DNA of 64,000 nt, taken from Eledone cirrhosa (Eukaryota). The notes beneath the pieces were generated by a model. It had not been told where the DNA came from. It saw only the letters and a list, made by a program, of their open reading frames with translations, and did not search any database. Positions 1-64,000 of the stretch are shown piece by piece. The DNA is taken from NCBI GenBank assembly GCA_964016885.1, contig CAXHJY010000901.1, positions 1 to 64,000 of the forward strand, in the 5' to 3' direction. The position numbers and the translations under genes were made by a program. Each line of letters begins with the position of its first letter. The stretch's first letter is position 1.

Positions 1-199
1 CTAAGCTATCCTAAGCTAAGCTAAGCTAAGCTAAGCTATACTAAGCTAAGCTAAGCTAAGCTATCCTAAGCTAAGCTAAGCTAAGCTATCCTAAGCTATC
101 CTAAGCTAAGCTATCCTAAGCTAAGCTATCCTAAGCTATCCTAAGCTAAGCTATCCTAAGCTATCCTAAGCTAAGCTATCCTAAGCTAAGCTATCCTAA

Positions 200-1900
200 G
201 CTAAGCTATCCTAAGCTAAGCTATCCTAAGCTATCCTAAGCTAAGCTATCCTAAGCTATCCTAAGCTAAGCTAAGCTAAGCTATCCTAAGCTAAGCTAAG
301 CTAAGCTATCCTAAGCTAAGCTAAGCTAAGCTTTCCTAAGCTATCCTAAGCTAAGCTATCCTAAGCTAAGCTATCCTAAGCTATCCTAAGCTAAGCTATC
401 CTAAGCTATCCTAAGCTAAGCTATCCTAAGCTATCCTAAGCTAAGCTATCCTAACCTAAGCTATCCTAAGCTATCCTAAGCTAAGCTATCCTAAGCTATC
501 CTAAGCTAAGCTATCCTAAGCTATCCTAAGCTAAGCTAAGCTAAGCTATCCTAAACTAAGCTAAGCTATCCTAAGCTAAGCTAAGCTATCCTAAGCTAAG
601 CTAAGCTAAGCTATCCTAAGCTAAGCTAAGCTAAGCTATCCTAAGCTAAGCTAAGCTAAGCTATCCTAAGCCAAGCTAAGCTAAGCTATCCTAAGCCAAG
701 CTAAGCTAAGCTATCCTAAGCTAAGCTAAGCTAAGCTATCCTAAGCTAAGCTAAGCTAAGCTATCCTAAGCTAAGCTAAGCTAAGCTATCCTAAGCTAAG
801 CTAAGCTAAGCTATCCTAAGCTAAGCTAAGCTAAGCTATCCTAAGCTAAGCTAAGCTAAGCTATCCTAAGCTAAGCTAAGCTAAGCTATCCTAAGCTAAG
901 CTAAGCTAAGCTATCCTAAGCTAAGCTAAGCTAAGCTATCCTAAGCTAAGCTATCCTAAGCTAAGCTAAGCTAAGCTATCCTAAGCTAAGCTAAGCTAAG
1001 CTATCCTAAGCTAAGCTAAGCTATCCTAAGCTAAGCTAAGCTAAGCTATCCTAAGCTAAGCTAAGCTAAGCTATCCTAAGCTAAGCTAAGCTAAGCTATC
1101 CTAAGCTAAGCTAAGCTAAGCTATCCTAAGCTAAGCTAAGCTAAACTATCCTAAGCTAAGCTAAGCTATCCTAAGCTAAGCTAAGCTAAGCTATCCTAAG
1201 CTAAGCTAAGCTAAGCTTTCCTAAGCTATCCTAAGCTAAGCTATCCTAAGCTAAGCTAAGCTAAGCTATTCTAAGCTAAGCTAAGCTATCCTAAGCTAAG
1301 CTAAGCTATCCTAAGCTAAGCTATCCTAAGCTATCCTAAGCTAAGCTATCCTAAGCTATCCTAAGCTAAGCTATCCTAAGCTAAGCTATCCTAAGCTAAG
1401 CTATTCTAAGCTAAGCTAAGCTAAGCTATCCTAAGCTAAGCTAAGCTAAGCTATCCTAAGCTAAGCTAAGCTAAGCTATCCTAAGCTAAGCTAAGCTAAG
1501 CTATCCTAAGCTAAGCTAAGCTAAGCTATCCTAAGCTAAGCTAAGCTAAGCTATCCTAAGCTAAGCTAAGCTATCCTAAGCTAAGCTAAGCTAAGCTATC
1601 CTAAGCTAAGCTAAGCTAAGCTATCCTAAGCTATCCTAAGCTAAGCTATCCTAAGCTAAGCTATCCTAAGCTATCCTAAGCTATCCCAAGCTAAGCTATC
1701 CTAAGCTAAGCTAAGCTAAGCTATCCTAAGCTAACCTATCCTAAGCTAAGCTATCCTAAGCTATCCTAAGCTAAGCTATCCTAATCTATCCTAAGCTAAG
1801 CTATCCTAAGCTATCCTAAGCTAAGCTATCCTAAGCTATCCTAAGCTAAGCTAAGCTAAGCTATCCTAAGCTATCCTAAGCTAAGCTATCCTAAGCTAAG
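200..1900 (+). repeat. More diverged homologue of ~11800-13500 (offset ~11.6 kb)
   Basis: CTTTC 331/11912, CTAAC 451/12032, CTAAA 551/12157, CCAAG pair 671,696/12257,12282, CTTTC 1216/12817, CTATT 1401/13022, CCAAG 1686/13297, CTAAT 1781/13392. Each copy also has private variants. Confidence 0.85.
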
Positions 1901-3330
1901 CTATCCTAAGCTAAGCTATCCTAAGCTATCCTAAGCTAAGCTATCCTAAGCTATCCTAAGCTAAGCTAAGCTAAGCTATCCTAAGCTAAGCTAAGCTAAG
2001 CTCTCCTAAGCTAAGCTAAGCTAAGCTATCCTAAGCTAAGCTAAGCTTTCCTAAGCTAAGCTAAGCTAAGCTATCCTAAGCTAAGCTAATCTATCCTAAG
2101 CAAAGCTAAGCTAAGCTATCCTAAGCTAAGCTAAGCTAAGCTATCCTAAGCTAAGCTAAGCTAAGCTATCCTAAGCTAAGCTAAGCTAAGCTATCCTAAG
2201 CTAAGCTAATCTAAGCTATCCTAAGCTAAGCTAAGCTAAGCTATCCTAAGCTAAGCTAAGCTAAGCTATCCTAAGCTAAGCTAAGCTAAGCTAACCTAAG
2301 CTAAGCTAAGCTAAGCTATCCTAAGCTAAGCTAAGCTAAGCTATCCTAAGCTATCCTAAGCTATCCTAAGCTAAGCTAAGCTAAGCTAAGCTAAGCTATC
2401 CTAAGCTAAGCTAAGCTAAGCTATCCTAAGCTAAGCCAAGCTAAGCTATCCTAAGCTAAGCTAAGCTATCCTAAGCTAAGCTAAGCTAAGCTATCCTAAG
2501 CTAAGCTAAGCTAAGCTATCCTAAGCTATCCTAAGCTAAGCTATCCTAAGCTAAGCTAAGCTAAGCTATCCTAAGCTAAGCTAAGCTAAGCTATCCTAAG
2601 CTAAGCTAAGCTAAGCTATCCTAAGCTAAGCTAAGCTAAGCTATCCTAAGCTAAGCTATCCTAAGCTATCCTAAGCTAAGCTAAGCTAAGCTAACCTAAG
2701 CTAAGCTATCCTAAGCTAAGCTATCCTAAGCTAAGCTATCCTAAGCTAAGCTAAGCTAAGCTATCCTAAGCTAAGCTAAGCTAAGCTATCCTAAGCTAAG
2801 CTAAGCTATCCTAAGCTAAGCTAAGCTAAGCTGTCCTAAGCTAAGCTAAGCTAAGCTATCCTAAGCTAAGCTAAGCTAAGCTATCCTAAGCTAAGCTAAG
2901 CTATCCTAAGCTAAGCTAAGGTAAGCTATCCTAAGCTAAGCTAAGCTAAGCTATCCTAAGCTAAGCTAAGCTAAGATATCCTAAGCTATCCTAAGCTATC
3001 CTAAGCTAAGCTATCCTAAGCTATCCTAAGCTAAGCTATCCTAAGCTATCCTAAGCTAAGCTAAGCTAAGCTATCCTAAGCTAAGCTAAGCTAAGCTATC
3101 CTAAGCTAAGCTAATCTAAGCTATCCTAAGCTAAGCTAAGCTAAGCTATCCTAAGCTATCCTAAGCTAAGCTATCCTAAGCTAAGCTATCCTAAGCTATC
3201 CTAAGCTAAGCTATCCTAAGCTATCCTAAGCTAAGCTATCCTAAGCTAAGCTATCCTAAGCTATCCTAAGCTAAGCTATCCTAAGCTATCCTAAGCTAAG
3301 CTATCCTAAGCTAAGCTAAGCTAAGCTAAG

Positions 3331-3815
3331 CTAACCTAAGCTAAGCTATCCTAAGCTAAGCTAAGCTAAGCTATCCTAAGCTAAGCTAAGCTATCCTAAG
3401 CTATCCTAAGCTAAGCTATCCTAAGCTAAGCTATCCTAAGCTAAGCTATCCTAAGCTATCCTAAGCTAAGCTATCCTAAGCTAAGCTCTCCTAAGGTAAG
3501 CTATCCTAAGCTATCCTAAGCTAAGCTATCCTAAGCTATCCTAAGCTAAGCTAAGCTAAGCTCTCCTAAGCTAAGCTAAGCTAAGCTATCCTAAGCTAAG
3601 CTAAGCTAAGCTAAGCTAAGCTATCCTAAGCTAAGCTAAGCTAAGCTACCTAAGCTAAGCTAAGCTAAGCTATCCTAAGCTAAGCTAAGCTAAGCTATCC
3701 TAAGCTAAGCTAAGCTAAGCTCTCCTAAGCTAAGCTAAGCTAAGCTATCCTAAGCTAAGCTAAGCTTTCCTAAGCTAAGCTAAGCTAAGCTATCCTAAGC
3801 TAAGCTAATCTATCC
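3331..3815 (+). repeat. Representative ~0.5 kb variant-marked cassette: CTAAC ... CTCTC-CTAAG-GTAAG ... CTAC ... CTCTC ... CTTTC ... CTAAT
   Basis: The same ordered marker string recurs, fully or partly, around CTAC units at 3646, 6140, 7109, 10463, 14952, 17411, 26140, 28498, 30997, 31971, 35305, 39884, 42003, 44437, 46851, 49155, 51179, 55673, 58162. Confidence 0.9.
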
Positions 3816-5199
3816 TAAGCTAAGCTAAGCTAAGCTATCCTAAGCTAAGCTAAGCTAAGCTATCCTAAGCTAAGCTAAGCTAAGCTATCCTAAGCTAAGC
3901 TAAGCTAAGCTATCCTAAGCTAAGCTAAGCTAAGCTATCCTAAGCTAAGCTAAGCTATCCTAAGCTAAGCTAAGCTAAGCTATCCTAAGCTAAGCTAAGC
4001 TATCCTAAGCTAAGCTAAGCTAAGCTATCCTAAGCTATCCTAAGCTATCCTAAGCTAAGCTAAGCTAAGCTATCCTAAGCTAAGCTAAGCTAAGCTATCC
4101 TAAGCTAAGCTAAGCTAAGCTATCCTAAGCTAAGCTAAGCTATCCTAAGCTAAGCTAAGCTAAGCAATCCTAAGCTATCCTAAGCTAAGCTATCCTAAGC
4201 TAAGTTAAGCTAAGCTATCCTAAGCTAAGCTAAGCTAAGCTATCCTAAGCTAAGCTATCCTAAGCTATCCTAAGCTAAGCTAAGCTAAGCTAACCTAAGC
4301 TAAGCTATCCTAAGCTAAGCTATCCTAAGCTAAGCTATCCTAAGCTAAGCTAAGCTAAGCTATCCTAAGCTAAGCTAAGCTAAGCTATCCTAAGCTAAGC
4401 TAAGCTAAGCTATCCTAAGCTAAGCTAAGCTATCCTAAGCTAAGCTAAGCTAAGCTATCCTAAGCTAAGCTAAGCTAAGCTATCCTAAGCTAAGCTAAGC
4501 TATCCTAAGCTAAGCTAAGCTAAGCTCTCCTAAGCTAAGCTAAGCTAAGCTATCCTAAGCTATCCTAAGCTAAGCTATCCTAAGCTAAGCTATCCTAAGC
4601 TATCCTAAGCTAAGCTATCCTAAGCTAAGCTAAGCTAAGCTATCCTAAGCTAAGCTAAGCTATCCTAAGCTAAGCTAAGCTAAGCTATCCTAAGCTAAGC
4701 TAAGCTAAGCTATCCTAAGCTAAGCTAAGCTAAGCTATCCTAAGCTAAGCTAAGCTATCCTAAGCTAAGCTAAGCTAAGCTATCCTAAGCTAAGCTAAGC
4801 TAAGCTATCCTAAGCTAAGCTAAGCTAAGCTATCCTAAGCTATCCTAAGCTATCCTAAGCTAAGCTAAGCTAAGCTATCCTAAGCTAAGCTAAGCTAAGC
4901 TATCCTAAGCTAAGCTAAGCTAAGCTATCCTAAGCTAAGCTAAGCTATCCTAAGCTAAGCTAAGCTAAGCTATCCTAAGCTAAGCTAAGCTAAGCTATCC
5001 TAAGCTATCCTAAGCTAAGCTATCCTAAGCTAAGCTAAGCTAAGCTATCCTAAGCTAAGCTAAGCTAAGCTATCCTAAGCTAAGCTAAGCTAAGCTATCC
5101 TAAACTAAGCTAAGCTAAGCTATCCTAAGCTAAGCTATCCTAAGCTATTCTAAGCTAAGCTAAGCTAAGCTAACCTAAGTTAAGCTATCCTAAGCTAAG

Positions 5200-7140
5200 C
5201 TATCCTAAGCTAAGCTATCCTAAGCTAAGCTAAGCTATCCTAAGCTAAGCTAAGCTAAGCTATCCTAAGCTAAGCTAAGCTATCCTAAGCTAAGCTAAGC
5301 TAAGCTGTCCTAAGCTAAGCTAAGCTAAGCTATCCTAAGCTAAGCTAAGCTAAGCTATCCTAAGCTAAGCTAAGCTATCCTAAGCTAAGCTAAGCTAAGC
5401 TATCCTAAGCTAAGCTAAGCTAAGCTATCCTAAGCTAAGCTAAGCTAAGCTATCCTAAGCCAAGCTAAGCTATCCTAAGCTAAGCTAAGCTAAGCTGTCC
5501 TAAGCTAAGCTATCCTAAGCTATCCTAAGCTATCCTAAGCTAAGCTATCCTAAGCTATCCTAAGCTAAGCTATCCTAAGCTATCCTAAGCTAAGCTAAGC
5601 TAAGCTATCCTAAGCTAAGCTAAGCTAAGCTAAGCTAAGCTATCCTAAGCTAAGCTAAGCTAAGCTATCCTAAGCTATCCTAAGCTAAGCTATCCTAAGC
5701 TAAGCTATCCTAAGCTATCCTAAGCTAAGCTATCCTAAGCTATCCTAAGCTAAGCTATCCTAAGCTAAGCTATCCTAAGCTATCCTAAGCTAAGCTATCC
5801 TAAGCTATCCTAAGCTAAGCTATCCTAAGCTAAGCTAAGCTAAGCTAAGCTAACCTAAGCTAAGCTATCCTAAGCTAAGCTAAGCTAAGCTATCCTAAGC
5901 TAAGCTAAGCTAAGCTATCCTAAGCTATCCTAAGCTAAGCTATCCTAAGCTAAGCTATCCTAAGCTAAGCTATCCTAAGCTATCCTAAGCTAAGCTATCC
6001 TAAGCTAAGCTCTCCTAAGGTAAGCTATCCTAAGCTATCCTAAGCTAAGCTATCCTAAGCTATCCTAAGCTAAGCTAAGCTAAGCTATCCTAAGCTAAGC
6101 TAAGCTAAGCTAAGCTATCCTAAGCTAAGCTAAGCTAAGCTACCTAAGCTAAGCTAAGCTAAGCTATCCTAAGCTAAGCTATCCTAAGCTAAGCTAAGCT
6201 AAGCTATCCTAAGCTAAGCTAAGCTAAGCTATCCTAAGCTAAGCTAAGGTATCCTAAGCTAAGCTAAGCTAAGCTGTCCTAAGCTAAGCTAAGCTAAGCT
6301 ATCCTAAGCTAAGCTAAGCTAAGCTATCCTAAGCTAAGCTAAGCTATCCTAAGCTAAGCTAAGCTAAGCTATCCTAAGCTAAGCTAAGCTAAGCTATCCT
6401 AAGCTAAGCTAAGCTAAGCTATCCTAAGCCAAGCTAAGCTATCCTAAGCTAAGCTAAGCTAAGCTGTCCTAAGCTAAGCTATCCTAAGCTATCCTAAGCT
6501 ATCCTAAGCTAAGCTATCCTAAGCTATCCTAAGCTAAGCTATCCTAAGCTATCCTAAGCTAAGCTAAGCTAAGCTATCCTAAGCTAAGCTAAGCTAAGCT
6601 AAGCTAAGCTATCCTAAGCTAAGCTAAGCTAAGCTATCCTAAGCTATCCTAAGCTAAGCTATCCTAAGCTAAGCTATCCTAAGCTATCCTAAGCTAAGCT
6701 ATCCTAAGCTATCCTAAGCTAAGCTATCCTAAGCTAAGCCATCCTAAGCTATCCTAAGCTAAGCTATCCTAAGCTATCCTAAGCTAAGCTATCCTAAGCT
6801 AAGCTAAGCTAAGCTAAGCTAACCTAAGCTAAGCTATCCTAAGCTAAGCTAAGCTAAGCTATCCTAAGCTAAGCTAAGCTAAGCTATCCTAAGCTATCCT
6901 AAGCTAAGCTATCCTAAGCTAAGCTATCCTAAGCTAAGCTATCCTAAGCTATCCTAAGCTAAGCTATCCTAAGCTAAGCTCTCCTAAGGTAAGCTATCCT
7001 AAGCTATCCTAAGCTAAGCTATCCTAAGCTATCCTAAGCTAAGCTAAGCTAAGCTATCCTAAGCTAAGCTAAGCTAAGCTAAGCTATCCTAAGCTAAGCT
7101 AAGCTAAGCTACCTAAGCTAAGCTAAGCTAAGCTATCCTA
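5200..7140 (+). repeat. Tandem duplication of a ~970 bp unit (2 copies)
   Basis: Constant 969 bp offset: CTGTC 5305/6274, CCAAG 5460/6429, CTGTC 5495/6464, GTAAG 6020/6989, CTAC 6140/7109. Confidence 0.93.
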
Positions 7141-10099
7141 AGCTAAGCTAAGCTAAGCTATCCTAAGCTAAGCTAAGCTAAGCTCTCCTAAGCTAAGCTA
7201 AACTAAGCTATCCTAAGCTAAGCTAAGCTTTCCTAAGCTAAGCTAAGCTAAGCTATCCTAAGCTAAGCTAATCTATCCTAAGCTAAGCTAAGCTAAGCTA
7301 TCCTAAGCTAAGCTAAGCTAAGCTATCCTAAGCTAAGCTAAGCTAAGCTATCCTAAGCTAAGCTAAGCTAAGCTATCCTAAGCTAAGCTAAGCTATCCTA
7401 AGCTAAGCTAAGCTAAGCTATCCTAAGCTAAGCTAAGCTATCCTAAGCTAAGCTAAGCTAAGCTATCCTAAGCTATCCTAAGCTATCCTAAGCTAAGCTA
7501 AGCTAAGCTATCCTAAGCTAAGCTAAGCTAAGCTATCCTAAGCTAAGCTAAGCTAAGCTATCCTAAGCTAAGCTAAGCTATCCTAAGCTAAGCTAAGCTA
7601 AGCTATCCTAAGCTAAGCTAAGCTATCCTAAGCTAAGCTAAGCTAAGCTATCCTAAACTAAGCTAAGCTAAGCTATCCTAAGCTAAGCTAAGCTAAGCTA
7701 TCCTAAGCTAAGCTAAGCTAAGCTATCCTAAGCTAAGCTATCCTAAGCTATCCTAAGCTAAGCTAAGCTAAGCTAACCTAAGCTAAGCTATCCTAAGCTA
7801 AGCTATCCTAAGCTAAGCTATCCTAAGCTAAGCTAAGCTAAGCTATCCTAAGCTAAGCTAAGCTAAGCTATCCTAAGCTAAGCTAAGCTAAGCTATCCTA
7901 AGCTAAGCTAAGCTATCCTAAGCTAAGCTAAGCTAAGCTATCCTAAGCTAAGCTAAGCTAAGCTATCCTAAGCTAAGCTAAGCTAAGCTAACCTAAGCTA
8001 AGCTATCCTAAGCTAAGCTATCCTAAGCTAAGCTATCCTAAGCTAAGCTAAGCTAAGCTATCCTAAGCTAAGCTAAGCTAAGCTATCCTAAGCTAAGCTA
8101 AGCTAAGCTATCCTAAGCTAAGCTAAGCTATCCTAAGCTAAGCTAAGCTAAGCTATCCTAAGCTAAGCTAAGCTGAGCTATCCTAAGCTATCCTAAGCTA
8201 AGCTATCCTAAGCTAAGCTATCCTAAGCTATCCTAAGCTAAGCTATCCTAAGCTAAGCTAAGCTAAGCTATCCTAAGCTAAGCTATCCTAAGCTAAGCTA
8301 TCCTAAGCTATCCTAAGCTAAGCTATCCTAAGCTATCCTAAGCTAAGCTAAGCTAAGCTAAGCTAAGCTAAGCTATCCTAAGCTAAGCTAAGCTAAGCTA
8401 TCCTAAGCTAAGCTAAGCTAAGCTATCCTAAGCTATCCTAAGCTAAGCTATCCTAAGCTAAGCTATCCTAAGCTATCCTAAGCTAAGCTATCCTAAGCTA
8501 TCCTAAGCTAAGCTATCCTAAGCTAAGCTATCCTAAGCTAAGCTATCCTAAGCTATCCTAAGCTAAGCTATCCTAAGCTATCCTAAGCTAAGCTAAGCTA
8601 AGCTATCCTAAGCTAAGCTAAGCTAAGCTATCCTAAGCTAAGCTAAGCTAAGCTTTCCTAAGCTATCCTAAGCTAAGCTATCCTAAGCTAAGCTATCCTA
8701 AGCTATCCTAAGCTAAGCTATCCTAAGCTATCCTAAGCTAAGCTATCCTAAGCTATCCTAAGCTAAGCTATCCTAACCTAAGCTATCCTAAGCTATCCTA
8801 AGCTAAGCTATCCTAAGCTATCCTAAGCTAAGCTATCCTAAGCTATCCTAAGCTAAGCTAAGCTAAGCTATCCTAAGCTAAGCTAAGCTTTCCTAAGCTA
8901 AGCTAAGCTAAGCTATCCTAAGCTAAGCTAATCTATCCTAAGCTAAGCTAAGCTAAGCTATCCTAAGCTAAGCTAAGCTAAGCTATCCTAAGCTAAGCTA
9001 AGCTAAGCTATCCTAAGCTAAGCTAAGCTATCCTAAGCTAAGCTAAGCTAAGCTATCCTAAGCTAAGCTAAGCTAAGCTATCCTAAGCTAAGCTAAGCTA
9101 AGCTATCCTAAGCTAAGCTAAGCTATCCTAAGCTAAGCTAAGCTATCCTAAGCTAAGCTAAGCTAAGCTATCCTAAGCTAAGCTAAGCTAAGCTATCCTA
9201 AGCTAAGCTAAGCTAAGCTATCCTAAGCTATCCTAAGCTATCCTAAGCTAAGCTAAGCTAAGCTATCCTAAGCTAAGCTAAGCTAAGCTATCCTAAGCTA
9301 AGCTAAGCTAAGCTATCCTAAGCTAAGCTAAGCTATCCTAAGCTAAGCTAAGCTAAGCTATCCTAAGCTAAGCTAAGCTAAGCTATCCTAAGCTATCCTA
9401 AGCTAAGCTATCCTAAGCTAAGCTAAGCTAAGCTATCCTAAGCTAAGCTAAGCTAAGCTATCCTAAGCTAAGCTAAGCTAAGCTATCCTAAGCTAAGCTA
9501 AGCTAAGCTATCCTAAGCTAAGCTATCCTAAGCTATCCTAAGCTAAGCTAAGCTAAGCTAACCCAAGCTAAGCTATCCTAAGCTAAGCTATCCTAAGCTA
9601 AGCTATCCTAAGCTAAGCTAAGCTAAGCTATCCTAAGCTAAGCTAAGCTATCCTAAGCTAAGCTAAGCTAAGCTGTCCTAAGCTAAGCTAAGCTAAGCTA
9701 TCCTAAGCTAAGCTAAGCTAAGCTATCCTAAGCTAAGCTAAGCTATCCTAAGCTAAGCTAAGCTAAGCTATCCTAAGCTAAGCTAAGCTAAGCTATCCTA
9801 AGCTAAGCTAAGCTAAGCTATCCTAAGCTATCCTAAGCTATCCTAAGCTAAGCTATCCTAAGCTAAGCTATCCTAAGCTATCCTAAGCTAAGCTAAGCTA
9901 AGCAATCCTAAGCTAAGCTAAGCTAAGCTATCCTAAGCTAAGCTAAGCTAAGCTATCCTAAGCTAAGCTAAGCTAAGCTATCCTAAGCTATCCTAAGCTA
10001 AGCTATCCTAAGCTAAGCTATCCTAAGCTATCCTAAGCTAAGCTATCCTAAGCTATCCTAAGCTAAGCTATCCTAAGCTAAGCTATCCTAAGCTATCCT

Positions 10100-13000
10100 A
10101 AGCTATCCTAAGCTAAGCTATCCTAAGCTAAGCTAAGCTAAGCTAAGCTAACCTAAGCTAAGCTATCCTAAGCTAAGCTAAGCTAAGCTATCCTAAGCTA
10201 AGCTAAGCTAAGCTATCCTAAGCTATCCTAAGCTAAGCTATCCTAAGCTAAGCTATCCTAAGCTAAGCTATCCTAAGCTATCCTAAGCTAAGCTATCCTA
10301 AGCTAAGCTCTCCTAAGGTAAGCTATCCTAAGCTATCCTAAGCTAAGCTATCCTAAGCTATCCTAAGCTAAGCTAAGCTAAGCTCTCCTAAGCTAAGCTA
10401 AGCTAAGCTATCCTAAGCTAAGCTAAGCTAAGCTAAGCTATCCTAAGCTAAGCTAAGCTAAGCTACCTAAGCTAAGCTAAGCTATCCTAAGCTAAGCTAA
10501 GCTAAGCTATCCTAAGCTAAGCTAAGCTAAGCTCTCCTAAGCTAAGCTAAGCTAAGCTATCCTAAGCTAAGCTAAGCTTTCCTAAGCTAAGCTAAGCTAA
10601 GCTATCCTAAGCTAAGCTAATCTATCCTAAGCTAAGCTAAGCTAAGCTATCCTAAGCTAAGCTAAGCTAAGCTATCCTAAGCTAAGCTAAGCTAAGCTAT
10701 CCTAAGCTAAGCTAAGCTAAGCTATCCTAAGCTAAGCTAAGCTAAGCTATCCTAAGCTAAGCTAAGCTATCCTAAGCTAAGCTAAGCTAAGCTATCCTAA
10801 GCTAAGCTAAGCTATCCTAAGCTAAGCTAAGCTAAGCTATCCTAAGCTATCCTAAGCTATCCTAAGCTAAGCTAAGCTAAGCTATCCTAAGCTAAGCTAA
10901 GCTAAGCTATCCTAAGCTAAGCTAAGCTAAGCTATCCTAAGCTAAGCTAAGCTATCCTAAGCTAAGCTAAGCTAAGCTATCCTAAGCTAAGCTAAGCTAA
11001 GCAATCCTAAGCTATCCTAAGCTAAGCTATCCTAAGCTAAGCTAAGCTAAGCTATCCTAAGCTAAGCTAAGCTAAGCTATCCTAAGCTAAGCTAAGCTAA
11101 GTTATCCTAAGCTAAGCTATCCTAAGCTATCCTAAGCTAAGCTAAGCTAAGCTAACCTAAGCTAAGCTATCCTAAGCTAAGCTATCCTAAGCTAAGCTAT
11201 CCTAAGCTAAGCTAAGCTAAGCTATCCTAAGCTAAGCTAAGCTAAGCTATCCTAAGCTAAGCTAAGCTATCCTAAGCTAAGCTAAGCTAAGCTATCCTAA
11301 GCTAAGCTAAGCTAAGCTATCCTAAGCTAAGCTAAGCTATCCTAAGCTAAGCTAAGCTAAGCTATCCTAAGCTAAGCTAAGCTAATCTATCCTAAGCTAT
11401 CCTAAGCTAAGCTATCCTAACCTAAGATATCCTAAGCTATCCTAAGCTAAGCTATCCTAAGCTAAGCTAAGCTAAGCTATCCTAAGCTAAGCTATCCTAA
11501 GCTAAGCTATCCTAAGCTATCCTAAGCTAAGCTATCCTAAGCTATCCTAAGCTAAGCTATCCTAAGCTATCCTAAGCTAAGCTATCCTAAGCTATCCTAA
11601 GCTAAGCTAAGCTATCCTAAGCTAAGCTAAGCTAAGCTATCCTAAGCTAAGCTAAGCTATCCTAAGCTAAGCTAAGCTAAGCTATCCTAAGCTATCCTAA
11701 GCTAAGCTATCCTAAGCTAAGCTATCCTAAGCTATCCTAAGCTAAGCTATCCTAAGCTATCCTAAGCTAAGCTATCCTAAGCTAAGCTATCCTAAGCTAA
11801 GCTATCCTAAGCTATCCTAAGCTAAGCTATCCTAAGCTATCCTAAGCTAAGCTAAGCTAAGCTATCCTAAGCTAAGCTAAGCTAAGCTATCCTAAGTTAA
11901 GCTAAGCTAAGCTTTCCTAAGCTATCCTAAGCTAAGCTATCCTAAGCTAAGCTATCCTAAGCTATCCTAAGCTAAGCTATCCTAAGCTATCCTAAGCTAA
12001 GCTATCCTAAGCTATCCTAAGCTAAACTATCCTAACCTAAGCTATCCTAAGCTATCCTAAGCTAAGCTATCCTAAGCTATCCTAAGCTAAGCTATCCTAA
12101 GCTATCCTAAGCTAAGCTATCCTAAGCTATCCTAAGCTAAGCTAAGCTAAGCTATCCTAAACTAAGCTAAGCTATCCTAAGCTAAGCTAAGCTAAGCTAT
12201 CCTAAGCTATCCTAAGCTAAGCTATCCTAAGCTAAGCTAAGCTAAGCTATCCTAAGCCAAGCTAAGCTAAGCTATCCTAAGCCAAGCTAAGCTAAGCTAT
12301 CCTAAGCTAAGCTAAGCTATCCTAAGCTAAGCTAAGCTAAGCTATCCTAAGCTAAGCTATGCTAAGCTATCCTAAGCTAAGCTAAGCTAAGCTATCCTAA
12401 GCTAAGCTAAGCTAAGCTATCCTAAGCTAAGCTAAGCTAAGCTATCCTAAGCTAAGCTAAGCTAAGCTATCCTAAGCTAAGCTAAGCTAAGCTATCCTAA
12501 GCTAAGCTATGCTAAGCTATCCTAAGCTAAGCTAAGCTAAGCTATCCTAAGCTAAGCTATCCTAAGCTAAGCTAAGCTAAGCTATCCTAAGCTAAGCTAA
12601 GCTAAGCTATCCTAAGCTAAGCTATCCTAAGCTAAGCTAAGCTAAGCTATCCTAAGCTAAGCCAAGCTAAGCTATCCTAAGCTAAGCTAAGCTAAGCTAT
12701 CCTAAACTAAGCTAAGCTAAGCTATCCTAAGCTAAGCTAAGCTAAGCTATCCTAAGCTAAGCTAAGCTATCCTAAGCTAAGCTAAGCTAAGCTATCCTAA
12801 GCTAAGCTAAGCTAAGCTTTCCTAAGCTATCCTAAGCTAAGCTATCCTAAGCTAAGCTAAGCTAAGCTATCCTAAGCTAAGCTAAGCTATCCTAAGCTAA
12901 GCTAAGCTAAGCTATCCTAAGCTAAGCTATCCTAAGCTATCCTAAGCTAAGCTATCCTAAGCTATCCTAAGCTAAGCTATCCTAAGCTAAGCTATCCTAA

Positions 13001-16000
13001 GCTAAGCTATCCTAAGCTAAGCTATTCTAAGCTAAGCTAAGCTAAGCTATCCTAAGCTAAGCTAAGCTAAGCTATCCTAAGCTAAGCTAAGCTAAGCTAT
13101 CCTAAGCTAAGCTAAGCTAAGCAATCCTAAGCTAAGCTAAGCTAAGCTATCCTAAGCTAAGCTAAGCTAAGCTATCCTAAGCTAAGCTAAGCTATCCTAA
13201 GCTAAGCTAAGCTAAGCTATCCTAAGCTAAGCTAAGCTAAGCTATCCTAAGCTATCCTAAGCTAAGCTATCCTAAGCTAAGCTATCCTAAGCTATCCCAA
13301 GCTAAGCTATCCTAAGCTAAGCTAAGCTAAGCTATCCTAAGCTAAGCTATCCTAAGCTAAGCTATCCTAAGCTATCCTAAGCTAAGCTATCCTAATCTAT
13401 CCTAAGCTAAGCTATCCTAAGCTATCCTAAGCTAAGCTATCCTAAGCTATCCTAAGCTAAGCTAAGCTAAGCTATCCTAAGCTATCCTAAGCTAAGCTAT
13501 CCTAAGCTAAACTATCCTAAGCTATCCTAAGCTAAGCTATCCTAAGCTATCCTAAGCTAAGCTATCCTAAGCTATCCTAAGCTAAGCTAAGCTAAGCTAT
13601 CCTAAGCTAAGCTAAGCTAAGCTATCCTAAGCTAAGCTAAGCTAAGCTATCCTAAGCTAAGTTAAGCTAAGCTATCCTAAGCTATCCTAAGCTAAGCTAT
13701 CCTAAGCTAAGCTATCCTAAGCTATCCTAAGCTAAGCTATCCTAAGCTATCCTAAGCTAAGCTATCCTAAGCTAAGCTATCCTAAGCTAAGCTATCCTAA
13801 GCTATCCTAAGCTAAGCTATCCTAAGCTATCCTAAGCTAAGCTATCCTAAGCTATCCTAAGCTAAGCTAAGCTAAGCTATCCTAAGCTAAGCTAAGCTAA
13901 GCTATCCTAAGCTAAGCTAAGCTAAGCTATCCTAAGCTAAGCTAAGCTAAGCTATCCTAAGCTATCCTAAGCTAAGCTATCCTAAGCTAAGCTATCCTAA
14001 GCTAAGCTATCCTAAGCTATCCTAAGCTAAGCTATCCTAAGCTAAGCTCTCCTAAGGTAAGCTATCCTAAGCTATCCTAAGCTAAGCTATCCTAAGCTAT
14101 CCTAAGCTAAGCTAAGCTAAGCTATCCTAAGCTAAGCTAAGCTAAGCTATCCTAAGCTAAGCTAAGCTAAGCTATCCTAAGTTAAGCTAAGCTAAGCTAT
14201 CCTAAGCTAAGTTAAGCTAAGCTATCCTAAGCTAAGCTAAGCTAAGCTATCCTAAGCTAAGCTAAGCTAAGCTCTCCTAAGCTAAGCTATCCTAAGCTAT
14301 CCTAAGCTAAGCTAAGCTATCCTAAGCTAAGCTAAGCTAAGCTATCCTAAGCTAAGCTAAGCTATCCTAAGCTAAGCTAAGCGATCCTAAGCTAAGCTAA
14401 GCTAAGCTATCCTAAGCTAAGCTAAGCTAAGCTATCCTAAGCTAAGCTAAGCTAAGCTATCCTAAGCTAAGCTAAGCTAAGCTATCCTAAGCTAAGCTAA
14501 GCTAAGCTATCCTAAGCTAAGCTAAGCTAAGCTATCCTAAGCAAAGCTAAGCTAAGCTATCCTAAGCTAAGCTATCCTAAGCTAAGCTATCCTAAGCTAT
14601 CCTAAGCTAAGCTATCCTAAGCTAAGCTAAGCTAAGCTAACCTAAGCTAAGCTATCCTAAGCTAAGCTAAGCTAAGCTATCCTAAGCTAAGCTAAGCTAA
14701 GCTATCCTAAGCTATCCTAAGCTAAGCTATCCTAAGCTAAGCTATCCTAAGCTAAGCTATCCTAAGCTATCCTAAGCTAAGCTATCCTAAGCTAAGCTCT
14801 CCTAAGGTAAGCTATCCTAAGCTATCCTAAGCTAAGCTATCCTAAGCTATCCTAAGCTAAGCTAAGCTAAGCTATCCTAAGCTAAGCTAAGCTAAGCTAT
14901 CCTAAGCTAAGCTAAGCTAAGCTAAGCTATCCTAAGCTAAGCTAAGCTAAGCTACCTAAGCTAAGCTAAGCTATCCTAAGCTAAGCTAAGCTAAGCTATC
15001 CTAAGCTAAGCTAAGCTCTCCTAAGCTAAGCTAAGCTAAGCTATCCTAAGCTAAGCTAAGCTTTCCTAAGCTAAGCTAAGCTAAGCTATCCTAAGCTAAG
15101 CTAATCTATCCTAAGCTAAGCTAAGCTAAGCTATCCTAAGCTAAGCTAAGCTAAGCTATCCTAAGCTAAGCTAAGCTAAGCTATCCTAAGCAAAGCTAAG
15201 CTATCCTAAGCTAAGCTAAGCTATCCTAAGCTAAGCTAAGCTAAGCTATCCTAAGCTAAGCTATCCTAAGCTAAGCTAAGCTAAGCTATCCTAAGCTAAG
15301 CTAAGCTAAGCTATCCTAAGCTAAGCTAAGCTAAGCTATCCTAAGCTAAGCTAAGCTAAGCTATCCTAAGCAAAGCTAAGCTAAGCTATCCTAAGCTAAG
15401 CTATCCTAAGCTAAGCTAAGCTAAGCTATCCTAAGCTAAGCTAAGCTAAGCTATCCTAAGCAAAGCTAAGCTATCCTAAGCTAAGCTAAGCTAAGCTATC
15501 CTAAGCTAAGCTAAGCTATCCTAAGCTAAGCTAAGCTAAGCTATCCTAAGCTAAGCTAAGCTATCCTAAGCTAAGCAAAGCTAAGCTATCCTAAGCTAAG
15601 CTAAGCTAAGCTATCCTAAGCTAAGCTAAGCTAAGCTATCCTAAGCCATCCTAAGCTATCCTAAGCTAACCTAAGCTAAGCTATCCTAAGCTAAGCTAAG
15701 CTGAGCTATCCTAAGCTAAGCTAAGCTATCCTAAGCTAAGCTAAGCTAAGCTATCCTAAGCTAAGCTAAGCTAAGCTATCCTAAGCTAAGCTAAGCTAAG
15801 CTATCCTAAGCTAAGCTAAGCTATCCTAAGCTAAGCTAAGCTAAGCTATCCTAAGCTAAGCTAAGCTAAGCTATCCTAAGCTATCCTAAGCTAAGCTATC
15901 CTAAGCTAAGCTATCCTAAGCTATCCTAAGCTAAGCTATCCTAAGCTAAGCTAAGCTAAGCTATCCTAAGCTAAGCTATCCTAAGCTAAGCTATCCTAAG

Positions 16001-19000
16001 CTATCCTAAGCTAAGCTATCCTAAGCTATCCTAAGCTAAGCTATCCTAAGCTATCCTAAGCTAAGCTATCCTAAGCTATCCTAAGCTAAGCTAAGCTAAG
16101 CTATCCTAAGCTAAGCTAAGCTAAGCTAAGCTATCCTAAGCTAAGCTAAGCTAAGCTATCCTAAGCTAAGCTAAGCTAAGCTATCCTAAGCTATCCTAAG
16201 CTAAGCTATCCTAAGCTAAGCTATCCTAAGCTATCCTAAGCTAAGCTCTCCTAAGCTAAGCTATCCAAAGCTAAGCTATCCTAAGCTATCCTAAGCTAAG
16301 CTATCCTAAGCTATCCTAAGCTAAGCTAAGCTAAGCTATCCTAAGCTAAGCTAAGCTAAGCTATCCTAAGCTAAGCTAAGCTAAGCTTTCCTAAGCTATC
16401 CTAAGCTAAGCTATTCTAAGCTAAGCTATCCTAAGCTATCCTAAGCTAAGCTATCCTAAGCTATCCTAAGCTAAGCTATCCTAAGCTAATCTATCCTAAG
16501 CTAAGCTATCCTAAGCTAACCTAAGCTAAGCTATCCTAAGCTATCCTAAGCTAAGCTATCCTAAGCTATCCTAGGCTAAGCTAAGCTAAGCTATCCTAAG
16601 CTAAGCTAAGCTAAGCTATCCTAAGCTAAGCTAAGCTAAGCTATCCTAAGCTAAGCTAAGCTAAGCTATCCTAAGCTATCCTAAGCTAAGCTATCCTAAG
16701 CTAAGCTATCCTAAGCTAAGCTATCCTAAGCTATCCTAAGCTAAGCTATCCTAAGCTATCCTAAGCTAAGCTATCCTAAGCTAAGCTATCCTAAGCTAAG
16801 CTATCCTAAGCTATCCTAAGCTAAGCTATCCTAAGCTATCCTAAGCTAAGCTATCCTAAGCTATCCTAAGCTAAGCTAAGCTAAGCTATCCTAAGCTAAG
16901 CTAAGCTAAGCTATCCTAAGCTAAGCTAAGCTAAGCTATCCTAAGCTAAGCTAAGCTAAGCTATCCTAAGCGATCCTAAGCTAAGCTATCCTAAGCTAAG
17001 CTATCCTAAGCTATCCTAAGCTAAGCAATCCTAAGCTATCCTAAGCTAAGCTATCCTAAGCTAAGCTATCCTAAGCTATCCTAAGCTAAGCTATCCTAAG
17101 CTATCCTAAGCTAAGCTATCCTAAGCTATCCTAAGCTAAGCTAAGCTAAGCTAACCTAAGCTAAGCTATCCTAAGCTAAGCTAAGCTAAGCTATCCTAAG
17201 CTAAGCTAAGCTAAGCTATCCTAAGCTATCCTAAGCTAAGCTATCCTAAGCTAAGCTATCCTAAGCTAAGCTATCCTAAGCTATCCTAAGCTAAGCTATC
17301 CTAAGCTAAGCTCTCCTAAGGTAAGCTATCCTAAGCTATCCTAAGCTAAGCTATCCTAAGCTATCCTAAGCTAAGCTAAGCTAAGCTATCCTAAGCTAAG
17401 CTAAGCTAAGCTACCTAAGCTAAGCTAAGCTAAGCTATCCTAAGCTAAGCTAAGCTAAGCTATCCTAAGCTAAGCTAAGCTCTCCTAAGCTAAGCTAAGC
17501 TAAGCTATCCTAAGCTAAGCTAAGCTTTCCTAAGCTAAGCTAAGCTAAGCTATCCTAAGCTAAGCTAATCTATCCTAAGCTAAGCTAAGCTAAGCTATCC
17601 TAAGCTAAGCTAAGCTAAGCTATCCTAAGCTAAGCTAAGCTAAGCTATCCTAAGCTAAGCTAAGCTAAGCTATCCTAAGCTAAGCTAAGCTAAGCTATCC
17701 TAAGCTAAGCTAAGCTAAGCTATCCTAAGCTAAGCTAAGCTAAGCTATCCTAAGCTAAGCTATCCTAAGCTAAGCTAAGCTATCCTAAGCTAAGCTAAGC
17801 TAAGCTATCCTAAGCTAAGCTAAGCTAAGCTATCCTAAGCTAAGCTAAGCTATCCTAAGCTAAGCTAAGCTAAGCTATCCTAAGCTAAGCTAAGCTAAGC
17901 TATCCTAAGCTAAGCTAAGCTAAGCTATCCTAAGCTATCCTAAGCTATCCTAAGCTAAGCTATCCTAAGCTATCCTAAGCTAAGCTAAGCTAAGCTATCC
18001 TAAGCTAAGCTAAGCTAAGCTATCCTAAGCTAAGCTAAGCTAAGCTATCCTAAGCTAAGCTAAGCTAAGCTATCCTAAGCTATCCTAAGCTAAGCTATCC
18101 TAAGCTAAGCTATTCTAAGCTATCCTAAGCTAAGCTATCCTAAGCTATCCTAAGCTAAGCTATCCTAAGCTAAGCTATCCTAAGCTATCCTAAGCTAAGC
18201 TATCCTAAGCTAAGCTAAGCTAAGCTAACCTAAGCTAAGCTATCCTAAGCTAAGCTAAGCTAAGCTATCCTAAGCTAAGCTAAGCTAAGCTATCCTAAGC
18301 TATCCTAAGCTAAGCTATCCTAAGCTAAGCTATCCTAAGCTAAGCTATCCTAAGCTATCCTAAGCTAAGCTATCCTAAGCTAAGCTAAGCTAAGCTATCC
18401 TAAGCTAAGCTATCCTAAGCTATCCTAAGCTAAGCTAAGCTAAGCTAACCTAAGCTAAGCTATCCTAAGCTAAGCTATCCTAAGCTAAGCTATCCTAAGC
18501 TATCCTAAGCTAAGCTATCCTAAGCTATCCTAAGCTAACCTAAGCTAAGCTATCCTAAGCTAAGCTAAGCTAAGCTATCCTAAGCTAAGCTAAGCTAAGC
18601 TATCCTAAGCTAAGCTAAGCTAAACTATCCTAAGCTAAGCTAAGCTAAGCTATCCTAAGCTATCCTAAGCTAAGCTATCCTAAGCTAAGCTAAGCTAAGC
18701 TATCCTAAGCTAAGCTAAGCTAAGCTATCCTAAGCTAAGCTAAGCTAAGCTATCCTAAGCTAAGCTATCCTAAGCTATCCTAAGCTAAGCTAAGCTAAGC
18801 TAACCTAAGCTAAGCTATCCTAAGCTAAGCTATCCTAAGCTAAGCTATCCTAAGCTAAGCTAAGCTAAGCTTTCCTAAGCTAAGCTAAGCTGAGCTATCC
18901 TAAGCTAAGCTAAGCTATCCTAAGCTAAGCTAAGCTAAGCTATCCTAAGCTAAGCTAAGCTAAGCTATCCTAAGCTAAGCTAAGCTAAGCTATCCTAAGC

Positions 19001-22000
19001 TAAGCTAAGCTATCCTAAGCTAAGCTAAGCTAAGCTATCCTAAGCTAAGCTAAGCTAAGCTATCCTAAGCTATCCTAAGCTAAGCTATCCTAAGCTAAGC
19101 TATCCTAAGCTATCCTAAGCTAAGCTATCCTAAGCTAAGCTAAGCTATCCTAAGCTAAGCTATCCTAAGCTAAGCTATCCTAAGCTATCCTAAGCTAAGC
19201 TATCCTAAGCTATCCTAAGCTAAGCTATCCTAAGCTATCCTAAGCTAAGCTATCCTAAGCTATCCTAAGCTAAGCTAAGCTAAGCTATCCTAAGCTAAGC
19301 TAAGCTAAGCTAAGCTATCCTAAGCTAAGCTAAGCTAAGCTAAGCTATCCTAAGCTAAGCTAAGCTAAGCTATCCTAAGCTATCCTAAGCTAAGCTATCC
19401 TAAGCTAAGCTATCCTAAGCTATCCTAAGCTAAGCTATCCTAAGCTATCCTAAGCTAAGCTCTCCTAAGCTAAGCTATCCAAAGCTAAGCTATCCTAAGC
19501 TATCCTAAGCTAAGCTATCCTAAGCTATCCTAAGCTAAGCTAAGCTAAGCTATCCTAAGCTAAGCTAAGCTAAGCTATCCTAAGCTAAGCTAAGCTAAGC
19601 TTTCCTAAGCTATCCTAAGCTAAGCTATTCTAAGCTAAGCTATCCTAAGCTATCCTAAGCTAAGCTATCCTAAGCTATCCTAAGCTAAGCTATCCTAAGC
19701 TATCCTAAGCTAAGCTATCCTAACCTAAGCTATCCTAAGCTATCCTAAGCTAAGCTATCCTAAGCTATCCTAAGCTAAGCTATCCTAAGCTATCCTAAGC
19801 TAAGCTAAGCTAAGCTATCCTAAACTAAGCTAAGCTATCCTAAGCTAAGCTAAGCTAAGCTATCCTAAGCTAAGCTAAGCTAAGCTAAGCTAAGCTATCC
19901 TAAGCTAAGCTAAGCTAAGCTAAGCTATCCTAAGCTAAGCTAAGCTAAGCTAAGCTATCCTAAGCTAAGCTAAGCTAAGCTAAGCTAAGCTAAGCTATCC
20001 TAAGCTAAGCTAAGCTAAGCTATCCTAAGCCAAGCTAAGCTAAGCTATCCTAAGCCAAGCTAAGCTAAGCTATCCTAAGCTAAGCTAAGCTAAGCTATCC
20101 TAAGCTAAGCTAAGCTAAGCTATCCTAAGCTAAGCTAAGCTAAGCTATCCTAAGCTAAGCTAAGCTAAGCTATACTAAGCTAAGCTAAGCTAAGCTATAC
20201 TAAGCTAAGCTAAGCTAAGCTATCCTAAGCTAAGCTAAGCTAAGCTATCCTAAGCTAAGCTAAGCTAAGCTATCCTAAGCTAAGCTAAGCTATCCTAAGC
20301 TAAGCTATCCTAAGCTAAGCTAAGCTAAGCTATCCTAAGCTAAGCTAAGCTAAGCTATCCTAAGCTAAGCTAAGCTATCCTAAGCTAAGCTAAGCTAAGC
20401 TATCCTAAGCTAAGCTAAGCTATCCTAAGCTAAGCTAAGCTAAGCTATCCTAAGCTAAGCTAAGCTAAGCTATCCTAAGCTAAGCTAAGCTAAACTATCC
20501 TAAGCTAAGCTAAGCTATCCTAAGCTAAGCTAAGCTAAGCTAAGCTAAGCTAAGCTAAGCTAAGCTTTCCTAAGCTATCCTAAGCTAAGCTATCCTAAGC
20601 TAAGCTAAGCTAAGCTATCCTAAGCTAAGCTAAGCTATCCTAAGCTAAGCTAAGCTAAGCTATCCTAAGCTAAGCTATCCTAAGCTATCCTAAGCTAAGC
20701 TATCCTAAGCTATCCTAAGCTAAGCTATCATAAGCTAAGCTATTCTAAGCTAAGCTAAGCTAAGCTATCCTAAGCTAAGCTAAGCTAAGCTATCCTAAGC
20801 TAAGCTAAGCTAAGCTATCCTAAGCTAAGCTAAGCTAAGCTATCCTAAGCTAAGCTAAGCTAAGCTATCCTAAGCTAAGCTAAGCTAAGCTATCCTAAGC
20901 TAAGTTAAGCTATCCTAAGCTAAGCTAAGCTAAGCTAAGCTATCCTAAGCTATCCTAAGCTATCCTAAGCTAAGCTATCCTAAGCTAAGCTATCCTAAGC
21001 TAAGCTATCCTAAGCTATCCTAAGCTAAGCTATCCTAAGCTATCCTAAGCTAACCTAAGCTAAGCTATCCTAAGCTAAGCTAAGCTAAGCTATCCTAAGC
21101 TAAGCTAAGCTAAGCTATCCTAAGCTAAGCTAAGCTAAACTATCCTAAGCTAAGCTAAGCTAAGCTATCCTAAGCTATCCTAAGCTAAGCTATCCTAAGC
21201 TAAGCTAAGCTAAGCTATCCTAAGCTAAGCTAAGCTAAGCTATCCTAAGCTAAGCTAAGCTATCCTAAGCTAAGCTATCCTAAGCTATCCTAAGCTAAGC
21301 TAAGCTAAGCTAACCTAAGCTAAGCTATCCTAAGCTAAGCTATCCTAAGCTAAGCTATCCTAAGCTAAGCTAAGCTAAGCTTTACTAAGCTAAGCTAAGC
21401 TGAGCTATCCTAAGCTAAGCTAAGCTATCCTAAGCTAAGCTAAGCTAAGCTATCCTAAGCTAAGCTAAGCTAAGCTATCCTAAGCTAAGCTAAGCTAAGC
21501 TATCCTAAGCTAAGCTAAGCTATCCTAAGCTAAGCTAAGCTAAGCTATCCTAAGCTAAGCTAAGCTAAGCTATCCTAAGCTATCCTAAGCTAAGCTATCC
21601 TAAGCTAAGCTATCCTAAGCTATCCTAAGCTAAGCTATCCTAAGCTAAGCTAAGCTAAGCTATCCTAAGCTAAGCTATCCTAAGCTAAGCTATCCTAAGC
21701 TATCCTAAGCTAAGCTATCCTAAGCTATCCTAAGCTAAGCTATCCTAAGCTATCCTAAGCTAAGCTATCCTAAGCTATCCTAAGCTAAGCTAAGCTATCC
21801 TAAGCTAAGCTAAGCTAAGCTAAGCTATCCTAAGCTAAGCTAAGCTAAGCTAAGCTATCCTAAGCTAAGCTAAGCTAAGCTATCCTAAGCTATCCTAAGC
21901 TAAGCTATCCTAAGCTAAGCTATCCTAAGCTATCCTAAGCTAAGCTATCCTAAGCTATCCTAAGCTAAGCTCTCCTAAGCTAAGCTATCCAAAGCTAAGC

Positions 22001-23270
22001 TATCCTAAGCTATCCTAAGCTAAGCTATCCTAAGCTATCCTAAGCTAAGCTAAGCTAAGCTATCCTAAGCTAAGCTAAGCTAAGCTATCCTAAGCTAAGC
22101 TAAGCTAAGCTTTCCTAAGCTATCCTAAGCTAAGCTATTCTAAGCTAAGCTATCCTAAGCTATCCTAAGCTAAGCTATCCTAAGCTATCCTAAGCTAAGC
22201 TATCCTAAGCTATCCTAAGCTAAGCTATCCTAACCTAAGCTATCCTAAGCTATCCTAAGCTAAGCTATCCTAAGCTATCCTAAGCTAAGCTATCCTAAGC
22301 TATCCTAAGCTAAGCTAAGCTAAGCTATCCTAAACTAAGCTAAGCTATCCTAAGCTAAGCTAAGCTAAGCTATCCTAAGCTAAGCTAAGCTAAGCTAAGC
22401 TAAGCTATCCTAAGCTAAGCTAAGCTAAGCTAAGCTATCCTAAGCTAAGCTAAGCTAAGCTAAGCTATCCTAAGCTAAGCTAAGCTAAGCTAAGCTAAGC
22501 TAAGCTATCCTAAGCTAAGCTAAGCTAAGCTATCCTAAGCCAAGCTAAGCTAAGCTATCCTAAGCCAAGCTAAGCTAAGCTATCCTAAGCTAAGCTAAGC
22601 TAAGCTATCCTAAGCTAAGCTAAGCTAAGCTATCCTAAGCTAAGCTAAGCTAAGCTATCCTAATCTAAGCTAAGCTAAGCTATCCTAAGCTAAGCTAAGC
22701 TAAGCTATACTAAGCTAAGCTAAGCTAAGCTATCCTAAGCTAAGCTAAGCTAAGCTATCCTAAGCTAAGCTAAGCTAAGCTATCCTAAGCTAAGCTAAGC
22801 TATCCTAAGCTAAGCTATCCTAAGATAAGCTAAGCTAAGCTATCCTAAGCTAAGCTAAGCTAAGCTATCCTAAGCTAAGCTAAGCTATCCTAAGCTAAGC
22901 TAAGCTAAGCTATCCTAAGCTAAGCTAAGCTATCCTAAGCTAAGCTAAGCTAAGCTATCCTAAGCTAAGCTAAGCTAAGCTATCCTAAGCTAAGCTAAGC
23001 TAAACTATCCTAAGCTAAGCTAAGCTATCCTAAGCTAAGCTAAGCTAAGCTAAGCTAAGCTAAGCTAAGCTAAGCTTTCCTAAGCTATCCTAAGCTAAGC
23101 TATCCTAAGCTAAGCTAAGCTAAGCTATCCTAAGCTAAGCTAAGCTATCCTAAGCTAAGCTAAGCTAAGCTATCCTAAGCTAAGCTATCCTAAGCTATCC
23201 TAAGCTAAGCTATCCTAAGCTATCCTAAGCTAAGCTATCCTAAGCTAAGCTATTCTAAGCTAAGCTAAGC
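10100..23270 (+). repeat. ~13 kb block, copy 1 (direct repeat of ~50820-64000)
   Basis: Offset ~40.72-40.75 kb: CTAAC 10148/50864, CTAC 10463/51179, ATATC 11427/52143, CTAC 14952/55673, CTAGG 16571/57322, CTAC 17411/58162, CTATT 18110/58861, CTGAG 18890/59641, CTATT 23250/63981. Confidence 0.92.
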
Positions 23271-23500
23271 TAAGCTATCCTAAGCTAAGCTAAGCTATCC
23301 TAAGCTAAGCTAAGCTAAGCTATCCTAAGCTAAGCTAAGCTAAGCTATCCTAAGCTAAGCTAAGCTAAGCTATCCTAAGCTAAGTTAAGCTATCCTAAGC
23401 TAAGCTAAGCTAAGCTAAGCTATCCTAAGCTATCCTAAGCTATCCTAAGCTAACCTAAGCTAAGCTATCCTAAGCTAAGCTAAGCTAAGCTATCCTAAGC
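18480..23500 (+). repeat. Tandem duplication of a ~2.5 kb unit lacking the CTAC/GTAAG cassette (2 copies)
   Basis: CTGAG 18890/21400, CAAAG 19480/21990, CCAAG pair 20030/22540 (offset 2510); TTAAG 20905/23385 (offset 2480). Confidence 0.92.
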
Positions 23501-23929
23501 TAAGCTAAGCTAAGCTATCCTAAGCTAAGCTAAGCTATCCTAAGCTAAGCTAAGCTATCCTAAGCTAAGCTAAGCTAAGCTATCCTAAGCTATCCTAAGC
23601 TAAGCTATCCTAAGCTAAGCTAAGCTAAGCTATCCTAAGCTAAGCTAGGCTAAGCTATCCTAAGCTAAGCTAAGCTAAGCTATCCTAAGCTAAGCTAAGC
23701 TATCCTAAGCTAAGCTAAGCTAAGCTATCCTAAGCTAAGCTAAGCTAAGCTATCCTAAGCTATCCTAAGCTAAGCTATCCTAAGCTAAGCTAAGCTAAGC
23801 TATCCTAAGCTAAGCTAAGCTAAGCTATCCTAAGCTAAGCTAAGCTATCCTAAGCTAAGCTAAGCTAAGCTATCCTAAGCTAAGCTAAGCTAAGCTATCC
23901 TAAGCTATCCTAAGCTAAGCTATCCTAAG

Positions 23930-26900
23930 CTAAGCTATCCTAAGCTATCCTAAGCTAAGCTATCCTAAGCTAAGCTAAGCTAAGCTATCCTAAGCTAAGC
24001 TATCCTAAGCTAAGCTATCCTAAGCTATCCTAAGCTAAGCTATCCTAAGCTATCCTAAGCTAAGCTAAGCTAAGCTAAGCTATCCTAAGCTAAGCTAAGC
24101 TAAGCTATCCTAAGCTAAGCTAAGCTAAGCTATCCTAAGCTATCCTAAGCTAAGCTATCCTAAGCTAAGCTATCCTAAGCTATCCTAAGCTAAGCTATCC
24201 TAAGCTATCCTAAGCTAAGCTATCCTAAGCTAAGCTATCCTAAGCTAAGCTATCCTAAGCTATCCTAAGCTAAGCTATCCTAAGCTATCCTAAGCTAAGC
24301 TAAGCTAAGCTATCCTAAGCTAAGCTAAGCTAAGCTATCCTAAGCTAAGCTAAGCTAAGCTTTCCTAAGCTATCCTAAGCTAAGCTATCCTAAGCTAAGC
24401 TATCCTAAGCTATCCTAAGCTAAGCTATCCTAAGCTATCCTAAGCTAAGCTATCCTAAGCTATCCTAAGCTAAGCTACCCTAACCTAAGCTATCCTAAGC
24501 TATCCTAAGCTAAGCTATCCTAAGCTATCCTAAGCTAAGCTATCCTAAGCTATCCTAAGCTAAGCTAAGCTAAGCTATCCTAAGCTAAGCTAAGCTTTCC
24601 TAAGCTAAGCTAAGCTAAGCTATCCTAAGCTAAGCTAATCTATCCTAAGCTAAGCTAAGCTAAGCTATCCTAAGCTAAGCTAAGCTAAGCTAAGCTATCC
24701 TAAGCTAAGCTAAGCTATCCTAAGCTAAGCTAAGCTATCCTAAGCTAAGCTAAGCTAAGCTATCCTAAGCTAAGCTAAGCTAAGCTATCCTAAGCTAAGC
24801 TAAGCTATCCTAAGCTAAGCTAAGCTATCCTAAGCTAAGCTAAGCTAAGCTATCCTAAGCTAAGCTAAGCTAAGCTATCCTAAGCTAAGCTAAGCTAAGC
24901 TATCCTAAGCTATCCTAAGCTATCCTAAGCTAAGCTAAGCTAAGCTATCCTAAGCTAAGCTAAGCTAAGCTATCCTAAGCTAAGCTAAGCTAAGCTATCC
25001 TAAGCTAAGCTAAGCTATCCTAAGCTAAGCTAAGCTAAGCTATCCTAAGCTAAGCTAAGCTAAGCTATCCTAAGCTATCCTAAGCTAAGCTATCCTAAGC
25101 TAAGCTAAGCTAAGCTATCCTAAGCTAAGCTAAGCTAAGCTATCCTAAGCTAAGCTAAGCTAAGCTATCCTAAGCTAAGCTAAGCTAAGCTATCCTAAGC
25201 TAAGCTATCCTAAGCTATCCTAAGCTAAGCTAAGCTAAGCTAACCCAAGCTAAGCTATCCTAAGCTAAGCTATCCTAAGCTAAGCTATCCTAAGCTAAGC
25301 TAAGCTAAGCTATCCTAAGCTAAGCTAAGCTATCCTAAGCTAAGCTAAGCTAAGCTGTCCTAAGCTAAGCTAAGCTAAGCTATCCTAAGCTAAGCTAAGC
25401 TAAGCTATCCTAAGCTAAGCTAAGCTATCCTAAGCTAAGCTAAGCTAAGCTATCCTAAGCTAAGCTAAGCTAAGCTATCCTAAGCTAAGCTAAGCTAAGC
25501 TATCCTAAGCTATCCTAAGCTATCCTAAGCTAAGCTATCCTAAGCTAAGCTATCCTAAGCTATCCTAAGCTAAGCTAAGCTAAGCAATCCTAAGCTAAGC
25601 TAAGCTATCCTAAGCTAAGCTAAGCTAAGCTATCCTAAGCTAAGCTAAGCTAAGATATCCTAAGCTATCCTAAGCTAAGCTATCCTAAGCTAAGCTATCC
25701 TAAGCTATCCTAAGCTAAGCTATCCTAAGCTATCCTAAGCTAAGCTATCCTAAGCTAAGCTATCCTAAGCTATCCTAAGCTATCCTAAGCTAAGCTATCC
25801 TAAGCTAAGCTAAGCTAAGCTAAGCTAACCTAAGCTAAGCTATCCTAAGCTAAGCTAAGCTAAGCTATCCTAAGCTAAGCTAAGCTAAGCTATCCTAAGC
25901 TATCCTAAGCTAAGCTATCCTAAGCTAAGCTATCCTAAGCTAAGCTATCCTAAGCTATCCTAAGCTAAGCTATCCTAAGCTAAGCTCTCCTAAGGTAAGC
26001 TATCCTAAGCTATCCTAAGCTAAGCTATCCTAAGCTATCCTAAGCTAAGCTAAGCTAAGCTCTCCTAAGCTAAGCTAAGCTAAGCTATCCTAAGCTAAGC
26101 TAAGCTAAGCTAAGCTATCCTAAGCTAAGCTAAGCTAAGCTACCTAAGCTAAGCTAAGCTATCCTAAGCTAAGCTAAGCTATCCTAAGCTAAGCTAAGCT
26201 AAGCTCTCCTAAGCTAAGCTAAGCTAAGCTATCCTAAGCTAAGCTAAGCTTTCCTAAGCTAAGCTAAGCTAAGCTATCCTAAGCTAAGCTAATCTATCCT
26301 AAGCTAAGCTAAGCTAAGCTATCCTAAGCTAAGCTAAGCTAAGCTATCCTAAGCTAAGCTAAGCTAAGCTATCCTAAGCTAAGCTAAGCTAAGCTATCCT
26401 AAGCTAAGCTAAGCTATCCTAAGCTAAGCTAAGCTAAGCTATCCTAAGCTAAGCTAAGCTATCCTAAGCTAAGCTAAGCTAAGCTATCCTAAGCTATCCT
26501 AAGCTATCCTAAGCTAAGCTAAGCTAAGCTATCCTAAGCTAAGCTAAGCTAAGCTATCCTAAGCTAAGCTAAGCTAAGCTATCCTAAGCTAAGCTAAGCT
26601 ATCCTAAGCTAAGCTAAGCTAAGCTATCCTAAGCTAAGCTAAGCTAAGCAATCCTAAGCTATCCTAAGCTAAGCTATCCTAAGCTAAGCTAAGCTAAGCT
26701 ATCCTAAGCTAAGCTAAGCTAAGCTATCCTAAGCTAAGCTAAGCTAAGTTATCCTAAGCTAAGCTATCCTAAGCTATCCTAAGCTAAGCTAAGCTAAGCT
26801 AACCTAAGCTAAGCTATCCTAAGCTAAGCTATCCTAAGCTAAGCTATCCTAAGCTAAGCTAAGCTAAGCTATCCTAAGCTAAGCTAAGCTAAGCTATCCT

Positions 26901-27520
26901 AAGCTAAGCTAAGCTATCCTAAGCTAAGCTAAGCTAAGCTATCCTAAGCTAAGCTAAGCTAAGCTAAGCTATCCTAAGCTAAGCTAAGCTATCCTAAGCT
27001 AAGCTAAGCTAAGCTATCCTAAGCTAAGCTAAGCTAATCTATCCTAAGCTATCCTAAGCTAAGCTATCCTAACCTAAGATATCCTAAGCTATCCTAAGCT
27101 AAGCTATCCTAAGCTAAGCTAAGCTAAGCTATCCTAAGCTAAGCTATCCTAAGCTAAGCTATCCTAAGCTATCCTAAGCTAAGCTATCCTAAGCTATCCT
27201 AAGCTAAGCTATCCTAAGCTATCCTAAGCTAAGCTATCCTAAGCTATCCTAAGCTAAGCTAAGCTATCCTAAGCTAAGCTAAGCTAAGCTAAGCTATCCT
27301 AAGCTAAGCTAAGCTATCCTAAGCTAAGCTAAGCTAAGCTATCCTAAGCTATCCTAAGCTAAGCTACCTAAGCTAAGCTATCCTAAGCTATCCTAAGCTA
27401 AGCTATCCTAAGCTATCCTAAGCTAAGCTATCCTAAGCTAAGCTATCCTAAGCTAAGCTATCCTAAGCTATCCTAAGCTAAGCTATCCTAAGCTATCCTA
27501 AGCTAAGCTAAGCTAAGCTA
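23930..27520 (+). repeat. ~3.6 kb block copy of ~8250-11860 (also at ~33100-36700)
   Basis: CTAAC-CCAAG 9563/25245/34405; CTAC 10463/26140/35305; CTAAC-CTAAG-ATATC 11427/27079/36274. Offset ~15.65-15.68 kb. Confidence 0.88.
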
Positions 27521-30500
27521 TCCTAAGCTAAGCTAAGCTAAGCTAACCTAAGCTAAGCTATCCTAAGCTAAGCTATCCTAAGCTAAGCTATCCTAAGCTA
27601 AGCTAAGCTAAGCTATCCTAAGCTAAGCTAAGCTAAGCTATCCTAAGCTAAGCTAAGCTATCCTAAGCTAAGCTAAGCTAAGCTGTCCTAAGCTAAGCTA
27701 AGCTAAGCTATCCTAAGCTAAGCTAAGCTAAGCTATCCTAAGCTAAGCTAAGCTATCCTAAGCTAAGCTAAGGTAAGCTATCCTAAGCTAAGCTAAGCTA
27801 AGCTATCCTAAGCTAAGCTAAGCTAAGATATCCTAAGCTATCCTAAGCTATCCTAAGCTAAGCTATCCTAAGCTATCCTAAGCTAAGCTATCCTAAGCTA
27901 TCCTAAGCTAAGCTAAGCTAAGCTATCCTAAGCTAAGCTAAGCTAAGCTATCCTAAGCTAAGCTAATCTAAGCTATCCTAAGCTAAGCTAAGCTAAGCTA
28001 TCCTAAGCTATCCTAAGCTAAGCTATCCTAAGCTAAGCTATCCTAAGCTATCCTAAGCTAAGCTATCCTAAGCTATCCTAAGCTAAGCTATCCTAAGCTA
28101 AGCTATCCTAAGCTATCCTAAGCTAAGCTATCCTAAGCTATCCTAAGCTAAGCTATCCTAAGCTAAGCTAAGCTAAGCTAAGCTAACCTAAGCTAAGCTA
28201 TCCTAAGCTAAGCTAAGCTAAGCTATCCTAAGCTAAGCTAAGCTATCCTAAGCTATCCTAAGCTAAGCTATCCTAAGCTAAGCTATCCTAAGCTAAGCTA
28301 TCCTAAGCTATCCTAAGCTAAGCTATCCTAAGCTAAGCTCTCCTAAGGTAAGCTATCCTAAGCTATCCTAAGCTAAGCTATCCTAAGCTATCCTAAGCTA
28401 AGCTAAGCTAAGCTCTCCTAAGCTAAGCTAAGCTAAGCTATCCTAAGCTAAGCTAAGCTAAGCTAAGCTAAGCTATCCTAAGCTAAGCTAAGCTAAGCTA
28501 CCTAAGCTAAGCTAAGCTAAGCTATCCTAAGCTAAGCTAAGCTAAGCTATCCTAAGCTAAGCTAAGCTAAGCTCTCCTAAGCTAAGCTAAGCTAAGCTAT
28601 CCTAAGCTAAGCTAAGCTTTCCTAAGCTAAGCTAAGCTAAGCTATCCTAAGCTAAGCTAATCTATCCTAAGCTAAGCTAAGCTAAGCTATCCTAAGCTAA
28701 GCTAAGCTAAGCTATCCTAAGCTAAGCTAAGCTAAGCTATCCTAAGCTAAGCTAAGCTAAGCTATCCTAAGCTAAGCTAAGCTAAGCTATCCTAAGCTAA
28801 GCTAAGCTATCCTAAGCTAAGCTAAGCTAAGCTATCCTAAGCTAAGCTAAGCTATCCTAAGCTAAGCTAAGCTAAGCTATCCTAAGCTATCCTAAGCTAT
28901 CCTAAGCTAAGCTAAGCTAAGCTATCCTAAGCTAAGCTAAGCTAAGCTATCCTAAGCTAAGCTAAGCTAAGCTATCCTAAGCTAAGCTAAGCTATCCTAA
29001 GCTAAGCTAAGCTAAGCAATCCTAAGCTATCCTAAGCTAAGCTATCCTAAGCTAAGTTAAGCTAAGCTATCCTAAGCTAAGCTAAGCTAAGCTATCCTAA
29101 GCTAAGCTATCCTAAGCTATCCTAAGCTAAGCTAAGCTAAGCTAACCTAAGCTAAGCTATCCTAAGCTAAGCTATCCTAAGCTAAGCTATCCTAAGCTAA
29201 GCTAAGCTAAGCTATCCTAAGCTAAGCTAAGCTAAGCTATCCTAAGCTAAGCTAAGCTAAGCTATCCTAAGCTAAGCTAAGCTATCCTAAGCTAAGCTAA
29301 GCTAAGCTATCCTAAGCTAAGCTAAGCTAAGCTATCCTAAGCTAAGCTAAGCTATCCTAAGCTAAGCTAAGCTAAGCTCTCCTAAGCTAAGCTAAGCTAA
29401 GCTATCCTAAGCTATCCTAAGCTAAGCTATCCTAAGCTAAGCTATCCTAAGCTATCCTAAGCTAAGCTATCCTAAGCTAAGCTAAGCTAAGCTATCCTAA
29501 GCTAAGCTAAGCTATCCTAAGCTAAGCTAAGCTAAGCTATCCTAAGCTAAGCTAAGCTAAGCTATCCTAAGCTAAGCTAAGCTAAGCTATCCTAAGCTAA
29601 GCTAAGCTATCCTAAGCTAAGCTAAGCTAAGCTATCCTAAGCTAAGCTAAGCTAAGCTATCCTAAGCTAAGCTAAGCTAAGCTATCCTAAGCTATCCTAA
29701 GCTATCCTAAGCTAAGCTAAGCTAAGCTATCCTAAGCTAAGCTAAGCTAAGCTATCCTAAGCTAAGCTAAGCTAAGCTATCCTAAGCTAAGCTAAGCTAT
29801 CCTAAGCTAAGCTAAGCTAAGCTATCCTAAGCTAAGCTAAGCTAAGCTATCCTAAGCTATCCTAAGCTAAGCTATCCTAAGCTAAGCTAAGCTAAGCTAT
29901 CCTAAGCTAAGCTAAGCTAAGCTATCCTAAGCTAAGCTAAGCTAAGCTATCCTAAACTAAGCTAAGCTAAGCTATCCTAAGCTAAGCTATCCTAAGCTAT
30001 TCTAAGCTAAGCTAAGCTAAGCTAACCTAAGTTAAGCTATCCTAAGCTAAGCTATCCTAAGCTAAGCTATCCTAAGCTAAGCTAAGCTAAGCTATCCTAA
30101 GCTAAGCTAAGCTAAGCTATCCTAAGCTAAGCTAAGCTATCCTAAGCTAAGCTAAGCTAAGCTGTCCTAAGCTAAGCTAAGCTAAGCTATCCTAAGCTAA
30201 GCTAAGCTAAGCTATCCTAAGCTAAGCTAAGCTATCCTAAGCTAAGCTAAGCTAAGCTATCCTAAGCTAAGCTAAGCTAAGCTATCCTAAGCTAAGCTAA
30301 GCTAAGCTATCCTAAGCCAAGCTAAGCTATCCTAAGCTAAGCTAAGCTAAGCTGTCCTAAGCTAAGCTATCCTAAGCTATCCTAAGCTATCCTAAGCTAA
30401 GCTATCCTAAGCTATCCTAAGCTAAGCTATCCTAAGCTATCCTAAGCTAAGCTAAGCTAAGCTATCCTAAGCTAAGCTAAGCTAAGCTAAGCTAAGCTAT

Positions 30501-33500
30501 CCTAAGCTAAGCTAAGCTAAGCTATCCTAAGCTATCCTAAGCTAAGCTATCCTAAGCTAAGCTATCCTAAGCTATCCTAAGCTAAGCTATCCTAAGCTAT
30601 CCTAAGCTAAGCTATCCTAAGCTAAGCTATCCTAAGCTATCCTAAGCTAAGCTATCCTAAGCTATCCTAAGCTAAGCTATCCTAAGCTAAGCTAAGCTAA
30701 GCTAAGCTAACCTAAGCTAAGCTATCCTAAGCTAAGCTAAGCTAAGCTATCCTAAGCTAAGCTAAGCTAAGCTATCCTAAGCTATCCTAAGCTAAGCTAT
30801 CCTAAGCTAAGCTATCCTAAGCTAAGCTATCCTAAGCTATCCTAAGCTAAGCTATCCTAAGCTAAGCTCTCCTAAGGTAAGCTATCCTAAGCTATCCTAA
30901 GCTAAGCTATCCTAAGCTATCCTAAGCTAAGCTAAGCTAAGCTATCCTAAGCTAAGCTAAGCTAAGCTAAGCTATCCTAAGCTAAGCTAAGCTAAGCTAC
31001 CTAAGCTAAGCTAAGCTAAGCTATCCTAAGCTAAGCTAAGCTATCCTAAGCTAAGCTAAGCTAAGCTATCCTAAGCTAAGCTAAGCTAAGCTATCCTAAG
31101 CTAAGCTAAGCTATCCTAAGCTAAGCTAAGCTAAGCTGTCCTAAGCTAAGCTAAGCTAAGCTATCCTAAGCTAAGCTAAGCTAAGCTATCCTAAGCTAAG
31201 CTAAGCTATCCTAAGCTAAGCTAAGCTAAGCTATCCTAAGCTAAGCTAAGCTAAGCTATCCTAAGCTAAGCTAAGCTAAGCTATCCTAAGCCAAGCTAAG
31301 CTATCCTAAGCTAAGCTAAGCTAAGCTGTCCTAAGCTAAGCTATCCTAAGCTATCCTAAGCTATCCTAAGCTAAGCTATCCTAAGCTATCCTAAGCTAAG
31401 CTATCCTAAGCTATCCTAAGCTAAGCTAAGCTAAGCTATCCTAAGCTAAGCTAAGCTAAGCTAAGCTAAGCTATCCTAAGCTAAGCTAAGCTAAGCTATC
31501 CTAAGCTATCCTAAGCTAAGCTATCCTAAGCTAAGCTATCCTAAGCTATCCTAAGCTAAGCTATCCTAAGCTATCCTAAGCTAAGCTATCCTAAGCTAAG
31601 CTATCCTAAGCTATCCTAAGCTAAGCTATCCTAAGCTATCCTAAGCTAAGCTATCCTAAGCTAAGCTAAGCTAAGCTAAGCTAACCTAAGCTAAGCTATC
31701 CTAAGCTAAGCTAAGCTAAGCTATCCTAAGCTAAGCTAAGCTAAGCTATCCTAAGCTATCCTAAGCTAAGCTATCCTAAGCTAAGCTATCCTAAGCTAAG
31801 CTATCCTAAGCTATCCTAAGCTAAGCTATCCTAAGCTAAGCTCTCCTAAGGTAAGCTATCCTAAGCTATCCTAAGCTAAGCTATCCTAAGCTATCCTAAG
31901 CTAAGCTAAGCTAAGCTATCCTAAGCTAAGCTAAGCTAAGCTAAGCTATCCTAAGCTAAGCTAAGCTAAGCTACCTAAGCTAAGCTAAGCTAAGCTATCC
32001 TAAGCTAAGCTAAGCTAAGCTATCCTAAGCTAAGCTAAGCTAAGCTCTCCTAAGCTAAGCTAAACTAAGCTATCCTAAGCTAAGCTAAGCTTTCCTAAGC
32101 TAAGCTAAGCTAAGCTATCCTAAGCTAAGCTAATCTATCCTAAGCTAAGCTAAGCTAAGCTATCCTAAGCTAAGCTAAGCTAAGCTATCCTAAGCTAAGC
32201 TAAGCTAAGCTATCCTAAGCTAAGCTAAGCTAAGCTATCCTAAGCTAAGCTAAGCTATCCTAAGCTAAGCTAAGCTAAGCTATCCTAAGCTAAGCTAAGC
32301 TATCCTAAGCTAAGCTAAGCTAAGCTATCCTAAGCTATCCTAAGCTATCCTAAGCTAAGCTAAGCTAAGCTATCCTAAGCTAAGCTAAGCTAAGCTATCC
32401 TAAGCTAAGCTAAGCTAAGCTATCCTAAGCTAAGCTAAGCTATCCTAAGCTAAGCTAAGCTAAGCTATCCTAAGCTAAGCTAAGCTATCCTAAGCTAAGC
32501 TAAGCTAAGCAATCCTAAGCTCTCCTAAGCTAAGCTATCCTAAGCTAAGCTAAGCTAAGCTATCCTAAGCTAAGCTAAGCTAAGCTATCCTAAGCTAAGC
32601 TATCCTAAGCTATCCTAAGCTAAGCTAAGCTAAGCTAACCTAAGCTAAGCTATCCTAAGCTAAGCTATCCTAAGCTAAGCTATCCTAAGCTAAGCTAAGC
32701 TAAGCTATCCTAAGCTAAGCTAAGCTAAGCTATCCTAAGCTAAGCTAAGCTAAGCTATCCTAAGCTAAGCTAAGCTATCCTAAGCTAAGCTAAGCTAAGC
32801 TATCCTAAGCTAAGCTAAGCTAAGCTATCCTAAGCTAAGCTAAGCTAAGCTAACCTAAGCTAAGCTATCCTAAGCTAAGCTATCCTAAGCTAAGCTATCC
32901 TAAGCTAAGCTAAGCTAAGCTATCCTAAGCTAAGCTAAGCTATCCTAAGCTAAGCTAAGCTAAGCTATCCTAAGCTAAGCTAAGCTATCCTAAGCTAAGC
33001 TAAGCTAAGCTATCCTAAGCTAAGCTAAGCTGAGCTATCCTAAGCTATCCTAAGCTAAGCTATCCTAAGCTAAGCTATCCTAAGCTATCCTAAGCTAAGC
33101 TATCCTAAGCTAAGCTAAGCTAAGCTATCCTAAGCTAAGCTATCCTAAGCTAAGCTATCCTAAGCTATCCTAAGCTAAGCTATCCTAAGCTATCCTAAGC
33201 TAAGCTAAGCTAAGCTAAGCTAAGCTAAGCTATCCTAAGCTAAGCTAAGCTAAGCTATCCTAAGCTAAGCTAAGCTAAGCTATCCTAAGCTATCCTAAGC
33301 TAAGCTATCCTAAGCTAAGCTATCCTAAGCTATCCTAAGCTAAGCTATCCTAAGCTATCCTAAGCTAAGCTATCCTAAGCTAAGCTATCCTAAGCTAAGC
33401 TATCCTAAGCTATCCTAAGCTAAGCTATCCTAAGCTATCCTAAGCTAAGCTAAGCTAAGCTATCCTAAGCTAAGCTAAGCTAAGCTATCCTAAGCTAAGC

Positions 33501-36500
33501 TAAGCTAAGCTTTCCTAAGCTATCCTAAGCTAAGCTATCCTAAGCTATCCTAAGCTAAGCTATCCTAAGCTATCCTAAGCTAAGCTATCCTAAGCTATCC
33601 TAAGCTAAGCTATCCTAACCTAAGCTATCCTAAGCTATCCTAAGCTAAGCTATCCTAAGCTATCCTAAGCTAAGCTATCCTAAGCTATCCTAAGCTAAGC
33701 TAAGCTAAGCTATCCTAAGCTAAGCTAAGCTTTCCTAAGCTAAGCTAAGCTAAGCTATCCTAAGCTAAGCTAATCTATCCTAAGCTAAGCTAAGCTAAGC
33801 TATCCTAAGCTAAGCTAAGCTAAGCTATCCTAAGCTAAGCTAAGCTAAGCTATCCTAAGCTAAGCTAAGCTATCCTAAGCTAAGCTAAGCTAAGCTATCC
33901 TAAGCTAAGCTAAGCTAAGCTATCCTAAGCTAAGCTAAGCTAAGCTATCCTAAGCTAAGCTAAGCTATCCTAAGCTAAGCTAAGCTATCCTAAGCTAAGC
34001 TAAGCTAAGCTATCCTAAGCTAAGCTAAGCTAAGCTATCCTAAGCTAAGCTAAGCTAAGCTATCCTAAGCTATCCTAAGCTATCCTAAGCTAAGCTAAGC
34101 TAAGCTATCCTAAGCTAAGCTAAGCTAAGCTATCCTAAGCTAAGCTAAGCTAAGCTATCCTAAGCTAAGCTAAGCTATCCTAAGCTAAGCTAAGCTAAGC
34201 TATCCTAAGCTAAGCTAAGCTAAGCTATCCTAAGCTATCCTAAGCTAAGCTATCCTAAGCTAAGCTAAGCTAAGCTATCCTAAGCTAAGCTAAGCTAAGC
34301 TATCCTAAGCTAAGCTAAGCTAAGCTATCCTAAGCTAAGCTAAGCTAAGCTATCCTAAGCTAAGCTATCCTAAGCTATCCTAAGCTAAGCTAAGCTAAGC
34401 TAACCCAAGCTAAGCTATCCTAAGCTAAGCTATCCTAAGCTAAGCTATCCTAAGCTAAGCTAAGCTAAGCTATCCTAAGCTAAGCTAAGCTATCCTAAGC
34501 TAAGCTAAGCTAAGCTGTCCTAAGCTAAGCTAAGCTAAGCTATCCTAAGCTAAGCTAAGCTAAGCTATCCTAAGCTAAGCTAAGCTATCCTAAGCTAAGC
34601 TAAGCTAAGCTATCCTAAGCTAAGCTAAGCTAAGCTATCCTAAGCTAAGCTAAGCTAAGCTATCCTAAGCTATCCTAAGCTATCCTAAGCTAAGCTATCC
34701 TAAGCTAAGCTATCCTAAGCTATCCTAAGCTAAGCTAAGCTAAGCAATCCTAAGCTAAGCTAAGCTAAGCTATCCTAAGCTAAGCTAAGCTAAGCTATCC
34801 TAAGCTAAGCTAAGCTAAGCTATCCTAAGCTATCCTAAGCTAAGCTATCCTAAGCTAAGCTATCCTAAGCTATCCTAAGCTAAGCTATCCTAAGCTATCC
34901 TAAGCTAAGCTATCCTAAGCTAAGCTATCCTAAGCTATCCTAAGCTATCCTAAGCTAAGCTATCCTAAGCTAAGCTAAGCTAAGCTAAGCTAACCTAAGC
35001 TAAGCTATCCTAAGCTAAGCTAAGCTAAGCTATCCTAAGCTAAGCTAAGCTAAGCTATCCTAAGCTATCCTAAGCTAAGCTATCCTAAGCTAAGCTATCC
35101 TAAGCTAAGCTATCCTAAGCTATCCTAAGCTAAGCTATCCTAAGCTAAGCTCTCCTAAGGTAAGCTATCCTAAGCTATCCTAAGCTAAGCTATCCTAAGC
35201 TATCCTAAGCTAAGCTAAGCTAAGCTCTCCTAAGCTAAGCTAAGCTAAGCTATCCTAAGCTAAGCTAAGCTAAGCTAAGCTATCCTAAGCTAAGCTAAGC
35301 TAAGCTACCTAAGCTAAGCTAAGCTATCCTAAGCTAAGCTAAGCTAAGCTATCCTAAGCTAAGCTAAGCTAAGCTCTCCTAAGCTAAGCTAAGCTAAGCT
35401 ATCCTAAGCTAAGCTAAGCTTTCCTAAGCTAAGCTAAGCTAAGCTATCCTAAGCTAAGCTAATCTATCCTAAGCTAAGCTAAGCTAAGCTATCCTAAGCT
35501 AAGCTAAGCTAAGCTATCCTAAGCTAAGCTAAGCTAAGCTATCCTAAGCTAAGCTAAGCTAAGCTATCCTAAGCTAAGCTAAGCTAAGCTATCCTAAGCT
35601 AAGCTAAGCTATCCTAAGCTAAGCTAAGCTAAGCTATCCTATGCTAAGCTAAGCTATCCTAAGCTAAGCTAAGCTAAGCTATCCTAAGCTATCCTAAGCT
35701 ATCCTAAGCTAAGCTAAGCTAAGCTATCCTAAGCTAAGCTAAGCTAAGCTATCCTAAGCTAAGCTAAGCTAAGCTATCCTAAGCTAAGCTAAGCTATCCT
35801 AAGCTAAGCTAAGCTAAGCTATCCTAAGCTAAGCTAAGCTAAGCAATCCTAAGCTATCCTAAGCTAAGCTATCCTAAGCTAAGCTAAGCTAAGCTATCCT
35901 AAGCTAAGCTAAGCTAAGCTATCCTAAGCTAAGCTAAGCTAAGTTATCCTAAGCTAAGCTATCCTAAGCTATCCTAAGCTAAGCTAAGCTAAGCTAACCT
36001 AAGCTAAGCTATCCTAAGCTAAGCTATCCTAAGCTAAGCTATCCTAAGCTAAGCTAAGCTAAGCTATCCTAAGCTAAGCTAAGCTAAGCTATCCTAAGCT
36101 AAGCTAAGCTATCCTAAGCTAAGCTAAGCTAAGCTATCCTAAGCTAAGCTAAGCTAAGCTATCCTAAGCTAAGCTAAGCTAAGCTAAGCTAAGCTAAGCT
36201 ATCCTAAGCTAAGCTAAGCTAATCTATCCTAAGCTATCCTAAGCTATCCTAAGCTAAGCTATCCTAACCTAAGATATCCTAAGCTATCCTAAGCTAAGCT
36301 ATCCTAAGCTAAGCTAAGCTAAGCTATCCTAAGCTAAGCTATCCTAAGCTAAGCTATCCTAAGCTATCCTAAGCTAAGCTATCCTAAGCTATCCTAAGCT
36401 AAGCTATCCTAAGCTATCCTAAGCTAAGCTATCCTAAGCTATCCTAAGCTAAGCTAAGCTATCCTAAGCTAAGCTAAGCTAAGCTAAGCTATCCTAAGCT

Positions 36501-39500
36501 AAGCTAAGCTATCCTAAGCTAAGCTAAGCTAAGCTATCCTAAGCTATCCTAAGCTAAGCTATCCTAAGCTAAGCTATCCTAAGCTATCCTAAGCTAAGCT
36601 ATCCTAAGCTATCCTAAGCTAAGCTATCCTAAGCTAAGCTATCCTAAGCTAAGCTATCCTAAGCTATCCTAAGCTAAGCTATCCTAAGCTATCCTAAGCT
36701 AAGCTAAGCTAAGCTATCCTAAGCTAAGCTAAGCTAAGCTATCCTAAGCTAAGCTAAGCTAAGCTTTCCTAAGCTATCCTAAGCTAAGCTATCCTAAGCT
36801 AAGCTATCCTAAGCTATCCTAAGCTAAGCTATCCTAAGCTATCCTAAGCTAAGCTATCCTAAGCTATCCTAAGCTAAACTATCCTAACCTAAGCTATCCT
36901 AAGCTATCCTAAGCTAAGCTATCCTAAGCTATCCTAAGCTAAGCTATCCTAAGCTATCCTAAGCTAAGCTATCCTAAGCTATCCTAAGCTAAGCTAAGCT
37001 AAGCTATCCTAAACTAAGCTAAGCTATCCTAAGCTAAGCTAAGCTAAGCTATCCTAAGCTATCCTAAGCTAAGCTATCCTAAGCTAAGCTAAGCTAAGCT
37101 ATCCTAAGCCAAGCTAAGCTAAGCTATCCTAAGCCAAGCTAAGCTAAGCTATCCTAAGCTAAGCTAAGCTATCCTAAGCTAAGCTAAGCTAAGCTATCCT
37201 AAGCTAAGCTATGCTAAGCTATCCTAAGCTAAGCTAAGCTAAGCTATCCTAAGCTAAGCTAAGCTAAGCTATCCTAAGCTAAGCTAAGCTAAGCTATCCT
37301 AAGCTAAGCTAAGCTAAGCTATCCTAAGCTAAGCTAAGCTAAGCTATCCTAAGCTAAGCTATGCTAAGCTATCCTAAGCTAAGCTAAGCTAAGCTATCCT
37401 AAGCTAAGCTATCCTAAGCTAAGCTAAGCTAAGCTATCCTAAGCTAAGCTAAGCTAAGCTATCCTAAGCTAAGCTATCCTAAGCTAAGCTAAGCTAAGCT
37501 ATCCTAAGCTAAGCCAAGCTAAGCTATCCTAAGCTAAGCTAAGCTAAGCTATCCTAAACTAAGCTAAGCTAAGCTATCCTAAGCTAAGCTAAGCTAAGCT
37601 ATCCTAAGCTAAGCTAAGCTATCCTAAGCTAAGCTAAGCTAAGCTATCCTAAGCTAAGCTAAGCTAAGCTTTCCTAAGCTATCCTAAGCTAAGCTATCCT
37701 AAGCTAAGCTAAGCTAAGCTAAGCTATCCTAAGCTAAGCTAAGCTATCCTAAGCTAAGCTAAGCTAAGCTATCCTAAGCTAAGCTATCCTAAGCTATCCT
37801 AAGCTAAGCTATCCTAAGCTATCCTAAGCTAAGCTATCCTAAGCTAAGCTATCCTAAGCTAAGCTATCCTAAGCTAAGCTATTCTAAGCTAAGCTAAGCT
37901 AAGCTATCCTAAGCTAAGCTAAGCTAAGCTATCCTAAGCTAAGCTAAGCTAAGCTATCCTAAGCTAAGCTAAGCTAAGCAATCCTAAGCTAAGCTAAGCT
38001 AAGCTATCCTAAGCTAAGCTAAGCTAAGCTATCCTAAGCTAAGCTAAGCTATCCTAAGCTAAGCTAAGCTAAGCTATCCTAAGCTAAGCTAAGCTAAGCT
38101 ATCCTAAGCTATCCTAAGCTAAGCTATCCTAAGCTAAGCTATCCTAAGCTATCCCAAGCTAAGCTATCCTAAGCTAAGCTAAGCTAAGCTATCCTAAGCT
38201 AAGCTATCCTAAGCTAAGCTATCCTAAGCTATCCTAAGCTAAGCTATCCTAATCTATCCTAAGCTAAGCTATCCTAAGCTATCCTAAGCTAAGCTATCCT
38301 AAGCTATCCTAAGCTAAGCTAAGCTAAGCTATCCTAAGCTATCCTAAGCTAAGCTATCCTAAGCTAAACTATCCTAAGCTATCCTAAGCTAAGCTATCCT
38401 AAGCTATCCTAAGCTAAGCTATCCTAAGCTATCCTAAGCTAAGCTAAGCTAAGCTATCCTAAGCTAAGCTAAGCTAAGCTATCCTAAGCTAAGCTAAGCT
38501 AAGCTATCCTAAGCTAAGTTAAGCTAAGCTATCCTAAGCTATCCTAAGCTAAGCTATCCTAAGCTAAGCTATCCTAAGCTATCCTAAGCTAAGCTATCCT
38601 AAGCTATCCTAAGCTAAGCTATCCTAAGCTAAGCTATCCTAAGCTAAGCTATCCTAAGCTATCCTAAGCTAAGCTATCCTAAGCTATCCTAAGCTAAGCT
38701 ATCCTAAGCTATCCTAAGCTAAGCTAAGCTAAGCTATCCTAAGCTAAGCTAAGCTAAGCTATCCTAAGCTAAGCTAAGCTAAGCTATCCTAAGCTAAGCT
38801 AAGCTAAGCTATCCTAAGCTATCCTAAGCTAAGCTATCCTAAGCTAAGCTATCCTAAGCTAAGCTATCCTAAGCTATCCTAAGCTAAGCTATCCTAAGCT
38901 AAGCTCTCCTAAGGTAAGCTATCCTAAGCTATCCTAAGCTAAGCTATCCTAAGCTATCCTAAGCTAAGCTAAGCTAAGCTATCCTAAGCTAAGCTAAGCT
39001 AAGCTATCCTAAGCTAAGCTAAGCTAAGCTATCCTAAGTTAAGCTAAGCTAAGCTATCCTAAGCTAAGTTAAGCTAAGCTATCCTAAGCTAAGCTAAGCT
39101 AAGCTATCCTAAGCTAAGCTAAGCTAAGCTCTCCTAAGCTAAGCTATCCTAAGCTATCCTAAGCTATCCTAAGCTAAGCTATCCTAAGCTAAGCTCTCCT
39201 AAGGTAAGCTATCCTAAGCTATCCTAAGCTAAGCTATCCTAAGCTATCCTAAGCTAAGCTAAGCTAAGCTATCCTAAGCTAAGCTAAGCTAAGCTATCCT
39301 AAGCTAAGCTAAGCGATCCTAAGCTAAGCTAAGCTAAGCTATCCTAAGCTAAGCTAAGCTAAGCTATCCTAAGCTAAGCTAAGCTAAGCTATCCTAAGCT
39401 AAGCTAAGCTAAGCTATCCTAAGCTAAGCTAAGCTAAGCTATCCTAAGCTAAGCTAAGCTAAGCTATCCTAAGCAAAGCTAAGCTAAGCTATCCTAAGCT

Positions 39501-41825
39501 AAGCTATCCTAAGCTAAGCTATCCTAAGCTATCCTAAGCTAAGCTATCCTAAGCTAAGCTAAGCTAAGCTAACCTAAGCTAAGCTATCCTAAGCTAAGCT
39601 AAGCTAAGCTATCCTAAGCTAAGCTATGCTAAGCTATCCTAAGCTATCCTAAGCTAAGCTATCCTAAGCTAAGCTATCCTAAGCTAAGCTATCCTAAGCT
39701 ATCCTAAGCTAAGCTATCCTAAGCTAAGCTCTCCTAAGGTAAGCTATCCTAAGCTATCCTAAGCTAAGCTATCCTAAGCTATCCTAAGCTAAGCTAAGCT
39801 AAGCTATCCTAAGCTAAGCTAAGCTAAGCTATCCTAAGCTAAGCTAAGCTAAGCTAAGCTATCCTAAGCTAAGCTAAGCTAAGCTACCTAAGCTAAGCTA
39901 AGCTATCCTAAGCTAAGCTAAGCTAAGCTATCCTAAGCTAAGCTAAGCTCTCCTAAGCTAAGCTAAGCTAAGCTATCCTAAGCTAAGCTAAGCTTTCCTA
40001 AGCTAAGCTAAGCTAAGCTATCCTAAGCTAAGCTAATCTATCCTAAGCTAAGCTAAGCTAAGCTATCCTAAGCTAAGCTAAGCTAAGCTATCCTAAGCTA
40101 AGCTAAGCTAAGCTATCCTAAGCAAAGCTAAGCTATCCTAAGCTAAGCTAAGCTAAGCTATCCTAAGCTAAGCTAAGCTATCCTAAGCTAAGCTATCCTA
40201 AGCTAAGCTAAGCTAAGCTATCCTAAGCTAAGCTAAGCTAAGCTATCCTAAGCTAAGCTAAGCTAAGCTATCCTAAGCTAAGCTAAGCTAAGCTATCCTA
40301 AGCAAAGCTAAGCTAAGCTATCCTAAGCTAAGCTATCCTAAGCTAAGCTAAGCTAAGCTATCCTAAGCTAAGCTAAGCTAAGCTATCCTAAGCAAAGCTA
40401 AGCTATCCTAAGCTAAGCTAAGCTAAGCTATCCTAAGCTAAGCTAAGCTATCCTAAGCTAAGCTAAGCTAAGCTATCCTAAGCTAAGCTAAGCTATCCTA
40501 AGCTAAGCTAAGCTAAGCTATCCTAAGCTAAGCTAAGCTAAGCTATCCTAAGCTAAGCTAAGCTAAGCTATCCTAAGCCATCCTAAGCTATCCTAAGCTA
40601 ACCTAAGCTAAGCTATCCTAAGCTAAGCTAAGCTGAGCTATCCTAAGCTAAGCTAAGCTATCCTAAGCTAAGCTAAGCTAAGCTATCCTAAGCTAAGCTA
40701 AGCTAAGCTATCCTAAGCTAAGCTAAGCTAAGCTATCCTAAGCTAAGCTAAGCTATCCTAAGCTAAGCTAAGCTAAGCTATCCTAAGCTAAGCTAAGCTA
40801 AGCTATCCTAAGCTATCCTAAGCTAAGCTATCCTAAGCTAAGCTATCCTAAGCTATCCTAAGCTAAGCTATCCTAAGCTAAGCTAAGCTAAGCTATCCTA
40901 AGCTAAGCTATCCTAAGCTAAGCTATCCTAAGCTATCCTAAGCTAAGCTATCCTAAGCTATCCTAAGCTAAGCTATCCTAAGCTATCCTAAGCTAAGCTA
41001 TCCTAAGCTATCCTAAGCTAAGCTAAGCTAAGCTATCCTAAGCTAAGCTAAGCTAAGCTAAGCTATCCTAAGCTAAGCTAAGCTAAGCTATCCTAAGCTA
41101 AGCTAAGCTAAGCTATCCTAAGCTATCCTAAGCTAAGCTATCCTAAGCTAAGCTATCCTAAGCTATCCTAAGCTAAGCTATCCTAAGCTATCCTAAGCTA
41201 AGCTCTCCTAAGCTAAGCTATCCAAAGCTAAGCTATCCTAAGCTATCCTAAGCTAAGCTATCCTAAGCTATCCTAAGCTAAGCTAAGCTAAGCTATCCTA
41301 AGCTAAGCTAAGCTAAGCTATCCTAAGCTAAGCTAAGCTAAGCTTTCCTAAGCTATCCTAAGCTAAGCTATTCTAAGCTAAGCGATCCTAAGCTATCCTA
41401 AGCTAAGCTATCCTAAGCTATCCTAAGCTAAGCTATCCTAAGCTAATCTATCCTAAGCTAAGCTATCCTAAGCTAACCTAAGCTAAGCTATCCTAAGCTA
41501 TCCTAAGCTAAGCTATCCTAAGCTATCCTAGGCTAAGCTAAGCTAAGCTATCCTAAGCTAAGCTAAGCTAAGCTATCCTAAGCTAAGCTAAGCTAAGCTA
41601 TCCTAAGCTAAGCTAAGCTAAGCTATCCTAAGCTATCCTAAGCTAAGCTATCCTAAGCTAAGCTATCCTAAGCTAAGCTATCCTAAGCTATCCTAAGCTA
41701 AGCTATCCTAAGCTATCCTAAGCTAAGCTATCCTAAGCTAAGCTATCCTAAGCTAAGCTATCCTAAGCTATCCTAAGCTAAGCTATCCTAAGCTATCCTA
41801 AGCTAAGCTATCCTAAGCTATCCTA
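27520..41825 (+). repeat. ~14 kb block, copy 2 (direct repeat of ~2670-16865)
   Basis: Same ordered variant series as copy 1. The offset drifts only by multiples of 5 bp (24852, 24857, 24862, 24842, 24932, 24957). Confidence 0.92.
30050..32000 (+). repeat. Tandem duplication of a ~975 bp unit (homologue of 5200-7140)
   Basis: 974 bp offset: CTGTC 30162/31136, GTAAG 30877/31851, CTAC 30997/31971. Confidence 0.92.
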
Positions 41826-44800
41826 AGCTAAGCTATCCTAAGCTAAGCTCTCCTAAGGTAAGCTATCCTAAGCTATCCTAAGCTAAGCTATCCTAAGCTA
41901 TCCTAAGCTAAGCTAAGCTAAGCTATCCTAAGCTAAGCTAAGCTAAGCTATCCTAAGCTAAGCTAAGCTAAGCTAAGCTATCCTAAGCTAAGCTAAGCTA
42001 AGCTACCTAAGCTAAGCTAAGCTATCCTAAGCTAAGCTAAGCTAAGCTATCCTAAGCTAAGCTAAGCTCTCCTAAGCTAAGCTAAGCTAAGCTATCCTAA
42101 GCTAAGCTAAGCTTTCCTAAGCTAAGCTAAGCTAAGCTATCCTAAGCTAAGCTAATCTATCCTAAGCTAAGCTAAGCTAAGCTATCCTAAGCTAAGCTAA
42201 GCTAAGCTATCCTAAGCTAAGCTAAGCTAAGCTATCCTAAGCAAAGCTAAGCTATCCTAAGCTAAGCTAAGCTAAGCTATCCTAAGCTAAGCTAAGCTAT
42301 CCTAAGCTAAGCTATCCTAAGCTAAGCTAAGCTAAGCTATCCTAAGCTAAGCTAAGCTAAGCTATCCTAAGCTAAGCTAAGCTAAGCTATCCTAAGCTAA
42401 GCTAAGCTAAGCTATCCTAAGCAAAGCTAAGCTAAGCTATCCTAAGCTAAGCTATCCTAAGCTAAGCTAAGCTAAGCTATCCTAAGCTAAGCTAAGCTAA
42501 GCTATCCTAAGCAAAGCTAAGCTATCCTAAGCTAAGCTAAGCTAAGCTATCCTAAGCTAAGCTAAGCTATCCTAAGCTAAGCTAAGCTAAGCTATCCTAA
42601 GCTAAGCTAAGCTATCCTAAGCTAAGCTAAGCTAAGCTATCCTAAGCCATCCTAAGCTATCCTAAGCTAACCTAAGCTAAGCTATCCTAAGCTAAGCTAA
42701 GCTGAGCTATCCTAAGCTAAGCTAAGCTATCCTAAGCTAAGCTAAGCTAAGCTATCCTAAGCTAAGCTAAGCTAAGCTATCCTAAGCTAAGCTAAGCTAA
42801 GCTATCCTAAGCTAAGCTAAGCTATCCTAAGCTAAGCTAAGCTAAGCTATCCTAAGCTAAGCTAAGCTAAGCTATCCTAAGCTATCCTAAGCTAAGCTAT
42901 CCTAAGCTAAGCTATCCTAAGCTATCCTAAGCTAAGCTATCCTAAGCTAAGCTAAGCTAAGCTATCCTAAGCTAAGCTATCCTAAGCTAAGCTATCCTAA
43001 ACTATCCTAAGCTAAGCTATCCTAAGCTATCCTAAGCTAAGCTATCCTAAGCTATCCTAAGCTAAGCTATCCTAAGCTATCCTAAGCTAAGCTAAGCTAA
43101 GCTATCCTAAGCTAAGCTAAGCTAAGCTAAGCTATCCTAAGCTAAGCTAAGCTAAGCTATCCTAAGCTAAGCTAAGCTAAGCTATCCTAAGCTATCCTAA
43201 GCTAAGCTATCCTAAGCTAAGCTATCCTAAGCTATCCTAAGCTAAGCTATCCTAAGCTATCCTAAGCTAAGCTCTCCTAAGCTAAGCTATCCAAAGCTAA
43301 GCTATCCTAAGCTATCCTAAGCTAAGCTATCCTAAGCTATCCTAAGCTAAGCTAAGCTAAGCTATCCTAAGCTAAGCTAAGCTAAGCTATCCTAAGCTAA
43401 GCTAAGCTAAGCTTTCCTAAGCTATCCTAAGCTAAGCTATTCTAAGCTAAGCGATCCTAAGCTATCCTAAGCTAAGCTATCCTAAGCTATCCTAAGCTAA
43501 GCTATCCTAAGCTAATCTATCCTAAGCTAAGCTATCCTAAGCTAACCTAAGCTAAGCTATCCTAAGCTATCCTAAGCTAAGCTATCCTAAGCTATCCTAG
43601 GCTAAGCTAAGCTAAGCTATCCTAAGCTAAGCTAAGCTAAGCTATCCTAAGCTAAGCTAAGCTAAGCTATCCTAAGCTAAGCTAAGCTAAGCTATCCTAA
43701 GCTATCCTAAGCTAAGCTATCCTAAGCTAAGCTATCCTAAGCTAAGCTATCCTAAGCTATCCTAAGCTAAGCTATCGTAAGCTATCCTAAGCTAAGCTAT
43801 CCTAAGCTAAGCTATCCTAAGCTAAGCTATCCTAAGCTATCCTAAGCTAAGCTATCCTAAGCTATCCTAAGCTAAGCTATCCTAAGCTATCCTAAGCTAA
43901 GCTAAGCTAAGCTATCCTAAGCTAAGCTAAGCTAAGCTATCCTAAGCTAAGCTAAGCTAAGCTATCCTAAGCTAAGCTAAGCTAAGCTATCCTAAGCGAT
44001 CCTAAGCTAAGCTATCCTAAGCTAAGCTATCCTAAGCTATCCTAAGCTAAGCAATCCTAAGCTATCCTAAACTAAGCTATCCTAAGCTAAGCTATCCTAA
44101 GCTATCCTAAGCTAAGCTATCCTAAGCTATCCTAAGCTAAGCTATCCTAAGCTATCCTAAGCTAAGCTAAGCTAAGCTAACCTAAGCTAAGCTATCCTAA
44201 GCTAAGCTAAGCTAAGCTATCCTAAGCTAAGCTAAGCTAAGCTATCCTAAGCTATCCTAAGCTAAGCTATCCTAAGCTAAGCTATCCTAAGCTAAGCTAT
44301 CCTAAGCTATCCTAAGCTAAGCTATCCTAAGCTAAGCTCTCCTAAGGTAAGCTATCCTAAGCTATCCTAAGCTAAGCTATCCTAAGCTATCCTAAGCTAA
44401 GCTAAGCTAAGCTATCCTAAGCTAAGCTAAGCTAAGCTACCTAAGCTAAGCTAAGCTAAGCTATCCTAAGCTAAGCTAAGCTAAGCTATCCTAAGCTAAG
44501 CTAAGCTCTCCTAAGCTAAGCTAAGCTAAGCTATCCTAAGCTAAGCTAAGCTTTCCTAAGCTAAGCTAAGCTAAGCTATCCTAAGCTAAGCTAATCTATC
44601 CTAAGCTAAGCTAAGCTAAGCTATCCTAAGCTAAGCTAAGCTAAGCTATCCTAAGCTAAGCTAAGCTAAGCTATCCTAAGCTAAGCTAAGCTAAGCTATC
44701 CTAAGCTAAGCTAAGCTAAGCTATCCTAAGCTAAGCTAAGCTAAGCTATCCTAAGCTAAGCTAAGCTAAGCTATCCTAAGCTAAGCTATCCTAAGCTAAG

Positions 44801-47800
44801 CTAAGCTATCCTAAGCTAAGCTAAGCTAAGCTATCCTAAGCTAAGCTAAGCTAAGCTATCCTAAGCTAAGCTAAGCTATCCTAAGCTAAGCTAAGCTAAG
44901 CTATCCTAAGCTAAGCTAAGCTAAGCTATCCTAAGCTAAGCTAAGCTAAGCTATCCTAAGCTATCCTAAGCTATCCTAAGCTAAGCTATCCTAAGCTATC
45001 CTAAGCTAAGCTAAGCTAAGCTATCCTAAGCTAAGCTAAGCTAAGCTATCCTAAGCTAAGCTAAGCTAAGCTATCCTAAGCTAAGCTAAGCTAAGCTATC
45101 CTAAGCTAAGCTAAGCTATCCTAAGCTAAGCTAAGCTAAGCTATCCTAAGCTAAGCTAAGCTAAGCTATCCTAAGCAAAGCTAAGCTAAGCTATCCTAAG
45201 CTAAGCTATCCTAAGCTAAGCTAAGCTAAGCTATCCTAAGCTAAGCTAAGCTAAGCTATCCTAAGCAAAGCTAAGCTATCCTAAGCTAAGCTAAGCTAAG
45301 CTATCCTAAGCTAAGCTAAGCTATCCTAAGCTAAGCTAAGCTAAGCTATCCTAAGCTAAGCTAAGCTATCCTAAGCTAAGCTAAGCTAAGCTATCCTAAG
45401 CTAAGCTAAGCTAAGCTATCCTAAGCCATCCTAAGCTATCCTAAGCTAACCTAAGCTAAGCTATCCTAAGCTAAGCTAAGCTGAGCTATCCTAAGCTAAG
45501 CTAAGCTATCCTAAGCTAAGCTAAGCTAAGCTATCCTAAGCTAAGCTAAGCTAAGCTATCCTAAGCTAAGCTAAGCTAAGCTATCCTAAGCTAAGCTAAG
45601 CTATCCTAAGCTAAGCTAAGCTAAGCTATCCTAAGCTAAGCTAAGCTAAGCTATCCTAAGCTATCCTAAGCTAAGCTATCCTAAGCTAAGCTATCCTAAG
45701 CTATCCTAAGCTAAGCTATCCTAAGCTAAGCTAAGCTAAGCTATCCTAAGCTAAGCTATCCTAAGCTAAGCTATCCTAAGCTATCCTAAGCTAAGCTATC
45801 CTAAGCTATCCTAAGCTAAGCTATCCTAAGCTATCCTAAGCTAAGCTATCCTAAGCTATCCTAAGCTAAGCTAAGCTAAGCTATCCTAAGCTAAGCTAAG
45901 CTAAGCTAAGCTATCCTAAGCTAAGCTAAGCTAAGCTATCCTAAGCTAAGCTAAGCTAAGCTATCCTAAGCTATCCTAAGCTAAGCTATCCTAAGCTAAG
46001 CTATCCTAAGCTATCCTAAGCTAAGCTATCCTAAGCTATCCTAAGCTAAGCTCTCCTAAGCTAAGCTATCCAAAGCTAAGCTATCCTAAGCTATCCTAAG
46101 CTAAGCTATCCTAAGCTATCCTAAGCTAAGCTAAGCTAAGCTATCCTAAGCTAAGCTAAGCTAAGCTATCCTAAGCTAAGCTAAGCTAAGCTTTCCTAAG
46201 CTATCCTAAGCTAAGCTATTCTAAGCTAAGCGATCCTAAGCTATCCTAAGCTAAGCTATCCTAAGCTATCCTAAGCTAAGCTATCCTAAGCTAATCTATC
46301 CTAAGCTAAGCTATCCTAAGCTAACCTAAGCTAAGCTATCCTAAGCTATCCTAAGCTAAGCTATCCTAAGCTATCCTAGGCTAAGCTAAGCTAAGCTATC
46401 CTAAGCTAAGCTAAGCTAAGCTATCCTAAGCTAAGCTAAGCTAAGCTATCCTAAGCTAAGCTAAGCTAAGCTATCCTAAGCTATCCTAAGCTAAGCTATC
46501 CTAAGCTAAGCTATCCTAAGCTAAGCTATCCTAAGCTATCCTAAGCTAAGCTATCCTAAGCTATCCTAAGCTAAGCTATCCTAAGCTAAGCTATCCTAAG
46601 CTAAGCTATCCTAAGCTATCCTAAGCTAAGCTATCCTAAGCTATCCTAAGCTAAGCTATCCTAAGCTATCCTAAGCTAAGCTATCCTAAGCTAAGCTCTC
46701 CTAAGGTAAGCTATCCTAAGCTATCCTAAGCTAAGCTATCCTAAGCTATCCTAAGCTAAGCTAAGCTAAGCTATCCTAAGCTAAGCTAAGCTAAGCTATC
46801 CTAAGCTAAGCTAAGCTAAGCTAAGCTATCCTAAGCTAAGCTAAGCTAAGCTACCTAAGCTAAGCTAAGCTATCCTAAGCTAAGCTAAGCTAAGCTATCC
46901 TAAGCTAAGCTAAGCTCTCCTAAGCTAAGCTAAGCTAAGCTATCCTAAGCTAAGCTAAGCTTTCCTAAGCTAAGCTAAGCTAAGCTATCCTAAGCTAAGC
47001 TAATCTATCCTAAGCTAAGCTAAGCTAAGCTATCCTAAGCTAAGCTAAGCTAAGCTATCCTAAGCTAAGCTAAGCTAAGCTATCCTAAGCAAAGCTAAGC
47101 TAAGCTATCCTAAGCAAAGCTAAGCTAAGCTATCCTAAGCTAAGCTATCCTAAGCTAAGCTAAGCTAAGCTATCCTAAGCTAAGCTAAGCTAAGCTATCC
47201 TAAGCAAAGCTAAGCTATCCTAAGCTAAGCTAAGCTAAGCTATCCTAAGCTAAGCTAAGCTATCCTAAGCTAAGCTAAGCTAAGCTATCCTAAGCTAAGC
47301 TAAGCTATCCTAAGCTAAGCTAAGCTAAGCTATCCTAAGCTAAGCTAAGCTAAGCTATCCTAAGCTAAGCTAAGCTAAGCTATCCTAAGCCATCCTAAGC
47401 TATCCTAAGCTAACCTAAGCTAAGCTATCCTAAGCTAAGCTAAGCTGAGCTATCCTAAGCTAAGCTAAGCTATCCTAAGCTAAGCTAAGCTAAGCTATCC
47501 TAAGCTAAGCTAAGCTAAGCTATCCTAAGCTAAGCTAAGCTAAGCTATCCTAAGCTAAGCTAAGCTATCCTAAGCTAAGCTAAGCTAAGCTATCCTAAGC
47601 TAAGCTAAGCTAAGCTATCCTAAGCTATCCTAAGCTAAGCTATCCTAAGCTAAGCTATCCTAAGCTATCCTAAGCTAAGCTATCCTAAGCTAAGCTAAGC
47701 TAAGCTATCCTAAGCTAAGCTATCCTAAGCTAAGCTATCCTAAGCTATCCTAAGCTAAGCTATCCTAAGCTATCCTAAGCTAAGCTATCCTAAGCTATCC

Positions 47801-49850
47801 TAAGCTAAGCTATCCTAAGCTATCCTAAGCTAAGCTAAGCTAAGCTATCCTAAGCTAAGCTAAGCTAAGCTAAGCTATCCTAAGCTAAGCTAAGCTAAGC
47901 TATCCTAAGCTAAGCTAAGCTAAGCTATCCTAAGCTATCCTAAGCTAAGCTATCCTAAGCTAAGCTATCCTAAGCTATCCTAAGCTAAGCTATCCTAAGC
48001 TATCCTAAGCTAAGCTCTCCTAAGCTAAGCTATCCAAAGCTAAGCTATCCTAAGCTATCCTAAGCTAAGCTAAGCTAAGCTATCCTAAGCTAAGCTAAGC
48101 TAAGCTATCCTAAGCTAAGCTAAGCTAAGCTTTCCTAAGCTATCCTAAGCTAAGCTATTCTAAGCTAAGCGATCCTAAGCTATCCTAAGCTAAGCTATCC
48201 TAAGCTATCCTAAGCTAAGCTATCCTAAGCTAATCTATCCTAAGCTAAGCTATCCTAAGCTAACCTAAGCTAAGCTATCCTAAGCTATCCTAAGCTAAGC
48301 TATCCTAAGCTATCCTAGGCTAAGCTAAGCTAAGCTATCCTAAGCTAAGCTAAGCTAAGCTATCCTAAGCTAAGCTAAGCTAAGCTATCCTAAGCTAAGC
48401 TAAGCTAAGCTATCCTAAGCTATCCTAAGCTAAGCTATCCTAAGCTAAGCTATCCTAAGCTAAGCTATCCTAAGCTATCCTAAGCTAAGCTATCCTAAGC
48501 TATCCTAAGCTAAGCTATCCTAAGCTAAGCTATCCTAAGCTAAGCTATCCTAAGCTATCCTAAGCTAAGCTATCCTAAGCTATCCTAAGCTAAGCTATCC
48601 TAAGCTATCCTAAGCTAAGCTAAGCTAAGCTATCCTAAGCTAAGCTAAGCTAAGCTATCCTAAGCTAAGCTAAGCTAAGCTATCCTAAGCTAAGCTAAGC
48701 TAAGCTATCCTAAGCGATCCTAAGCTAAGCTATCCTAAGCTAAGCTATCCTAAGCTATCCTAAGCTAAGCAATCCTAAGCTATCCTAAGCTAAGCTATCC
48801 TAAGCTAAGCTATCCTAAGCTATCCTAAGCTAAGCTATCCTAAGCTATCCTAAGCTAAGCTATCCTAAGCTATCCTAAGCTAAGCTAAGCTAAGCTAACC
48901 TAAGCTAAGCTATCCTAAGCTAAGCTAAGCTAAGCTATCCTAAGCTAAGCTAAGCTAAGCTATCCTAAGCTATCCTAAGCTAAGCTATCCTAAGCTAAGC
49001 TATCCTAAGCTAAGCTATCCTAAGCTATCCTAAGCTAAGCTATCCTAAGCTAAGCTCTCCTAAGGTAAGCTATCCTAAGCTATCCTAAGCTAAGCTATCC
49101 TAAGCTATCCTAAGCTAAGCTAAGCTAAGCTATCCTAAGCTAAGCTAAGCTAAGCTACCTAAGCTAAGCTAAGCTAAGCTATCCTAAGCTAAGCTAAGCT
49201 AAGCTATCCTAAGCTAAGCTAAGCTCTCCTAAGCTAAGCTAAGCTAAGCTATCCTAAGCTAAGCTAAGCTTTCCTAAGCTAAGCTAAGCTAAGCTATCCT
49301 AAGCTAAGCTAATCTATCCTAAGCTAAGCTAAGCTAAGCTATCCTAAGCTAAGCTAAGCTAAGCTATCCTAAGCTAAGCTAAGCTAAGCTATCCTAAGCT
49401 AAGCTAAGCTAAGCTATCCTAAGCTAAGCTAAGCTAAGCTATCCTAAGCTAAGCTAAGCTAAGCTATCCTAAGCTAAGCTAAGCTAAGCTATCCTAAGCT
49501 AAGCTATCCTAAGCTAAGCTAAGCTATCCTAAGCTAAGCTAAGCTAAGCTATCCTAAGCTAAGCTAAGCTAAGCTATCCTAAGCTAAGCTAAGCTATCCT
49601 AAGCTAAGCTAAGCTAAGCTATCCTAAGCTAAGCTAAGCTAAGCTATCCTAAGCTAAGCTAAGCTAAGCTATCCTAAGCTATCCTAAGCTATCCTAAGCT
49701 AAGCTATCCTAAGCTATCCTAAGCTAAGCTAAGCTAAGCTATCCTAAGCTAAGCTAAGCTAAGCTATCCTAAGCTAAGCTAAGCTAAGCTATCCTAAGCT
49801 AAGCTAAGCTAAGCTATCCTAAGCTATCCTAAGCTAAGCTATCCTAAGCT
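40200..49850 (+). repeat. Nested local amplification: ~4.7-4.85 kb unit x2, each containing two ~2-2.8 kb subunits
   Basis: CTAGG at 41528, 43597, 46376, 48315; CTAC at 42003, 44437, 46851, 49155. Alternate markers are 4848 and 4718 bp apart for both marker types. Confidence 0.87.
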
Positions 49851-50819
49851 AAGCTATTCTAAGCTATCCTAAGCTAAGCTATCCTAAGCTATCCTAAGCT
49901 AAGCTATCCTAAGCTAAGCTATCCTAAGCTATCCTAAGCTAAGCTATCCTAAGCTAAGCTAAGCTAAGCTAACCTAAGCTAAGCTATCCTAAGCTAAGCT
50001 AAGCTAAGCTATCCTAAGCTAAGCTAAGCTAAGCTATCCTAAGCTATCCTAAGCTAAGCTATCCTAAGCTAAGCTATCCTAAGCTAAGCTATCCTAAGCT
50101 ATCCTAAGCTAAGCTATCCTAAGCTAAGCTAAGCTAAGCTATCCTAAGCTAAGCTATCCTAAGCTATCCTAAGCTAAGCTAAGCTAAGCTAAGCTAACCT
50201 AAGCTAAGCTATCCTAAGCTAAGCTATCCTAAGCTAAGCTATCCTAAGCTATCCTAAGCTAAGCTATCCTAAGCTATCCTAAGCTAACCTAAGCTAAGCT
50301 ATCCTAAGCTAAGCTAAGCTAAGCTATCCTAAGCTAAGCTAAGCTAAGCTATCCTAAGCTAAGCTAAGCTAAACTATCCTAAGCTAAGCTAAGCTAAGCT
50401 ATCCTAAGCTATCCTAAGCTAAGCTATCCTAAGCTAAGCTAAGCTAAGCTATCCTAAGCTAAGCTAAGCTAAGCTATCCTAAGCTAAGCTAAGCTAAGAT
50501 ATCCTAAGCTAAGCTATCCTAAGCTATCCTAAGCTAAGCTAAGCTAAGCTAACCTAAGCTAAGCTATCCTAAGCTAAGCTATCCTAAGCTAAGCTATCCT
50601 AAGCTAAGCTAAGCTAAGCTTTCCTAAGCTAAGCTAAGCTGAGCTATCCTAAGCTAAGCTAAGCTATCCTAAGCTAAGCTAAGCTAAGCTATCCTAAGCT
50701 AAGCTAAGCTAAGCTATCCTAAGCTAAGCTAAGCTAAGCTATCCTAAGCTAAGCTAAGCTATCCTAAGCTAAGCTAAGCTAAGCTATCCTAAGCTAAGCT
50801 AAGCTAAGCTATCCTAAGC

Positions 50820-53800
50820 TATCCTAAGCTAAGCTATCCTAAGCTAAGCTAAGCTAAGCTAAGCTAACCTAAGCTAAGCTATCCTAAGCTAAGCTAAGCT
50901 AAGCTATCCTAAGCTAAGCTAAGCTAAGCTATCCTAAGCTATCCTAAGCTAAGCTATCCTAAGCTAAGCTATCCTAAGCTAAGCTATCCTAAGCTATCCT
51001 AAGCTAAGCTATCCTAAGCTAAGCTCTCCTAAGGTAAGCTATCCTAAGCTATCCTAAGCTAAGCTATCCTAAGCTATCCTAAGCTAAGCTAAGCTAAGCT
51101 CTCCTAAGCTAAGCTAAGCTAAGCTATCCTAAGCTAAGCTAAGCTAAGCTAAGCTATCCTAAGCTAAGCTAAGCTAAGCTACCTAAGCTAAGCTAAGCTA
51201 TCCTAAGCTAAGCTAAGCTAAGCTATCCTAAGCTAAGCTAAGCTAAGCTCTCCTAAGCTAAGCTAAGCTAAGCTATCCTAAGCTAAGCTAAGCTTTCCTA
51301 AGCTAAGCTAAGCTAAGCTATCCTAAGCTAAGCTAATCTATCCTAAGCTAAGCTAAGCTAAGCTATCCTAAGCTAAGCTAAGCTAAGCTATCCTAAGCTA
51401 AGCTAAGCTAAGCTATCCTAAGCTAAGCTAAGCTAAGCTATCCTAAGCTAAGCTAAGCTAAGCTATCCTAAGCTAAGCTAAGCTATCCTAAGCTAAGCTA
51501 AGCTAAGCTATCCTAAGCTAAGCTAAGCTATCCTAAGCTAAGCTAAGCTAAGCTATCCTAAGCTATCCTAAGCTATCCTAAGCTAAGCTAAGCTAAGCTA
51601 TCCTAAGCTAAGCTAAGCTAAGCTATCCTAAGCTAAGCTAAGCTAAGCTATCCTAAGCTAAGCTAAGCTATCCTAAGCTAAGCTAAGCTAAGCTATCCTA
51701 AGCTAAGCTAAGCTAAGCAATCCTAAGCTATCCTAAGCTAAGCTATCCTAAGCTAAGCTAAGCTAAGCTATCCTAAGCTAAGCTAAGCTAAGCTATCCTA
51801 AGCTAAGCTAAGCTAAGTTATCCTAAGCTAAGCTATCCTAAGCTATCCTAAGCTAAGCTAAGCTAAGCTAACCTAAGCTAAGCTATCCTAAGCTAAGCTA
51901 TCCTAAGCTAAGCTATCCTAAGCTAAGCTAAGCTAAGCTATCCTAAGCTAAGCTAAGCTAAGCTATCCTAAGCTAAGCTAAGCTATCCTAAGCTAAGCTA
52001 AGCTAAGCTATCCTAAGCTAAGCTAAGCTAAGCTATCCTAAGCTAAGCTAAGCTATCCTAAGCTAAGCTAAGCTAAGCTATCCTAAGCTAAGCTAAGCTA
52101 ATCTATCCTAAGCTATCCTAAGCTAAGCTATCCTAACCTAAGATATCCTAAGCTATCCTAAGCTAAGCTATCCTAAGCTAAGCTAAGCTAAGCTATCCTA
52201 AGCTAAGCTATCCTAAGCTAAGCTATCCTAAGCTATCCTAAGCTAAGCTATCCTAAGCTATCCTAAGCTAAGCTATCCTAAGCTATCCTAAGCTAAGCTA
52301 TCCTAAGCTATCCTAAGCTAAGCTAAGCTATCCTAAGCTAAGCTAAGCTAAGCTAAGCTATCCTAAGCTAAGCTAAGCTATCCTAAGCTAAGCTAAGCTA
52401 AGCTATCCTAAGCTATCCTAAGCTAAGCTATCCTAAGCTAAGCTATCCTAAGCTATCCTAAGCTAAGCTATCCTAAGCTATCCTAAGCTAAGCTATCCTA
52501 AGCTAAGCTATCCTAAGCTAAGCTATCCTAAGCTATCCTAAGCTAAGCTATCCTAAGCTATCCTAAGCTAAGCTAAGCTAAGCTATCCTAAGCTAAGCTA
52601 AGCTAAGCTATCCTAAGCTAAGCTAAGCTAAGCTTTCCTAAGCTATCCTAAGCTAAGCTATCCTAAGCTAAGCTATCCTAAGCTATCCTAAGCTAAGCTA
52701 TCCTAAGCTATCCTAAGCTAAGCTATCCTAAGCTATCCTAAGCTAAACTATCCTAACCTAAGCTATCCTAAGCTATCCTAAGCTAAGCTATCCTAAGCTA
52801 TCCTAAGCTAAGCTATCCTAAGCTATCCTAAGCTAAGCTATCCTAAGCTATCCTAAGCTAAGCTAAGCTAAGCTATCCTAAACTAAGCTAAGCTATCCTA
52901 AGCTAAGCTAAGCTAAGCTATCCTAAGCTATCCTAAGCTAAGCTATCCTAAGCTAAGCTAAGCTAAGCTATCCTAAGCCAAGCTAAGCTAAGCTATCCTA
53001 AGCCAAGCTAAGCTAAGCTATCCTAAGCTAAGCTAAGCTATCCTAAGCTAAGCTAAGCTAAGCTATCCTAAGCTAAGCTATGCTAAGCTATCCTAAGCTA
53101 AGCTAAGCTAAGCTATCCTAAGCTAAGCTAAGCTAAGCTATCCTAAGCTAAGCTAAGCTAAGCTATCCTAAGCTAAGCTAAGCTAAGCTATCCTAAGCTA
53201 AGCTAAGCTAAGCTATCCTAAGCTAAGCTATGCTAAGCTATCCTAAGCTAAGCTAAGCTAAGCTATCCTAAGCTAAGCTATCCTAAGCTAAGCTAAGCTA
53301 AGCTATCCTAAGCTAAGCTAAGCTAAGCTATCCTAAGCTAAGCTATCCTAAGCTAAGCTAAGCTAAGCTATCCTAAGCTAAGCCAAGCTAAGCTATCCTA
53401 AGCTAAGCTAAGCTAAGCTATCCTAAACTAAGCTAAGCTAAGCTATCCTAAGCTAAGCTAAGCTAAGCTATCCTAAGCTAAGCTAAGCTATCCTAAGCTA
53501 AGCTAAGCTAAGCTATCCTAAGCTAAGCTAAGCTAAGCTTTCCTAAGCTATCCTAAGCTAAGCTATCCTAAGCTAAGCTAAGCTAAGCTATCCTAAGCTA
53601 AGCTAAGCTATCCTAAGCTAAGCTAAGCTAAGCTATCCTAAGCTAAGCTATCCTAAGCTATCCTAAGCTAAGCTATCCTAAGCTATCCTAAGCTAAGCTA
53701 TCCTAAGCTAAGCTATCCTAAGCTAAGCTATCCTAAGCTAAGCTATTCTAAGCTAAGCTAAGCTAAGCTATCCTAAGCTAAGCTAAGCTAAGCTATCCTA

Positions 53801-56800
53801 AGCTAAGCTAAGCTAAGCTATCCTAAGCTAAGCTAAGCTAAGCAATCCTAAGCTAAGCTAAGCTAAGCTATCCTAAGCTAAGCTAAGCTAAGCTATCCTA
53901 AGCTAAGCTAAGCTATCCTAAGCTAAGCTAAGCTAAGCTATCCTAAGCTAAGCTAAGCTAAGCTATCCTAAGCTATCCTAAGCTAAGCTATCCTAAGCTA
54001 AGCTATCCTAAGCTATCCCAAGCTAAGCTATCCTAAGCTAAGCTAAGCTAAGCTATCCTAAGCTAAGCTATCCTAAGCTAAGCTATCCTAAGCTATCCTA
54101 AGCTAAGCTATCCTAATCTATCCTAAGCTAAGCTATCCTAAGCTATCCTAAGCTAAGCTATCCTAAGCTATCCTAAGCTAAGCTAAGCTAAGCTATCCTA
54201 AGCTATCCTAAGCTAAGCTATCCTAAGCTAAACTATCCTAAGCTATCCTAAGCTAAGCTATCCTAAGCTATCCTAAGCTAAGCTATCCTAAGCTATCCTA
54301 AGCTAAGCTAAGCTAAGCTATCCTAAGCTAAGCTAAGCTAAGCTATCCTAAGCTAAGCTAAGCTAAGCTATCCTAAGCTAAGTTAAGCTAAGCTATCCTA
54401 AGCTATCCTAAGCTAAGCTATCCTAAGCTAAGCTATCCTAAGCTATCCTAAGCTAAGCTATCCTAAGCTATCCTAAGCTAAGCTATCCTAAGCTAAGCTA
54501 TCCTAAGCTAAGCTATCCTAAGCTATCCTAAGCTAAGCTATCCTAAGCTATCCTAAGCTAAGCTATCCTAAGCTATCCTAAGCTAAGCTAAGCTAAGCTA
54601 TCCTAAGCTAAGCTAAGCTAAGCTATCCTAAGCTAAGCTAAGCTAAGCTATCCTAAGCTAAGCTAAGCTAAGCTATCCTAAGCTATCCTAAGCTAAGCTA
54701 TCCTAAGCTAAGCTATCCTAAGCTAAGCTATCCTAAGCTATCCTAAGCTAAGCTATCCTAAGCTAAGCTCTCCTAAGGTAAGCTATCCTAAGCTATCCTA
54801 AGCTAAGCTATCCTAAGCTATCCTAAGCTAAGCTAAGCTAAGCTATCCTAAGCTAAGCTAAGCTAAGCTATCCTAAGCTAAGCTAAGCTAAGCTATCCTA
54901 AGTTAAGCTAAGCTAAGCTATCCTAAGCTAAGTTAAGCTAAGCTATCCTAAGCTAAGCTAAGCTAAGCTATCCTAAGCTAAGCTAAGCTAAGCTCTCCTA
55001 AGCTAAGCTATCCTAAGCTATCCTAAGCTAAGCTAAGCTATCCTAAGCTAAGCTAAGCTAAGCTATCCTAAGCTAAGCTAAGCTATCCTAAGCTAAGCTA
55101 AGCGATCCTAAGCTAAGCTAAGCTAAGCTATCCTAAGCTAAGCTAAGCTAAGCTATCCTAAGCTAAGCTAAGCTAAGCTATCCTAAGCTAAGCTAAGCTA
55201 AGCTATCCTAAGCTAAGCTAAGCTAAGCTATCCTAAGCTAAGCTAAGCTAAGCTATCCTAAGCAAAGCTAAGCTAAGCTATCCTAAGCTAAGCTATCCTA
55301 AGCTAAGCTATCCTAAGCTATCCTAAGCTAAGCTATCCTAAGCTAAGCTAAGCTAAGCTAACCTAAGCTAAGCTATCCTAAGCTAAGCTAAGCTAAGCTA
55401 TCCTAAGCTAAGCTAAGCTAAGCTATCCTAAGCTATCCTAAGCTAAGCTATCCTAAGCTAAGCTATCCTAAGCTAAGCTATCCTAAGCTATCCTAAGCTA
55501 AGCTATCCTAAGCTAAGCTCTCCTAAGGTAAGCTATCCTAAGCTATCCTAAGCTAAGCTATCCTAAGCTATCCTAAGCTAAGCTAAGCTAAGCTATCCTA
55601 AGCTAAGCTAAGCTAAGCTATCCTAAGCTAAGCTAAGCTAAGCTAAGCTATCCTAAGCTAAGCTAAGCTAAGCTACCTAAGCTAAGCTAAGCTATCCTAA
55701 GCTAAGCTAAGCTAAGCTATCCTAAGCTAAGCTAAGCTCTCCTAAGCTAAGCTAAGCTAAGCTATCCTAAGCTAAGCTAAGCTTTCCTAAGCTAAGCTAA
55801 GCTAAGCTATCCTAAGCTAAGCTAATCTATCCTAAGCTAAGCTAAGCTAAGCTATCCTAAGCTAAGCTAAGCTAAGCTATCCTAAGCTAAGCTAAGCTAA
55901 GCTATCCTAAGCAAAGCTAAGCTATCCTAAGCTAAGCTAAGCTAAGCTATCCTAAGCTAAGCTAAGCTATCCTAAGCTAAGCTAAGCTAAGCTATCCTAA
56001 GCTAAGCTAAGCTATCCTAAGCTAAGCTAAGCTAAGCTATCCTAAGCTAAGCTAAGCTAAGCTATCCTAAGCTAAGCTAAGCTAAGCTATCCTAAGCTAT
56101 CCTAAGCTATCCTAAGCTAACCTAAGCTAAGCTATCCTAAGCTAAGCTAAGCTAAGCTATCCTAAGCTAAGCTAAGCTAAGCTATCCTAAGCAAAGCTAA
56201 GCTATCCTAAGCTAAGCTAAGCTAAGCTATCCTAAGCTAAGCTAAGCTATCCTAAGCTAAGCTAAGCTAAGCTATCCTAAGCTAAGCTAAGCTATCCTAA
56301 GCTAAGCTAAGCTAAGCTATCCTAAGCTAAGCTAAGCTAAGCTATCCTAAGCTAAGCTAAGCTAAGCTATCCTAAGCCATCCTAAGCTATCCTAAGCTAA
56401 CCTAAGCTAAGCTATCCTAAGCTAAGCTAAGCTGAGCTATCCTAAGCTAAGCTAAGCTATCCTAAGCTAAGCTAAGCTAAGCTATCCTAAGCTAAGCTAA
56501 GCTAAGCTATCCTAAGCTAAGCTAAGCTAAGCTATCCTAAGCTAAGCTAAGCTATCCTAAGCTAAGCTAAGCTAAGCTATCCTAAGCTAAGCTAAGCTAT
56601 CCTAAGCTATCCTAAGCTAAGCTATCCTAAGCTAAGCTATCCTAAGCTATCCTAAGCTAAGCTATCCTAAGCTAAGCTAAGCTAAGCTATCCTAAGCTAA
56701 GCTATCCTAAGCTAAGCTATCCTAAGCTATCCTAAGCTAAGCTATCCTAAGCTATCCTAAGCTAAGCTATCCTAAGCTATCCTAAGCTAAGCTATCCTAA

Positions 56801-59800
56801 GCTATCCTAAGCTAAGCTAAGCTAAGCTATCCTAAGCTAAGCTAAGCTAAGCTAAGCTATCCTAAGCTAAGCTAAGCTAAGCTATCCTAAGCTAAGCTAA
56901 GCTAAGCTATCCTAAGCTATCCTAAGCTAAGCTATCCTAAGCTAAGCTATCCTAAGCTATCCTAAGCTAAGCTATCCTAAGCTATCCTAAGCTAAGCTCT
57001 CCTAAGCTAAGCTATCCAAAGCTAAGCTATCCTAAGCTATCCTAAGCTAAGCTATCCTAAGCTATCCTAAGCTAAGCTAAGCTAAGCTATCCTAAGCTAA
57101 GCTAAGCTAAGCTATCCTAAGCTAAGCTAAGCTAAGCTTTCCTAAGCTATCCTAAGCTAAGCTATTCTAAGCTAAGCTATCCTAAGCTATCCTAAGCTAA
57201 GCTATCCTAAGCTATCCTAAGCTAAGCTATCCTAAGCTAATCTATCCTAAGCTAAGCTATCCTAAGCTAACCTAAGCTAAGCTATCCTAAGCTATCCTAA
57301 GCTAAGCTATCCTAAGCTATCCTAGGCTAAGCTAAGCTAAGCTATCCTAAGCTAAGCTAAGCTAAGCTATCCTAAGCTAAGCTAAGCTAAGCTATCCTAA
57401 GCTAAGCTAAGCTAAGCTATCCTAAGCTATCCTAAGCTAAGCTATCCTAAGCTAAGCTATCCTAAGCTAAGCTATCCTAAGCTATCCTAAGCTAAGCTAT
57501 CCTAAGCTATCCTAAGCTAAGCTATCCTAAGCTAAGCTATCCTAAGCTAAGCTATCCTAAGCTATCCTAAGCTAAGCTATCCTAAGCTATCCTAAGCTAA
57601 GCTATCCTAAGCTATCCTAAGCTAAGCTAAGCTAAGCTATCCTAAGCTAAGCTAAGCTAAGCTATCCTAAGCTAAGCTAAGCTAAGCTATCCTAAGCTAA
57701 GCTAAGCTAAGCTATCCTAAGCGATCCTAAGCTAAGCTATCCTAAGCTAAGCTATCCTAAGCTATCCTAAGCTAAGCAATCCTAAGCTATCCTAAGCTAA
57801 GCTATCCTAAGCTAAGCTATCCTAAGCTATCCTAAGCTAAGCTATCCTAAGCTATCCTAAGCTAAGCTATCCTAAGCTATCCTAAGCTAAGCTAAGCTAA
57901 GCTAACCTAAGCTAAGCTATCCTAAGCTAAGCTAAGCTAAGCTATCCTAAGCTAAGCTAAGCTAAGCTATCCTAAGCTATCCTAAGCTAAGCTATCCTAA
58001 GCTAAGCTATCCTAAGCTAAGCTATCCTAAGCTATCCTAAGCTAAGCTATCCTAAGCTAAGCTCTCCTAAGGTAAGCTATCCTAAGCTATCCTAAGCTAA
58101 GCTATCCTAAGCTATCCTAAGCTAAGCTAAGCTAAGCTATCCTAAGCTAAGCTAAGCTAAGCTACCTAAGCTAAGCTAAGCTAAGCTATCCTAAGCTAAG
58201 CTAAGCTAAGCTATCCTAAGCTAAGCTAAGCTCTCCTAAGCTAAGCTAAGCTAAGCTATCCTAAGCTAAGCTAAGCTTTCCTAAGCTAAGCTAAGCTAAG
58301 CTATCCTAAGCTAAGCTAATCTATCCTAAGCTAAGCTAAGCTAAGCTATCCTAAGCTAAGCTAAGCTAAGCTATCCTAAGCTAAGCTAAGCTAAGCTATC
58401 CTAAGCTAAGCTAAGCTAAGCTATCCTAAGCTAAGCTAAGCTAAGCTATCCTAAGCTAAGCTAAGCTAAGCTATCCTAAGCTAAGCTAAGCTAAGCTATC
58501 CTAAGCTAAGCTATCCTAAGCTAAGCTAAGCTATCCTAAGCTAAGCTAAGCTAAGCTATCCTAAGCTAAGCTAAGCTAAGCTATCCTAAGCTAAGCTAAG
58601 CTATCCTAAGCTAAGCTAAGCTAAGCTATCCTAAGCTAAGCTAAGCTAAGCTATCCTAAGCTAAGCTAAGCTAAGCTATCCTAAGCTATCCTAAGCTATC
58701 CTAAGCTAAGCTATCCTAAGCTATCCTAAGCTAAGCTAAGCTAAGCTATCCTAAGCTAAGCTAAGCTAAGCTATCCTAAGCTAAGCTAAGCTAAGCTATC
58801 CTAAGCTAAGCTAAGCTAAGCTATCCTAAGCTATCCTAAGCTAAGCTATCCTAAGCTAAGCTATTCTAAGCTATCCTAAGCTAAGCTATCCTAAGCTATC
58901 CTAAGCTAAGCTATCCTAAGCTAAGCTATCCTAAGCTATCCTAAGCTAAGCTATCCTAAGCTAAGCTAAGCTAAGCTAACCTAAGCTAAGCTATCCTAAG
59001 CTAAGCTAAGCTAAGCTATCCTAAGCTAAGCTAAGCTAAGCTATCCTAAGCTATCCTAAGCTAAGCTATCCTAAGCTAAGCTATCCTAAGCTAAGCTATC
59101 CTAAGCTATCCTAAGCTAAGCTATCCTAAGCTAAGCTAAGCTAAGCTATCCTAAGCTAAGCTATCCTAAGCTATCCTAAGCTAAGCTAAGCTAAGCTAAC
59201 CTAAGCTAAGCTATCCTAAGCTAAGCTATCCTAAGCTAAGCTATCCTAAGCTATCCTAAGCTAAGCTATCCTAAGCTATCCTAAGCTAACCTAAGCTAAG
59301 CTATCCTAAGCTAAGCTAAGCTAAGCTATCCTAAGCTAAGCTAAGCTAAGCTATCCTAAGCTAAGCTAAGCTAAACTATCCTAAGCTAAGCTAAGCTAAG
59401 CTATCATAAGCTATCCTAAGCTAAGCTATCCTAAGCTAAGCTAAGCTAAGCTATCCTAAGCTAAGCTAAGCTAAGCTATCCTAAGCTAAGCTAAGCTAAG
59501 CTATCCTAAGCTAAGCTATCCTAAGCTATCCTAAGCTAAGCTAAGCTAAGCTAACCTAAGCTAAGCTATCCTAAGCTAAGCTATCCTAAGCTAAGCTATC
59601 CTAAGCTAAGCTAAGCTAAGCTTTCCTAAGCTAAGCTAAGCTGAGCTATCCTAAGCTAAGCTAAGCTATCCTAAGCTAAGCTAAGCTAAGCTATCCTAAG
59701 CTAAGCTAAGCTAAGCTATCCTAAGCTAAGCTAAGCTAAGCTATCCTAAGCTAAGCTAAGCTATCCTAAGCTAAGCTAAGCTAAGCTATCCTAAGCTAAG

Positions 59801-62800
59801 CTAAGCTAAGCTATCCTAAGCTATCCTAAGCTAAGCTATCCTAAGCTAAGCTATCCTAAGCTATCCTAAGCTAAGCTATCCTAAGCTAAGCTAAGCTAAG
59901 CTATCCTAAGCTAAGCTATCCTAAGCTAAGCTATCCTAAGCTATCCTAAGCTAAGCTATCCTAAGCTATCCTAAGCTAAGCTATCCTAAGCTATCCTAAG
60001 CTAAGCTATCCTAAGCTATCCTAAGCTAAGCTAAGCTAAGCTATCCTAAGCTAAGCTAAGCTAAGCTAAGCTATCCTAAGCTAAGCTAAGCTAAGCTAAG
60101 CTATCCTAAGCTAAGCTAAGCTAAGCTATCCTAAGCTATCCTAAGCTAAGCTATCCTAAGCTAAGCTATCCTAAGCTATCCTAAGCTAAGCTATCCTAAG
60201 CTATCCTAAGCTAAGCTCTCCTAAGCTAAGCTATCCAAAGCTAAGCTATCCTAAGCTATCCTAAGCTAAGCTATCCTAAGCTATCCTAAGCTAAGCTAAG
60301 CTAAGCTATCCTAAGCTAAGCTAAGCTAAGCTATCCTAAGCTAAGCTAAGCTAAGCTTTCCTAAGCTATCCTAAGCTAAGCTATTCTAAGCTAAGCTATC
60401 CTAAGCTATCCTAAGCTAAGCTATCCTAAGCTATCCTAAGCTAAGCTATCCTAAGCTATCCTAAGCTAAGCTATCCTAACCTAAGCTATCCTAAGCTATC
60501 CTAAGCTAAGCTATCCTAAGCTATCCTAAGCTAAGCTATCCTAAGCTATCCTAAGCTAAGCTAAGCTAAGCTATCCTAAACTAAGCTAAGCTATCCTAAG
60601 CTAAGCTAAGCTAAGCTATCCTAAGCTAAGCTAAGCTAAGCTAAGCTAAGCTATCCTAAGCTAAGCTAAGCTAAGCTAAGCTATCCTAAGCTAAGCTAAG
60701 CTAAGCTAAGCTATCCTAAGCTAAGCTAAGCTAAGCTAAGCTAAGCTAAGCTATCCTAAGCTAAGCTAAGCTAAGCTATCCTAAGCCAAGCTAAGCTAAG
60801 CTATCCTAAGCCAAGCTAAGCTAAGCTATCCTAAGCTAAGCTAAGCTAAGCTATCCTAAGCTAAGCTAAGCTAAGCTATCCTAAGCTAAGCTAAGCTAAG
60901 CTATCCTAAGCTAAGCTAAGCTAAGCTATCCTAAGCTAAGCTAAGCTAAGCTATACTAAGCTAAGCTAAGCTAAGCTATCCTAAGCTAAGCTAAGCTAAG
61001 CTATCCTAAGCTAAGCTAAGCTAAGCTATCCTAAGCTAAGCTAAGCTATCCTAAGCTAAGCTATCCTAAGCTAAGCTAAGCTAAGCTATCCTAAGCTAAG
61101 CTAAGCTAAGCTATCCTAAGCTAAGCTAAGCTATCCTAAGCTAAGCTAAGCTAAGCTATCCTAAGCTAAGCTAAGCTATCCTAAGCTAAGCTAAGCTAAG
61201 CTATCCTAAGCTAAGCTAAGCTAAGCTATCCTAAGCTAAGCTAAGCTAAACTATCCTAAGCTAAGCTAAGCTATCCTAAGCTAAGCTAAGCTAAGCTAAG
61301 CTAAGCTAAGCTAAGCTAAGCTTTCCTAAGCTATCCTAAGCTAAGCTATCCTAAGCTAAGCTAAGCTAAGCTATCCTAAGCTAAGCTAAGCTATCCTAAG
61401 CTAATCTAAGCTAAGCTATCCTAAGCTAAGCTATCCTAAGCTATCCTAAGCTAAGCTATCCTAAGCTATCCTAAGCTAAGCTATCCTAAGCTAAGCTATT
61501 CTAAGCTAAGCTAAGCTAAGCTATCCTAAGCTAAGCTAAGCTAAGCTATCCTAAGCTAAGCTAAGCTAAGCTATCCTAAGCTAAGCTAAGCTAAGCTATC
61601 CTAAGCTAAGCTAAGCTAAGCTATCCTAAGCTAAGCTAAGCTAAGCTATCCTAAGCTAAGTTAAGCTATCCTAAGCTAAGCTAAGCTAAGCTAAGCTATC
61701 CTAAGCTATCCTAAGCTATCCTAAGCTAAGCTATCCTAAGCTAAGCTATCCTAAGCTAAGCTATCCTAAGCTATCCTAAGCTAAGCTATCCTAAGCTATC
61801 CTAAGCTAACCTAAGCTAAGCTATCCTAAGCTAAGCTAAGCTAAGCTATCCTAAGCTAAGCTAAGCTAAGCTATCCTAAGCTAAGCTAAGCTAAACTATC
61901 CTAAGCTAAGCTAAGCTAAGCTATCCTAAGCTATCCTAAGCTAAGCTATCCTAAGCTAAGCTAAGCTAAGCTATCCTAAGCTAAGCTAAGCTAAGCTATC
62001 CTAAGCTAAGCTAAGCTAAGCTATCCTAAGCTAAGCTATCCTAAGCTATCCTAAGCTAAGCTAAGCTAAGCTAACCTAAGCTAAGCTATCCTAAGCTAAG
62101 CTATCCTAAGCTAAGCTATCCTAAGCTAAGCTAAGCTAAGCTTTCCTAAGCTAAGCTAAGCTGAGCTATCCTAAGCTAAGCTAAGCTATCCTAAGCTAAG
62201 CTAAGCTAAGCTATCCTAAGCTAAGCTAAGCTAAGCTATCCTAAGCTAAGCTAAGCTATCCTAAGCTAAGCTAAGCTAAGCTATCCTAAGCTAAGCTAAG
62301 CTAAGCTATCCTAAGCTATCCTAAGCTAAGCTATCCTAAGCTAAGCTATCCTAAGCTATCCTAAGCTAAGCTATCCTAAGCTAAGCTAAGCTAAGCTATC
62401 CTAAGCTAAGCTATCCTAAGCTAAGCTATCCTAAGCTATCCTAAGCTAAGCTATCCTAAGCTATCCTAAGCTAAGCTATCCTAAGCTATCCTAAGCTAAG
62501 CTATCCTAAGCTATCCTAAGCTAAGCTAAGCTATCCTAAGCTAAGCTAAGCTAAGCTAAGCTATCCTAAGCTAAGCTAAGCTAAGCTAAGCTATCCTAAG
62601 CTAAGCTAAGCTAAGCTATCCTAAGCTATCCTAAGCTAAGCTATCCTAAGCTAAGCTATCCTAAGCTATCCTAAGCTAAGCTATCCTAAGCTATCCTAAG
62701 CTAAGCTCTCCTAAGCTAAGCTATCCAAAGCTAAGCTATCCTAAGCTATCCTAAGCTAAGCTATCCTAAGCTATCCTAAGCTAAGCTAAGCTAAGCTATC

Positions 62801-64000
62801 CTAAGCTAAGCTAAGCTAAGCTATCCTAAGCTAAGCTAAGCTAAGCTTTCCTAAGCTATCCTAAGCTAAGCTATTCTAAGCTAAGCTATCCTAAGCTATC
62901 CTAAGCTAAGCTATCCTAAGCTATCCTAAGCTAAGCTATCCTAAGCTATCCTAAGCTAAGCTATCCTAACCTAAGCTATCCTAAGCTATCCTAAGCTAAG
63001 CTATCCTAAGCTATCCTAAGCTAAGCTATCCTAAGCTATCCTAAGCTAAGCTAAGCTAAGCTATCCTAAACTAAGCTAAGCTATCCTAAGCTAAGCTAAG
63101 CTAAGCTATCCTAAGCTAAGCTAAGCTAAGCTAAGCTAAGCTATCCTAAGCTAAGCTAAGCTAAGCTATCCTAAGCTAAGCTAAGCTAAGCTAAGCTATC
63201 CTAAGCTAAGCTAAGCTAAGCTAAGCTAAGCTAAGCTATCCTAAGCTAAGCTAAGCTAAGCTATCCTAAGCCAAGCTAAGCTAAGCTATCCTAAGCCAAG
63301 CTAAGCTAAGCTATCCTAAGCTAAGCTAAGCTAAGCTATCCTAAGCTAAGCTAAGCTAAGCTATCCTAAGCTAAGCTAAGCTAAGCTATCCTAAGCTAAG
63401 CTAAGCTAAGCTATCCTAAGCTAAGCTAAGCTAAGCTATACTAAGCTAAGCTAAGCTAAGCTATCCTAAGCTAAGCTAAGCTAAGCTATCCTAAGCTAAG
63501 CTAAGCTAAGCTATCCTAAGCTAAGCTAAGCTATCCTAAGCTAAGCTATCCTAAGCTAAGCTAAGCTAAGCTATCCTAAGCTACGCTAAGCTAAGCTATC
63601 CTAAGCTAAGCTAAGCTATCCTAAGCTAAGCTAAGCTAAGCTATCCTAAGCTAAGCTAAGCTATCCTAAGCTAAGCTAAGCTAAGCTATCCTAAGCTAAG
63701 CTAAGCTAAGCTATCCTAAGCTAAGCTAAGCTAAACTATCCTAAGCTAAGCTAAGCTATCCTAAGCTAAGCTAAGCTAAGCTAAGCTAAGCTAAGCTAAG
63801 CTAAGCTTTCCTAAGCTATCCTAAGCTAAGCTATCCTAAGCTAAGCTAAGCTAAGCTATCCTAAGCTAAGCTAAGCTATCCTAAGCTAAGCTAAGCTAAG
63901 CTATCCTAAGCTAAGCTATCCTAAGCTATCCTAAGCTAAGCTATCCTAAGCTATCCTAAGCTAAGCTATCCTAAGCTAAGCTATTCTAAGCTAAGCTAAG
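50820..64000 (+). repeat. ~13 kb block, copy 2 (direct repeat of ~10100-23270), truncated by the window end
   Basis: Same ordered variants as 10100-23270, including the internal ~2.5 kb tandem duplication. Confidence 0.92.
59230..64000 (+). repeat. Tandem duplication of a ~2.5 kb unit (homologue of 18480-23500)
   Basis: CTGAG 59641/62161, CAAAG 60236/62726, CCAAG pair 60786/63271. Confidence 0.9.

What the first reader, a model, noticed from the sequence alone, without database searches (positions are those of the whole stretch)
1..64000. A simple pentamer satellite with nested higher-order structure spanning 5 bp to ~41 kb
Seen: rare variant pentamers act as barcodes and reveal direct duplications at offsets of 25 bp, ~970 bp, ~2.5 kb, ~4.8 kb, ~11.6 kb, ~15.7 kb, ~24.9 kb, ~31.7 kb (CTAC 17411/49155, CTATT 18110/49854) and ~40.7 kb. 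The segment ~10.1-11.8 kb occurs four times (ATATC at 11427, 27079, 36274, 52143). Small duplications (970 bp, 2.5 kb) lie inside the large ones in both copies, so they came first. Established: layered higher-order repeats typify centromeric satellites such as primate alpha satellite and Arabidopsis CEN178, and human HSat2/3 pentamer arrays carry kb-scale periodicity. Inference: this array is turning over by unequal exchange or break-induced replication with out-of-register template switches, giving a patchwork rather than one fixed HOR. It is a candidate centromeric or pericentromeric satellite with a monomer I do not recognise.
Basis: partly seen in the sequence, partly recalled or inferred. 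Interest (0 to 1): 0.72.

Follow-up and report, generated by a model that had tools for sequence, protein, structure and literature searches.

The report
Satellite built by nested tandem duplications
The window is one unbroken repeat made of two five-letter words whose rare spelling variants show copies within copies up to 41,000 bases apart, likely left by about seven ordinary head-to-tail duplications of the kind satellite DNA is known to make; a centromere role is untested.

Summary
Observation confirmed. All 64 kb parse into 12,804 units (CTAAG 9,097; CTATC 3,189; 518 rare), one strand, dominant period 25 bp. The longest exact internal match is 3,320 bp, against at most 385 bp in Markov nulls. 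From 23,765 on, the window is six re-runs of its first 23.8 kb, and every junction jumps backwards in register with 8-48 bp homology. Seven nested tandem duplications (15.7, 24.9, 9.0, 2.1, 4.9, 2.5, 0.97 kb) explain them; 15.9, 31.7 and 40.7 kb are sums, and 11.6 kb is weak. Copies are about 99.9% identical and differ by unit-multiple indels (13 deletions, 3 insertions) and three conversion-like tracts. This matches the mutation spectrum measured in Arabidopsis centromeres and resembles the nested repeats of human HSat2/3. It is not a fixed higher-order repeat. The motif was not found in five paper searches. Centromere role untested; unchecked scan notes call the genome octopus-like, name other centromere candidates, and report a similar young duplication in a pentamer satellite elsewhere in it. 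Verdict: new member of a known kind.

The parts
1..64000 (+). Uninterrupted satellite of two pentamers, A=CTAAG and B=CTATC, mostly as 25-bp words AAAAB and ABAAB plus 15- and 20-bp derivatives; one orientation; no inversion or foreign insertion
   Evidence: B recurs at 25 bp in 63.5% of cases; BB never adjacent; no reverse-strand pentamer on +; longest stop-free frame 29 aa
1..23765 (+). Master segment R, from which the rest of the window is copied; holds older, more eroded duplication layers (about 2.5-6.8 kb offsets)
5285..7223 (+). 0.97-kb tandem duplication, first inherited pair
18450..23449 (+). 2.5-kb tandem duplication, first inherited pair; junction homology 10 bp
23765..27542 (+). 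Copy of R 8048-11886; visible start of the second copy of the oldest large duplication (15.7 kb, junction J1)
27513..41832 (+). Copy of R 2661-16875; start of the second copy of the 24.9-kb duplication (junction J2, 33 bp homology)
30057..32014 (+). 0.97-kb duplication, second inherited pair (identical over 985 bp; junction homology 8 bp)
39144..39290 (+). Conversion-like tract: 165 bp matching the CTCTC-CTAAG-GTAAG block found elsewhere replaces the local sequence in one of three copies
41788..45105 (+). Copy of R 14737-18079; second copy of the 2.1-kb duplication (junction J3, 48 bp homology)
45101..49823 (+). Second copy of the 4.9-kb duplication (junction J4, 8 bp homology); carries a second copy of junction J3 at 46636-46680
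50804..64000 (+). Copy of R 10088-23269; second copy of the 9.0-kb duplication (junction J6, 48 bp homology) running on to the window end
59201..64000 (+). 2.5-kb duplication, second inherited pair (cut by the window end)

Best explanation
This is a non-coding satellite of two pentamers arranged mainly as 25-bp words, and its long-range pattern was likely produced by about seven successive, nested, in-register tandem duplications of 1-25 kb. Shown: the unit grammar; the six backward junctions; 8-48 bp junction homology; that undoing the duplications youngest-first gives adjacent copies at each step and shrinks 64 kb to 19.8 kb; 99.9% identity between copies. Inferred: order 15.7 kb first, then 2.5 and 0.97 kb, then 24.9, 9.0, 2.1 and 4.9 kb. 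Each event likely arose when a broken or stalled DNA end re-annealed out of register on the sister chromatid or homologue, which the 5-bp phase allows anywhere in the array. Between events, slippage trims 5-155 bp and short gene conversions move variants between nearby copies, so the array grows by large duplications and erodes by small deletions. It is most likely heterochromatic bulk satellite with no fixed higher-order period.
For: Six of 6 young junctions jump backwards in master coordinates; a six-piece model matches 7,954 of 8,050 units after 23,765. Ordered undoing gives adjacent copies at 0.90-0.99 unit identity in 8 of 8 steps. Nesting predictions hold: copy 50864 is identical to 10148 over 1,285 bp while copy 25825 differs from both by 3 indels, so J6 is a duplication and not a deletion; CGATC is shared by exactly the four copies made by J3 and J4 and is absent from the other two; junction J3 occurs twice with the same breakpoints. 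Every indel between recent copies is a multiple of 5 bp. Polarised small indels: 13 deletions of 16 (hand-counted; p=0.021); AAAB (282) outnumbers AAAAAB (45) beside 1,268 AAAAB. Conversion-like tracts at 39144, 56097 and 32510. Arabidopsis mutation-accumulation lines show register-preserving kb tandem duplications and short non-allelic conversions, and simulations there give long-distance similarity without long-range recombination (10.1101/2025.06.02.657473, sections 7 and 11).
Against: The second copies of the 15.7-kb and 24.9-kb events are only partly visible (3.8 kb, and 17.1 of 21.4 collapsed kb), so their full tandem nature is inferred. Only two synapomorphies support internal branch order; the three copies of R 10.1-16.9 kb are otherwise star-like. 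Large deletions outside duplicated sequence would be invisible, so 'growth by duplication' is biased by ascertainment. No reads were laid and no genome is held, so assembly order is not directly verified. The repair pathway is not identifiable from sequence.
Confidence: 0.8

Rival explanations
1. It is the functional centromeric satellite: the same duplication process, but on CENP-A chromatin, favoured by the hairpin-forming CTAAG unit.
For: Young, homogeneous, insertion-free array with heterogeneous higher-order structure, which the centromere atlas reports as common and enriched in array centres (10.64898/2026.09.17.752431, passages); 32 of 263 candidate families there are under 100 bp. 158 of 158 100-nt windows fold better than mononucleotide shuffles.
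Against: No chromatin or position data. Folding is no better than dinucleotide shuffles (z -0.97 to +2.67). Atlas monomers centre on 100-200 bp. Human HSat2/3 show nested kb repeats outside the kinetochore. Unchecked scan notes name AT-rich and 196-bp repeats as centromere candidates in this genome.
Confidence: 0.2
2. The blocks were copied by dispersed, long-range template switches or one multi-switch replication event rather than by separate tandem duplications.
For: Copies have similar divergence and a near-star tree (1-2 internal against 22-23 terminal events); short non-tandem templated tracts do occur.
Against: All 6 young junctions go backwards and nest perfectly; the burst test is not significant (P 0.16-0.31); CGATC and one 2.5-kb indel arose between events.
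Confidence: 0.12
3. The duplications are assembly artefacts (haplotypes or paralogous reads chained in tandem).
For: Copies are 99.9% identical, periods exceed usual accurate-read length (own knowledge), and private substitutions are enriched for C>A/G>T (8 of 21), a damage-like signature.
Against: Junction homology is only 8-48 bp, too short for overlap mis-joins; six copies of R 15.3-16.9 kb are all distinguishable over their full spans; J3 recurs with the same breakpoints; no random 1-bp indels in 64 kb, the 20 CTAC units tracing to 2 origins.
Confidence: 0.05
4. It is telomerase-made or telomere-derived DNA (the minus strand holds TTAGG 3,437 times).
For: The minus strand reads as TTAGC and TTAGG-ATAGC words.
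Against: TTAGG is tandem only 15 times; kb duplications with inherited variants are not what telomerase synthesis gives; a one-letter likeness between pentamers is common by chance; no paper lists the motif as telomeric. If the host is a mollusc, its telomere is TTAGGG (recalled).
Confidence: 0.03

Closest known systems
Human HSat2/HSat3 nested tandem repeats (10.1101/2021.07.12.452052; passages read)
   Same: Pentamer-derived satellite with variant pentamers, kb-scale nested periodicities that vary locally along an array.
   Different: Different pentamers (CTAAG/CTATC against CATTC), almost no CpG, 25-bp word structure, only 4% rare units, and no single kb period repeated many times.
Arabidopsis CEN178 arrays, mutation-accumulation spectrum (10.1101/2025.06.02.657473; abstract and sections 7, 11 read)
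   Same: Register-preserving tandem duplications, insertions larger than deletions, short non-allelic conversion, long-distance similarity arising from local events.
   Different: Monomer 5/25 bp rather than 178 bp; duplications reach 9-25 kb against at most 31 units there; frequent 5-50 bp slippage; no evidence of CENH3.
Heterogeneous-HOR satellites in the 325-genome centromere atlas (10.64898/2026.09.17.752431; abstract and passages read)
   Same: Abundant higher-order repeats with heterogeneous spacing.
   Different: Atlas families are centromere candidates mostly of 100-200 bp; 'octop' and 'cephalopod' do not occur in its main text; its family table is a closed supplement.
Primate alpha-satellite regimented HORs (atlas passage)
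   Same: Multi-monomer blocks at high identity.
   Different: No fixed n-mer repeated head to tail here; each large period occurs once.

Membership tests
Simple-sequence satellite with nested tandem repeats (HSat2/3-like class) | Long uninterrupted array derived from a short simple repeat | tested here: met
   64 kb, 12,804 units, 96% are two pentamers
Simple-sequence satellite with nested tandem repeats (HSat2/3-like class) | kb-scale periodicities revealed by rare k-mers, varying along the array | tested here: met
   interval spectrum peaks at 0.9, 2.0-2.5, 9, 15.8 and 24.8 kb
HSat2/HSat3 proper | CATTC-derived sequence | tested here: not met
   units are CTAAG and CTATC
Regimented higher-order repeat (alpha-satellite type) | One multi-monomer unit repeated many times at constant period | tested here: not met
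   each large period occurs once; the top bin holds only 4-8% of the whole-window interval spectrum
Centromeric satellite | CENP-A/CENH3 occupancy | not testable with these tools
   no chromatin data
Centromeric satellite | One major array per chromosome at the constriction | not testable with these tools
   no genome held
Centromeric satellite | Abundant higher-order structure and high local identity | tested here: met
   99.9% identical multi-kb copies; necessary-looking but not specific
Telomeric repeat (TTAGG type) | Tandem runs of the telomere motif at a chromosome end | tested here: not met
   CCTAACCTAA occurs 15 times in 64 kb; position not testable

The most novel reading that the evidence does not exclude
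An undescribed 25-bp, hairpin-prone satellite shared by several related species (probably cephalopods) that forms centromeric or pericentromeric chromatin, and whose pentamer barcodes record a size-dependent mutation rule: slippage under 200 bp shrinks the array while 1-25 kb duplications grow it. That would give a natural readout of what sets satellite length.
Probability: 0.2. Interest if true: 0.55.

Novelty: new member of a known kind. Interest (0 to 1): 0.3.

Why it matters
The process is known, so the value is as a clean worked example. Because the alphabet is two words plus rare barcodes, the duplication history, breakpoints and small-scale mutation spectrum can be read almost exactly from one haplotype. 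It shows that offsets of 30-40 kb need no long-range recombination, and it gives a base-level prediction for the sequence just past the window. If CENP-A binds it, it would be a centromere marker for a group that the centromere atlas's main text does not mention.

Tried and rejected
Own genome search: none held, so array size, flanks and chromosomal position are unknown. Automatic tandem collapse in arbitrary order stalled at 57.4 kb; the ordered version worked. Burst of duplications: not significant. Breakpoints prefer hairpin-rich or B-poor tracts: no, mean B density 0.246 against 0.249. Junction homology longer than chance: unclear; median 33 bp for five junctions against null median 13 (P 0.015 by median, 0.08 by sum), and the sixth is 10 bp. 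Special folding: better than mononucleotide shuffles, not better than dinucleotide shuffles; (CTAAG)n ranks 20 of 102 pentamer classes. Absence of BB as selection: rejected by reasoning, since making BB has only 3 bp of slippage homology. Fibonacci-like order in the 10/15-bp tracts: rejected, '11' occurs 43 times and '222' 92 times. Coding: longest stop-free frame 29 aa. Motif scans: 45-nt pattern 0 hits in metagenome and prokaryote contigs; 22-nt pattern 0 in prokaryote and viral contigs, 1 in metagenomes, a short unrelated low-complexity patch. Motif paper searches showed no satellite with this motif among the listed papers (25 of 215, 40 of 101, 25 of 64, 36 of 36, 8 of 9); two fish papers mention AAGCT only as an example or a table entry (passages); an Octopus vulgaris repeat paper has no motif or centromere mention in its main text. 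Scan look-ups by sequence and relatives returned only an unrelated phage note.

Full report
What is there. The 64,000 bases parse without gaps into 12,804 units: CTAAG (A) 9,097, CTATC (B) 3,189, and 518 units of 26 rare types. The only non-5-bp unit is CTAC (20 copies). The reverse-strand pentamers never occur on the + strand, so there is no inversion, and no frame stays open beyond 29 codons. The strongest short period is 25 bp (autocorrelation 0.913). A-runs between Bs are mostly 4, 2 and 1 (1,268, 1,005, 747), 63.5% of Bs have another B 25 bp on, and BB is never adjacent. The working monomer is therefore a 25-mer in two spellings, AAAAB and ABAAB.

Checking the observation. The cited barcodes are at the stated places with identical flanks. 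The longest exact internal match is 3,320 bp, with 57 matches of 500 bp or more; six Markov-shuffled arrays gave at most 385 bp and none. Eight of the nine cited offsets are supported by 10-108 shared variant pairs against 3-7 at three control offsets; 11.6 kb has 8. A heuristic clustering traces the 518 rare units to about 92 origins, so most are inherited copies.

The history. Chaining exact matches shows that everything after 23,765 re-runs the first 23.8 kb (R): R8048-11886, R2661-16875, R14737-18079, R15296-16875, R14737-19099, R10088-23269. A model joined from these six pieces matches 7,954 of 8,050 units. All six junctions jump backwards, as tandem duplication predicts; a dispersed insertion would give a jump away and a jump back. 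Two junctions are the same one copied. Undoing events youngest-first (4.9, 2.1, 9.0, 0.97 twice, 2.5 twice, 24.9 kb) gives adjacent copies at each of 8 steps and leaves 19.8 kb. With the 15.7-kb event that makes seven duplications. The 15.9-, 31.7- and 40.7-kb offsets are sums of these, less small deletions.

Tests of the history. The last large junction could be a 9.0-kb duplication or a 6.7-kb deletion. A deletion would make copy 50864 sister to copy 25825. Instead it is identical to copy 10148 over 1,285 bp and differs from 25825 by three indels. The variant CGATC marks exactly the four copies produced by the 2.1- and 4.9-kb events. One indel is shared by both descendants of each 2.5-kb copy, so that event predates the 24.9-kb one. 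Against this, these are the only two synapomorphies, and the second copies of the two largest events are cut short.

Breakpoints and small mutations. Junction homology is 33, 48, 8, 48, 8 and 10 bp, against a median of 13 bp for random in-register pairs; no junction shifts the 5-bp phase. The 24.9-kb copies differ by 7 one-base substitutions over 14,135 matched bases and the 40.7-kb copies by 11 over 13,070. Where three or more copies allow polarity, 13 of 16 simple indels are deletions of 5-155 bp (hand count; p=0.021). Left out of that count: indels of the outgroup copy, indels seen in only two copies, and the conversion tracts. Three tracts look templated from elsewhere in the array (39144, 56097, 32510). 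Timing looks clustered but a burst is not significant.

Mechanism. Shown: register-preserving duplications with short homology, unit-multiple indels, short replaced tracts. Inferred: out-of-register annealing during homology-directed repair or unequal exchange, plus replication slippage. CTAAG is a quasi-palindrome, and the strand folds into AGCT stems with A-A mismatches that B units weaken (mean -20.7 kcal/mol with 2 Bs per 100 nt, -9.4 with 8). Hairpins may help slippage, but folding is not better than dinucleotide shuffles and breakpoints show no preference for B-poor DNA, so this stays a possibility.

Artefact. Unlikely. Homology of 8-48 bp cannot drive an overlap mis-join, six copies of one segment are distinguishable, one junction recurs exactly, and there are no stray 1-bp indels. 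Private substitutions are enriched for C>A/G>T (8 of 21, against 8 of 64 multi-copy origins hand-counted; p=0.02), so some singletons may be errors.

Occurrence. Three runs of one sample of coded organism A hold 0.64-0.70 of 149 sampled words; this may be the source and is not independent. Organisms B, C and D hold 0.36, 0.23 and 0.21, while only 127 of 1,401 distinct 31-mers in that stretch are pure A/B. This suggests, unlaid, that similar arrays exist in other species. Unchecked scan notes describe the genome as octopus-like, report a young 31-kb duplication in a pentamer satellite on another piece, and favour AT-rich or 196-bp repeats as centromere candidates. I could not check these, nor whether that pentamer is the same.

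Comparison. It works like Arabidopsis CEN178 arrays, where mutation-accumulation lines gave register-preserving tandem duplications averaging 1,870 bp, smaller deletions and short conversions, and where simulations produced long-distance similarity from local events (10.1101/2025.06.02.657473; abstract and sections 7, 11). In architecture it is closest to HSat2/3 nested tandem repeats (10.1101/2021.07.12.452052; passages) but is not a member by sequence. It fails the test for a regimented HOR. A 325-genome atlas finds higher-order repeats prevalent across satellite families (10.64898/2026.09.17.752431; abstract and passages); its family table is a supplement I could not see and may hold this motif. 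Five motif searches showed no description among the listed papers.

Verdict. A real, apparently undescribed satellite sequence evolving by a known process, with an unusually legible record. Centromere role about 0.2. Interest 0.3.

Noticed in passing
window 20730, 21380, 22660, 22825, 25655, 50499, 59406, 61401: Private substitutions are enriched for C>A/G>T (8 of 21), and 7 of the 8 fall in copies of R 18.6-22.9 kb; damage or consensus error, or a local mutation bias.
   Followed up: partly
window 3331-3805, 6819-7268, 10148-10617, 14637-15101, 17151-17565: An older barcode block (CTAAC, CTCTC-CTAAG-GTAAG, CTAC, CTCTC, CTTTC, CTAAT) recurs five times in the master segment at 2.5-4.5 kb spacing, a trace of an earlier layer of about 3-3.5 kb.
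   Followed up: partly
window 27364: A second, independent CTAC 1-bp deletion, unrelated in context to the other 19.
   Followed up: yes
window 32510-32520: A conversion-like CAATC with a new CTCTC two units away in one copy only, possibly error-prone repair synthesis.
   Followed up: no
window 1-64000: Only 13 CG dinucleotides in 64 kb, so the array is nearly free of CpG methylation targets.
   Followed up: no
window 1-64000: CTAAC, the A/B hybrid unit, is the commonest variant (81 copies, about 10 origins), perhaps because it can arise from either parent or at recombination joints.
   Followed up: no
L001:237-345: Short low-complexity patch in a metagenome contig that begins with the same motif and grades into a purine-rich pentamer-like run; probably unrelated.
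   Followed up: no
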